Positions 1 through 63,048 are shown, numbered from the whole stretch's first letter. The stretch: 63,048 nt of DNA, filler included, from 10 parts of 10 records of this genome joined end to end with filler, not necessarily neighbours in it; one strand, 5' to 3'. Notes: generated by a model not told the origin, from the sequence alone. Program-made: numbers and translations.

Positions 1-108
1 CGCTTTCCCGAAGTGGCCACAGCCACCCCGCAATCAGCAGCCGCAGCGATTTACAGCAAGCTGTGTCTCAATCAACCTCCCGACGCGCCGGAGCCCAAAG
101 TGCTGTGC

Positions 109-2988
109 ATGGCGATCGTACCGTTCAACGCGGCTGGGCGCGCGGGCAGCCGCCGTAGGGCCGAGGCGGCGGTATCCGCGCTCGGGCTGCAGCTGGCCGA
201 GGCGGCTGCTGCTGGGGATCTGGCGGCGGCGTCCGGGCTGCTCAAGGCGGGAAGCCCGCTGGATGTGCGCTGCGGCCCGGCCAATGGCACCGCGTTGCAT
301 CAAGCGGTGCGCAGCTATGACAGGTATGCACCGGCTAGGGCCGGCTGGAATGGGCGAGGGCAGCGCTGAGCCGGCAAGCGAGCAGCGCAGCGGGCGGCTG
401 GCCAGGGTGCTGCTCAAGGCCGGCGTAAAAGGACTGGACAATGCGGGCAAGAGCGCGCTGCACGTGGCAGCTGAGCTGGACAACCTGAAGGCTGCCGAGA
501 CGGTGTCTGGAGGCTGGGCGGGTCGGGTGAGCGCTGCTGGCAGCTGCTGGAGTGGCATGGGACGGGCGCGCTAGAGTGGAGAGACAAGTACCGGCAGCCT
601 GCAGGCCAACTGGCCAGCGGGCGGGCAGGCTCGGGTGCACGCCGCTGCTTTGGTGCTCGGAGCGCGGCTCTTTTCGTGTGGCTGGACTGCTGCTCAGCTC
701 GAAGGCCGCTGTGGACGCACAGATGCGGGGTGGCTGCGGCTCGAGCGCCGGGCCGACCGGACGGGGCAGATGGCACCAGTACATTGCACTGGGCGGCCCA
801 GGCCGGTCAGGCCGAGCTCGTGCAAACCCTGCTGGCGGCGCAGGCAGTCCTCGCAGGCACTCGCAGGCTCACGCTCGCCGGGCAGGCCAACCCCAACCTG
901 CGCACCGCCAAGCTCGGGCCCCCGCTGGCTTGGGCGCTCCAGGCAGATCAGTGGCCGATTGCCGAGTGCTTGCTCCAGGCCGGCAGCTCCAAGGCCGACC
1001 CAAAGGTGTCTGCTCAGATCGATCAGCTGACTGAGCCGGTTCACGACCACAGGTGCTCCCGAGGCTGCGCAGCTCGCCGCTGGCAGAGCGCTGGCTTGGG
1101 TCGGCTGTGGAGGCCGAGGCGGGCTCCCGGGCACCGCCCAAGCAGCAGCAGGAGAAGAAGGAGGGCAAAAAGCAGCGAAAGCGCGCAGCAATACATTGCG
1201 CTGAGAGCAGCGTCCGGCGAGGGCCAAAGCGCGCCAGTCGGAGCACGGGCCAGGCAATGGATGGCGTGGACAAGCTGGCCATGCTAATCATCCAAGGCCA
1301 AAGGGATGCGCTGGCCGCGGCGCTGGCTGCCGATCCGCCGATGCTGGACAAGCAGCTCGATCGGGTATGCGGGCGTTTGGCAGGGCTGACAGATGGGCAG
1401 GCTGGGTTGGGCGATCAACTAGGCGATCTGACCGGGCGCGGTTTTGCTGGGCTGCGGCTGGTGCACCTGGCGGCACACTTGAATGATTGCTGGTGCCAGG
1501 CTGGGCGGGCTGGGTCGAGCGGGCGGACAGGAGTCTCAGGCTGCTCGTGAAGGCGGGCGCCAACCCAGCTGCCGTCACCTCGTCCAAGATGAGTCCGATG
1601 CACCTGGCAGCCATCAGCGGGTCGCTCGAGGCGATCCAGTTATTGGGGGTGGAGTCGCCACAGAGCTGTGACATTCCGGACAATCAAGGCTGGAGCCCAC
1701 TGATGTGGACTAAAGACGAGCAATGTGTGACGGCTCTGGTCAAGCTGGGCGCAGATGTCAATCGGGTGGACAAGAAACAGAAGACAATGGTCGACTGGGC
1801 TATGGAGGCCGGATTGTGCTCACTTGCCTTGCACCTGGTTCACTCCGGAGCCGAGTGGCCAGATTATAGCGACTGCTCCGATCTGTCGCACGGACTCTCC
1901 GAGGCGAGCAGAGGCGCTAAGATACCGGTGCAAGGCAAGCATCCGCTCCCTCGGGCAGCCCACCGGTTTATTTACGCAACCAGCTCCTTCCCCGCCAGAG
2001 CCACCGCCGGGCGGACCAGGGAGGACCAGAGGCTAGACTTTGGGTGTTGGGACCTCGGGCGGAACTCACAGGAGGGCGAGGTGCAGGCGGAGCAGCAGGG
2101 CGGCATCAGGACCGCCAAAGGGCTTGGAATGGATGTGTGCTGGGGCTGTAGCTGCACAGGCGTATGCAGCGAAACCAATGCCGCGTGCAAGTGCGGCACT
2201 GGTCTGCAGGCAGACGGCCGGCTCAAGCCGGGCTGCAAGCTGGTTCGCGAGTGCTCAATCCGCTGCCACTGTACGGCCGAGTGCCCGTACCGCAGCCTGC
2301 AGGAGCGCCGAGGGGTGAGACTCGGGCTCGAGCACACTGGCCGGCGCGGATTTGGGGTGGTGTGCCTGCAGTCGGTGGTCAGCGGGCAGTTTGTAGGTAG
2401 GCAGCTTGATTAGTTATTTGCGTTGGCTCTGGCTCCCTGGTGCAGCTGAACGGGCGAGGGCTGCAGGCGAGTATTGCGGCGAGCTGGTGGATGGATTAGA
2501 GGAGGCCCAATACAGGGAGGCTCGGTACAACCAGGAGACAGAGAGCGGCACTCAGTCGTGCATAGGTGCCGGCCCGAGCTACGGGTGTGCTAACTGGCCA
2601 TTGGGCAATGGCAGTGCACGTCGAGACAGCAGGCCAGTTCCAGTTTGCAGTGGATGCCACCGAGGCGGGGTGTGTTCTACGCTTCCTGAACCACTCGTGT
2701 GACCCCAATCTAGAATTAGTCAAGGTGGCCATCTGTGTTGGGTGCGGACACTGAGCACTACTGTATTTGCCAGGTGCTCACGGGGCGTGACGCTTACCCG
2801 AGGCTTGGGCTCTTTGCCAAGAAGCAGATTGCTGAGGGAACCGAGCTTACGTTCCGCTACTCCAAGCTTCAAAAGGGCGAGAAAGGCAGCGGGGTGAGTC
2901 GAGGCTGTGTCACCATTTGCAATTGCCTTAAGCCAAGGGCCAGGTGCCTTGCCTTTGTGGCGCTAGCAATTGTCAGCAAGTGATCTGA
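109..2988 (+). CDS. Ankyrin-repeat + pre-SET/SET/post-SET histone lysine methyltransferase (G9a/EHMT-like architecture), multi-exon
   Basis: Ankyrin motifs (GTALHQAV, GKSALHVAA, GCTPLLW, MSPMHLAA, GWSPLMW), Cys-rich pre-SET (GCSCTGVC...ECSIRCHCTAEC), SET motifs GFGV, GEYCGE, RFLNHSCDPN, ELTFRY, and post-SET CLCGASNC ending at TGA 2986-2988 after removing short introns (e.g. 503-543, 844-885). Start uncertain. Confidence 0.85.
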
Positions 2989-3155
2989 TGAGCGCTAGCG
3001 AGCCTGACGACACGACGCACTACTATTTCGTACAGGTAACTGGTTATGCTCCATGTGGGTTAAGTACGAATTTGGTCACCCTATGTACAATTGATTATTT
3101 TTTTAATCAATCGAGACATTGTCATGTCATGCATCCACGCCGCCTATCTGCTACG

Positions 3156-3175
3156 AGTACGAGTTAAGTACGAGT
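3156..3175. repeat. 9-TA-9 scar AGTACGAGT-TA-AGTACGAGT (1-mismatch copy nearby at 3228-3247)
   Basis: Read directly from the sequence. Confidence 0.9.
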
Positions 3176-3344
3176 GCCGCAACGAGCGCCGCCACTAGTA
3201 CGAGTATACGTACTGTACGTACTCATACTCGTACCTTACTCGTATCTCACAATGCCATGAATGCACTCGTATCAAGATACACAATCTCATGCACTTAATG
3301 ATGCTATGATAACATGAACCACGCAGGACGTCGTTGTGACCAGA

Positions 3345-3948
3345 CTAGTACGTGTCGAAATCAACCTGTTGCTGATTGCTGTTTGCTGAGCTCTGCTCAT
3401 GCTCCTGTTTCAACCTGCAGCAACAAAGAATTAATCTCTCCAGGCAAGTGCTGCTGGCTGTACTTGATGATTTCTTCCATCCCGATCTTGTCCTGCGCCA
3501 CTGCAGCCTCGCGTTCCTCATCCTGGCAGCCCCGCTAAGGCCGTCGGCTCGACAGTTATCCCCACCAGTCGGCCGAGCAGCATCACGTTCTCGCCTCGGA
3601 TTATGAACAGGCCCAGCGGCACTTCACCAAACGTCTTCCCGACGTATATCCTTTCAGAGCAATGCTCCAGGACAATGTTTGCTGAGAAAGCGAACAGGCT
3701 CTCAGATTGAGCGGCGGCAGGCAGCGGCACCGAATTGATCGAAAGACCTCAGCACACCGACGTACATGCGATTATCGCGCAGCACTACCAATAGTCGTCC
3801 TGGCCACAGAGTCCTAATCAGCCCGCCGGGCTCCTGTGGCGGCGGCCGTACTGTCGATTTCGTCGACCAGCGCCGTAGTCTCCGGCCCACCCGACGAGCC
3901 ATTCGGGAAGACGCACACCGCCTCTTCTTTCTTGGCCTTGCCCGCCAT
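3345..3948 (-). CDS. LSM1: Sm-like protein LSM1, 5 exons
   Basis: Spliced reading ALVDEIDRRLLVVLRDNRMYVGVLRSFDQFANIVLEHCSERIYVGKTFGEVPLGLFIIRGENVMLLGRLD matches the LSM1 Sm1/Sm2 motifs. Four GT-AG mini-introns restore the frame. Confidence 0.9.
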
Positions 3949-4262
3949 TCCGCAGGCAGCCAATCCTAGCCAGACAATCCCGCAGTCGAAGGCTCACTCG
4001 CAGCTCACCTGGTCAGACAGGCACAGCAGTGAGCGCCAGGCCGCACTGCGACATCAGGATCGACAGCGCCTAAAAGAGCCGGAACAGCGGTCCAGATTAG
4101 CGCCAGACCAGCCGGGGAGGCTGCCTAGCTAAGGAGATCGACGGGTATTTGCCGCACCTTCTGCCCAGAGAACCCTCTCTTGCTCGCACAGGCAGTCCGG
4201 ACTGGCCGCCGGGCAGCTGGTGAAAAATCAGCTGCAGAGACGGGCTCGCGATCGTCGTGAAC

Positions 4263-5633
4263 ATGAGTGGTTACCGAGGAGGCGAACGCGGGAACGGTAC
4301 TGCGCTGCTGTACGAGGGATGGTTGCTGATCTGACGGGCAGGATGCCGGATATACGTCGGGAACCTGCCGTCGGACGTTCGCGAGCGCGAGCTTGACGAC
4401 CTTTTCTACAAGGCACGCTGCCCTCCTGTCGCCTACAAAGGCGGTCGATTCTTGTCCGCGTGCTCCCCTGTTGGAACCGAGGCCCAGAGGATTCGATGCT
4501 GTTTCCCATGTGGCCGTGCTCTCTGCCCGGGCGGACCCAGGGACTTCACTCGGTCGTGGATTCTGGGATGCGTATCGTGACTGGGGTCGGGTCGCCCAAC
4601 TCGGACTCTGGACCGAGTGGACTGGATTGAATGACTGCACACACCCTTCCCACCCTCGAACTGCGGGACCGGAGCCAGTCGGGACCTGTCTGGACTGGAT
4701 CCGCTGGCAACTCGCTCCCCTTTAACCTGCGCCGCCGCGCCCCGGGCTGACCTTGGCGGGTGCAGTATGGCCGCATTCGCGACGTCAGTGTCAAAGGAGG
4801 CGCCTCGGGACCCTGCTTTGCGTTCATCGGTGCTCATCAGCCGGCGTTGGCTCTCAGTGGTCTGCTGCAGAATTCGACGATCCCCGTGATGCTGAGGATG
4901 CAATCAAGGGTCGTGACGGCTACGATTTTGTGCGGCGCTTGCCAGACCGATGATCCCTGACAGCTTGCATCTGTAGGACCGGAACCGGCTGCGTGTGGAG
5001 ATGGCTGGTCGGCCCGGTGGCGGCAGCGACAGAGGAGGAGACCGTGGTCGTGGCGGCGGTCTGGGAGGTCGCTTCCAGCACCGTGTCGTGGTCACCGGGA
5101 TGCCTCGGTCCGTCGGCTCCCTGGGCTCGGGAATGATCAAAACGCTGTTGCAGGACGGCCAGCTGGCAGGATCTGAAGGACTTTCTGAGGGCTGCTGGTG
5201 ATGTGACCTTCACTGACGTGCGGAATGGTGCGCAGTCCAGTCCAAACACTTTGATCAGGCGGGTGCCTGTAGGAGAGGGTGTTGCTGAGTTCTCCAATGC
5301 GGCTGACATGGAGAAGGCCATCAAGGACCTGGACGACACCGAGTTGAAGAGCCACTTTGGAGACACAGCGTGACACGGCAGCCTAGTGCCAGCTGTTGAC
5401 TTGGACGGTGCAGTCACGTGCGTGTCAAGGCCGAAAATGGCGGTGGTGGCGACGACCGCCGTGATGATCGGGACGATCGTGACGACCGCCGCGATGACGA
5501 TAAAGACCGCAGCCCAGCTCGCCGAGACGAGAGCCCTGCTCGTGACCGCAGCCCAGCTCGCCGCGATGACGACGAAAATGATCGTGACGATAGGCGTGGC
5601 CGGAGCAGGAGCCGTAGCCGCGACGACGACTGA
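4263..5633 (+). CDS. SRSF1: SR splicing factor, SRSF1/SF2-ASF-like (RRM + pseudo-RRM + RD/RS tail), multi-exon
   Basis: Spliced product contains [57 protein letters not shown] and a C-terminal RD/RS repeat. One 353-nt GC-AG intron (4413-4765) plus mini-introns. Confidence 0.9.
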
Positions 5634-6025
5634 GTTACTTCATTTTGAAAACTGATGATGGTGGCTTTGTTTGTACGTACCGCCGGCCCTTCCAAGATCG
5701 GTTGCGAGCTCTTCTTAGGTACCGTTACACCTGCTCGTCCTGCTTCCTAGATATAGTAAGTTCCTCTAATAAACAGATTCTGGATATGTTTTTAAATTTT
5801 GTAAGCATGTGCATCAGCGAGATCCCATCATGCATCGTTTTTATATTGGGCCGATTGTAGCACGTGTCCTGGCACGTGTGTAGCATCATTGTTAATTAAT
5901 ATCTGGTGCTCAGGCCACCATGCTCCGGACGAGAGCTACGTATTAATACGAGGGGTCGAGAATGATAGGAGACCAAGGTTGAGACTATACTACGAGACCA
6001 AGGTTCAAAAATTATTATCTCGGTT

Positions 6026-7162
6026 TTAATGCTTGTTATTTGGCCTCCGCCTACTAGCACCGCCGGATGAGCTCGATCCCCAATTGCAAGAGTTTCGACT
6101 CCGTCGGCTCGTCGGCACACGCTTCTGAGTGTGCTTGTGAAAGTCTCCTATGCAGGTGTAATTCTGTAAGATCTTGTCCAGTTTGGGCGATACTACTTGC
6201 TTGTGTTCGTTTTGGTTGTAATATAGGAAAGCCCAAAACTTTTCGAGAGCGTACAGTTGGCCTCGCTCATAGTCCTCGATAGTGACTGCCTGGAAGTCCG
6301 CAAACAGTGGTTCTTGGAAGCACATCTCGAGCCCATAACTGTAAAAGCGGCACAGCACCTCAAGACCATACCGGTGTGCCTGGTCCGTGCCAGCCTTGGC
6401 ATCTGCGACCGCCATCTCCTTGAACCGACAATACGTATCCAGGTCAAAGTTCTTCCGGAGCCGGTAGCCCCAGAAGCAGTAGAGCGACTTGACGTGCCGC
6501 GTTCGGGCTGGACCCAACGCCTCCCACTCTCTGCAGGCGCTCTCTAAGAATTTGGTGTATTGCCTGCTGCTCCACAGGTCCTGTTCCGGCCAGTCGCACG
6601 CACTCATCTGACGAAATGACTGTCGCTTCTTCGGCGCCGCGTCGGCTGATTGCTCCAGCACGGCAGCGAAGTCATCCATCTCCACCGATGTCATCTCCTC
6701 CAGGCAGTCCTCGTCCGACGATGACGGCCGATCCAGCGAGTCACGTTCTGTCGACGAACCAGATGACTCCGAGCTTGTGGTCAGCCCGTCCGCCTCGAGG
6801 TGCGGTGCAAACAGCGCAGCGGCCGGAGCAGAGCTGTCCGCGTCAACAGATGTGCTGCTGGTGTACGCCGAGTCGACCGACGGACAGCCCCGCGGTTCCA
6901 GCGAGTTGGCCGACCGCTGTTCGGGCGACGGGCGGTAGGGATCAGTCCGTGGCGACAGTTTGGCCGGCGCGCCGCCACTCCCGGTCGGCTGCGTCTCTAT
7001 CGCCCGCGAAGTCTCTGCTAGCGCACCGTGCAGCTGGGTCTGAATTTCCTTCGGGGTCAGCTTTGCCCGGGGGAGCTGGCACCAGCAGACGATGCTGGCC
7101 AGAAGCAGCACAGCGCATACTGCGCACCACACCGCAGCTGTGGCGTGCGCTGTCGTCTCCAT
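6026..7162 (-). CDS. DM15-domain (LARP1 C-terminal cap-binding type) protein with N-terminal hydrophobic anchor
   Basis: Intronless 378 aa. C-terminus RYGLEVLCRFYSYGLE...FQAVTIEDYERGQLYALEKFWAFLYY matches the LARP1 DM15 repeats. N-terminus AVWCAVCAVLLLASIVCWC is hydrophobic. Confidence 0.85.
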   Translation of the reverse strand: METTAHATAAVWCAVCAVLLLASIVCWCQLPRAKLTPKEIQTQLHGALAETSRAIETQPTGSGGAPAKLSPRTDPYRPSPEQRSANSLEPRGCPSVDSAYTSSTSVDADSSAPAAALFAPHLEADGLTTSSESSGSSTERDSLDRPSSSDEDCLEEMTSVEMDDFAAVLEQSADAAPKKRQSFRQMSACDWPEQDLWSSRQYTKFLESACREWEALGPARTRHVKSLYCFWGYRLRKNFDLDTYCRFKEMAVADAKAGTDQAHRYGLEVLCRFYSYGLEMCFQEPLFADFQAVTIEDYERGQLYALEKFWAFLYYNQNEHKQVVSPKLDKILQNYTCIGDFHKHTQKRVPTSRRSRNSCNWGSSSSGGASRRRPNNKH

Positions 7163-7290
7163 AAGAGGACCAGGGCCGTGCAGTTGTGCCGCGCCTCTCG
7201 AGATGAAGCCCTCAGTTTTACTGTCGGGTATCCAATGAGACGGCGGAGCCCTAGATCTAGCTGCCTAGCTAACTTACGGCTAATACAGCT

Positions 7291-7310
7291 AACGAGGCCT
7301 AAACGAGGCC
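7291..7310. repeat. 9-TA-9 scar AACGAGGCC-TA-AACGAGGCC
   Basis: Read directly from the sequence. Confidence 0.9.
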
Positions 7311-7420
7311 CGCGACCCTACGGACCCTATACTACGAGTTCGTAGTACCGTAGTATGTACATGTATTGCGCTTCACTAGTGCGCTTCAATGTTCAATGCC
7401 AGGTATAAAAGTTCCAAGCC

Positions 7421-8968
7421 TCATTTCACCTTGACACGTTTGGGCGACACGTTGGCGAAATGCGTGGTGCTTCTTTGGTTACAGTCGATGACGTCACCGA
7501 GGTCTCTGTCTGCTGCAGAGGCCCTCTTTGTTTTGTTCAGTTTGGGCTCGCTCGCGTCGTCCATGATCATCTCGATCACATTCGGCTCGACCATTTTCGC
7601 ACCGATCTCACTCTTGGCAAGCTTGGAGTGAAGAAGGTGCGAGATCCGGATCAATGTAGCCGGATCCACAATCGACATGTCCCACATCTGCATCAAGTGA
7701 TGCGAGAACTGCAGCTGGAACTTCTCGTCCCTACAGAGTTACCGTACTCAGTGGTTCACAAGGGTGATGGTCATGGCCACCTGAGCTGTTCCCAGTGCTT
7801 CAGGACGAATTTGTCGAGTAGTTTCTCTGTGCTGCCCAAAGAGATGCAGTGGCTTCACAGGAAAGGCCTCAGTCGGTGCCCCTGCGGCTGCGCACCTCTG
7901 GCTGCTCATAAAGCCATTCCACAGCGTCATGAAGTCCTTGTCCTTCCGGTTGACATCTTTGAACTCCTCTGCCCAGCGTGTCCAGCCCAGCCCAGCCCAG
8001 CCTGCCACCGCGCAGCTTCTGGTCTGTGCTGAGTATCCAATCCTCGTCGATCTCGTCCTCGCTGTCGGCCCATTGATTCCATTCCTGCTTTGAGATGGGC
8101 ATCAGCGTCTGCACGCCCTCAGCGGCCCGATCCGCGGCGGAGAGCTTACCCCAGAGTGGTGTGCTATCCTGCTCAACATTTCGATCGGCGGCTCATCCAC
8201 TGCGTGGCTGCTCCGTAACGGCTCGCCCGGCGCTGGCGTGGTCTCACCGCTGGGTAGCTTCGGCCGGTCGATAATCCGGGCACGCGCCCTGGTTGAGCCC
8301 GTGCTCATGCTGATCCTTTGGCTCGCCGCTGTGCCCCTCCATGCACTGCAGCCGCACCCCTCAGCACGCCGCGCCAGGTCCGGCGGTAGGCACCGAATCG
8401 TCCCGGCCCATCAGCCGGGTCGTGTCCACGCTGGCCGGGGCGAGCGGCTCCCAGCCGAACACCACCCGCTGCTTGCCCCCAATCAACTGCCACCCAGATT
8501 CGGCCCGCCAGCCCCTGGCGGCACCTCGCACGTGAAGCTAAAGCGCGGATGCGCCTGCCGTAGGTGCTGCATCAGCGCGCCGAGTGCCTTGTGGCTGTGG
8601 CCGGGGCGACACCACAGGCATTGGTAGCCGTTTCGCTCCTCTACCACCCACCCGCTCAGCCCAGCCGTTGGGCCAGGCGCACCGTTCCACAATACTGACC
8701 CAATCCGGGACCGGAAGGAGAACTGGACCGTGCCGGCCGCCGACGACTGGCCCGTCTCTTTGGATCGTGAGGGCGGTTCGCCGGCAGGCCGGGCCCGGGT
8801 ACGCTGCCGCGGGAGCCTGTGTCCCCGGCGAAGGAAGAGGGGCTGAACGCGCACAGGCGAGCTCAGCACTACGCATTGAGGGAGGCTCACGTTGTACAGA
8901 CTCCGAGCAACCAAATCATCGAGCGGTGCCATGTTCGTGGCCGTGCTCGGCTCGACGCGTAGTGACAT
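7421..8968 (-). CDS. SUZ12: Polycomb PRC2 subunit SUZ12/EMF2-like (zinc finger + VEFS box), multi-exon
   Basis: SLYN|PLFLRR after an in-frame 48-nt intron, C2H2 finger CLWC...LMQHLRQAHPRFSF, and VEFS box DSEDEIDEDW...EEFKDVNRKDKDFMTLWNGFM...HLMQMWD. Confidence 0.8.
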
Positions 8969-9100
8969 TCAAGCCGGCGTCGCGAGCGGTTTCTCCTGAT
9001 CATGATCATCATGCGCATGCTGCAAACTGATCGCGAGGATTGAGGTGCTCTGACAGCTTTGTGCAAAGAAGGCACACAACACACACCATGTATTGCCACC

Positions 9101-9200
9101 NNNNNNNNNNNNNNNNNNNNNNNNNNNNNNNNNNNNNNNNNNNNTTAATTAATTAANNNNNNNNNNNNNNNNNNNNNNNNNNNNNNNNNNNNNNNNNNNN
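9101..9200. other. Artificial contig linker (N44-TTAATTAATTAA-N44); also at 21210-21309, 26853-26952, 34818-34917, 40882-40981, 44084-44183, 47917-48016, 54412-54511, 59238-59337
   Basis: Identical 100-nt N blocks with a central six-frame stop cassette. Genes are truncated at them. Confidence 0.97.
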
Positions 9201-10062
9201 CGTCCTTTGTTACAAGCTCAGACCGCACGCTGTCAAGTTCAGCCACCAGTCGGTCTCTCACGCCCCCCAACACCTTGTGCTCTGCCCCCAGGCAGCTAAG
9301 CTGATGCATGAGCTCGTCACGCTCAGACAAATGACTCGTGTGCGCCAATATCTCGTCCGCTGTCTGTGTCACTTGCTTTGTCACCTCGACCGTCGTACGA
9401 TCCATCAGCTCATGCAGCTGACTGTTGAAGCAGAGCGTCTTCTCCAACTCGATCATCGCCCCCATATTCCTAGTCTCTAGCGCGGCTATAGTCTGAGCGC
9501 TGTGCTCCAGCTGACCGAGTCCAGCAGCCAGTTCATTGGACAGCTCCAGGTTGCTGCCATGCAACCGTTGGAGTCTCAGCTCGATCGATTCAGACCACTC
9601 CGAGAAGCCGGCCTCGCTCTGTCTGAGCCCTGCCACGCTCCTCTCGAGCACGTGCTTCTCTGCCAGCGCAGCATTCAGCTGCTCACCGAGGTCTGCGTCC
9701 TGGTCCAGCCGCCCCGAGAGCTCGTGCACGCTGTCCTCCAGCGTCAGCTTCTCCGAGAGCAGCTCCACGAGGTCGCTCGACCGCAGCAGCACAGTCTCCC
9801 CCTCCGCCGCGCTCCGCTGCGTGTAGTGTGTGAAGGCGTCCTCCATCCGCCTGTGCCCCTCTGGCGGCCGCACCAGCCCGGTAGCCTCCAGCAGGTCCGA
9901 AGCCTCCTGGGTGGCCCGCAGCGCCTCGTCCACTGCCTCCCACGCCTCGTCCAGCTCCCGCTGGTTGGCCTCGCCCTCCACCATCACCCGGCACCGCTCT
10001 ACAGTCGTAGGGGGTCCACTGATCCCGCACCCCGCGGCGGCAACGGTATTATAACGGACCAT
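9201..10062 (-). CDS. Coiled-coil protein, 3' truncated by contig end
   Basis: E/L/Q-rich heptad ORF running into the linker. Start at 10062 or a downstream ATG. Confidence 0.65.
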
Positions 10063-10095
10063 CTGCCTCTCCGACCTGCAGCCGCCTCTCCGAGG

Positions 10096-13000
10096 ATGAG
10101 CGCTCCTCCGGCCTGCCCGGAGGCTGCGGCGTGGCAGGCGGCGGTGCGGGCGGCGGAGGCAGCTGCTGTCCCGAGGAACTGCTGCCTCCGCCCGGCCGCC
10201 GCACTCGAGCTGCTGTGCGGCAATCCGCGGCGGGCCAGGAACGCGGGCGCCGTCAAGGTGTTCCTCTCGTCGACGTTCAACGACACCCAGGCCGAGCGCA
10301 ACTACCTGATGGAGTGGGTGTGGCCTGAGATCCGCGAGCGCTGCCTGGCCAAGGGGCTCAAGCTCCGGGTGCTCGACTTCCGTTGGGGGATCGTCGACCA
10401 GGCCCAGCGGGAGCACACCATCACCCAGATTTGCATCGACGAGATCGTCAACTGCCAGACCGGATCGATCGGCCCCGCAGTCATCTATCTGGGCACCCAG
10501 CGCTACGGTGCCCGCCGCCCCCGGCCGCCGCCCCAGCACCGCTGCAGGCTGGCGCCCGCTGCCGGCCTCGGTGCCCGAGCGCGAGTTAGAGCGAGTGGTG
10601 GCCAAGCTCGACCCGACCAGCCCAGACTACCGGCTGGTCAAGCAGTGGTCTCGGCCGGGCTGGCCGGGCTGACGCGCGGCAGGTACCGGCTGGACAAGAA
10701 TGTGCAGCTGGATGGGTCGGCCGGATGGGAGTGTAGGTACGTGCTGCAGCCGCTCAACGATATGATCCCGGAGCTGCGCCAGACCGAGCGGCCGGCCGGG
10801 CTGAGCGAGGCGCTGTTCAAGCAGCAGCAGGAGCGCGGGCTGCAGAGGTGGAACGAGATTCAGTCAGAGCTGATGCGGATCCTTTGCTCAGCCGGTGGGG
10901 CGGTCGCGAGGGCCGGACTGGACAGCGCTGAGCTGATGCGCTGGACGACCTGCGTGACCGAGCAGGAGATGCACGCCGGGCTGCGGCTGCCGGAGAGGGT
11001 GCTCTGCTTCGACAGGGAGATCAACGGTCTGCACTCGCATGTCAACTGGTGCGGGCCTTGAGTCAGCCAGCATGAGCACGGGCAGGCCTCAGCTTTGCAA
11101 GTTCACCAATGCGGACGAGCACGGCCGTGAGATCAAACAGATGACCGGCCTGCTCGACAAGATGAAGAAACACATCTTCCAAACAGTGATAGCAGCCCCT
11201 AAGCGCCGACTGAGAGGACAGTGCAGGTCCCGGCTGCAAACGTGCAGCGGTACAAGGTGGACTGGGACAGCGCGGGGGTGCACATGGCCAACCCAAGCCA
11301 GGCCGAGTACATCAGGCGGATGTGCGCGGACCTCCGGTCGATGATGCTTGGGATGATTGAGCAGGAGTACGCTGCCAGCCCTGTGAACACTCCCTTGATG
11401 AGGGAAGTCAACCATCACGCGCTGATCTGCGCTCAACGGGCCCGCGGGTTCGAATCGCGCCGCTGGCTGCTCGACAGCGTGCGCGACTTGATGGTGCAGC
11501 GGCTGCAGGGTACGTCCGGCTGCTGGCCGAGCGTCTGACCTGCGACAGGCCGATCACGACACAACACTCCAATTGTGATCTGGGGGCATTCGGGCTCTGG
11601 CAAGACTAGTTTGCTGGCCAAGCTAGCCTGGGACACCTCCAACGACAAGGTCGACCCTTGTGCTTGCTGCCGCTCACCCTGTGCAGGAGCTGACTGTCGA
11701 GCCGCCGATTGTGCTTCTGCGGTATTGTGGCACGTCCGCCAACTCGTCCAGTGCCAGGCCGCTGCTGGAGAGCCTCTGCGACCAACTGGAAGCCGCATTG
11801 CAGCTCGAGCACCTGGACGGCTCGAATCGAGCCGATGCAGTGGGCTACAAAGCCCTGAGCTCCCACTGGGACCACTTGCTCAGGCTGGCAGCTAGACACG
11901 GTCGAACGGTTTTTGTTTTTGTCGACGCGCTCGACCAGCTGACCGATGAAGCGTACGGGCGCTCGCGGCTCGGGTGGTTGCCACAGTCAGGACTGCCGCA
12001 GCAGGTGGTGATTGTGGTTTCAACCCTCCCAGATGAAAGATTTGGCGCCTTCCAGGAGCTGCAACGTCGCGTCGCCCCAAAACCTGAATTCATTGAGGTG
12101 CCGACGCTGCTCGGGAACGAGCTGAGTGATATCCTCGAATCTTTGCTCAGCCATCACCACCGCAAATTGCAAGACTATCAGAGGGCTGAGCTTGAGGCTG
12201 CAGCTGCTGTCAAGCCCACCACAGTGCTCAAACTTCGGCTGCTCTGTGACGAGGCATTCCGGTGGCGCTCATACGATCCATTGGAGAGCTGCAGATTACC
12301 AGTGGATGTCAAGTCGATCATTGCGGCGATCTTTGACCGAGTGGAAGTATGCCACGGTCCAGTGCTAGTCAGCAGATGCTTTGCATACCTGGCTGCTTCT
12401 AGGTGTGGGCTTTCAGAGGATGAACTCGTGGATATCTTGAGCATTGACGAAGAGGTGCTAGATGCTGTGCTCATGTGGTGGGAGCCTCCGCAGCGTCGAG
12501 TTCCCTTGGTTGTCTTTATTTATTTACGAAATGCAGTAGCGCATTACCTTGTGGACCGAGGGGAGATCACCTGGCATCACCGCCAGTTCTCTGAATGTGC
12601 CAGGGAGCGGTACCTCAACCCAAGCAAGCCCGAGGAACTCCAGCAAAGAGCTGCAACACTTGCACTGTACTTTAGTGGCAAGGCAGCTGAGCTGAAGGAG
12701 ACAAAGACAGGTGCTCCTTTTGTAAGCAGCCGCAACATCCCGCTCCAGCCGCTGTACCATGGGGACATCCCGAACTTGCGTAAGCTATCAGAGCTGCCAG
12801 CAGCTTACACTCGAGCCAAGATGCTTACAGAGTTGTGTTCACTCCTGACGGATCTCGAGTTCATTAAAGCAAAGTGTTGTGCCAGCATGGTTTATGAGCT
12901 TGTGGAGGACTATCGTGCCGCCCTTTCCTTGATGAAGACCTGTATAGAGGAGCAAGGTGCCACATCACCACGGGCAGTGACGCTGGCATTGTCAAACTGT

Positions 13001-16000
13001 CCGACTGCACCTTGTGTCGCATCAGCGGAAGGGGTGCTCCCTTTAGAACAGCTCGAAGAGCTCTGCGACAGCCTAAAATCACACTATGACTTCATGCTAC
13101 GGAATATCCATTTTCTTGTGTCGCAGCCGCACCTCGTGATTCAGCAGGCGTTTAATGAGCCTGCCAACTCTCCACTATGCCAAGCTGCGGAGCGCTACCT
13201 CCAAATGAATGAGCATGAAAGTGAGCAGGCGATTGTGCGATGGAGACATCGACCCATGCAGCAGCAGGAAGCAAAGACAACACTTGTGGTGACACAAAAG
13301 GGTGAGGCGGTCACTAGTTGCTGCTTCATGCATAACGACGAGGTGCTGGTGACTGGTTCGGCCAACAAGCTGGTGAGCATGTTTGATTTGAGAACTGGTC
13401 GAATAAGAACCTCGTTATCTGGTCACAAAGACATTGTTACCTGTGTCGCGGCAAGCCCAGACAATCAGTGGATTGCCAGTGGGGACTTTTCGCATTGTAT
13501 CATACTCTGGAATGCACACACTGGTAAGAGGCTCGCAGAAAAAGTAGCATTTTATAGTGGGGGGCATGCTACTGGTGTATATTTGATGAAATTCACAGCT
13601 GATTCGACCCGTTTACTGACTGCCAGTGGTACAGATTGTCCCACAGGATCGCCCGTTGGCTGCGTCACAGTATGGAGTGTTGGGCATCCAGAGAGGCATT
13701 TGATCAAATTAGATGTACCACTTGCCTTTGGTTGTGAGCGTGTAGTATATTGGTTCTCAGATGATGGCTCTCAAGCTCTAGTGAAGCATGATGCTGAAAA
13801 GTCGACTACGTTCATGGATATGGCTCCAGAGTGTTGGGAGTTGTGGGATGTTAGTGTAAGCTCTGAATGGGACCCTGAAGAGACAGGGGATCAAGTACTT
13901 GGATACTATCCCCAATATGGCAGGAATGCCCCGAGCCAGATATGGGAGGGCTACACTATATCGGGAGCTGAAAACCGCTATGACTTAACTTCGAGAAGCT
14001 TGACTAGAGCGCAGCGAATGCTGAAAGAGACCGCGCGTGGACGGAAGATCTTTGCAGATTACATCGAGAAATTTGGCACCACTTACTTTCCACTTGGGGA
14101 AGGCTTTGCAATGGAGCGAAGCTTGCACACTTGGCCTCTCCGCGAGTACAGCTATGCTTTCGTGTCGCCGATCTCTTCGGCATCCAGTATCCCGCTGCTT
14201 TTTAATGTACAATCAATCCCTCAATGGCCGTGGGGTCTTTCAAATTGCGGCTGGAGCCCAGGTCCGATTGACCATGTCTTAAACCAATCTAGCAGTGCTC
14301 AATTTGTAGTGGCCACATCGGGCTCACTTGTGGTTGGCTGGGATAACAACGTGCTGCGAACCTGGACATTAGATCTGAATGTCCCGCTTGTTCAACATTC
14401 ACAAGTTGTCAAATATACAGTTGGCGACTTGGTTCTGTACACATCACGTAGCACTGGGACACAACTGCCAGGCATAGTGACCAGGGTTTATGGTGATGGT
14501 ACAGTTGTTTTAAATCCCCGTAGGGTGGAGGGAGAAGAGGAATTAAGACTGAACCCGGGATTTCATGTAGCTCCGGGTGATATGGATAGCATCGTGCTAG
14601 TCGATTCGGCTCAAGCCGGAGCAGAAGCTGGGGGCGAGGCTAAGGTCGGAGCAGAAATGCACACAACAAGTTATATAGTGGCTGGTGCAGGTTCAATTAT
14701 AGTAAATGGCAAGTATGTGAAGGTAAAGGCCGAGAAAAAAGATGATGTGGCCTACTACAAGCATGAGACAGAAGATTACATTCTTTTCCGGTACCAGATG
14801 AACAATGGAGCTAAGTACTGGTACATTAGTAGCAGCAGGAGCATTCAAAGCCAATCTTCGGGCGATCACTACCGCTGCAGATCCTTTGCCGACCTGCCTC
14901 CATGCGATATGGAATGGACAAATCGATTGTGTCCTGATGGCAAAGCCCCAGCGCCAAGAATCCGCATGCAGGAACATACTGGGGGGGTTGCAGAGGTGCC
15001 CGAAGAACAAGAATCAGTGGGAAAGGAGGCTGATGGGCCACTTGTTGAGAAGCCATCCGACGATGACATTCTTGAGGCACTCAGGGAATTGTTTGACGCA
15101 GGGAAAGTGCCGGAATTCATCACTGAAATGGTGGAAGATGAACAGCTTCATTACCGCGATGTGTCGAGTTCTCCACTCTGTACACCCGAGCTCGCGGCTT
15201 TGATACAGGAAGGAGCCCTGCGTTTCTGTCGACAGAGATTGGCAAAAAGAGGCGAATCCGGCCTCAAAAGTGTCGAGGAGATAGATGAAGAGAACGAAAG
15301 GAGAGAAAAGGACGCGATAGCTAAAAGTCTCACTGTACATACAGATCGTGTGAGCCATCAGAATGACGAGCAAGACAGAAAGGAGCCGTCAAGTACAGAA
15401 TTTAGTGGCATAGATATGAGTAATTCGATAGAGCTGAGGCAATCAGTAGAGGTTTGTTTGGAGACAGAGGAATTTAGTGGCATAGATCTGAGGGATTCGA
15501 TAGATATGAGGCAATCAGTAGAGCTCAGTTTGGAGACAGAGCAGACACGAGTTGATACCGCCGAAAGGGATGCCGATGGCTCCCCAGATGATGGTATTGC
15601 CGAGTCAGAATCGCATTCACTGAACCTGTACAGGGCAAGATATACTGGCCATAAGCAGGCGATTAGACAGTGTGTCATCTCTCAACAGGAAAAATTGGTT
15701 GCTAGTGTGAGCGAAGACGGCACCAGCAAAATCTGGGAGATTTCAGAAGGTCAGCCAGAGATGACAGGGATGGCTGTAGTAGACGGGCAGCTTCGTGGCT
15801 GCAGCACACTTCAGCTCGACCCTGAGAGCGATACTGCAATTGCTGCTGCAGTCTTTAATTCCAGGAATATTGAGGTGGTGCGTTTGGACAGTAGCTATCC
15901 TACAGTGATCCAGATGCTTGAGGGCCACCTTGAGTCCATCTTCTCTGTCGTGTTAAGTGCCGACTGCCGTCTTTTGGCAAGTTGTGGCTCTGACTCGACA

Positions 16001-19000
16001 ATATCCATATGGGGGGTAAACAGCGGAGAGGAACTGATACGAATGGCCTACATGGGGACACATGCAGTCATTGGTGTTTCATTTTCTTCTTGTGGAGACA
16101 TTTTGGCATCAGTTGGGACGGACTGTATAGTACGCTTGTGGAAGTTTGATGTCGACAAGCGATCACATGCTCAAATTGCTGGCCTTGGTGGCCATAACCA
16201 CTGGACTGTATCGTGTACATTCAATGCTGACTCGACTTTGGTTGCCTCAGGTGGCCTTGATGGTCGAGTACTAATTCACACAAGGAGTCCGGAGAGTGAA
16301 CAGGAATGGCAGGTCCTAGAAGAAATTAAAGAGTGCTCCGATGGGCTTGCTTGCCTTTCGTTTTCGCATCCTGGTGATCTACACCAGCGGCTGCTGGGTG
16401 GAGGCGAATCGGGCGGGCTTGCTGTCTGGCAGCTTGAGAATGGCAATACATCGAGCGTTCACTTGAAATGCTTCTCGAGTGTGGTCAATGAATGTATCTT
16501 TGGTCCGGTAGGAAGTTCTCTGACATTAGCTTCGTCTCTAGAAGAAAAGTGTGTTGGAATTTGGCTGATCCAGCAAGACTCAAACGGGGTGCTGATTAGC
16601 GAATCAGTGGCGTTTTACACTCTTGCTATGGTCCCAGACTTGTGTTCTCTAGCGCTTCACCCTGACGGGCAGGGACAGCTTGTTGCATACTCGTCATCAG
16701 GCCAGATCTTCGATCTTGAGCTCAATGGGTTAGGACAAATCAACAAGTCGTCCATCAGCAGTAAGCAGTCTGCTCATAAGCACAGCTGGACTGCAAAGTT
16801 CCGTCGTCATGCTAGGACCTGCAGGCTAGCCTGTGGTAGTGTGGAAATTGATGGGGTGTACACTAATACAGACGGCATTGCTGTCAGAGCAGCCTGGAAG
16901 AAAGACAGCCATGATCAAAGTCGCGCTCCATACGAAATATGGCATGACAATGGGCTTTGGAGAGTTGGGAGGCAAACTGAACTCTGGTACGTATGTAAAA
17001 GTGATGACGCGGTGCCGCCATCTGAAGGTTGGCAGCTTGCAAGGGAGCACAGCTTTGACGAAGCTGACGTTCAGTGCTCGGATCGGGCGCATGAGCCGGC
17101 TCCGCAATGCATAGTTGACGATGCAAGGAAGTATGAGTTCTTTGCAGCTCGCTATTGGACAGAACACAGCCTGCCCCTGGACATCAACAGACACTGGCCA
17201 CGAGAAAAGGACGCAGCCCACAGAAACACATTCCAATTTGGAGGTTTCTACAACTCAGTCAAGTCAAGTGCTCCATCGATTTCTTTTGAGCAGCAGATGC
17301 CACCCGGAGAGTACGAAGTGCAGTGGCGGATCAAAGTAACAAGTCAGCGCCATCAGTATTACACCGTTCCTGACCTGCTGTTCACTGCAACAGTAGATGG
17401 GTTCCCGGCCGAGGGGATGCGAACGTTGGTTGGCCGAAAGAAGCAGATGGAAGAGTATCCAGAAGGCTACCACGATATCTCTACTGGCATATTGCGGGTA
17501 GTCACGGGGAGGTTGAAGAGTGCTAGGGTCTGTCTCACAATGACTTGCTCTGAGCTTTTGACTGGCAAAGGATACGCAGTTGGAGGATATTGGGTAGACT
17601 CGATCAAAATTCGGCCGTGCAAACCCCTTCTAGGCAGACCTATGCTGTCGCGCGCCAGACATCTTGACATGCGTCGTACTGATACGCGGAATGACAAAGT
17701 ACCCAAGGTCTCGATCGAAAAGCCAAAGGGTGTAGCTGTTCACTCAGATCTCGGACCGATCTTATGCGACGTTACAGGGATGAGCCCAATCATTGGGAGA
17801 CGATACAAAAAAAAAGGCGAGAATTATGACTTATGCCACGAAGCTTGGATGCAGCTTGATACAGAGGACCAGACAAACTACCTGTGCATTGAGCAGGAGT
17901 GGGAATATCAGGGTCAAGACCTGCGCTCTAGTTCGTCAGACGTTCAAATTCCTGTTTGCATCCAGAATGTCCGAGCAACATCTATTGAGGTGCGGTGGGT
18001 GGACTTTGAAGGGCAGGACGACGAAGTTCTGACAGTGCTTCCTGGGGGAGAAAGTTACCAGCTGACAGCCAATTCTGGCAATGTATTCCGGTTTTATTGC
18101 ACCGTGACATCTGAGTATGTCTGGCATGTGCAAGTAGACCCGAACTCCAGTAACATTACAGTGGGATACCGGAGGTGGGAAAGGTCTGAGGATGGTAGAG
18201 TGCTCCCGGCCTTAGCCAATGCGCATTCGACTGCATCTTCAGCACAGGAATGTCACGACCCGGTGTCTTGCATCAAGGTCAAAAGTCGTAACAGCAACTT
18301 TGCTGTTGATTTTGTGTACTCCAGTGGCCAACATCGACGTTCGATATTTCCGGAGGGACAGTGTTGTCATCGTATAGAAGCTATTCGAGTGTGTAGTGGC
18401 GATTTTATCGACCAAATCGTCTTCAGGTTGGACTCTATGCATGGTGATAGCCCCCTGCTTGCGTTTGGCGATGAGGGTGGAACGTGGTACCCTCCGGTGA
18501 TTCTGGAGCCGCGTGAGGTTGTTTCTTCTGTTGAGTACAAGCAGCGCAGCTTCTTAGATGCAATTCGCTTTTGCTTGTTAGATGAAGCGAGCGGTGAGAG
18601 GCGCTTTACTGCCTGGTTTGGACATCCGGAGCATGAAGAGGGTCAGATTGAAACCGTAACAGCACCAGAAGGCCATTCCATCTGGTGCCTGGAGCGCCGT
18701 GGGCCCAACAATGACTGGTGTGCCTGCATAGCAAACGTGACGTTTATGGATCACTCTGGTTGGATCGAGCATCCTACCTTTATGTTATCATCCGACTTTC
18801 CTCGCGATTACTTAGTCGAGGTATCCATATGGAAGGGGGTGGTGCAGTTGAAGAGTGCACATGGTGCTACTTCACCCTTTTACCATTCCACAATGAGTCT
18901 GCAGTGCTTTGACGCATCCGGGAATACAACAGACGCCCATGGAGATTACGATCCTGACGGTAATCTCAACAACCGGCCCAAATGGAAGAGCAGAACTTCG

Positions 19001-21209
19001 TCCATGTTTGTCTATTGGGCGTATGGCTTATGGAGGGTTGCCAAATCCAATGACAATTTGGTAGAGGCCGAACCCATTTATATCTGTGCCGGTGATGATT
19101 ATATCCCCCCCGTGGACGCTTGGCAACACATAGGCTCGCGGTCTGAGATCCACGCAAAACTGGAGTCAAGCGTCGCATTCTCAGGCAGAAGGTTGTCCCG
19201 CACACCAACCCCCGCAGATGCCCCACAGGTAGCGGAGGAACAGATCACTTACATCCATGAGGACATTGTGTCGGCGAAAGTTCCAGCTGGAGCTGTCCTG
19301 ACATCCATATTCTGTCACTTAAAGGATCAAGACGAAAGCATTGGGTCAGCTGAACCTGTGTCGTTTCAGTTGGTCAGGGAGCCGGGCCATCAGGTGATGC
19401 AGTTACCTGTTTCCACAAGAAGTATTTACATCGAATCGCCGTCACCCTTGGTAGACGGTTGTGACACTGCACAAACCCCTGAATCGCGAATCACGTTGCA
19501 GGCAGTCCTGCGGGAATCCTCTGGCTCAGCAACCACCTGCCTGGAAGCAGACCTTGTGCTATTAGTTCACCAAGAGAGCGGTGCTGATCCTTCTGAGACC
19601 TCTGAAAATTTCCCACCCGTAGTTACATGGCCTACAGATGGACCGGAGTTTCAAGTTTTTAGTGCCACTGCAGAGACATGCATTGTTGGGATTAATCCTT
19701 CTGCAGGGTGTGGTCTGCAGCTCCTTGAGCAGTCGATTCCAGAGCATTGGTACGATAGTGTCAAGAGCAGACAAACGGTTTCACTCAAAGCTGGAATGCA
19801 AGTGCTTGTCTGGACTAGAGAGGTAAAGAACTGGAGGGTAGGGGAGGTCCAAATGCTTTTTCCGTGTCGAAATACTGTCTCAGTTGCCCTCAAACGCGAG
19901 AGTGAGCCTATCGAGGTCCCGTTACATCATCTAGCCACTAGCATGAACCAAGAGATGACCATTTCTAAGAACATGCAAGTCCTGACACGCGAAAATGGCC
20001 AATGGGTGTGTTCTGTAGTCCTAAGATGTCGTGGATCCAAGGCATTGTTGCGTATTACTGACTCGGTGTTTCGCTCAGTGGACGCACCGCATCTAACTGT
20101 CGGAGCGCATATAATGCGCCAGATTGAGAACGCATGTCTGATACACACAGATGTAATGCCGCAGCCCAATGAGGTGAAGTTGCAGGACGATCTTCGAATC
20201 GACTCTGACCTGAGATGCTTCTTCCTTGTGGACCTCACAAAGCGAGAGTGGCGAGCTGCTCACCTGCTAAAGCTCGATGCCAGTGAAGCGTCTGTGTTCT
20301 GTGATGGAGAGCAAGAATCTATTGTTTGTGATCCGCACGAAGTTATTGTAGATAAGCGAGTGGTTCCATCTGATGTTAAAGTAGGCGATCGAGTGTTGAG
20401 AGTATCCAGCGAAGGGGCGATGGAGAGTGCTATAATTAATTTGCACGGCTCAAGTGCGGTGACAAGCCTTCACTGTGCGACTATGGGATACGATGGCAGC
20501 GAGGCTTTGTCACTTGCTCGAGATCTTCGTCAGTTGAATGTGCATTTTGATCATACTTCTACCGATCTCCAGGAGGCTCTCGCGATCGCTGCGACAAAGT
20601 GGCAGCATACTGCACAAAAAATGCGAAGTGAGGAGAGGCCTGGTGACGAAGACAAGGGTCTGAAGGGACAAACGTTGTCAAGCATTTCTCCTTTCTATGT
20701 GTCAGACGCTACAGAGTCTGCGAAGCCAATTCTGTCGATCAATGGGTCGCCGGCGCCCCCAGTATGGCTATGGAGTGCCTTCTCGGGCGAACTGCTTGAT
20801 CCATTCGTGGAAGCGCATGGCCAGCCTCAAGGCTCAGGTGCTGCTTTTGCTCAGATGCGCTGGCTTCTCAAGCGGCTATCTTGCGATCCACTGAATCAGA
20901 CCAGGGCATCAAAATACCTCACATATTGGGGCAATGTGCAGGTTGAGCTGTTGGAGCAGGTAGGAACTTTGCTATTCCAGGCAGAGTTGTACTACTTCGG
21001 CCTGAAGTCATGCTTTGATCAGCAGAAGGAACAAGTTGATCCCGAGAAACTCGCTTGTCTCATCGAAATGCTTGCTCGTGATTTCAGGTACTTGAAGTCC
21101 GGCGAGAAGCGATTACTGCCTGGAGGTTGGTGTGACCCAGACAATGTAGAAACATCTCTCGTGTACATAGTGGAAAAGGGTAGTGATAGCACATATGTCT
21201 TCCAGGTCA
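10096..21209 (+). CDS. Giant NWD1/TEP1-like STAND protein: DUF4062-like N-terminus, NACHT NTPase, WD40 repeats, many accessory domains; 3' truncated
   Basis: VKVFLSSTFNDTQAERNYL...DFRWG, Walker A GHSGSGKTS, Walker B VFVFVDALDQL, and WD40 repeats (GHKDIVTCVAASPDNQWIASG, GHLESIFSVVLSADCRLLASCGSDSTISIW). Six mini-introns before about 11690, then one exon of about 9.5 kb. Confidence 0.88.
15398..15541 (+). repeat. In-frame 72-bp tandem duplication (24 aa x2)
   Basis: EFSGIDMSNSIELRQSVEVCLETE / EFSGIDLRDSIDMRQSVELSLETE, with high nucleotide identity. Confidence 0.9.
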
Positions 21210-21452
21210 NNNNNNNNNNNNNNNNNNNNNNNNNNNNNNNNNNNNNNNNNNNNTTAATTAATTAANNNNNNNNNNNNNNNNNNNNNNNNNNNNNNNNNNN
21301 NNNNNNNNNGGCACCGTGATTACCCTCGATCGCACGCTCGGTACCTGGTACGACCGTACGAGTACAGCTGTACCTGTATGTAGATCTACCCCATAAATCG
21401 TAAGCCATTAAAAAAAAAAAAGCATTCGTGAGTCTAAAGATGGTGTCGTGGC

Positions 21453-21959
21453 ATGGATAAAGCGGAGGAGGAGGCGTACGAGGGGTTCCTCCGGCGGCTG
21501 GAGACGGGCGGGGTGGTGGAGGCGCTCACGGATGTGCTGGCGCTCATGTACCGCACGGGTGACCGGCCAGAGGACGGGCAGGAGTTTGTCAAAAAGTACT
21601 TTGCAGATATGCTGGTCTGGCGGTGCGAGCACAGGATCAAGCAGCAGCAGGAGGAGATACAGGAGCTGCAGGACAAGGCGACCGACCTGCGCGACACGAT
21701 CAAATACGCCGGTTCCGCCCCGAGGGCGAAGCGCCCTCCGAAGCAAGCGCACAGCGAAGAGGCGGAGGGCAAAGCCCCACCCCAGGAGAAGAAGAAGCCG
21801 AGCAAGAAGAAGCCCGCGCCGGCAGCGGGGGAGGCGCCGGCAGTGGAGGTGGCACCGGCAGTGGAGGAGGCAGACGCGCCCAAGCCTAAGAAGAAGGGCA
21901 AGGAGGGGGAATGGTTCAAGGGCGAGGAGCCGGCGGCTGAGGCGGCGGCTGCCGAGTGA
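21453..21959 (+). CDS. MYCBP/AMY-1-like (RIIa/DPY30-type dimerisation domain) protein
   Basis: FLRRLETGGVVEALTDVLALMYRTGDRPEDGQEFVKKYF resembles the MYCBP N-terminus, followed by a coiled coil and an A/E/K/P-rich tail. Confidence 0.7.
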   Translation: MDKAEEEAYEGFLRRLETGGVVEALTDVLALMYRTGDRPEDGQEFVKKYFADMLVWRCEHRIKQQQEEIQELQDKATDLRDTIKYAGSAPRAKRPPKQAHSEEAEGKAPPQEKKKPSKKKPAPAAGEAPAVEVAPAVEEADAPKPKKKGKEGEWFKGEEPAAEAAAAE

Positions 21960-22047
21960 AACAAGGCAGCGGCCGGCGCGGGGTGGACCAGATTCCAGGC
22001 GTCTGAGACAAGAATTGTTATGTTTTGATATTGTACAGCACCGCACC

Positions 22048-22067
22048 AAAAGCCAATAAAAAGCCAA
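22048..22067. repeat. 9-TA-9 scar AAAAGCCAA-TA-AAAAGCCAA
   Basis: Read directly from the sequence. Confidence 0.9.
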
Positions 22068-22174
22068 CGATATCTAGCACAACGACAGGCCGCCACTTCA
22101 GCGTATTGTTATAAAATTACAACACATGTCAATCATCGGCCTCCTTGCCCAACACTGCGCGCTGCCCGCTGAGC

Positions 22175-22884
22175 TCACCAGTCTTGACTAGCTTGATCAG
22201 GAGTCGGCTCCAGCTCGACTGACAACCCGTCCTCCCCGTGCTCGGCCCACAGGTAAGCCACCTGCAACTGCTCACCGGCCACCCGCAAGCACCACGCGCC
22301 GTGCTCCGCGTCTTGAGGATGGCCCTCACCAGCCGGGTGTGCCCCGGCTCCTCCTCATGCTGCCCACGCCGCACTCAGCGCAGACGCCATCGACGGCCCA
22401 CACCACTAGCCGAATGATATTAAAGTCGCGGTCATGCAGCAGCAAGATCGCCGGGATCATCCGCCCAATCCCGCCCTCGGCGTCCGACGAGTTGTCCAGC
22501 GGCGCTTGGGCCTGGCCACCAGCCGGCTCGGGCGCACCGCCGGCCGGCGCCCCACCTTCAGCACGCAGCGCCCGCCGCGCCAGCCGGGCCCGGGGTCAGC
22601 AGGGAGCGCGTTGAACCGCCCAGCCGCCCAACTCAGCCCCCGGCCTGCTGGGGGCTCAGCACGGCCCGGGGAGGCCGCTGACCGCGGTCGCTCAGTCCGA
22701 CGGCGCGGAGCGGCCCGCCGTCGCGGTCGGCGCTCAGCACCGAATGGTCCGACCGATGCCTGCCGGGCCGGTCGGGCGGGTCGGCCAGCTGGGGCTACGG
22801 CAGCTCGACCACCGCAGGACTCGAGGAAGGCACCCGGCACATCCACCTGCGGGATGCCAATCCGCGAGTCGCGACCCGGAGCAT
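22175..22884 (-). CDS. Small hypothetical protein, multi-exon, possible mitochondrial targeting peptide
   Basis: MLRVATRGLASR start. Spliced C-terminus VLKAQAP...ILLLHDRDFNIIRLV...VAYLWAEHGEDGLSVELEPTPDQASQDW* uses GT-AG and one GC-AG mini-intron. 5' exon structure uncertain. Confidence 0.5.
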
Positions 22885-22936
22885 GGCTCTGGTAACGGAA
22901 GCGCGGAAGAGTTCACGCCTGCCCCAGCACTGCAGG

Positions 22937-24463
22937 ATGGGCACCCAGCGCTGCCCGGTGAGTGGCTGCGGCGCCTGTTTCGCCACGCCGCTCGCCCGAC
23001 GGCGGCACCTTGCCGAGGCCCACGCGGGTGGCACGGTTGGGGGGCCGGCGGACGACGACCTGGACTACGCGGGCTGCAGGGCGCTGCTAAGCAGGTTGCT
23101 CGAGGCGTACGGCCGGCCCGAGTTCCAGGCCCAGCTGGCCCGGGTGCAGCAGAGCGGGCCAGGGCTGTATCTTCAGCAGCTGCAGCGGCTAGTGCTCCAA
23201 GTGCAGACTCCGCTATTCGAAGCGTTCGGCCTGCCAGCGGGTGCGGCGGGGGTCGACCGAATGAAGCACGCCATCCACCGCCGGATCGCCGAGGGCAGTC
23301 CGGAGCAGCAGCGTGAGCTGCAGGGAATGGCCAACCAGGCCCGGAGTGCGCTCGGGCTCCAGTCCATCTCGGACACGCGCTTCCAGGCCAGCGCTGAAGC
23401 GATGCTCGCCGAGATGGCCGCCAAAGGAAGCCTGTTGGACCAGCGGTCCGGTGTGGCGGCGCTGCTCGAGAAAGCGGCCGCCGACGGCAAGCTCAGGGAG
23501 CCGATCGCGCGCTGGCTGCGAGGGAGGCTGGAGGGCGGCGTGCCGGCTCGGGTGGTGAGGACAGAGCTGAGCATGGCTGAGGGAGCTGGGCTGCCACTCA
23601 GCTCGCTTTCCGGCGAAGACCTGACCGCGGACCCGGAGCGGGTCATGCGCGTGGAGGTGTGGACGCGGATGCCGACGGCCGAAGAGTTCTTCGCGGCGCA
23701 CGTGCTGCCCAACCGGCCAGCTGTGCTGAGAGGACTCGTCTGTGGCGAGAGCTGGCCTCCAATCCGTGACTTCCCGGACTCGGGCTACCTCCGGCGGCGG
23801 TGCGGCCACCGCCGGGTGCCGGTCAAGAGCCTGGCGGTGCCGGACTCACTCGGGCGGCCGGTATTCGTGAGCGACCCAGAGCTCAAGCTCCCGATGGTCG
23901 CCTTCCTCGATGCTGTTGAGCATTCAGAGCACTCAGGAGCCAAGTGCCCGTTCTACCTAGGCAAAGTGCCGCTGCGGGCTGAACTGCCAGAGTTGGATGA
24001 GGACATTACGAGCGCCCCGCCCCCGCCGGTGAGCGCTCTCTCGGGGTGCTTTGGGCCGATGATACCGCAAGGAGTGTTCACTTACTTTGGGTGCGAGAGG
24101 CAGGTTACTCCCACCCACTTTGACCACGCCGAGAACCTGCTGCTCTGTCTGTGCGGGACCAAGCGGCTGTGGCTGTACCCTCCCAGCAGCACCAGTTCGC
24201 TCTACCCTGTGGGCGATAATGGGTCGCGTTCGGCCGCGCCGCCGTTTCAGACTTTCGATCAGCTGTCGGAGGAACTCAAGGAGACGTTTGGCGAGGTGGC
24301 GCACGCGAGGGCGGTTGAGGTCAACTTGGGGCCGGGCGACTTGCTCTACCTGCCGGCCTGCTGGTGGCATTGCGTGGAAGGCTCCAAGGAGCGGAATATG
24401 ATACTCAATTGGTGGATGGAGCTTCATCCAGACAAACACAATGCGACAAGCGAAGCTCCGTGA
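22937..24463 (+). CDS. JmjC (cupin_8-type) 2-oxoglutarate oxygenase with N-terminal C2H2 finger and protein-C10-like helical domain
   Basis: CPVSGCGACFATPLARRRHLAEAH finger, NRPAVLRG, TPTHFDHAENLL (HxD), and LGPGDLLYLPACWWHCVE (distal His). Intronless. Confidence 0.85.
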   Translation: MGTQRCPVSGCGACFATPLARRRHLAEAHAGGTVGGPADDDLDYAGCRALLSRLLEAYGRPEFQAQLARVQQSGPGLYLQQLQRLVLQVQTPLFEAFGLPAGAAGVDRMKHAIHRRIAEGSPEQQRELQGMANQARSALGLQSISDTRFQASAEAMLAEMAAKGSLLDQRSGVAALLEKAAADGKLREPIARWLRGRLEGGVPARVVRTELSMAEGAGLPLSSLSGEDLTADPERVMRVEVWTRMPTAEEFFAAHVLPNRPAVLRGLVCGESWPPIRDFPDSGYLRRRCGHRRVPVKSLAVPDSLGRPVFVSDPELKLPMVAFLDAVEHSEHSGAKCPFYLGKVPLRAELPELDEDITSAPPPPVSALSGCFGPMIPQGVFTYFGCERQVTPTHFDHAENLLLCLCGTKRLWLYPPSSTSSLYPVGDNGSRSAAPPFQTFDQLSEELKETFGEVAHARAVEVNLGPGDLLYLPACWWHCVEGSKERNMILNWWMELHPDKHNATSEAP

Positions 24464-24630
24464 AAGTTTAGTGAAAGCTTCAACATTCAAAATTTCTAGA
24501 TACATGTATATATTGGTACAGAGTAACGTAGACAACGAATAGACAACGAAAGTAATTACTGTACGCAAAAATAGTACACAATTCAAACGGGTTTTGAGTA
24601 GGTTTTGAGTTCGTTGATGTATCGTTGATG
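24460..24630. repeat. Cluster of four 9-TA-9 scars (24460 with one mismatch, 24531, 24590, 24611)
   Basis: GTGAAAGTT/GTGAAAGCT, GACAACGAA, GGTTTTGAG and TCGTTGATG, each duplicated around TA. Confidence 0.92.
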
Positions 24631-24863
24631 CGTCGTGGCCATGATAATTATCAATACCATCACTGCACGGCGTATAGTGTGGCCTAGATGGCTGTTATAA
24701 TGGTCTATCAATTCAACTCGATTGCAATTGCCCCGTATCCCGGGCCCATACACTGTACTTCACCTCGCATCCGTCATCAATGATTGGAACTCCCAGCCTT
24801 GTATGCCGCAAGATCGGCATTCGCCCAGCTACAACCAGCCAATTAAACAGACCCAACAATTTG

Positions 24864-26741
24864 TTAGACTGACCCGACTTTGGCAGTAATCAGCTGGCTG
24901 GTGAGGTCGTCGATTTCGACCTCTTGAGCCTTAATTAGCTTGGACTGTCCCTGTAGTGTCCTCTCCATCTCCACAATCCTGTCCACGTGATCCGTGTTCA
25001 CCTTTTCCAGTAAACGCTGCCAACACTCATCATTCCACTCAACCTGAAGCCAAACTGCACCTCCCATCGCCTCCGCTCCTCAGCGACTGCAGCTTCCGAC
25101 GCCTTTTGGCCGAGCTCGAGGGCAGTTTGCACTTCCTCAGAGACGGCAACCTGGGATACAGTCACTATCGATAGCGCAGTCAGCTCACTGCAGCGTCCTG
25201 CAGCTTGGTGATGAGCTCGGCGCCGTTCGGCACACTCTTGGACTGGCCAGGCGCGAGCTGACTCATCACTGACGCGAGCTTGCGAACAGGATTGTGCTGC
25301 GGCAGCATTCACGCTCGAGCTAAGCGTTAATGGCGGCACCGGGCTGTGCACGGGGGCACTGGTGGGCTTGCGGTATACCACAAAAGGGTTGACTGGGTTG
25401 AGCGAGGCAGCAGGCTCCAGAACGAGGGCGCGCTCGGTCAGCGGCGAGCTGGCAGGCCCCAGCTCAGCCGCCGCGGGCCAAAGCCGCTCACCTACGGTCG
25501 AGTTTGCTCCCACTGTTCACCTGGCGCGGGCAGAGCGGCGAGACTGCCTGGCCCTTCTTCTTCTTGCCACTCTCTGTCAGCTTCTGGTCCTTGACGCCTG
25601 CCCTCGGGGTCTTCCGGGATTTCTTCCGTTTCCTGCCCTGGCTCAGCGCGCAGCGCCCGAGGCAGCCACACCGGGTGGAGTCGCCGCGAGTGAACGTGAC
25701 GTGCCGGTCGTCGAGTGTTATCTGAGGCTCCGGAGTCGGATCGGCCACCGGAGCGCTCATCGGCTCAGGCATCGGTGAGCTTGGAACCGCCTTGCACGGC
25801 AGCGGCGCTTGGTCCTCTCCACCAGCCACGCTCTGGGCGAGCTCATCGAGCTGCTCCTGTTGCTTCCGCCGAGCGGTCTGTTGCTGCTCTACGTACGAGG
25901 GCTGGCTGGCCGGCGGCTCAACTGTAACCTCCACTGGCATCTGGCCAGGCTCGCCAGCGACAGCCTTGGCTCGCTGGGCCGCCAGGAAGGTGGCAACCGC
26001 GCTGAACTCGCTGCAGAGGATCCTGAAGTTCTCGGGCTCGTCGGGCATCGCCTTGTCGAAGGCGGCCGTGAATTCATCTGTGCTCACATCGTCGCGGCTG
26101 GCTTTGCACAGCCCGGCGAGCACGGCATTGTTCTTTTCCACACTCCACAGCCGCCGTTTGAGCGCCCCAGCCCTCGTGGCCCGGGTAACCCCGAGTGATA
26201 GCAAATCGGCCATCTTCACGGACCGCTGGACGTGTCCTCCCTGAAACGCAGCATACACCCCGGCCAGCAGCGCCTGCCTGTCGAGGGCGGCCTGCTGCAC
26301 CTCGGGCACAGCCACGGCGACTCGGCCGATCATGACGTCCACATCCACCACGCTCATTATCTTGGCGACGGTCTGGTCGAACTTGGGACCGGCCATCCCT
26401 TTGCACAGCGCCATCAGAGCTTCGACAAAGCTCGCACCGTCCCACTCCGCCCGACCCTGCAGCGCCAGCCCGAGCCCTGACAGCCTGTCGCCAGTCACCG
26501 GCCCGCCGGCTGCAATCCGCTCGTATACTGTGTGCAGCATACGAGCCCGCCGACCGGGTTCGGTGCCCGACCCGCCGAACAAGCTGAGCCATTCGCCCAC
26601 ACGGCGCATCACGCTCCGGCCGGGGTTGGCCGCCCGCGAGGCCACAAGTTCGAACCCGCGCTTGACTGAAGCCCGGAGCTGCTGGCTGGTCTCGGGACTC
26701 ATCGTCTGTGACGGCGGCAGGCTGACGAAAGGCTCACGCAT
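24864..26741 (-). CDS. Hypothetical protein with degenerate EF-hand-like region and C-terminal coiled coil, multi-exon
   Basis: Long coding-biased ORF 25488-26741 plus downstream ORFs linkable by mini-introns. Exon boundaries not resolved. Confidence 0.5.
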
Positions 26742-26952
26742 CTGGCCGGCCCGAACCTGCCCGCACCGTTCGGCCCGTCTACACCGGTCAGGGTTAGGGT
26801 ATAGGCCTATGTTGGTGGTGTCGCAGCCCCAGCGGCCGGCCGTCTAGCTAGANNNNNNNNNNNNNNNNNNNNNNNNNNNNNNNNNNNNNNNNNNNNTTAA
26901 TTAATTAANNNNNNNNNNNNNNNNNNNNNNNNNNNNNNNNNNNNNNNNNNNN

Positions 26953-27268
26953 TCAGCTCGAGCCGGAGTGCAGGGCGGCGCTGGTGCGGCTCGGGTATAA
27001 CCAGAGCCGGTGGGATGAAGCTGAGATGCCCACGTACCCGATCGACATGTCCTGGGAGGAGCTCGCCGAGCCGCGGCGGGAGGACGCGATCATGCTCGGG
27101 TATGATCAGCAGAGCTGGGACGAGGACTGGGACGAGAGTTGGCTGGGCTGCTGGGCGGATCTGGCTGATGAGCAACGGAGGGCTCTGCTGAGGCTTGGGT
27201 ACACTCAGCAGAGCTGGGACGACGAGTCGAGCGACGAGTCGTGTGAGTCGGTGGACTCCATGCCCTGA
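26953..27268 (+). CDS. 3' end of a Trp/acidic repeat protein (W-x-E/D-L-x5-A-x3-LGY-x3-SWD repeats)
   Basis: Three copies: LGYNQSRWDE, LGYDQQSWDE, LGYTQQSWDD. 5' end cut by the linker. Confidence 0.7.
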
Positions 27269-27415
27269 ACACGCCACCGAGTCCACAAGGGTTATAATCA
27301 CTAATGGCTTAGAGGCCTAGCAATGCGCTCGCTGGGCACTAGACAATTGATCGTGTGCCCGGAAGGCGCCATACACATACATGAATCGTTACGGATCGAT
27401 TGGTTTAATCATAAA

Positions 27416-28096
27416 TCAGTCATCCACCGCGGTCTCGTTTCTCTCATTTTCTTGAGCCGCGGCCTCCTCCTCTTTCGGGGCGGCTTGCCGGCTCGGCTTG
27501 GCGTCATTGGCTTTTTGGACTAAATAGTGCAACCTGCCCCGACCCTGGCACCGGCCGCCGACCGAACCGCCCACCGGCCTTCCGGCTTGAGCTGGCTCTG
27601 GATTCGTTCGATCCGTTGGGCGCAGGTCTGGATGGTGCCAGCCATGTTGTGCGCCCGCTTACGGACGGCCGACAGTTGGGCGAGCTTTTCCTTGAACGGT
27701 GGCACCTGCGGCGACTCCAGGAATGGCCGGAGCACCTGCCCCCCGCGCTCCCGCCCGCCCGCCCGAGCCGCACGTTGCTCAGGCGGTCGATCTCCGTGGC
27801 CAGGGCGGCCTGCAGGCGGTACAGGGTCAGTCCGCCGACGGGCCGGGGGGGGTGCCTGGCTCTTCATGACGGCCTGTACGCGGATGTCCGACTCGAGCAC
27901 CACCGGCTGCAGCAGCTGCGAGCCCCGCTCGGCCCGGCGGCCGGCCCGGCGGCACCTGCATGATCCCGCTGGCCAGCGAGGCGGCCGGGTCGGAGGCGCT
28001 CGAAGGATCCGGCGCGGCCGGCTCCGAGGCGGCCGGCTCCGAGGCGGAAGGCGCCTCGGCCTCTGCGGCCGGGGCTTCCTCCTCGATGCGGCCCAT
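27416..28096 (-). CDS. SNAPIN: Snapin / BLOC-1 subunit 7-like, 5 exons
   Basis: Spliced LASGIMQLLQPVVLESDIRVQAVMKSQAALATEIDRLSNVLRPF...KLAQLSAVRKRAHNMAGTIQTCAQRIERI matches Snapin. Includes GC-AG intron 27810-27855. Confidence 0.75.
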
Positions 28097-28265
28097 TGCC
28101 CCCGAGCAGCCGAGCTCAGGTGGGAGGCTGCTCTGCTCGATCCGTTGCTCGGCAACGGCAAAGCAGCTGCCGGCAACGCCCGGGGACCTCTCCTGCACAG
28201 CGGGCAGCCAGCACCAGCGGCGCGGGGGGTTGAGCTTCTCGTGGTGGGCGGGGAGTGAGCGCAGC

Positions 28266-31200
28266 ATGGGGGAGCTGCACGCCTGGGTCAAGGATGAGCT
28301 GCACGGGGTGCTCGGCTACTCTGACGACAGCGTGGCCGGCTTCTGCGTGGCGCTAGGTCACCCACCGCCCAGCTGGTGTGTGCCAAACCTAAGCCCCGGG
28401 CGCAGGCAAGAAGGCCCCCAGTCTGTCGAGCCTGGTCGACAGCCTCGCCGACGCCTTGCCGCCCGGTGCGGCCGCCAACAGGTCGATTCCCGCGGCCGGT
28501 GCGCCAGTCACTGCGCCGGGGCAGGTTCGCCAAAAAGCTGTTCGATAGAGTGCCTCGCAGCCAGGCGGCCGCGCCCAAGTCGAAGCCCAAACGGGAGGAG
28601 AAGCAGTCGCGCAGCGCGTATAAGCAGAGCGATGCGTACGACCTTGTGCCCGAGCCTGAGGACGAGCCGGCCAGTCGCGCCCCCGCCGGGGCCAAGCAAG
28701 CTAGGAAGATCCGGAAGCGGACGGTTGCTGCGGCGGAGGAGGAGGACGACGAGGACTTGCCCGCGATGGTGCGCGCCAGGAAGAAAGCCGCCAGGGAGAA
28801 GAAGATGGCTGCGGCGCAACCAGCGGGCGAGGACGAGGAGGTGGCGCGCGCGAGGGACCTGCGCGAACGGGACGAGTTCTCGCAGCGGCTCAAGGCGCGG
28901 GACGACGAGCGGACCAAGAAGGTGATGGAGTCCAAGCTGTCCAAAGAGGACCGGGAGGAGGCCGAGCGACGTAAGCAGGCTGAGGATATAAAGGACCAGC
29001 AGGAGTTTGATGAGACGATGGGGGATATGAGAGTGTTCTCCCGGGAGGAATATCTCAAGAAGCGGGAGGCGCAGAAGATCCAGGCGCTGGAGGACATCGT
29101 GAACGACGAGGAGTTCCTCCGGCGCGGCGGGGGGAAGATCACCGAGCGTGAGGAGAGAGAGCACCAGCGGAACAAGGAGTTATTGAGGATGGCCAAGGAG
29201 AAGCTCGGGCTGAGCGAGGCCATAGACCGGTATCAGATGCCGGTCGGGTACGAGACGGTGGACGACGAGGGCAAGATCGTCGCAGTGAAGAAGGCTGATC
29301 AGGAGGAGTTGCTAAAAGGGCGGTACGTAGAGGAGGTATGGCAAGGGACGGACCAGGAACACTTGTCGGACCTGCTCGAGAAGCAGGCCTCGGCCAAGTT
29401 TGGGGCGCAGGACCGGGCGCAGGCCGGGGCCGAATACGACATGGTTTTTGAAGATCAGGTAGACTTTGTGAGGGCGAAGGTGCTCGAAGGCGACTATATA
29501 GACGAAGAGTACGACGAGCAGGAGCTCAAGAAGAAGATGGAGGAGATGAAGTCGGCCAGCATACAGGAGCAGCGCCGCAAGCTGCCGGTGTTCCCATACC
29601 GCGAGGACTTCCTAAAGGCAATGGACGAGCACCAGGTGCTCGTGCTCGTCGGAGAGACCGGGTCTGGTAAGACGACGCAGCTGCCGCAGTATTTGTACGA
29701 GTCTGGCTGGTGCAAGGAGAAGGAGGACGGCAAGTGCATGATGATAGGCTGCACCCAGCCGCGCCGTGTGGCTGCAATGTCGGTGGCGAAGCGTGTCGCC
29801 GACGAGATGGGGTGCAAGCTCGGGAACGAGGTCGGGTACTCGATTCGGTTCGAGGACTGCACCTCGCACAGGACGATGCTCAAGTACATGACCGACGGGA
29901 TGCTGCTCCGCGAGTTCTTGGGCGAGCCGGATTTGGCCTCTTACTCTGTGATGATGCTGGACGAGGCACACGAGAGGACTCTCCACACCGACATCCTGTT
30001 CGGATTGCTCAAGGACATTGCCCGATTCCGGCCTGACCTCAAACTGCTGATCTCGTCCGCCACTATGGACGCCCAAAAGTTCTCGGACTACTTCGACCAA
30101 GCCCCCGTGTTCACTGTGCCTGGCCGACGGTACCCAGTTGATATCATGTACACAAAGGCTCCAGAGGCGGACTATATGGACGCTGCGGTGGTCTCAGTGA
30201 TGCAAATCCATATCACCCAGCCGCCCGGGGATGTGCTGGTCTTCTTCACCGGGCAGGAGGAGATCGAGGCCTGCCAGGAGATCCTCACCCAGCGGGCCAA
30301 GGCGCTCGGGTCTAAGATCAAGGAGCTGATTGTGCTCCCAATCTATGCCACGCTACCCTCGGAGGAGCAAGCCAAGATCTTCGAGCCATGCCCACCCGGG
30401 GCGCGCAAGGTGGTGCTCGCTACCAACATTGCTGAGACCTCGCTCACGATTGACGGGATCGTGTACATCGTAGACCCAGGCTTCTGCAAGCAAAATTGCT
30501 ACAACCCCAGGACCGGTATGGAATCGCTGATTGTGACTCCGGTCTCCCAGGCCTCCGCCAACCAGCGGGCTGGTCGGGCGGGCCGCACTGCGCCAGGCAA
30601 GGCTTTCCGGCTGTTCACCTTGTGGTCGTTCAAGCATGAGATGGACGAGAACGAAGTGCCAGAGATCCAGCGGACAAACCTGGGCAACGTGGCCTTGGTG
30701 CTCAAGTCGCTAGGGATAGACGACCTTGTCCACTTCGATTTTATGGACCCACCGCCTGTTGAGACGCTCATCCGGGCGCTCGAGTCGCTCTACGCTCTTG
30801 GGGCGCTCAATGACCGAGGCGAGCTCACAAAGCTCGGGCGGCGGATGGCGGAGTTCCCGCTCGACCCTATGCTCTCAAAGTGCCTGATCCAGTCCGAAAA
30901 GTACGAGTGCTCAGAGGAGGTGTGCACGATCTGCGGGATGCTCACCTCGGGGAGCGCCATCTTCTACCGGCCCAAAGACAAGCAGGTGCACGCCGACAAC
31001 GCGCACAAGAACTTCCACAGGCCGGGCGGCGATCACCTGGTGCTGCTGGCGCTGTACCAGGCGTGGGAGGAGACCAACTTCAACATGCAGTGGTGCTACG
31101 AGAACTTTGTGCAGTACCGCTCGCTCAAGCGGGCCCGGGATGTGCGCGACCAGCTGCTTCTGCTGATGGAGCGGACTGAGGTCGAGATGATCTCAAACCC

Positions 31201-31606
31201 TCAGGAGATAGTGGGCATCCGCAAGGCAATCGCTTCCGGCTTTTTCTACAATGCGGCCAAGCTGAGTAAGGGCGGGGACTACCGGACAGTCAAGAATCAA
31301 CAGACAGTGCACATCCATCCGCAGTCGTGTCTGTTCCAGCAGGACGTGCCGCCGCGTTGGCTGATCTTCCACGAGTTGGTCATGACGAGCAAGGAGTATA
31401 TGCGGAATGTAATCGAGATCGAGCCACCCTGGCTAGTTGAGATCGCGCCACACTACTTTAAAGCAAAGGACATCGAGGACGAGCGGAGCAAGAAAATGCC
31501 AAATGCCAAGGCCGTCAGGCTGGCGCAAGAGGCCGAGGCAAAATATAGACGAGATGAGGGTGCAGTACCTCGGACTCGTGTGACGAAGGATGGAATATAC
31601 TATTAA
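28266..31606 (+). CDS. DHX16: DEAH-box spliceosomal helicase DHX16/Prp2
   Basis: N-terminal [62 protein letters not shown]2 and OB regions. Two 5' mini-introns. Confidence 0.95.
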
Positions 31607-31641
31607 ACCATAGATCCCGCTCGTATAATTGTAAGAAACGA

Positions 31642-33054
31642 TCACTGGCCGTTTGCTTTAAGTTTCATGATTTGAGCCAACTCAGATTCAGAGAATCCGA
31701 TAGCTAGCGCCCTCTCACTCTCCGACAGCTCACACGCTCCGGCTTCTTTCAAAAGCTGCACAAGCAATTCTCGTTCTTTGTCATCGTCGTGCGATTCCGC
31801 AAACATTAAACTTCTCCATCCGTCGCTCCTTGTCGCATCCACCTTTGCACCGGCTCCCAGTAGTGTGGCGGCGCAATCCTTATCCCCATTCTTGACAGAC
31901 AGCATGAGAGAACTCATCCCTTCAGCGTCGGTGTGATTGACATCTGCACCAGATTGAAGCAGCTCCCCCACCGCTCTCGAATAGCCGCCGCCCGCTGCAA
32001 TCATCAAGCTCGTCACCCCGTCACCGCTGGTTGCATCAACAGCCGCACCCGACGCCAACAGCACAGACACGCACTCGGCGACGCCCACCTGGCTCGCCAA
32101 CATGAGTGCCGTCCACCCTCGGGCGTTGGCAAGATTCACGGTTGCACCGGCACTGACCAGAATCTGCACCAGTTCTGTATTGCCGTTGCTGCCCGCAAGC
32201 ATCAGGCTGCTGCACATCTCAGGATCGAGTATATCGATGTATTCAGCCGCTGCCGGTGCTGTCTCCACAAGCGCCGCCACCGCGTCGAGTTGTGAAGCAC
32301 TGACTGCTAAGTGCAGCGCAGTCAGGCCTTCTTCGTTGGCGTCAGCGACTCGGGCACCAGCTTTGATCAGCGCCACCACCACACCTGCTCGGCCCTCTAG
32401 CGATGCGAGCATCAGGGCAGTGACGCCGTGCTTTCTCTTGATGTTGGCATCTGCGCTGGCCGCAAGCAAAGCCACCACCGCGTCGGTGTGACCGCGGCCG
32501 CTGGCAATCATCAGCCCCGTTGACTGATCTGCCACCGCAGCCGCATCGACTGCAGCGCCGGCAGCTGCCAAAGTCGCAACAACGCCAGCGTGACCGAACG
32601 AAGCGGCGAAGAAGAGAGCTGTCTTGCCAGTATCGGCCGCAGCGGCATTGACGTCAGCCCCAGAAGCTACCAACGCGTCAACACATTCGCGGTGCCCGTT
32701 CTGGGCCGCCAGGATGCACCCAGTAATCCCTGAAGGCAGGCAAGCGTTGACTGATGCACCCGCGGTCATGAGCACGGCAGCTGTGTCGGTATGGCCGCTG
32801 GCACACGCAGCCATCAGCGCAGTCAAGCCACCGGCGTTGATTGCATTCACATCAGCGGCTGCTTCGACCAGCAGCGTGACGGCTAATCTGCGGCCTCCCG
32901 CGCTGCCGATTATAAGTGCTGTGCTGCCCTTGGCGTTGGTGGCGTCTAGCCCCTCTCCGTCCGAGATGCAGCGCCTGACCGTGTCAGTATCGCCGTCCCG
33001 GCACGACACCATCAGTTCTGTGTATCCAGCCGCCACTTCGGCCGCGGACAACAT
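31642..33054 (-). CDS. Multi-ankyrin-repeat protein
   Basis: About 12-13 repeats of GxTALMxA..G...V..L...GADVN. Start MLSAAEVAAG at 33054. The upstream part of the listed ORF is antisense to the next gene. Confidence 0.9.
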   Translation of the reverse strand: MLSAAEVAAGYTELMVSCRDGDTDTVRRCISDGEGLDATNAKGSTALIIGSAGGRRLAVTLLVEAAADVNAINAGGLTALMAACASGHTDTAAVLMTAGASVNACLPSGITGCILAAQNGHRECVDALVASGADVNAAAADTGKTALFFAASFGHAGVVATLAAAGAAVDAAAVADQSTGLMIASGRGHTDAVVALLAASADANIKRKHGVTALMLASLEGRAGVVVALIKAGARVADANEEGLTALHLAVSASQLDAVAALVETAPAAAEYIDILDPEMCSSLMLAGSNGNTELVQILVSAGATVNLANARGWTALMLASQVGVAECVSVLLASGAAVDATSGDGVTSLMIAAGGGYSRAVGELLQSGADVNHTDAEGMSSLMLSVKNGDKDCAATLLGAGAKVDATRSDGWRSLMFAESHDDDKERELLVQLLKEAGACELSESERALAIGFSESELAQIMKLKANGQ

Positions 33055-33116
33055 TGATGATCGACGAGCAGTTGCGAAAAAAATGGCCTGAGCGAGAGCA
33101 TCATGACGTGAGGACC

Positions 33117-34612
33117 ATGGAGGAGTGGCAGCAGGCGCAGCGGGCGATCGCCTCGGTGCGGCTGTGGCCGGCGGCTGCCCACTGGTCCGGCAGGAGCGCT
33201 CGCGGCTCGAACGGATCAAGTCGGAGCTCTCGCGGGAGATCGGGCACGCGCCTGACCCTTCGCTCCCTCCGGGCGCCGAGGCTGTAGTCTCCCAGATGGT
33301 GGAGCGGGCCATGCAAGCGTACACCGCCGGCGCCGAGGCGCGCGAGGCCGCCCTGCGGGCCGAGCTGGACCAGCTCCGGGCCGGTGGGCCGGCGAGCGGC
33401 GGGCGGGCGGCGGGGCTGCTGAAGGTGCTGCTGCTGCGGCGGCCGCAGGAGGTGTTAGCGCGGGTGCTCCGGTGGCGGCTGGCGTGCGGCGAGCAGGGCG
33501 GCGGGGGCGTGGCCGCCGGGAGGGACCGGCTGGCGGCCCTGGACAAGCGGCAGGCCGAGCTGAGCCAGTGCGGGCCGGCTGGCCAGGGCCGACTGGGGGA
33601 CAGGCGGACAGTGGACGTGGCGCTGCGGGAGCAGCACCTGGCGCACAGCGCGGCCCAGCTGACTAAGATCGAGCGGATACTGCGCGAGGACCAGGAGATT
33701 GTGCAGCAGCAGCAGGCCGAGCTGAGCACTGCGAGGGCCGAGCTCAACCAGGAGCTGCAGACCTGCAGGCAAGACCGCACCAGCTGGGAAGCGCAGCGGG
33801 CCCCGGAGAAGGAGACCCAGGCCGAGATCAAGCGGCAGGCCGGGCTGATGGCCGACCAGATGGAGAATTTAGAGCGGGAGACCGGGCTGCTCCAGCAGGC
33901 TCAGGAGGCGCTCTCTCAGGCCCAGCGCTCGGTGGCCAAGGATAAGCGACGGCTAGAGCGCCGGGAGGAGCGGTGACCGGTCAGCTGAGCTGGCTGAGCG
34001 CTGGGTAGGTGCACTGCGGAGGCGACAGCGCTCGCAGAGGCGGCGCGCAGGTTTGGCGAGGGCAAGGAGGAGGCCCAGCTGCGCAAGCATAAGTCTTTTG
34101 GGGCGCTCCGGTCGCAGCTCCGGCTGCTGGCGGAGCAGAGAGACGAGGTGGAGGCGGCCACCCAGCATCTGGAGAAGCAGCAGCAGGCGTACGCAGCCCA
34201 GAAAGCGGCAACCGATCTAGAGAGCAAGAGCAGCCGGAAGCAGCTGGCTCAGCGGACTGGGCTGATGTGGCTGCTCATGTGCCGGGCTCGCATGGCCGGT
34301 GGGGACCGCAGGAGCCCCGCGCTCCGCCGGTGGCGCGAGGCGCAGCTGCGGGGCAGCCTGGTAGAGGCCAGGCAAGCCCAGCACGGAGTGGCCAGCCCGA
34401 CTGCGGCGGAGAACGAGGTCGCGATCATAGAGGCGTGGGACAACGTGCGGCGAGCCCGCCAGGCGATCGCAGAGGAGCAGCAGGCGCTGGCCAGCTCGTG
34501 GGCTGAGGCGCACAATAAGCAGCGCCAAATTGAGCAAGACAACAGGGCGCTCGCAGCCGCCTGGGCCGAAGTGCAGAGGTTGCAGAAGGCGGCTGGGAAG
34601 GGCGTGCGATAA
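33117..34612 (+). CDS. Coiled-coil protein, multi-exon
   Basis: MEEWQQAQRAIAS|ERSRLERIK..., E/Q/A/R-rich exons joined by GT-AG mini-introns. Confidence 0.65.
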
Positions 34613-35049
34613 GCTACCCTGCTAAGCTCGGCAGTCCTCGACGATGTCGCATGCATTGCTGAGAGGAACCATAAAGACGCCGCACGTGTTTGGTATTACG
34701 GTGCTAGCACAGTATGATAAATGTATATACTCGTACAAAGCCTTAATACACAGTGTGTATTACAAGTCTGCAACATTAGATTTAGCACACTATCAATGGT
34801 GCATGAAATTAAACACCNNNNNNNNNNNNNNNNNNNNNNNNNNNNNNNNNNNNNNNNNNNNTTAATTAATTAANNNNNNNNNNNNNNNNNNNNNNNNNNN
34901 NNNNNNNNNNNNNNNNNTACTATCAAGTGATTAGTCAAGCAAGTATAAACCTGGGCCGAGCTCAGCCCAATTCCTTGAAATCTCTCTGTTAGTACGTATC
35001 AGCTACTGTTAGACAGTTAATTAACTGGTAGAATCAAAGAGCAGACCTT

Positions 35050-35418
35050 TGTCAGCTTCAAGGGATCCCGTCGGCCAGCCGGCACCGGCCGAACAGAGGA
35101 CCGTACACGCAGCTGAGGCCATCGAGCGCCCCCATGCCGCCCTGCTTGTAGCCAGCCAGTCCGCCGAGCTCCGCGCCCAGCTCGGCCATGTGTCCGTGCA
35201 CTGCGTACACGGCCTGCCGCCAGGGCTGGCGCTGGCCCCCGGGAGGCGAAGCGCCTCGCCCTCGGACTGGTGCAGCTCGCGGCAAGGCTCGAACAGCGCC
35301 CGGTCGGCCAGCCGGGTCCCAGCCGCCCACGCCGCCACCAGCTGGGCCTGCCTCGCGCATCAGTTCCGCCCAAGGCCCGCCGCACCGCCAGGAGCTGGCT
35401 GTGTGAAGCGCCATCCAT
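35050..35418 (-). CDS. 2-keto-4-pentenoate hydratase / FAH-superfamily N-terminal fragment
   Basis: Spliced AQLVAAWAAGTRL...EAVYAVHGHM...GGLAGYKQGGMG...VYGPLF resembles the MhpD-type N-terminus. No clear continuation before the contig edge. Confidence 0.45.
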
Positions 35419-35435
35419 TCCGGAGCCCAGCACCG

Positions 35436-36052
35436 ATGCCGTTACCGGTGGAAAGTCAGTTGGGTCTCGTTATAACCGTCGTCGCGACTGACTGTCGGGC
35501 GTGTCGACTGAGCCCACCGAACGGGACGACCGTCGGGGGGCAGCTGTCGTCGGACCGGAGGGCGGCCGCCGGGAACGAGAGCGCGGCCAGCGGCCCGGTG
35601 CCGACCAGCCCGACGAGCAGCACCGGTCGTCGAGATCCCGCTCGGGGGCCGATACTAGCTACGATTGCCATACGAGTGCGGCGGGCACCTGGCAGCTCCC
35701 CGTCCTGCGAGCGCGTGGCAGCTCATTGTTCTCGAGCATTATTATTCGCCCCCACGTGGGTAGTTACTCCTGGCCACTTTGCCCTGCACGACTGCGGCTG
35801 AGTCCGCTGCTGGCAGGATCTATACTCATGGTACACTCATCACCCACGCCCGAAACCAAGCTTGACAGCTTCGAACCAAAGACCAAGCTCGGCAAGTGCT
35901 TGCTCGGGACAGGGTTGGGTTTGCTAGGACTGCATGCCCTTGGTCTGTCTTTCAAGCCATCCGAGTTGGCAAAGGCGAAACTTGATGGCAAGCCGTTGAC
36001 GTTTGGTACACTTGTGAAGACCATGTGCACGGCCGCAGCAGATTCCGAGTAA
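35436..36052 (+). CDS. Small hypothetical protein, exon structure unresolved
   Basis: Two intron-like GT...GGCAG segments and a terminal ORF (GLGLLGLHALGLSFKP...) ending before an AT-rich spacer. Confidence 0.3.
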
Positions 36053-36146
36053 TGTACATGCAGCACTCGACGACGCGTGATCCTCCATACAAATGAGTAG
36101 ATGTGATTGGGTTCACAACGCGTCTAATTATAATTTGGTTCTCTAC

Positions 36147-36323
36147 TCGCACTGCTATCGCACTGCTATGTCAGATTTTATCTAGATTTTATCGCAATAC
36201 ATGTATAAATAATTACGCGATAATTTACGCAATAGTACTACTCTATATCTAGACGTACTCTCAGCCCAGGATTCGACATCTGTTTGATTGGCGTGGAGCT
36301 GTAGTTAAGCTGTAGTGGAGCTC
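36147..36323. repeat. Cluster of 9-TA-9 scars (36147, 36174, 36297 nested in an older one)
   Basis: TCGCACTGC, GATTTTATC and AGCTGTAGT, each duplicated around TA. Confidence 0.92.
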
Positions 36324-36489
36324 TCCCGCGGTGCATGCACGCGCCGTGATTATCTATGGGCTATGGCATGTTAAGTTTATGACTTGGAACCTAGCTTGCT
36401 CCAATCGCAGCCGCTGTCGTCGTCCAGTCGACTGTTGGCCCGCAACTCACTGCAAGTGTACCCAGTACCTGCATAGTGCCTGCCCACTC

Positions 36490-38338
36490 TCAGGTGCACG
36501 AGGCGTGATTAGCATCAGGGAAGACAAAGAACGTCAAAGCAGTTTGTGGTACAATCATGCCGCCACTAGAAGAGCCAACAACTGGTAGCATGGGGGGCAC
36601 GGTGCCATCGGGCGAAAGCTTGAGCACATGCCGATTGAGAAGTGCACCAGTTCCTAGAAGCCCAGCTCTGCCAGACAATGAGGACGCCGCATCGCGGCTG
36701 GAGCTGAGCTCATATTGCTCAAAAGTACTGCCAAGAGACCGCGAAACCCGCAGATGGGTGCTCGAGTTGGCTAAGTTGATGGCCAATACTGTAACGGACC
36801 CGGCTCTTTTAGTAGTGCAGTGCGCATAAATCCGTAGAGTGCTGTTGGCCGGTGGCAGCACCGCCCCAGTCTCGGTCACTGTTGCCACCGCATCCAGCAC
36901 CCTGGGGCCCATCGTCCGCGCCCAGAGCAGCCCCGTGTAATAATCAGGTAACGGTGTGCCCGTCAGGCAGTCGACCATTCCGTAGTCTGCTCCTATGAAA
37001 TCCTCTCTACACAGACCTGAGTAACCGTTCTGTGCCATAGCTGCAAGATCATCCGCGTACCTGCGAGCACCAAACATATCAACAGCCCTGCACACACGCG
37101 TTTTACCATAAACTGTCGCCAAAACTCGCCCATCGCATTTGAGTGTGGTCGCAAGGAGGGGAGCCAGCGTTGTGCGGCCCCACCTCTCCTCCAAACACTA
37201 GCACCGTGCTGCTGTGCTCACGCACCGTCCGGTTGATCGAGCTGGCCACCGCTGCATTCATCGAGAGCTTGTACGGACTGGTGAAGCCCAGCACCGTCGG
37301 GTCTAGTTCGGTGTACTGGTGGTGAGTTACTGCGTGCACCGGCACTCGAAGCTTGGAGCATTCCTCGAGCCAGTCGACTATCCAATCCGAGCAGCTGGGC
37401 GAGCTCCGACCGAACAGCATGCACCGCGCATCTGGCCCGAACAGCCTCGGCCGCCGCTGCGGATCCGGCCAGAGCTCCAGCGTTAGGTTATGCAGCACCG
37501 CCATGTTGCCGGCCTGCTCAGCTGCGGTGTAGATGTAATTGAGCTCGTTCCCCAGTTCCAGACCGTAGATTAGGTGGTCCAAGCGCTGGTCGATCGTCCA
37601 CTGCAGAATAGCCCGCGCGTTGTCTGCGATCCACCGCCGATGGCTCGAACTGTGCCTATCCGGACCGATGTTCATCGACAGCCCGAAAACAAGCTTTGCC
37701 CGCGCCGCTGCTGTGAACGAGAGCAAGTCACGCCACGTTGTCTCATTCAGGCACCGGCTGTACTCTGTGGCGGTCGGGCAGGGCATCCCTCCGAACGCGT
37801 AAGTGAGGTAGTCATTCCCAGCCCCGCCGAACCGAAGCAGCGAGAACCCCTCCTCCTGAGCCGCCCCGATCTGGGCCGCCAGCCGGGCGAGCTGCCCGCC
37901 CTCTGAGCTGGCCGCGCTCAGGTTCCGCCAGAAGAAGCCCCGGTTGGCCGAGGCGTCGATGTTCCAACAGACGTGATTAGGACCACCCCGCCAGACCAGC
38001 CCGCCTACTGCCACGCTCGCCTCCTTGGCCGGCGGTGGAGAAGGTGGCGGGCCGCCCAGCCGGCCGGAGACGCAGCTGTCGTTGTGCCGCGAGTTGCCCG
38101 GGGCGGCGGCGCTCTTGTGCAGGCAGAGACCGCCCGACTCGGCCTGGACGAAGGTGAAGAAGAGGCAGGCCGGATCGGCGGCGCAGGAGGCGCAGCAGCC
38201 GGACGGGTCGGGGCAGCGGGTGGGCGGAGCTACTTGGCTGCCAATCAGCTCCACCCCGGTCTGCAGGGTGCAGTCGCAGCCGCTCAGCACAGGCAGCAGG
38301 GCGGCCACTGCCAGAAGGCTCCCGGGGGCAACCGGCAT
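36490..38338 (-). CDS. Secreted glycoside hydrolase family 79 (heparanase/beta-glucuronidase-like) with N-terminal PAN/apple-like domain
   Basis: Signal peptide, CCASCAADPACLFFTF..CLHK, LLRFGG, ELGNE (acid/base), GGEVG (nucleophile), FIGADYGMVD, PDYY. One intron near 37062-37107. Confidence 0.88.
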
Positions 38339-38396
38339 CCGTTCGAGACGCCGGCGGTTGAGCCGTTAGACAACTCGCCGCAACTCGGCGCTGAAC

Positions 38397-39601
38397 ATGC
38401 GTGTGACCGGCCTGTTGCTCGTGGCGGCAGCCTGCGCCCAGCTCCCGCCGTCACCGCTGACCGGCGGCCCGCTGCCCATCGCACTAGAGCTGATCGCCGG
38501 CTCGCGCGACGGCGAGCTCGGGGCGCTGCCGGCACTCCCGCGGCTTAACATCGACCCCGCGGGAGTCTCGGTCTCCGGCCTGAGCTCGGGGGCCGACTTC
38601 GCTACCCAGTTCGCTGTGGCCTTCAGCAAGACCGTCCGAGGGCTCGGCGTGTTCGCTGGCCAGCCGTTCCACTGCGCTGTCACCCGGTTCCCCAAGGACA
38701 GGCTGACGCCGCCCAACCCTGACGTGCCCGTATGCGAGGGCTGCCCGGCCAACCAGACGCTAGGCTATGACCACTGCAAGGGGCACGACCCGGCGCTAGT
38801 CAATGTCAGCATGCTCGCCGAGGCGGCCCGGCGGCTCTCGGAGGCGGGTGCGATCGACGATGTCAAGTACATGGCGAGGAACAAGTACTACACCTACTGC
38901 GGGACTAAAGACGGCACGATCACCGCTACCCGGAAGAACCACGAATTCTTCGGCCATTTCAGCTCAGAGCGGAACCTGCTGGCCAATTTCAGCGTGCCAT
39001 CTGGGCACTGCTGGCCACAAGACCGGGGTGAGAACTCTTGTGGCCTCTGGAACTCAGCGGTGTCCAATCCGTGGCCGCTCGAGAATTGCGGGTACGACGG
39101 GCCCGGGGCGATGCTCCAGCACGTGTACGGCCCGCTCAACCCACCTGCCGAGGAGCCGGTGCTGGACTCGATAGTTGGCTTCAACCAGTCGGTCTTCAAC
39201 GGAGACCGGCCGGACGAGATCGGACTCAGTAAGGATGCTATTGCGTACATTCCAAGCAGCTGCGCCAGTGGCGCCAAGTGTAAGCTGCATTTGCTGTTCC
39301 ACGGGTGCGCCCCGACGCCATGGCACGTGGGGCCGTACCATAGTCTCAGTCGGTGCGCATACATGTAGTCTTGTCAATGACGCTTACTGAGTCTGTTGGC
39401 AGGTGGGCGGAAACAAATGAGTTGGTTGTGCTTTATCCGCACTCCTCATCTCACGGCGGGGCGCATCCGCTCCGCGAGCAACGGATTGCGTGCTGGGACG
39501 GCTATGGTCAGACGGGCCCCGATTACGATACCAAGAACGGAATCCAGATGAGGGCGATTATGACCATGATCCAGGCTGTCTCGGGCATCAACTTGGACTA
39601 A
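38397..39601 (+). CDS. Secreted poly(3-hydroxybutyrate) depolymerase-like esterase
   Basis: Signal peptide, VSVSGLSSGADFATQF (GxSxG), GVFAGQPFHCA, SGHCWP, CKLHLLFHGC, WAETNELVVLYP, CWDGYGQTG. One intron. Confidence 0.85.
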
Positions 39602-39957
39602 ACTGTACTAAAATTGTAAGTACTGTAACGGAACTATTATAAACCTACTGTAAACCTGGGTCATGTGTAAGAGCTGTGCATTTATTAAAATATACTACCA
39701 AGTACAGTACGTACTCTGCTCGTGAGCACGCATTTATTAAATTAGGACCGCTTCATCAGTTCTTACGAGTACTGATTGGCATTGTGACGATTGAACACTG
39801 GAGATTGTGACCGGAAGCCGGTACGATTCATCATGAGCACTACTTATTGAGTGGTTGAAACCAAGTCCTCGCTCATGCCACCCATTATCTAGCCGCGTCC
39901 GCGCACTGCACACACTGCAGGCGTGGCGACCATCCTTACATCACGCCGCTCGCGTGA

Positions 39958-40626
39958 TCATTCGACCTTGGGCCTACCAGTACCTTTGAGCCCCTTGATG
40001 GCTCGGGTGACCATCCCAGGGTATGCGTAAAGCCCGCCCAGCACGTTCACCGTCACCACCACGCCCGCCCCCACCGCACCCGTCGAGGTCAGCCCGCCCG
40101 CCCTGTTGATGAACAGCGCCGCGCCGATCGCCTCAAGCGTGGCCCCCAGCGGGAAGGCAACCACTGGGCAGAGGTCTCGCACCAGCCGGAGCTTCGGGCT
40201 GCTCACCAAATAGCACGGGTAACGGCACACCTCCGTCACCGCCCAGACCAGCAGCACTGCGTGCGCCAGGCTGTGGCAGCGGTCGCCGGGCGGCCCACTG
40301 GGCAGCGTGACGGTGAGGCAGAAGGTCCGAATCGCGTGCAGCACCACGCCGACCAGCCAGTTTCCGCGGAGCGAGCCGGTGAGCATCCGGACCACGTCCA
40401 GCCAGCACCCGAGCTCGAGCAGCAGCACCAGTTTCCACATGAGCTGCTCGTGTATGAACGGGTTGGCCAGCCGCTCAAGCCACGGCGAGAGCTCGTACTC
40501 GAACGGCGAGCGGCTCACTTCGGGGTCTGCGGCGAGGATCCGGCAGAGCTCGAGGGCCAGCACTGCCCAGCCGGCCAGGAAGCCCAGGTTGAGCACGTCG
40601 AACTCGGAGAGCGGGGTGAGCAGCAT
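39958..40626 (-). CDS. PTPLA/HACD-like (very-long-chain 3-hydroxyacyl-CoA dehydratase family) membrane protein
   Basis: Multi-TM 222 aa with WAVTEVCRYPCY and FPLGATLE, matching the HACD motifs WSxxEIIRYxFY and YPxGxxxE. Confidence 0.7.
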   Translation of the reverse strand: MLLTPLSEFDVLNLGFLAGWAVLALELCRILAADPEVSRSPFEYELSPWLERLANPFIHEQLMWKLVLLLELGCWLDVVRMLTGSLRGNWLVGVVLHAIRTFCLTVTLPSGPPGDRCHSLAHAVLLVWAVTEVCRYPCYLVSSPKLRLVRDLCPVVAFPLGATLEAIGAALFINRAGGLTSTGAVGAGVVVTVNVLGGLYAYPGMVTRAIKGLKGTGRPKVE

Positions 40627-40859
40627 ATATTACGAGCCGGGCACCCGAGGGCGCAAAGAAAAAGTTGTGTCATATCATGGGAAAGAAAAAATTGTGCAAA
40701 GAAAGGAAGGCTTCTGTACGACGCACTGGTAGAGTGTGGCGGCTGGATAGAGAGAGGATCGTCGGTGAAATGAGGCGGCGCCGTTCGTATCCGCAACCTC
40801 GAGCTAAATAAATGAGCTTGGCACAAAACCATCCACAAGATCACTCGCGAGAAAAGGTG

Positions 40860-40881
40860 TGGTCATACTGGGGCTCGAACC
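40860..40881 (-). tRNA. 3' fragment of a tRNA gene (T-arm, acceptor 3' strand, discriminator A), cut by contig end; isotype unknown, Ile or Val plausible
   Basis: Minus strand reads GG-TTCGAGC-CCCAG-TATGACC-A, the exact 7-nt loop / 5 / 7 / 1 tRNA geometry, followed by CACC-TTTT (Pol III terminator). Confidence 0.75.
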
Positions 40882-41108
40882 NNNNNNNNNNNNNNNNNNN
40901 NNNNNNNNNNNNNNNNNNNNNNNNNTTAATTAATTAANNNNNNNNNNNNNNNNNNNNNNNNNNNNNNNNNNNNNNNNNNNNGCAGTGGCTGGTGAACCCA
41001 CCATTCACGCAAACCAGCCGGCCCTCCGTCATTCGGCCAGCGCGTCGGGTCAGTAACCCACTCAGTACTGCGTAAATAATAATAAAATAATAATAACGGT
41101 CAAGGACG

Positions 41109-43724
41109 ATGTCAGCTGACCAGGAGCCGGGGGCGAAGAAGCCCCGGGTGGCCGACCCGCCTGACTTGCGGTTCGAGACAGCCGGTGCGCCGCCGCTGTG
41201 CTGCCTGACCGCTGCGCCAGGCGGGATAACAGTCACACGCACCTCCGAGAGCGTCGACGGGGACAAAACGCTCTCCGAGTGGGCCGAGCGCCTGGACCGG
41301 GAGCCCGGGGCGATCTTCGCCTCGCTGTACGAGTTCCCCGGGCGGTACACCCGGTGGGACACTGGGCTGGTCTCTCCGCCGCTGGTGCTCGAGTCGCGTG
41401 GCCGGCAGATCGAACTGCGGGCGCTGCACCCGCGCGGGGTGCCGCTGCTCGGGATGCTCTGGCCTGTCATCCAGCGCTGCCCGGAGCTAGAGAGCGCCGT
41501 GATGGAGTCGCCCGAGCGGGCGCTGGCCGTGGTCAAGCCGCCGGCCCAGCGCTTCCCGGAGGAGCAGCGCTCGCGACAGCCCAGCGTAATGAGTCTGGTA
41601 CGAGCGGTGGTCGCGGCCATGCGTTCGGACATGGACGGGCACATCGGACTGTACGGCGCGTTCGCGTACGACCTGGCCTATCAGTTCGAGCCCGTGAAGC
41701 TGGCCCGGCCCCGGGACCCGGCGCAGCGTGACGTGTGTCTGTACCTGCCAGACCAGCTGGTGGTCACTGACCGCGGCTCCGGTACAGCGTACCTGCACCG
41801 GTGGGCGGGCGGGCAGGGCCGGGCGGACCGGCGGGGCAGGTACGAGTTCAGCCAGGCCGGGCTGAGCACGGACGGGCTGGCTCGATCGGCGGTCCTTGTC
41901 GAGCCGTTTGTGCCCTCGGAGGAGCAGCCCACAGGCGGCGACCACGCGCCCGGTGAATACGCCGCCAAGGCAGCCCGGGTGGTGCGCGCTGGTGGGTGAC
42001 TGCGCGATAGGTGGGCCTGGCCAAGCAAAAGTTTGTCAAAGGCGAGCTGTTCGAAGCTGTGCTCTCGCAGAGCTTCAGTGAGCCACTGGCTGCGATGCCA
42101 TCGGAGCTCTTCTCAACGCTACAGAAGCGCAACCCTGCGCCGTTTGGGTTTGTGATCTCACTCGGGGCGCAGGAGTGGCTGGTCCGCGGCCGGCCGGGCT
42201 GGCGGCTCACAGCGGGCAGGTGGGAGCTTCGCCAGAGATGTATGTGCGGGTGCAGGCCGGCAGAGTCGAGACCTGCCCCATATCTGGGACCATTCCAAGG
42301 GGCCGGGACCCGCTGGAGGACGCCCAGCAGGTCCGCGAGCTGCTCAACTCGTCCAAGGATGAGTCGGAGCTCACGATGTGCACCGACGTCGACAGGAACG
42401 ACAAGAGCCGAATCTGCGTGGCCGGGTCCGTCAAGGTGCTCGGACGGCGGCAGATCGAGATGTATTCTAAGCTGATCCACACGGTGGACCACGTGGAGGG
42501 GATGCTCAAACCCGGGATGGACGCGCTCGACGCTTTCCTGGCGCACACCTGGGCGGTTACTGTCACTGGGGCGCCCAAAGTCTGGGCAATACAGTTTGTA
42601 GAGGACACTGAGAACACCAACCGTAAATGGTGCCGCTCGCCAGGTGACCGAGCTAAGCTGGCAGCGGCAGGTATGCGGGCGCCGTCGGCCAGATAGGGTT
42701 CGACGGCAACATGAATACTGGCCTGACTCTCCGGACGATACATGTCGAGCGAGGGATGGCGAGTGTGAGGTGAAGCTAGTCGCGTGGTGGCCCCGAGCAG
42801 CGGCGGCAGGGCTGGAGCCACCTTGCTGTACCACTCGGACCCCGAGGCAGAGGAGGCGGAGACTAGACTCAAAGCCTCAGCGATGTTAGGTGGCTGCTGG
42901 CCTGAGCAGGGCTTGACGGGTGGGATGCAGCTGCAATCAGAGACTGCTCTAGGCCTAAGAGCGAGCAGGAGCAGCCTGCGGCGGCGGCCAGCGAGCAACG
43001 GATGCCCAAAGTGATCCTGATCGACCACGACGATTCGTTTGTGCACACGCTGGGCAACTATTTCACACAGGCAACAGGCCCGCCTTGACCGCGCCCACTC
43101 TTGGGGGCAGATTGGCTGCGCGCTGACCACCGTGCGGGCCAAAACCCTCTCGGAGCAGTGCGAGTCACTCGCCGAGTTTGATTTGGCTGTGCTGTCGCCC
43201 GGCCCAGGCTGCCCCAACGACTTTGACTTGTCAGGCACTCTGGAGCAGCTGATTGCGGCCAGGGTGCCGGCGTTTGGGGTGTGTCTCGGGCTGCAAGGGA
43301 TGGTCGAATTCTTCGGGGGCAAGCTGTCTGTGCTGGATCCACCGATGCACGGGCAGCAAAGCTCTGCCGAGCTGCTCAACGACAAGCCCAGCCGGTGGAA
43401 CCTGTTTGAAGGGATCAGCGAGGAGCAGATACTCGTAGCCCGGTGTGTTTGCCCTAGCACCAACGCGGCTGACAGCGCTGGTACAGGTACCACTCACTAT
43501 ATGCCAAGACAGAGGACTTGCCCGGCTGCTTGGCTCCGAGGGCGATGGTCGACTCGAACGTCGTGATGGCGATAGAGCACGAAAGTCTGCCCATGGCAGC
43601 GGTGCAATTCCACCCGGAGTCGATTCTGACGCTTCAGGAGAACGGGCTGCAGCTTGTCCGTAATGTGATCAAACATTTGACACGGGATGCGTATCCAGAG
43701 TCATCCAAGTGGTACAAGGCTTGA
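41109..43724 (+). CDS. trpEG: Fused anthranilate synthase components I+II (bacterial TrpE(G) type), 9 exons
   Basis: [50 protein letters not shown], then GATase [30 protein letters not shown]. Introns 41801-41839, 41970-42010, 42182-42219, 42630-42670, 42770-42809, 42890-42930, 43071-43110, 43443-43486. Confidence 0.93.
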
Positions 43725-44307
43725 TTAACCTTGCAATGTCATGTCGTGACGCATGGACGTGCACAAAGTAAGTCTAAGTAATTAGTTCTTACGTAGATGC
43801 TGTCATCGGCTCGTAAAATCCTAAGAATTTATGGTCCACGGTAAAGTTTACAATTAAGCTTGTGTACACATACGTGTTATTCGTACATGTAAAGTACATG
43901 AATTGTATCGTCGCTAATCGTCGCGGCTCAGTCTTGTCAGTTTTGGCGGGAAAGTAGTTCGAAACTCCGTGCACCCTCCTCTCTTTGTGGCTGACGTTCG
44001 GTTTCCCGCGTCCCCGGACTGATCGCGCAACAATGCCGGGTACAGCAGCAACTGAGCTCTCCGAGGCCTGCGAGGTGACACGGNNNNNNNNNNNNNNNNN
44101 NNNNNNNNNNNNNNNNNNNNNNNNNNNTTAATTAATTAANNNNNNNNNNNNNNNNNNNNNNNNNNNNNNNNNNNNNNNNNNNNTTCATACCACTGAATGA
44201 TGCCCTCTATGCGAGTATACACTGATTGTTTCAATTGATGCACTGATTATATATATCGTACGTAGTAGTACTGGCACTATATTTCTACCGGCCCCCACGA
44301 CCCAACC

Positions 44308-44859
44308 TCAGCGGCACCACGACTTGCTCACCACTCCGTATTCCTGGGAGGAAATCGAGGATACCGGCCCGAAACTCGTCCGGTGGTAGCTTCTCATTGG
44401 AATCGGTGCCGGCCCCATCGGCGGGCGGGGCAGGCTGGCCGGCAGCTCCACCCGGGTTAGCCTGCGGTCTGGTGCGGGCAGCGCCCTCCCCGCCGGCGGA
44501 CCGGCACGCCAGCTGGCGTGCAGATTGGCCTGAAGATGCGGGGCTAACTGGGAGGGCCTCTGGCCGCCTCGCCTCGCCTGGAGCTCCACTAGCTGCTCTT
44601 TGAGCCGGCTGATCTCAGCCTTGTTGGACCGCAGCGTGGCCTGGGCACGGGCGATCCGCTCCGCCGTGGCACTGGTGCCGGCCGTCTCAAACACGGTGGC
44701 GCGCGCCCTGTCCCCCTACTCGCCGCGCGCGCCTGGGGTTTGGCACCGCTCGCCGACGTCTCTGAGCTCGAGGGAGACGGAGCGTTGGAGCTCGGGATCG
44801 GCCTCCGGGTACGGGTACGACTGGAGCAGCCGGCTGAACTTGGCCTCGCTCAAGCTCAT
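44308..44859 (-). CDS. Small hypothetical coiled-coil protein, intron-containing
   Basis: MSLSEAKFSRLLQSY...DVGER|ARATVFETAG... joined by a 39-nt GT-AG intron. Ends SSQEYGVVSKSWCR. Confidence 0.5.
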
Positions 44860-45034
44860 CTGCTCCCCTGCAGTCCCTTCACTGCGCCGTCTGGGGGCCA
44901 CGGCGGGAAAAATAACGGCACAAGCGACTCTCGTGGACATCCGGGCGATCAGCACCCTTGTGAGGCGTGGCCGGGTCTGTACCAGACAACCGGCCTCCCG
45001 CTACGAGCTGAGGCCTCCCAGGGAGCAGACGAAG

Positions 45035-46573
45035 ATGGAGACGGCCCACCAGTTCGAGCTGGGCTTCGTGACGGATGTGGAGGGCAACTTGGAATACTTC
45101 GAGCGCTTCCTCGAGATGAGCCCAGTGATCCGGCGCTGCCCCGCCACCGGCGACTTGCTGCTGGCCCACCCGGGCGCCCACTTTGTGTTCGGGGGGGACG
45201 CGGTAGACAAGGGCCCCGGGGACATCCGGATCTGCCGGGCGCTGGTCCAACTCAAGCGGCGGTACCCGGACCGGGTGGCGCTGCTGGTGGGCAACCGAGA
45301 CTTGAACAAGCTGCGCCTGTCGGCCGAGCTGGGCCAGGCAGACATGGCCCGACCGGTCGCCGAGATCCCGCCGCCGCACTGGGACCGGCGGGCGAGTTCT
45401 CTGGAGCAACACCTGCAGGCGGTGGCCGCGGCGGCCGGGCAGTCCGTGGACCAGGTCAATACTCGCCCGGAGCGGCTTCGGTACATGTACCAGCACACAC
45501 TGGGCTGTGCGCACACGTTTGAATTTCGGAGGGCCGAGCTGGCGGCGCTCTCCGACTGCCAGTCAAGTGAGGTGACTGACGAACAGGTGGTCGCATCCTG
45601 CCTGCACGAGGCGTGCCATCCCGACGGCGCTCTCCGGCAGTACATGGAGCTGGGCTCGGTGGCGGCGGTGTTTGGCAACACGCTGTTCGTTCATGGGTGT
45701 GTGGACCGGCTCACGGTCGGATTCGTGCCACCGTCAGATACGCGGTTTGAGAATCCGCGTGTATTGCCTGGGCCGAGTGAATTTGTGGGATCTGTGCATG
45801 TGTGGAAGGACGGAATGAATCGGCTGCTGCGGGCCGGGCTCGCAGACCACCAGGCGAGGCCAGACTGGGACCAGGATAGACAGACCCGGGGCGGCGAGGC
45901 GCTGATGGCGCTGCAGAACCGGTCGGCGATGTGGGGGCGGTCCGTGATTAGCAATTGCTATGCCGACGGAGGCAACATCACCTCGAGTTCTGCTGTGCAG
46001 AAGCGGGATCAAAAGCTGGCGGCCGCCGGTGGGCAAGATCCACTGGCGTTCGAGGGCGTGTGCTCCGACCCGCGCGACACAGAGGTGGCCGCGTGGCTTC
46101 TAAACAGCGGGATTCGTCGGGTTGTCGTTGGGCACAAGCCTTGCGGAGACAGCCCAGCTGTTTGCTCTGCGGTCTACACAGGAGTTGAAATCGTCTCGGC
46201 CGATACCTCGTTTTCGGATACGCGGTGTGACGACAACCGGGGCTGCGCAGTCAGTTCTGTGCTGATTCGTGGAGAATCCGCGGATGTGAATCACGTGCTC
46301 TTGCACGGTGTATTGAGAGACGGAAGGGAGCATTGCGGGCGGCTGGCTACGCTCGGCGCGGGGGATGGCGCCGATGGCGATCCTTACTTGGGGACTGAAA
46401 TAATGGATGGCTGGTGGGTTAAGGCCAAGCTGCAAACTCCGGATGAGCCTGGTGAGGATGTCGGTGAGGCGCGCTATCGAGTCAGCCGTGGCGAAGGTCG
46501 CAAGGTTGAATACGACGATCGATCAGAAAGTGAGCTCAGGGCGGCTCTGCTGACAACTCAGCCTGACTCATAA
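45035..46573 (+). CDS. Calcineurin-like metallophosphoesterase
   Basis: FVTDVEGN, GGDAVDKGP, LVGNRDLNK, LFVHG and VVVGHKP motifs. Intronless. Confidence 0.8.
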   Translation: METAHQFELGFVTDVEGNLEYFERFLEMSPVIRRCPATGDLLLAHPGAHFVFGGDAVDKGPGDIRICRALVQLKRRYPDRVALLVGNRDLNKLRLSAELGQADMARPVAEIPPPHWDRRASSLEQHLQAVAAAAGQSVDQVNTRPERLRYMYQHTLGCAHTFEFRRAELAALSDCQSSEVTDEQVVASCLHEACHPDGALRQYMELGSVAAVFGNTLFVHGCVDRLTVGFVPPSDTRFENPRVLPGPSEFVGSVHVWKDGMNRLLRAGLADHQARPDWDQDRQTRGGEALMALQNRSAMWGRSVISNCYADGGNITSSSAVQKRDQKLAAAGGQDPLAFEGVCSDPRDTEVAAWLLNSGIRRVVVGHKPCGDSPAVCSAVYTGVEIVSADTSFSDTRCDDNRGCAVSSVLIRGESADVNHVLLHGVLRDGREHCGRLATLGAGDGADGDPYLGTEIMDGWWVKAKLQTPDEPGEDVGEARYRVSRGEGRKVEYDDRSESELRAALLTTQPDS

Positions 46574-46789
46574 ATCTTATAAAATCTGTTTATTTTAAAC
46601 CCCATCGTCCGAGGAGTACTACCGCGACTATCGTGCTGCGAGCTCTAGAGCTCGAATAGCTTACGAAAAGCTACACGAGCTACACCATCACAGTCAGATC
46701 CTGAGGAGCGAGTGTACGGTTTATTGAACACACGCCGTGTATGTACTGTATGGGGAGCCGTAGGGCTGGAGCGGAGCGGAGGTAGGCCC

Positions 46790-47916
46790 ATGCTTTGGCT
46801 GGTGATAGCGCTGTGGATGGGCGGCGCTGGCGCCATCACCATCCAGGTGGCCACCAACGGCAGCAACACCGAGGCCTGCGGCCAGCCTGGGGCGGTCCCA
46901 TGCCTGACGATCCAATACGCGATCAGTCTGCTGCAGAGTGCGGGCACTGGGTCGGGCGCGGCTGTTTTGGTTGCCCCTGGGAAATATCAGCCGCCACCGG
47001 ACGGCATCTCGCTCAGTGGATTGGACATGACCATCCGAGGAGAGCCTGGCGCAGTGGTGGAATGCGTAGATTTAGGCGTGGCCTTCACCGCAGAGAGCGG
47101 CCGAAGCGCGGTGACAGCCTTGCATAATAATCTGAGGTATGGGTGGTTGCAGGCTCTTGAGGGGCTGATCGTTCAAGGCTGTGGGGACAAACAAAGATAT
47201 GGCACAGCGCTCTATGTGACCAACAGGGGAACGCAAGTGTCTGTTTCGAACTGCTTATTTAAAAACAACACCAGCGTCGCCGGTGCGATTGCCGTCGTTC
47301 TAGAGGCACAAGCGGTCTTCGAAAACTGCAGCTTCATAGAAAACTTTGGGGCACTTGCTGGAGGTGCAGTGTTTCTCAGCAACGGTGAGAAAGTAGAGTT
47401 TAAAGATTGCCTGTTCCTCAAGAATCGCGAGGGCGAGAAAGGCGGTGGAGCCATCTGGGTGCAAGGGGGTGTCACTCAAATTACCCGAACAAATTTCACA
47501 CTGAACATCGCAATCGGCAGAGGTGGGGCTGTTGCAACAGACCTCAAAGCAACACTGGACTGTATTGAGTGCATTTTTGTTGAGAACGAATCCTTCGACG
47601 ATTTCGAGAATGGAGGTGCTTTCCCCACCTCCAACATGCACTTATTTGAGCTGCAGGCGCGGTGCACCTTCAAGAAATTATATCTGCAAACTTTACTGGC
47701 AGCAGATTTATTACAAACTTTTGTTTAGGCGAAGGTGGGGCCCTTGGTCTAAATGGCGGGGGACTATTTGAATGCACCGGCTGCTCTTTTAAGGATAACC
47801 ACGTATTGCTTCAAGGCGGAGCAGCATATTTAGAAGGTGGAGGCCCAAGGCCTCTTGTAGCAGACTTTTCTCATAGTCTTTGGCAATCAAACCGGGCTGT
47901 GCTTGATGGTGGCGCA
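46790..47916 (+). CDS. Secreted right-handed beta-helix (polymorphic-membrane-protein-like GGA[IV]/FxxN repeat) protein, 3' truncated
   Basis: Signal peptide, C..PCLTIQYAI, and repeated FxxN...GGA(I/V) motifs. Confidence 0.8.
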
Positions 47917-48016
47917 NNNNNNNNNNNNNNNNNNNNNNNNNNNNNNNNNNNNNNNNNNNNTTAATTAATTAANNNNNNNNNNNNNNNNNNNNNNNNNNNN
48001 NNNNNNNNNNNNNNNN

Positions 48017-48413
48017 TCGCCTGTAGAGAGCGCATCGAGCATGCCCTGCTCGGTCTGAACGGAGGAGGTGATCCCGTTGATTGTGGTTTGGCCCAGCGTC
48101 TTACACTGGTCCAGGTTGTCGCCTGGGCTGTGATCGAGAAGCAGGCAGGCAGGGCGCCGCACCTTGCTGCAGCATACTCTCGACTTTGGCTCTGGCGGCG
48201 TCGAACGCAGCGCTGGTGCTGACTTGGACCAACGAGCCCTGCACCGGCCGGTTAGCCGCGCTGAACCGCGTCGTACGTACCTCGGGCACCACCGCGTCTT
48301 TCGAGAGGGCGAGGACGGCGACGGATAGCGCGAGCGTGGCGACTGTGACACGGAGTACCTGAACCGCGATGGATGAGGGCACTCACGTCCCCCAGGCGGA
48401 GCACCGAATGCAT
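48017..48413 (-). CDS. Secreted hypothetical protein, 3' truncated, multi-exon
   Basis: MHS|VLRVTVATLALSVAVLA signal peptide and three GT-AG mini-introns. Confidence 0.6.
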
Positions 48414-48580
48414 CCTTCGGGCACGAGTAGACGCACGCACCGTGCGCCCGGACAGCCGCACGGTGGTGCGTGGAGCAGATATAAAATGTCACGCTGGGAA
48501 GACCGTTGTGAGCTGAGCAACGGACTTATGAACAACGGACGATTTAACGTGCCCAAATCGTGAGTCCTCGCGATCGTGCC

Positions 48581-50119
48581 ATGGTGCTCGCTGGGCTCGC
48601 GGCGGAAGCGGTGGGTTGGCGGGAATCGTCGGCCGGTTCCACGGGATGGCTCGCCGCGCTCGGGCCGGTCGAGCTGGCCGCCGGCCTGGTGGCCTTGTAC
48701 TTGGCTTCGGCCGTTTTGATCGAGATCGGCCGCTCGCTACAGGCGGCCGCCGATTTCGAGTCGACGCCGTCGGACAAGCTGGGCGAATTGCTTCTGAGCA
48801 AGCAGCTGCAGGCCAAGGGGCCGCAGATGGGCCCGGCGCTCGACCGGGCGGTGGGCAAGCTCGGGCGTAAGCTGGACGGCAAGGCGCTCAGCCAGCTGAC
48901 CAAGTCCGAGGCGGTGGGGGGGCTCGGGCTCACGCTGGCCGAGTGGGAGGCGATCGTAGAGGCGCGGCTCCGGCTGATCCAAGTGATGCCGGTCGGCGCG
49001 GCCGTGCTCAAGTCGTGCGGGGCCCTGACCGAGCTGGTGCCCTGGCTGCGTGGGCTGGCCGGCCGAATGTTGCTGGCCGGTCTGCGCGCGCACCTGGACG
49101 GGCCGATGAGCCGGTACAATGTGTGGTGGAAGGCGAGCCCCGGGCACTTGGCGCACGACTCTCTCCCGGTGCTCGAGCAGGTCAAGCTAGAGCGGGCGGT
49201 CAAGTACGATCACGGAGCTGCAGAGAAACTTGATCGGCTCAGCCCGGCCGATGGACCGGTCAACCCGGAGCCGGTGCTGTACGCGCACGGCGGGGGGTTC
49301 GTGTGCTGCTCTAGCGAGATCCTGACGCACAGTTTGACCCCGATCGTGCGGGCTGGGAGCGAGCTGTTCAGCATAGACTACCCTCTGGCCCCGGAGGCCC
49401 CGTTCCCAGCGGCCATCCTCTCCACGCTCCGGGCGATGGCGTTCGTGAAGCGCAGCACCGGGAGCGGCTCGATTCAGCTGCTGGGGGACTCGGCCGGCGG
49501 CCAGTTAGTCATGTACACGGCGGCGCTGCTGGCTGACAGGGCCTGCATGGAGCAGTTCGCAAAGGCGGCCGGCCAGCCGGGGCTGCTCGAGCTCGAGTTG
49601 CCGCGGGTGAGCAAGCTCTGCTCTGTGTACGGCTTCCTGGACACCGGCTCGTGGCAGCAGACCTGGCTCGCGCCGGTGCTCCGCTGCTGCTGGCGGTGCT
49701 ACCAGCCCGGCCCAGCAAGCAGCTTCCCGGCCGGCAGCGTGCTCGATCTTCCTCGGCTGCGGGGGCTGCCACCCACGCTGCTGATTGTGGGCACTGGTGA
49801 CCAGCTGCTCGAGAGCACCCGGCTGGCCAAGCAGCGACTCGAGCAGGCCGGGGTGCCGTGCCGACTTGTCGAGCTGCCTGGCCCGCACGGCTTCCTCGGG
49901 ATCCCGTCCCAGTGGTCGCTCGGCTGGTGGCGCCACAACAGTGCCCCGGCAACTGAGACAATTGTGGAGTTCTTCACCGGCAAAATTGTGCGGTACCCGA
50001 GGGCGGCCCAGCCAGTGGACTGGAGCATCGTGCTAGTGCTGCTGCTGCATGTGCTGGCCGTATGCGCTGTACTTGGGCTGACGTTGTTTGTTGTCTGGAG
50101 CGCTGCTCAACTAATTTGA
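48581..50119 (+). CDS. Membrane-anchored HSL-family alpha/beta hydrolase
   Basis: HGGGF, IDYPLAPEAPFP, GDSAGG, catalytic D (GTGDQL) and H (PHGF). Hydrophobic helices at both ends. Confidence 0.88.
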   Translation: MVLAGLAAEAVGWRESSAGSTGWLAALGPVELAAGLVALYLASAVLIEIGRSLQAAADFESTPSDKLGELLLSKQLQAKGPQMGPALDRAVGKLGRKLDGKALSQLTKSEAVGGLGLTLAEWEAIVEARLRLIQVMPVGAAVLKSCGALTELVPWLRGLAGRMLLAGLRAHLDGPMSRYNVWWKASPGHLAHDSLPVLEQVKLERAVKYDHGAAEKLDRLSPADGPVNPEPVLYAHGGGFVCCSSEILTHSLTPIVRAGSELFSIDYPLAPEAPFPAAILSTLRAMAFVKRSTGSGSIQLLGDSAGGQLVMYTAALLADRACMEQFAKAAGQPGLLELELPRVSKLCSVYGFLDTGSWQQTWLAPVLRCCWRCYQPGPASSFPAGSVLDLPRLRGLPPTLLIVGTGDQLLESTRLAKQRLEQAGVPCRLVELPGPHGFLGIPSQWSLGWWRHNSAPATETIVEFFTGKIVRYPRAAQPVDWSIVLVLLLHVLAVCAVLGLTLFVVWSAAQLI

Positions 50120-50414
50120 TTTTGAGCAACATTGAGACGAAAACTATGAGTTTTGTGCAACTAAGCTTTAATTAATCATTAAAATCTGATTTACAATTCA
50201 AGGTTTCGTCGACCAATCGTAGGCTTTTGACTCTCCTTTGAACAGTAGAGACCGAGAGTGCGAGCGACTCCTAAGTATTCTCTCCGGCAATTGATGCGAC
50301 TTGCTCTGTTGCTCACACTCTGCACCATTTACAAGTAGCATTATTGCTCACGCTCACGCTTTTTAACGACGAGCGACAAGCCTGTGAAGGCGTATCCCGC
50401 CTCCCCGCACCAAG

Positions 50415-52319
50415 ATGCACAAGATGTCGTGTCTGTCCTCGAGTGAAAGTCGAGAGAAGCAGCTGCAGCATGACAAGAACCCGAACCGGATCCAGCGGTG
50501 CGACCTGGTGCCCAAGGATCAGTGGGTCAAGGACGAGCAAGTGGACGGCTGCGAGAACTGCGGCACTTTGTTCAACATGTTCACCCGGCGGCACCACTGC
50601 CGCCGATGCGGGCACATTTTCTGCCGCGGGTGCACCAGCAAGCAGAAGATCGACGGCCAGAAGGTGCTGCTCTGCACCCCGTGCCAGGAAAGCGTCGGGC
50701 TGCGCGAGAGCGGTGAGTATGCCGAGAGCCAGGCGATCCGCAAGACCGGAACCGGCTGGTTTGGGGCCGGGCGGGCGGACCCGGCTGAGGAGGAGGTGGA
50801 CCTGAGCCAGCTGCGGCTGATGCCGGCCCGGCTGGTCAAGCGCAACCCGAAGCTGGCCCAGTCGCTCCGCAAAGGGTTCGGCGAGCTCAAAATTAAGGCA
50901 GCCGGAGCGGGTGGCCGGTGGGCGAGCGGCGGGTAGGTGGTGGAAGCGGTCAACCTGCTGGCGGCCGACCTGAACGTGATGGCGGCCAACAGCTCAGACC
51001 CGTACGTCCGAGTGATGGTCGGGGAGCACAAGCTGACCGAGGCCAGGACGCCAGTGATCAGCGCGACCTGCAACCCACGGTCCGCTGGCCCCCGGGCTGC
51101 AGCCGGCAGCGGGGGGCAGTTGGAACTCGCACCACTTGTTCCCGATCCGTTCGCCGTTCGCTGAGGTGCGGATGCTGCTGTTCGACGAGGACCTAGCCTC
51201 CGGGGATGACGTGCTCGGGATGGTCAACTTCCCCGTCTCAGCCCTCTGCGACAGGCGCCAGTACGATGTCTGGCTGTGAGTGCCGCCAGTGGCCCGGCTG
51301 AGCGCGGGGCAGCTACCTGGCGCCGGCACCTGGGCAGACTGACGAGAGCAACAGTGAGAAGACGAAGGTCCCAGATGGCGCAGTGGTGGGCGGCTGGCCG
51401 GGCCTGGGCCGATCGGGGGCAGGTGGGAATTGGGGGCGAGGGGGTTGCGGACCGGGGGCTCGGGGCGATCCACCTGGTGATGCAGCTCGATTGGGACGAG
51501 CATGGAGAGTTCCTGGCTCACTTCACCAGGCAGCAGCCGCCCAGCCCGCCCCAGCCGGGGATGGACATAGACTTGCTCTACGCCAACGCGATGGCGCTCC
51601 AGGCCCAGGTCTGGCCGTGCATCGAGCTGGTGTTCGCGGCGCTGGCCCTGCTCAAATGGGAGAACCCGCACCGCTCTCGAGTAGCGCTGGCGACTTGGTT
51701 GGTATGCTGCTACTGGCCGTGGGTCACCCCGCTGGTGCTGCACCTGCTGCTGCTCAGGCACCTCTGGGCCAAGCACGCCTTGATCAAGCCGGCCGGGGCC
51801 GAGCAGGGCGAGCTGGTCTCACCGCGCTCACAGAAGGAGAACGAGGTGCGCGCGCGGCGGCGGCTGTGGCTGAGTGGATCGCAGGAGAAGCACGCGGCCA
51901 CACTCGGGTGGGTGGGCTCGATGGCCAACTCGTCCAAGCTGATGATGCCGGCCGAGACCAAGAGCTGGCTGGCCGGGATCCAGAACACACTCGGCTCAAC
52001 CGCTGCCACTCTGGACGGGGTGTACGGCATGTTCGACTGGAGGGACTACGGTACCACCAAGTCGATCACGCTCGGGGTGCTGGCCAGTCTGTTTTTGCAC
52101 GCGACTGTGCTCTCGTTCGGGTACACCTGGGGGCTGGTCGGGCTGGCGATGTTCTCGCTGTTTACCTGGGTGTTTTTGGACGGAATGAACGCGATAGGCG
52201 GGCTGTCCTCGTACTACATCGGCAAGTCTTTCTACCGACTAGCCGCCCAGGCCAAGAAGGAACAGGAGCGCCGGCCGACCAGAGCCAGCCCTGCATGGTT
52301 CAAGCCCAAGAAGCAGTGA
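50415..52319 (+). CDS. FYVE + C2 + C-terminal membrane (MCTP/PRT_C-like) protein, multi-exon
   Basis: WVKD...RRHHCRRCGHIFC FYVE, C2 (VVEAVNLLAAD...SSDPYVRV...NPRWN...FDED..DDVLG), then LLKWENP..S and FDWRD followed by hydrophobic hairpins. Confidence 0.8.
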
Positions 52320-52529
52320 CCATACTTGGGTCTGTCCTAGTTTTGCAGTGTGCTCGTAAGAGTGTTATATGGCATTAATTAATATACAGTTGATGTTGAC
52401 CATAACAGACTCGAATCTGCTAATCCGGCTATTCGATGATAATTATACGTACATGTACGAGTACTCGTACTCGTACCTGACTCGTACCAGTTGTGAAACG
52501 ATTGGAAGTAGACAGAAGCCGCATGAAAG

Positions 52530-53276
52530 CTATGCTTCTTTGTAAGTTGGTTCCGGCATCGGGGCCACTGGCGGGTGCATGCTGGCCGGGGCGGCTGGCA
52601 GGTCACCCACTGGAGCGCCGGGCTCCGCATACTCTGGCACGGCGCTCAGTGGACCCACCGTGTAATGATTCGGGTAATCCGGTGCAACGACCACCCCGAC
52701 GCCCTGGTGGGCCGCCTGCCGGGAGAGCCGACAGTGCATCTCGTTGATCTGCTGGACTACCGCACACCCGTCGCACCAATACACCACGCAGCAGTCCTGA
52801 ACCCCCCCGCCCGCTATGCCCCACTTGCTGCGGACGCTTGATCGCATCGGGCGGGTTAGACAGCACTGGAAGAAGAAAGGCCACAGCAACGGAATCGTGG
52901 AGATCATCAGCGATACCGTACAAAGTCCGATCGTCCAGGCCCCGCCCAGCCAGAAATGCCCGCAGCAGCCGGCTCTATAGTCCCCGGCGCAGCAGGCCGG
53001 CTCTCCGGGCTGGAACAGCCCCGCCAAGTCTCCGAAGGCGCAGGGCACGCACCAGAAGCCGTAGCAGCAGGTGCGGCAGCCGTCGTGCGAGGCCTGGCAG
53101 CAGTCGCACAGCCCGAAGCTCCAGCGGCCCAGCTGGGGCTCGACGGTCTCTACCCAGTGGACCGGCACCGTCTGGCTGCGCACCGGGACCGGCTGGCCCA
53201 ACACCGGCTGGCCGGACGAGGCCGCGTACTCGGGAGGCGCCTCGGGTGGCACCTCGGGCGGCCCGGGTGAAGCCAT
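52530..53276 (-). CDS. PLAC8-family Cys-rich protein
   Basis: WSFGLCDCC, CCYGFWCVPCAFG, RSSVRSKWGI, DCCVVYWCDGCAVVQ. Confidence 0.88.
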   Translation of the reverse strand: MASPGPPEVPPEAPPEYAASSGQPVLGQPVPVRSQTVPVHWVETVEPQLGRWSFGLCDCCQASHDGCRTCCYGFWCVPCAFGDLAGLFQPGEPACCAGDYRAGCCGHFWLGGAWTIGLCTVSLMISTIPLLWPFFFQCCLTRPMRSSVRSKWGIAGGGVQDCCVVYWCDGCAVVQQINEMHCRLSRQAAHQGVGVVVAPDYPNHYTVGPLSAVPEYAEPGAPVGDLPAAPASMHPPVAPMPEPTYKEA

Positions 53277-53440
53277 CCCACAGGACCAGCAGAAGAGGAG
53301 AGCGAAGAGCCTACGGCACCTCAACAACCCATCTTGTGGCGTTCCGTTGGAGCGTGGTCACCGCGGTTCCTGCCGGGGCACTTGCCGGGGCACTTGCCGG
53401 GGCCCTCGTGGCCCAGCCGCGGCACGGTCTGGCTGGGCTC

Positions 53441-54411
53441 ATGACCGACCTGCCGCTCGTGCTGTACGAGCTGCCCGCCTGGGATGGGCCTGCAGCTCAA
53501 GTGGGGGACCCGTGTGCCGCCAGCCCCGGGTTCTGTGCGAACACGCTTGACCACGCCGCAGCAGCCGGGGCGTACAAGAACAAGTGGGGTCGTTGCCATT
53601 GTGCGGGCTGGTGCAGAGATGTCTACAACCAGGTCCACAGCCCCGTCGCCGGCGATCTTCTCCTCACCCCGGCCTCGGGGATCGTGTTCCGGACGCAGCT
53701 GCCCGCTCTCGTCCGTCAGCAAGTGTTCCAGGCTGGAACGTCGATCCGGCTTTGCCCGGTCAGGGAGTCGACGCTCGCTGTGGTCGAGACGCAGTCCATC
53801 AACCGGGGAGTGGCGGGAGCGTTTCAGTTGCAGGCCGCGATGGGCTGGGTAGCGCTTGATCAGCTATGCCAGCTAGGCCGCTCCGTGCTGACTCGGCTAG
53901 ATGCCGGCCCGGCTCAGATGCCGCCCCAATCGACACCTGTGCGGGTGTGGTCAGATGCCGTGAACCAGCTCCGCTACCCAGAGTTCCTGGTGGACGATCC
54001 GTTTGACCCTGCGCCAGAGATTCGCCAGCTGGACCTGGAGCGGGCCACCTCCCAGCTCCCAGCTCGCCGCCAGGAATTCTTTCAGCTTTGTCAGCTTGTC
54101 GACAAGCTGAAGTCAAGCTCAACAGGGTCGTCTTTCCCCGCCCAGGTTCGCACGCTGGACCCCACTCTGGCTCGGACAGGACCTGTCGCTGTCGCTGTGG
54201 CGCAGGATCACACAGACGATCCGGCTGACGTGAAGTGCTGCTGGGGCAAGATGTATTTGATATGGCTGATGGTGCGCTTGGCACCGCTGCTCCACAGCTC
54301 AGGGCACTGGCGGCTGACGTGGGACCCTGTGGCCAAGGCTTACGTGGGTCCGTGGGACCCTGATCCTGTACTTGCCTGGGCAAACAGGGCAAATTTGGCA
54401 CCTTCCAAGCT
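53441..54411 (+). CDS. Hypothetical protein, 3' truncated
   Basis: Open frame with protein-like composition to the contig end. No family recognised. Confidence 0.55.
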
Positions 54412-54911
54412 NNNNNNNNNNNNNNNNNNNNNNNNNNNNNNNNNNNNNNNNNNNNTTAATTAATTAANNNNNNNNNNNNNNNNNNNNNNNNNNNNNNNNN
54501 NNNNNNNNNNNAATGGTGCTGATGATCTGCTTGGCCGCAATCGGCGTTCATCTGAGCTTTATCTAGATCAGAATTTAGATACCTTACAGATTTCAATGGT
54601 TTTTCTCAAAAAATCGTGCGAGGTGGGGCAAGTTCCGGACATTCATGTCGTTCCGGATTCCGTAGTTCCGGGGCCAGGTACCGGTACGCCACGTCGCCGA
54701 GGTAAGCCGCCGACAGCTCGGGGGTGCTGCTCCGGAACTTGTCCATGTCCGCGATGGCTCGGGCCTGGCCCTTGGTCGCCGACAGACTCAACACACGGCC
54801 GCTGCGCCCCGCTGGGACCTCCCGGCGGCCACACCATCGCCATGCATCGGCCGTGTCGACGTCCGCACTGTTCCACTGTTCCGTTCCAGAGACGCCAAGC
54901 CGCTAGGAGAA

Positions 54912-56201
54912 ATGCGGTGCAGCCGCGTCGGGCTGGTGCTAGGCCGGGCCGCTGGCCTGGTGAGAGCGAGCCCTGCGCTGGGTCTGACGCACGGCCAGGC
55001 GGCGCTCGGCAGTGGAGTGGCTGCCACTGGCGGCTGGCCAGCCCCAGGCCCGACAAACGGCGCGGTGGTGATCGGTGCGCTCCGGGGCTGGACCGCCTGA
55101 TCGGATGGCCCAGGCCCGTCGGGCCGGCTGGACCAGGTGTGCACCAGCATCAACTACCAGGCGGCCAGCTGCGAGCCCAGTCTGCGCCGCAACGGCAAGG
55201 TTGGCACCCAGCGCGCGGCCTCGGGCAGCGACAGCGAGCTCTTCGGGGTGACGTGGGATGCTCACCCGGTCTGGATCAGCAACGGGCGCGGCCGGGGGAT
55301 GCGGCTGGACCAGGACGGCTTCGAGCTGCTCAAGGCCCCCGCGCCCCGGATCGACCTGAAGGACGAGCAGGCCATTTTGCGCGACTATTACCCAGCTACG
55401 TGCCGGCTTGTCAAGCAGGCCGCGGGGGCCGACGTCGTAGTGGCGTTCGATCACAACGTCCGGAGCAGCGGCCAAAAGCAGGACGCGCAGAGGATCAAGG
55501 GCGGGAACAGCATACAGGAATCAGCCCACATTGTACACACCGACTACACCTGCACATCCGCGCCTGCCCGTCTGAACCAGCTGACCCAGCCACCCAAGAC
55601 CAACGACACGGTCGCAAGCCTGACTGGCGGGGCTCCGCTGCTCTCCACCGAGCTGGTGGAGCAAGCCAGAAGAGCCGGCGGCCGATTCCAGATCATTAAC
55701 GTCTGGCGCTCTATCACTCCATACCCAGTGCCCCAGGTGAGCCGTGTGCCTTCGAGGCGCTGCAGCTGAGCGACTGTTGAACAGGCGCCACTGGCGGTGT
55801 GCCGGGCGTGCACAGTGAAACCGAGCGAGATGGTCACGTTTGAGATTCACTACGCCGACCGGGTGGGCGAGAATTACTTTATGAAGCACAGCCCGGAGCA
55901 TGACTGGTACTATTACCCAAAGATGAATCGAGACGAGGCGCTAATAATCAAGCAATGGGACTCCGAGAGCAGCTTTGCTGGGCTCGAGCACGGCAGTGCG
56001 GACCCGCTAGATCTCGGGGCAGACTTGCCTGACGGGCCATCGAGCTTTGCATTTCATTCCGCATTCGAGGATCCGACCACGTTACCGGAAGCACCACCAC
56101 GAGAGAGCATAGAGGTCAGGTGCATCGCACTGTTCTTCCCGGATACAAAGCCATTCCGGTGCTCAGATGCCGAGAATGGCCCGAATTTACACCGGCTGTG
56201 A
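54912..56201 (+). CDS. CmcJ/NvfI/AsaB-family oxidoreductase, multi-exon
   Basis: LDQDGFEL, YYP, FDHNVR, VHTDYT, INVWRSI, PLAVC, WYYYPKM, KQWDS, HSAF, RESIEVRC. Confidence 0.85.
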
Positions 56202-56211
56202 TGATTATATT

Positions 56212-56408
56212 CATGGATGTTACATGGATGTACTCGTAAGCTTAGTCTAATTAAGCTTACTTGTAATAAGCCAATGAGGAGGCCGTGCGTTGTAAAGTAA
56301 GACTTGACCCATTAAGTGGTTGATGCATCCGAGTCGTCCTATATGGATCGGTGCATGATTGCATAGATATTTCTCACAAAGTGTAATAAATGATCCTTAA
56401 ATGATCCT
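56212..56408. repeat. Two 9-TA-9 scars (56212-56231, 56389-56408)
   Basis: CATGGATGT-TA-CATGGATGT and AATGATCCT-TA-AATGATCCT. Confidence 0.92.
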
Positions 56409-56459
56409 ACTACTCCTTGAAACCTTTGCTTGCATGACCTCTTGTCATGACGATTTATA

Positions 56460-58610
56460 TCATAAAACCGAGATGAGGTCAACTACGAAAACAAGCGTAG
56501 AATGCGCCGGGACTTCACCTTCTCGCATGTCACCATAGCCCAAGTTGGCAGGGATAGTCAACTTTGCCTTGCCCCCAGCCTTCATTAGCTGGAGACCTTC
56601 ACTCAAGCCTCGTATCACGCTGCCTAGGATCCATTCGTTTCTCCCGGAGTCAAAGACCGTTTTGTTAGACAATAAGGCCCGATACTTAACCTCCACTGTG
56701 TCCTTTGGCCCGGGCTTCTTCCCGCGGCCTGCCTTCATCTCCCGGAAGACAAGTCCTGATTCGGTCCTGGTTGCCCCATCTTCATCTGCTGCTTTCTTTA
56801 ATGCAGCCTCCCCCGCAGCTCTTGCCTCCTCGGCCGCCTCCTCGTCCTGCTGGTCCGCTTCATCGTCTTCCTCTATCCCCTGATACTCCATATAGCTTTC
56901 ATGGGCCTTCCCCTCAAAGAAGCAGTCTTTGTACTTCCACAGCTGGTCAAACGGTGTAGAAAGCCCATTCGTTCCTTCGCGTACAATCTCCTCGGTCAAC
57001 TCTTCCACCCCGCAATCGCCCTTCGCCTCTCGCACGCTCCGAATGAACTCCTCAAACTTCAGCTTCTCCTTGCACGCCTTGTTCATCCGATTGACAGGCA
57101 CCAGCGCATCCTCGAGCGCCTTCTTCATTGCCGCCGTGTCCATCCCCATCCCAATCAGCACCAGTTCGGACCTTCGGTCGCCCCACACCGGATCGTCACC
57201 TGCACCCTCACCATCCGTGCGGGCCTTCTTGCTCTGTTCCTGTTTGACTGGCTCATATCCGACATCTCTAGGGTCATAGCCGGCTTCGAGCACCGCAGCT
57301 CGGAACGGCTGGCCGGGGTCCAAACTAAATTGGCGCCCCACCGAGTGCCACTCCATCTTGAACGCGCAGCAATTCGCCAGCCAGACCTGGCCCTTGCTCC
57401 GGATCACCCCTCCAAACACGCTCCGGCTCTCCCCATCGGCTGCCTCGTCCTCCTCTGAATCCGCTGCCTCCTCCTCCTCCGAATCCTCTGCCTCCGAGGC
57501 ATCGCCCGACGGCACGACCACGCCTTTGAGACTCCCAAACCCGTTCAGAAGCTTCTCCAGCTTCTCTGGCACAAAAGGCCTGCTTGCCCTAAAGACGAGT
57601 GACGACACTCCATACTCTTCAGTCTCTGGCGTGTGCTGCGTCCCATTCTCGAGCTCCTGCCGCCACCCAGCGCTCTTCTCGGCTTTGTCGAAATCAAAGA
57701 GCCCTGTGCCAAGCACCTTCTCCGCTGGCACTGAGCACCGTTCTGTCCAGTAGAGTCTCGCCACCTGCAACCCGAGATGTCAATAGATTGCCCAAAGGAG
57801 TGTCACCGGGTTGAGTTTGCGCACCACCCCTTCGATCCGGTTCCGCTCGAGACTCGAGCCTGTCAGGTCGCTCTTGTTTAGCAGGATCACGTCAGCGAAC
57901 TCGATTTGATCCACAAGCAGGTCGACTATGGTCCGCTCGAGGTCGATGCTGCCATCGGTCACTTGCTCCGCTTCGCTTCGACTAAATCGCGAATCCCCAA
58001 GATTCCGGAGCGAGCCCAGCACCTCCCAGATGTGTGCGGAGTCCACCACCGTCACCATGGTATCAAGGCGGGCAACCTTCTGCAGCTGGAGGGCCTGCAC
58101 CGCCAGGTTGCGGCCGCGCTCAGGTACACTACTGTCATGGGCATCAGGGGGCACGTCGGGATCGCGGGCCATCTCCTCGAGCTCCTGCAGGCTGTGGCAG
58201 AAGGTCTGGGCAACCGGGACCGGTTCGGAGATCCCGGTGGATTCGATGATCAAATACTCGAATCGCTCGGGCGCCTGGGCCAATTGGTACACTTGCTCAA
58301 CCAGGTCCTCGCGCAGAGTGCAGCAGATGCAGCCGTTGCTCATCGACACCATCTTGGGCGCCGCGGTGCTCGCGCTGCTCGACAGGGCGTGCTGCACCGC
58401 TCCGGCGTCGACGTTGAGTGCGGCCATGTCGTTGACGATCAGTGCCAGGCGCAGCCCCTGCTTGTTGTGCAGCAGGTGCGAGAGCAGCGTGGTCTTGCCG
58501 GCTCCCAGGAATCCAGAGAGCACCGTGACCGGCAGCCGCCTGTCCGGTTCGACTTGCCGGTCCGGTTCGACTTGTAATTTGCGCTTTTCCCCTGCGCTGT
58601 TCCCGCGCAT
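56460..58610 (-). CDS. COG0523/CobW (G3E) GTPase metallochaperone fused to a C-terminal FKBP-type PPIase
   Basis: GFLGAGKTT, NGCICC, IESTG, NKSD, CobW_C (RSKG, WGDRRSELVLIG), then FKBP (TESGL...VFDS...VIRGLSEGLQLM...IPANLGYG...STLVFVVDLI). One intron at 57765-57806. Confidence 0.9.
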
Positions 58611-58703
58611 TTTCGTGGGCGTCCCTCGTCGCGCCTCGCTTTGACGTCCGTTACCAGGGCTGCCGTTGGGCCGGGGACAAGCGTGTGCAGTGGAGGGGGT
58701 CGG

Positions 58704-59237
58704 ATGAAAAAGCACCGCGGGCTGAGGCGCCCGCGACGCACGCCGAGCCCGCGCGCAGCGAGCCCACGCGTACCGCGCGCACCGAGCACACGCGTGCCGC
58801 GTTCGCGGGCTGGTTCTCCGCGGCCGGACAAGACGCCGGTGCTGGACCGGGGCAAGCCCGAACTGGTGCAGGAGGTCCGCTCTGGCCGGCGGCTGGTGCT
58901 GCAACCAGTGGAGGGGGCGGTGGTCAGGCTTCGGGGCCGCGCCACCAGCCCGGCTGACCTCAGGAGCGCGATCGAGGAGGCGTTCGTCACCGGCTCGACC
59001 AAGCAGCAATCCCAGACTCAGGAGGCGCTGCGCGAGATGGGGGTCCGGTGGGATCGGACCAAAGTAGGCTCTCCCAAGTACAGAGACTCGATCGTCCAAG
59101 TCTGGCGGGAAAGATACGGCTGGAAGCTGCAGGCTGGAGGGGATGCTGCGGCTGCGCTACGCACAATGCTCAACAGTTCGGCCAGCCCACCAGCCAGCCC
59201 GCCAGCTAGCCCTCAGCAAGGTGCTCGCAGCCCACCA
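58704..59237 (+). CDS. Hypothetical protein, 3' truncated
   Basis: Open frame from ATG 58704 to the linker, divergent from the CobW gene. Confidence 0.5.
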
Positions 59238-59533
59238 NNNNNNNNNNNNNNNNNNNNNNNNNNNNNNNNNNNNNNNNNNNNTTAATTAATTAANNNNNNN
59301 NNNNNNNNNNNNNNNNNNNNNNNNNNNNNNNNNNNNNGGCGGCGGCCGGGATGAGTTTCGACCCAGTTTTCGGAAGCCAGGGAGGATTATTTGCAGTGCG
59401 CTTGGCCTGATTTTATGAAAAGTGCTCTTGGCCTGATTCTACCCCCTTTTGCATGTAGCGACCTTGCTTTGAGCCATTCTCTCCGGCTTGTACCATGTAA
59501 CGGAAGAACGAACGCGCCGACGAGATCTGTCGG

Positions 59534-62500
59534 ATGTTTCAGTTCGGCTCAAGCCCAGCGGAGTCCGATCCAGACGGCTTTACCTTCGGCACTCCAGCCG
59601 AACCGCCCAGTCGGGAAGGCTCCGGCGATGCTGCGCTCTTCGGGCCGTTGGAAGTCGACGACATTCGGGCTGCGCTGGTTGGGCGGGTGCCTCTGATCGG
59701 GCGCGCCACACTGCGGGCGAGCTGCCGCTTCCTGCAGCAATGCGTGGCCAGCCAGGCATGGGCGAGCCTGATTCTGGCCGGTGGCATCGAGGTTGATCTG
59801 GACCGGGGGGGGACCGGTAGTTCTGGCCCCGCGGCCCAGCTGTGCGATGCGGTGCATGCGCTCTCGCCGGCGAGCATGCAATGGTATGCATTGCCCCGAT
59901 TAACCTGCGCGCGGGCCGAAGCAGCCATGTGCTGGGCCGGGGACGGAAGGGCGGTGGTGGCGGGTGGGATCTCTGAGCTCAACTCGAACGCGCGCGCCAA
60001 CCTGAGTCAGTTTGTAGATGTGGACACCACAATGCGAGGACAGCCGGAATTTGAGCGCGGGGAGTACGACTTTCGAGGCCGGATCTCGCAGTGCGGGGCA
60101 ATCACCGGATCTGCGGAGATGTTCAGCACCCGCGCCAACTGCTGGACCGAACTGCCGGTGCTGCCCATGCCTGTGTCTGGAGCCCGAGCTTGGTGGTGTG
60201 CAAGTCGGAGTGAGGTATGGATCATAGGCGGCACCCTGACGGAGTTCAGCGCCGAAGACGAGCAGGTGGAGCAGTTCAGTTCGCAGGTGCAGGTGCTTGA
60301 CCTGAAGAGCAACACGTGGCAGGCCTCACCCGCAGTGCCATCCATGCACCGCCCTCGCACCGAGTTTGGGCTCTCCAGTACGCCAGCCGGGATCTTCGTC
60401 GCGGGCGGTACTAACGAATACTGTACAGGCCGTCCGCTGACGGCCGAGCTGTTTGATTTGAAGACCGGCGTCTGGGTCGAACTGGCACGGGATCCCAGGT
60501 TGGGGGGCGAGAGGATTGGTTGCAGCTGTGCAGTGCTCGGGGATAAGGTGTATGTGTGTGGCGGGATGGCTGTCGAAGAGGACGCAGCCCACAGGCTGGG
60601 TGCCTCTGGTCGGTTTATCATGGATGATTACGATAATCCTACGGAGACAGGCACATCTGATTTGCTGTGGGAGCCAAACTCGGATGAAGAGTACGATGGC
60701 TGCGACCAGCCACCCCGGGTGGCTCGAGTGAACAAACTGGCTGTGTTCTCACTCAGTTCTCAGCAGTGGCTTTGTCATGAGCCAGTGTTCCCTTCAGCCA
60801 AGACCCACGGTTGTGCTGCTAACATAGGAGGACCTACCATCGCGCTCTTGGGAGGTTCTGCAGAATTTTATAACAATCCTGGAATCTACCCCACGCACAG
60901 CACCACTGGCGATTTTCAGGCGATCGACATTGATTCAGAAACGGACAAATTGGGCACATGCAGGTGCGATGTCACCCCGTTCCGAGTCGCAGGTGCAGCC
61001 GCTTGTCCTGTCCTATCGGACCACCTTGAAGCAGCTGCTAGAAGACATGGATGGACCACTCCCAAACTCTCTCTCCGTGACCGAGTCGAGCTCCACTCCA
61101 TGAAAAATGCCAGTTATAACGGCAGGCAGGGCATAATCAAGCGGGAACCGGGAAATTGCCGATGGGGCGTCGAGTTGCTTCCAGAGTTGAAGCTGATATC
61201 TGTTAAGGCGGAGAACCTTCTGCTGCTCTGCCCATCTGATGTCGTGAATGGTCTAGAGGAGGAATTTTATGACGCTGTAGGTCTTGATGAGGCCCCAGAT
61301 ATTGCTGATGAAGAAATATTGTATCACGGGCCAACACATCACGACTTTTCGATTTGGGCTCAACATCGCCCACCATACGTGCATCAGCCGCACGACCCCC
61401 GTGACTATCCAGACCGGGGCCGGAGGAGTGCGATAGAGGCTGAAAATGTCCACTGCAGACCTGGAGCCGCCATGCGGTGCGGTCACGCCTTGCTAGAGGC
61501 ACGTGGATGTGCGTTGCTTGACTACGTCAAACGGGTGAGCGACCACAACTTTGCAATGTATGGCACCGTGGTATGTGGCGACAGCTTAAAGCTGAGCTAT
61601 ACGACCAGGGTCAACAGCGCCCACTGGATGCCGCGACGTGGCCTGGAAGCAGAACTGGGTAGAGGCCCCGACAGCGAGGTGGTCGACCTGGTGCACATTG
61701 ACTGGATAGACCCGCGCAATGGGCGTGACATCCTACCAGCTCAACAGCTCGACACATGTATCAACTCATCTTCGGCGTGCAATATCTCAGCGGCATTCTT
61801 TCATGCGTCTAATTCTGTCACAGCCCGGCACTTGAAGCTCGTCGGCAAAAACTTTACAGCCTTGAGAGTGCTAGCAGTGACAGAATGTGTGCAGCTCGAC
61901 GATGCCGCGGTAAAGCACCTGAAAAGTCTGCGCACTCTTCGAGGGCTGCGCCTGACTGCATGTGCAATCACTGATCGGACTGTGCAGCAGCTGTCTCAAA
62001 TGGAGCTCGAGTGGTTGGATCTTTCTCTCAATGCCCGCCTGACAGATGGCGCATTGCAGCATTTATCTTCAGGCAACACATCTGGATCATTGAAGGTGCT
62101 GTGCATTGAAGGCAGTCACACATCGTTCTCAAGAGCTGGGATGATCAAATTGAGCGGATGCCAAGCGCTAAAGGTTCTGATTTCTGAGCGCAAATCCATT
62201 GGTGTCGCTACGATCGCTCATCTACTCAAAGCAGGCTGCCCTCTCAAACATACAATGGCTAATGCGGATGTCAGTAGAGCCGCAGTTAGTATCTTGGAAT
62301 CGCAGCCCAATGTTGCGCAATGCGTCAAGTCATGGTGCTTTACTTCATCACCTGATCTGCCTCCAACCTCTGCTTATATTCCGAGAATTGTCTCTCACTA
62401 TCATTGGCTCACCGAGATTGATCTTGGTCAAGGCTGCATTGAATCGGCTAGCCTGCGGCTACTTGCAAATTCACCTATCCGGCGTACTCTGCGAAGATTG

Positions 62501-62884
62501 AGCTTGCCCTTCTGTGAGGGAGTGGGCAATCCCGAGTCGCTAATGCAGATATCTCGATTCGAAGGTCTGGTTGACCTTGATTTGAATGGATGTCTTGGAT
62601 ATGGACCGTGTGAGGGCGGTGACCCTGGTGATAAGCCCGGCAACACAAAAGCCCTGATCACGATCAGCCAGAAATGCTCTAAGCTCCATACGCTGGATCT
62701 ATCCTTCAGTGAGGAGAGCTTAGAGGTCATGGCTACGATTGTAAGCAACTTGTCAGAGCTCCGAACATTCATCTTGAAGGCGTGCTATGACGGTGTTGAA
62801 TACCCTAATGTACTGCAACAAGCTGTCATCGCCCGAGGTGGGACCTTATGTTCCGACTTCGAGATTGTGTGGGATCGCAATTGA
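59534..62884 (+). CDS. F-box-like + Kelch propeller + SH3-like + LRR protein
   Basis: Intronless 1116 aa. RATLRASCRFL F-box-like helix, Kelch GG...W repeats, DRVELHSMKNASYNGRQG module, and FBXL-type LRRs (LRGLRLTACAITD, LEWLDLSLNARLTD). Confidence 0.8.
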   Translation: MFQFGSSPAESDPDGFTFGTPAEPPSREGSGDAALFGPLEVDDIRAALVGRVPLIGRATLRASCRFLQQCVASQAWASLILAGGIEVDLDRGGTGSSGPAAQLCDAVHALSPASMQWYALPRLTCARAEAAMCWAGDGRAVVAGGISELNSNARANLSQFVDVDTTMRGQPEFERGEYDFRGRISQCGAITGSAEMFSTRANCWTELPVLPMPVSGARAWWCASRSEVWIIGGTLTEFSAEDEQVEQFSSQVQVLDLKSNTWQASPAVPSMHRPRTEFGLSSTPAGIFVAGGTNEYCTGRPLTAELFDLKTGVWVELARDPRLGGERIGCSCAVLGDKVYVCGGMAVEEDAAHRLGASGRFIMDDYDNPTETGTSDLLWEPNSDEEYDGCDQPPRVARVNKLAVFSLSSQQWLCHEPVFPSAKTHGCAANIGGPTIALLGGSAEFYNNPGIYPTHSTTGDFQAIDIDSETDKLGTCRCDVTPFRVAGAAACPVLSDHLEAAARRHGWTTPKLSLRDRVELHSMKNASYNGRQGIIKREPGNCRWGVELLPELKLISVKAENLLLLCPSDVVNGLEEEFYDAVGLDEAPDIADEEILYHGPTHHDFSIWAQHRPPYVHQPHDPRDYPDRGRRSAIEAENVHCRPGAAMRCGHALLEARGCALLDYVKRVSDHNFAMYGTVVCGDSLKLSYTTRVNSAHWMPRRGLEAELGRGPDSEVVDLVHIDWIDPRNGRDILPAQQLDTCINSSSACNISAAFFHASNSVTARHLKLVGKNFTALRVLAVTECVQLDDAAVKHLKSLRTLRGLRLTACAITDRTVQQLSQMELEWLDLSLNARLTDGALQHLSSGNTSGSLKVLCIEGSHTSFSRAGMIKLSGCQALKVLISERKSIGVATIAHLLKAGCPLKHTMANADVSRAAVSILESQPNVAQCVKSWCFTSSPDLPPTSAYIPRIVSHYHWLTEIDLGQGCIESASLRLLANSPIRRTLRRLSLPFCEGVGNPESLMQISRFEGLVDLDLNGCLGYGPCEGGDPGDKPGNTKALITISQKCSKLHTLDLSFSEESLEVMATIVSNLSELRTFILKACYDGVEYPNVLQQAVIARGGTLCSDFEIVWDRN

Positions 62885-62923
62885 TAGCCTACTCAGATCT
62901 GACATGATTATCACACAATTTCA

Positions 62924-63006
62924 TATAAGTACATTTATTAGAGCCGTTGTGACAGATCAGGTTATGCGGGCGTCAGGGCTCCGACTTTGTAATAAATGTA
63001 CTTATA
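62924..63006. mobile_element. Candidate 83-bp MITE-like element with perfect 17-bp terminal inverted repeats
   Basis: TATAAGTACATTTATTA (62924-62940) is the exact reverse complement of TAATAAATGTACTTATA (62990-63006). The 49-nt core is GC-richer. Only one copy seen. Confidence 0.5.
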
Positions 63007-63048
63007 CATTTGAACTGAAGTTACTGATTTAGAATAGTAAGTCCTGCT

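Follow-up and report, generated by a model that had tools for sequence, protein, structure and literature searches.

Transposons of the Tc1/mariner (Sleeping Beauty-type) group leave on excision a scar in which the two target-duplication copies are kept together with a fixed few bases of the element's ends, closed by end joining, and their element-derived overhangs lead to invariant footprints. In piggyBac it is complementary flank overhangs that religate unprocessed, giving a single reproducible product. The general scheme of footprint formation is laid out in PMC5499845, and PMC10045372 regards a constant length of the duplication as a superfamily signature. Mutator-like elements (MULEs) produce target duplications of 8–10 bp, typically 9 (PMC4423477, Table 1, and PMC5499845); for Muta1 the latter paper describes hairpins on the flanks and, in yeast, more than 90% precise excisions in which one duplication copy is removed, and rice MULEs have the terminal consensus GAG (PMC4423477). 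PMC10045372 gives IS3EU/GingerRoot TA..TA termini and 6-bp duplications, and AcademH, reported from animals and fungi according to the title of its paper, duplications of 9–10 bp. A preliminary description of the DNA studied here had named both AcademH and Mutator/MULE elements as having 9-bp duplications, which agrees with these sources; the excision reported for known Mutator-like elements, through flank hairpins and mostly precise, speaks against that part of its reading. Merlin elements make 8–9 bp duplications and have 5'-GG termini (PMC8101967), and piggyBac excision is seamless according to the abstract of PMC7351741.

Among the superfamilies with 9-bp duplications that we could compare in print, none is described as leaving the scar that we report here, in which nine bases are repeated on either side of a TA (X9-TA-X9, or 9-TA-9), and no description of the pattern turned up in the literature searched. 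The window, that is the whole stretch of DNA analysed, is 63,048 nt long and consists of 10 contigs from a metagenome assembly, joined by N44-TTAATTAATTAA-N44 as filler; its host is an uncultured marine protist, an intron-bearing eukaryote. Twelve perfect motifs are present, always in the same format of a copy of the neighbouring nine bases plus TA (net gain 11 bp), and all twelve sites of the preliminary description, from 3156 to 56389, were recovered in place (Table 1). Within spacers the scars cluster, with four in 171 bp (24460-24630) and three in 170 bp (36147-36316). The 9-mers all differ, as had been claimed in setting binding sites aside, and no target consensus is found among 16 sites compared. 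The 9-mer of the first scar, AGTACGAGT, has a third copy 21 nt downstream of it. Perfect motifs lie on five of the 10 contigs; the proposed sixth, counted on a TG variant at 52469, is less secure, because this site and 3228 both fall within one low-complexity repeat that they share, GTACGAG/CTCGTAC, which makes them doubtful as scars. Among the three degenerate copies proposed earlier, 3228 is thus questionable and 43881, with two mismatches, is at noise level, leaving 24460, which recurs in an independent run.

Table 1. Sites with the 9-TA-9 motif and its variants in the window
Feature	Position	Strand	Context
Perfect scar, X9 = AGTACGAGT	3156..3175	.	Convergent-gene spacer; run 9, flanks without TA; local GC 0.45
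9-TA-9, one mismatch	3228..3247	.	Within GTAC-rich repeat common to 52444-52486; doubtful as independent scar
Perfect scar	7291..7310	.	Spacer between divergent LARP1-like gene (- strand; call is a Pfam match) and next + strand gene; run 9
Perfect scar	22048..22067	.	About 90 nt past stop of coding-type frame 21438-21956, upstream of JmjC gene; run 9
Older scar, one mismatch	24460..24479	.	TGA stop of JmjC ORF within first 9-mer; present in independent run X1
Perfect scar, polymorphic	24531..24550	.	Run 11, TA also precedes; empty allele in run X1
Perfect scar	24590..24609	.	Run 10; one base from next scar (24611)
Perfect scar	24611..24630	.	Run 9
Perfect scar	36147..36166	.	Run 12; TA also follows
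Perfect scar	36174..36193	.	Run 10
Perfect scar	36297..36316	.	Run 9
Regex-perfect, low-complexity A/T	41074..41093	.	Uncertain as scar; local GC 0.57; fourth run of 11-12 by elimination
8-TA-8 variant	43907..43924	.	Low-GC spacer; possible imprecise scar
9-TA-9, one mismatch	46653..46672	.	Absent from the preliminary description
9-TG-9 variant	52469..52488	.	In tandem CTCGTAC-type repeats; probably repeat structure, not scar
Perfect scar	56212..56231	.	14 nt past + strand ORF stop, convergent-gene spacer; run 9
Perfect scar	56389..56408	.	Run 11; TA also precedes

Both the length and the spacer are specific. There are 25 exact 9-NN-9 matches in the window and 12 of them have TA as spacer, TA being the rarest of the 16 dinucleotides there (2.7%). 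Matches with spacer TA number 1, 0, 1, 12 and 0 for repeat lengths k of 6, 7, 8, 9 and 10, and over 2000 shufflings confined to 60-nt blocks the count averaged 0.02 and never exceeded 2, so that the spike at k=9 and TA predicted for such a tabulation is present in the window. Match runs of 9–12 bases at period 11 occur 13 times. The run is only 9 (six sites) or 10 (two sites) at eight of the 12 perfect motifs, confirming the earlier statement that in eight cases the TA does not come from the flanks, and it is at least 11 at 24531, 36147 and 56389. The TA is thus added material, and scars whose flanks lack it are not 11-bp slippage duplications. A flanking TA is found at three of the 11 window scars that are not of low complexity, near the rough, uncomputed chance estimate of about 20%.

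All motifs are non-coding, lying outside the frames with coding-type GC1/2/3 and in low-GC spacers, so that their assignment to non-coding spacers is borne out. Eleven perfect copies fall in 9108 low-GC, non-coding-like positions, and the coding frames, among them the 9.6-kb low-GC ORF at 11660-21265, contain none. The roughly 9.1 kb of low-GC non-coding DNA has gained about 154 bp from some 14 scars, a density of about one scar per 650 bp of such sequence in the window. Degraded copies are almost absent, with three at one mismatch against 2.1 expected from other spacers and five at two mismatches against 4.5. The scars are young, and the near-absence of degraded copies points to fast turnover or recent onset rather than accumulation; the claim that this activity is building the intergenic DNA was overstated.

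The site at 24531 is polymorphic. In the independently assembled run X1, a contig carries the empty allele, where the downstream flank begins right after a lone copy of the 9-mer, and record 5 of that run aligns with 24274-24539 without gaps and has a loose end behind 24539; the older scar at 24460 is common to the window and X1. Of the three alleles proposed for each site, empty and scar are thus seen at 24531 and a filled one was not found. Among 80 control loci from metagenomes (741 kb), the motif occurs in only four contigs, of one haptophyte-like alga, and the other 76 loci (671 kb) have none; the window host and this alga do not appear closely related. Three motif sites are known in the alga, all exact 11-mer tandems, with the one at L005:14040 recurring in four separate contigs from metagenomes and another confined to L005. 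The site at L005:14386 is single-copy in L003 and L004, and there the difference from the empty allele is 13 nt, not 11.

The best explanation, which we judge evenly poised between right and wrong, is that the scars are excision footprints of an unseen cut-and-paste element or family that has T...A ends and duplicates 9 bp of its target. A 9-bp staggered cut at insertion would produce the duplication, and the constancy of the duplicated length at nine is as a transposase stagger would give. With element ends of the form 5'-T(A)...(T)A-3', excision would leave one or two end bases on each flank, and either two self-complementary TA overhangs might religate or two single-T 3' overhangs might be filled in and joined, both routes always giving X9-TA-X9 and a net gain of 11 bp. 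An 11-bp insertion would frameshift coding DNA, so scars would persist only in spacers, and 9-bp repeats 2 bp apart should be prone to deletion by slippage, so that old scars would revert and mostly perfect young ones would be seen. The element, its ends, its cleavage geometry and this reversion we infer from the scars. Two features expected of footprints in general, two target copies of fixed length and a single-copy empty allele, are present; a third, a filled allele or matching element family, was not found in the 63 kb or the 80 loci. Among 94 excisions in rice, only 8 ended in a clean pair of duplications (PMC4423477), so scars as uniform as these are unusual, which counts against footprints. 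The tandem structure of all the haptophyte-like sites and the 13-nt difference at the polymorphic one also tell against them.

The element itself was sought in the 63 kb of the window and the 80 loci, a small sample in relation to a whole genome. The window holds no filled site of the form X9-TA...TA-X9, no 9-bp duplication around an insert with inverted-repeat ends and no repeat common to contig ends, and across the 80 loci TA...TA ends and a terminal inverted repeat never occurred together in one candidate. None of 145 window ORFs matched transposase or integrase families; the scan took in 14 long ORFs together with 131 of the 202 of at least 110 aa, the other 71, which overlap scanned genes, having been dropped by hand. 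The preliminary description had already read the scars as footprints of an element with TA...TA ends and 9-bp duplications. What stands of that reading is a real, non-slippage, non-coding pattern with an added TA, a fixed length of nine and a polymorphic scar; the element, its filled allele and its transposase were not found in the window or related loci.

Of the known systems, Tc1/mariner resembles the present case in its invariant small insertion at the donor site, but its duplication is TA with about three element bases, whereas here nine arbitrary bases flank a TA; it was rejected on the 9-bp duplication and on the empty allele at 24531, which has no TA between 9-mer and flank. MULEs such as Muta1 and Os3378 fit in duplication length, but Muta1 excision is mostly precise, rice termini are GAG rather than TA, and no MULE transposase is among the 145 ORFs. 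The TA..TA termini of IS3EU/GingerRoot, as given in PMC10045372, would supply the TA, but its 6-bp duplications set it aside. For AcademH the comparison is by duplication length alone, the range given in the same paper including nine. Merlin was rejected on its GG termini, against a leftover TA that contains no G or C, on the assumption that the leftover represents element ends. The closest likeness in outcome to piggyBac is religation of complementary overhangs into one reproducible product; there, however, the overhang is the TTAA target and no scar remains, whereas here the pairing bases would be element-derived and both target copies stay.

The main rival to excision footprints, unlikely in our estimate, is a break-repair or replication process without any element, which would duplicate nine bases and put TA at the junction, slippage later removing the product; one candidate is a nuclease whose breaks are staggered by 9 nt, the gap then being filled in and two fixed nucleotides added. 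It would accord with the failure to find an element, filled site or transposase in 63 kb or an element candidate in the haptophyte loci, with the scarcity of degraded copies, which fits a fast forward-and-back process, with the exact 11-mer tandems at three of three haptophyte-like sites, and with a flanking TA at six of 14 scars when the window and that organism are pooled, against the rough chance estimate of about 20%. However, no repair pathway known to us joins an unvarying TA to a duplication of constant 9-bp length, simple fill-in plus a non-templated A should by reasoning yield AT rather than TA, eight of the 12 window scars have no flanking TA, and the lengths are not spread around nine.

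Less probable still is a hit-and-run integrase or transposase, either non-resident (on a virus, virophage-like element or episome) or domesticated, of which only the scars stay. Scars in two organisms that are not apparently close kin, together with the want of a resident element, would suit such an agent, and an extrachromosomal source would ease the high scar density; direct evidence is lacking, though, with no viral or integrase gene among the window ORFs scanned, and as a variant of the footprint reading it fits the present data just as that reading does.

Ordinary 11-bp tandem duplication by replication slippage is very unlikely. The period of 11 and the full 11-mer tandems at four of 12 window scars and all three haptophyte-like ones recommend it, but slippage duplicates the whole unit and so is possible only where the match extends over 11 bases or more; the eight scars whose flanks lack TA contradict it. 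Neither the window nor L005 contains 11-bp tandems without TA in register, and at periods 10 and 12 the low-GC spacers have no excess of that order.

A library or assembly artefact deserves scarcely more than mention: Tn5 has a 9-bp stagger, so tagmentation could form chimeras with 9-bp duplications, and the window does come from a metagenome assembly, but coding DNA, most of the window, has no motif, 76 metagenome loci have none, and a tagmentation chimera should on reasoning bear adapter sequence rather than TA. Confinement to one library and presence in exons had been named as the marks of an artefact; the scar at 24460 recurs in run X1 and that at L005:14040 in four contigs, and none is coding. 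Functional elements, for example paired binding sites one helical turn apart, are the least credible alternative, for although the scars are limited to spacers near gene ends, their 9-mers share no consensus and the site at 24531 is present or absent between strains.

More broadly, we raise as a tentative and somewhat doubtful proposal that an undescribed process writes +11-bp marks, a TA and a copy of the adjacent nine bases, into the intergenic DNA of marine protists that seem not to be closely related, and that slippage erases them. Its agent might insert and leave with near-perfect fidelity and rarely be caught in place, either as a novel type of cut-and-paste element or as an integrase that is virus-borne or domesticated; alternatively, it might be element-free break-repair. 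If the marks are footprints, they would let transposon traffic be read and counted cleanly in an uncultured host whose element is invisible in the assembly, and the ends of that element and its cleavage geometry could be predicted from the fixed 9+TA format; if no element exists, the pattern would be a new mutational signature. As markers between strains the scars can be scored simply by presence or absence, and the near-absence of decayed copies offers a handle on the turnover rate of small insertions in compact protist genomes, in which the proposed process, if true, would be a major and measurable source of intergenic indel turnover.

The motif consists of a 9-mer, an intervening TA and a second copy of the same 9-mer (X9-TA-X9, or 9-TA-9, here called a scar), and all 12 of the perfect examples given in the preliminary description were found at their positions (see table). 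TA separates the copies in 12 of the 25 exact 9-NN-9 matches in the window, where it is the rarest dinucleotide (2.7%). The expected spike at a repeated word of nine bases is present, with TA-spacer counts in the window of 1, 0, 1, 12 and 0 as the word length k rises from 6 to 10, against a mean of 0.02 and a maximum of 2 in 2000 shuffles within 60-nt blocks. When period is tabulated against run length, period 11 yields 13 match runs of 9-12 bases, 12 of the TA type and one with TG, and it accounts for 13 of the 33 repeats of at least 8 bases in the low-GC spacers, every other period contributing one to three. Neither the 9-mers nor their flanks have a consensus across 16 sites, and reading the motif as a binding site is contradicted by specific tests. 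The excess of TA-spaced 9-bp repeats is confirmed as real and specific, and the case for it is now stronger. The spacers also hold a single 9-CTAG-9 (7367-7388) and a pair of 12-mers that each recur after 13-14 nt (5969-6005 and 59401-59438), which may be chance or another type of small insertion.

TA-spaced repeats and related candidates in the window, with the period-11 match run and the setting of each
Position	Type	Match run (bases)	Setting or remark
3156	perfect	9	convergent gene ends
3228	proposed scar		doubtful
7291	perfect	9	divergent-gene spacer
22048	perfect	9	tandem-gene spacer
24460	1 mismatch		convergent gene ends (24460-24630)
24531	perfect	11-12	convergent gene ends (24460-24630)
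24590	perfect	10	convergent gene ends (24460-24630)
24611	perfect	9	convergent gene ends (24460-24630)
36147	perfect	11-12	convergent gene ends (36147-36316)
36174	perfect	10	convergent gene ends (36147-36316)
36297	perfect	9	convergent gene ends (36147-36316)
41074	perfect	11-12 (assigned by elimination)	low complexity
43881	two mismatches		noise level
43907	8-TA-8		new, absent from the preliminary list
46653	9-TA-9, 1 mismatch		new, absent from the preliminary list
52469	TG variant		doubtful
56212	perfect	9	convergent gene ends (56212-56408)
56389	perfect	11-12	convergent gene ends (56212-56408)

The event behind these scars is a duplication of nine bases with TA added. A true 11-bp tandem duplication, the product of slippage, demands that the match run reach 11 bases or more, and is contradicted by the runs of 9 or 10; the earlier argument that the flanks do not supply the TA is borne out by runs below 11 in eight scars. 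A flanking TA is found in three of the 11 scars outside low-complexity sequence, close to the chance level of ~20% for AT-rich spacers (a rough estimate, not computed), and the window contains no 11-mer tandem without TA in register. Some of the weaker members first proposed are doubtful. Both 3228 and 52469 lie in a 43-nt GTAC-rich stretch common to two spacers at 88% identity (3205-3244 and 52444-52486) and built of GTACGAG/CTCGTAC units, and 43881, listed as a degenerate copy, has two mismatches and is at noise level. The heptamer itself has 22 occurrences in the window where 4.1 are expected, a count reached in none of 100 shuffles, and could be a signal in spacers or a small family of repeats; clusters of it are seen in several spacers (3157-3234, 21356, 34730, 52455-52487 and elsewhere).

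The ten contigs of the window are joined by N44-TTAATTAATTAA-N44, at 9101-9200 and at eight further junctions, and several contig ends fall in low-GC spacers. The gene content is eukaryotic and includes a LARP1 HEAT region, a DHX16-type DEAH helicase, a JmjC/cupin protein, ankyrin and kelch proteins, a 3201-aa NWD1/WD40 ORF and pieces of anthranilate synthase, which imply introns because they lie in different frames; a SET-domain gene has recognizable GT...AG introns. High GC1, low GC2 and high GC3 mark the coding frames, and low GC the spacers; neither a tRNA scan nor Rfam gave a match in the window. Parts of the sequence are found only in aquatic or seawater metagenome runs, four of them of DNA type (shares 0.10, 0.06, 0.00 and 0.00), and no RNA run containing it is listed. 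The helicase has relatives with 93% and 92% identity in the C-terminal part used as query, and its nearest named relatives among the matches listed, green algae and animals alike, share ~57% over the full length; the named proteins nearest to the JmjC protein are from dinoflagellates (41-44% identity). The organism is here called an uncultured marine protist.

Confinement of the scars to non-coding DNA, as originally claimed, stands: none lies in a coding-type frame, and all perfect scars apart from the low-complexity one fall within 9108 low-GC non-coding-like positions, or 14.6% of called bases. Most are housed at convergent gene ends and they are clustered, with four scars within 171 bp, three within 170 bp and one pair a single base apart. 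The 9.6-kb ORF at 11660-21265 (+) contains no scar, though it is as GC-poor as the spacers. This single 3201-aa frame, which encodes several WD40 propellers besides an NWD1-like winged helix, occupies most of one contig, has a 72-nt tandem repeat at 15398-15541, and is a compositional outlier (GC ~50%, GC3 0.51 versus ~0.8 in neighbour genes).

No relative was recovered when metagenome contigs were scanned with the JmjC protein; a scan with the DHX16 helicase returned 80 loci (741,001 bases). The closer relatives among these (L001, L002 and L016, at 92%, 83% and 85% amino-acid identity) are transcript-length contigs with little or no spacer DNA. Perfect 9-TA-9 motifs occur in only four loci, L003-L006, which are overlapping contigs of one GC-rich organism with ~98.6% mutual identity. 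Judged by the variable N-terminal part of its helicase, whose nearest named relatives are from Phaeocystis, Emiliania, a 'Calci...' species and Diacronema, this organism is a haptophyte-like alga; its helicase is absent from the 45 best matches to that of the window. The other 76 loci (670,777 bases, very AT-rich ones among them) lack the motif, a distribution that shows the pattern to be lineage-restricted and speaks against a general artefact of assembly or library; an artefact reading is contradicted by specific tests.

The haptophyte-like organism has three scar sites, all directly after ORF ends or in low-GC spacer: one is common to L003-L006, one lies in a part covered by L005 alone, and the third has a scar in L005 only and a single copy in L003 and L004. 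All three are exact 11-mer tandems in which the TA is also supplied by the flank. At the polymorphic site the L005 allele is 13 nt different from the empty one, an additional AC coming on top of the 11, and indels among these contigs show no general 11-bp excess. In L005 the TAA stop of the upstream ORF (1113-1115) lies at the start of the scar or inside it, and in the window the first copy at 24460-24468 includes the TGA stop of the JmjC ORF; because the stop is retained in the first copy, the upstream reading frame is unaffected.

The intact element anticipated by the preliminary description did not appear, as no 9-mer pair within 8 kb in the window surrounds an insert ending in inverted repeats, and none within 6 kb surrounds an insert that begins and ends with TA. 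Across the 80 loci, TA...TA ends and an inverted repeat were never combined in one candidate, and matches were at chance level only, mostly in AT-rich loci. The contig ends share no repeats (a contig self-BLAST gave three hits), and transposase or integrase families matched none of 145 ORFs, namely 14 long ones and 131 of the 202 of at least 110 aa, the other 71 having been dropped by hand as overlapping scanned genes. The sample searched amounts to 63 kb plus an estimated ~27 kb of non-redundant haptophyte-like sequence, from which genome-wide absence does not follow. Two polymorphisms between L003 and L005, a near-perfect foldback of ~100 nt (5715-5811 versus 7830-7916) and an insertion or replacement of ~2 kb directly upstream of the helicase gene (6736-8734 versus 8725-8734), are mobile-element-like and have neither a 9-bp duplication nor TA ends.

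We regard the excision footprint of a transposon as the best available reading, with about an even chance of being right; it is based on how the scars are built, no element having been sighted. A fixed duplicated length is what the staggered target cut of a transposase yields, and two symmetric element ends would be expected to leave a palindromic dinucleotide that never varies between the copies. Ends of the form 5'-T(A)...(T)A-3' would give X9-TA-X9 on both strands by two routes: a cut of the Tc1/mariner kind, placed two bases into the element on the non-transferred strand, could leave 2-nt TA 3' overhangs that anneal and are ligated, or two 1-nt T 3' overhangs could be filled in across the junction. 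In behaviour the canonical Tc1/mariner footprint comes closest, and piggyBac is alike in the logic of sticky-end religation, but their duplications exclude membership of either family. PMC10045372 uses the length of the duplication to characterize superfamilies and gives 9-10 bp for AcademH and, for IS3EU/GingerRoot, TA..TA termini with 6-bp duplications. Merlin is described with 8-9 bp duplications and GG ends (PMC8101967), and MULEs with 8-10 bp duplications, Muta1 forming flank hairpins and excising precisely in >90% of cases (PMC5499845). Rice Mutator termini are GAG (PMC4423477, Table 1), and only 8 of 94 rice excisions in the same source leave a clean duplication pair, so that uniform scars are unusual. 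Searches of an open-access library brought up no account of a 9-TA-9 footprint, and passages on introners in PMC12130899 contain nothing that bears on the pattern.

Ranked next, and in our view rather unlikely, is a duplication or repair process that involves no element, in favour of which are the failure to find one, the lack of a tail of decayed scars and, in the haptophyte-like organism, the complete 11-mer tandems. A variant of the transposon-footprint reading, in which the integrase is non-resident or domesticated, is less probable still. Footprints built from P-nucleotides (flank hairpins) are rejected as the added bases are independent of flank sequence, truncated retroelement insertions as the inserts between 9-mers do not form a series of lengths, and fill-in with A-tailing as its product would be AT rather than TA.

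Contigs of four runs (Logan) were aligned to 21310-26852 with patchy coverage (13, 9, 1 and 2 of 30 bins), several short low-identity pieces, probably from other organisms, being left out. A 324-nt contig from X1, a run separate from that of the window, aligns to 24274-24539 without a gap, differs there at three positions, and thus carries the 1-mismatch scar at 24460. At 24531 the sequence that follows the second 9-mer in the window comes directly after the first, apart from one substitution and a minor change further along, and X1 therefore has the empty allele here, ancestral or revertant. This contig shows that the older scar, at 24460, is common to a differently assembled sample and that the perfect scar at 24531 is polymorphic. 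In the low-GC fraction, TA-type repeats with 0, 1, 2 and 3 mismatches number 11, 3, 5 and 10, where 0.64, 2.1, 4.5 and 7.8 are expected from other spacers, and a tail of decayed scars is thus nearly absent. This points to a recent onset of the activity or to fast loss of scars. Such close 9-bp repeats, with 2 bp between them, lend themselves readily to slippage deletion, which would bring back the empty site.
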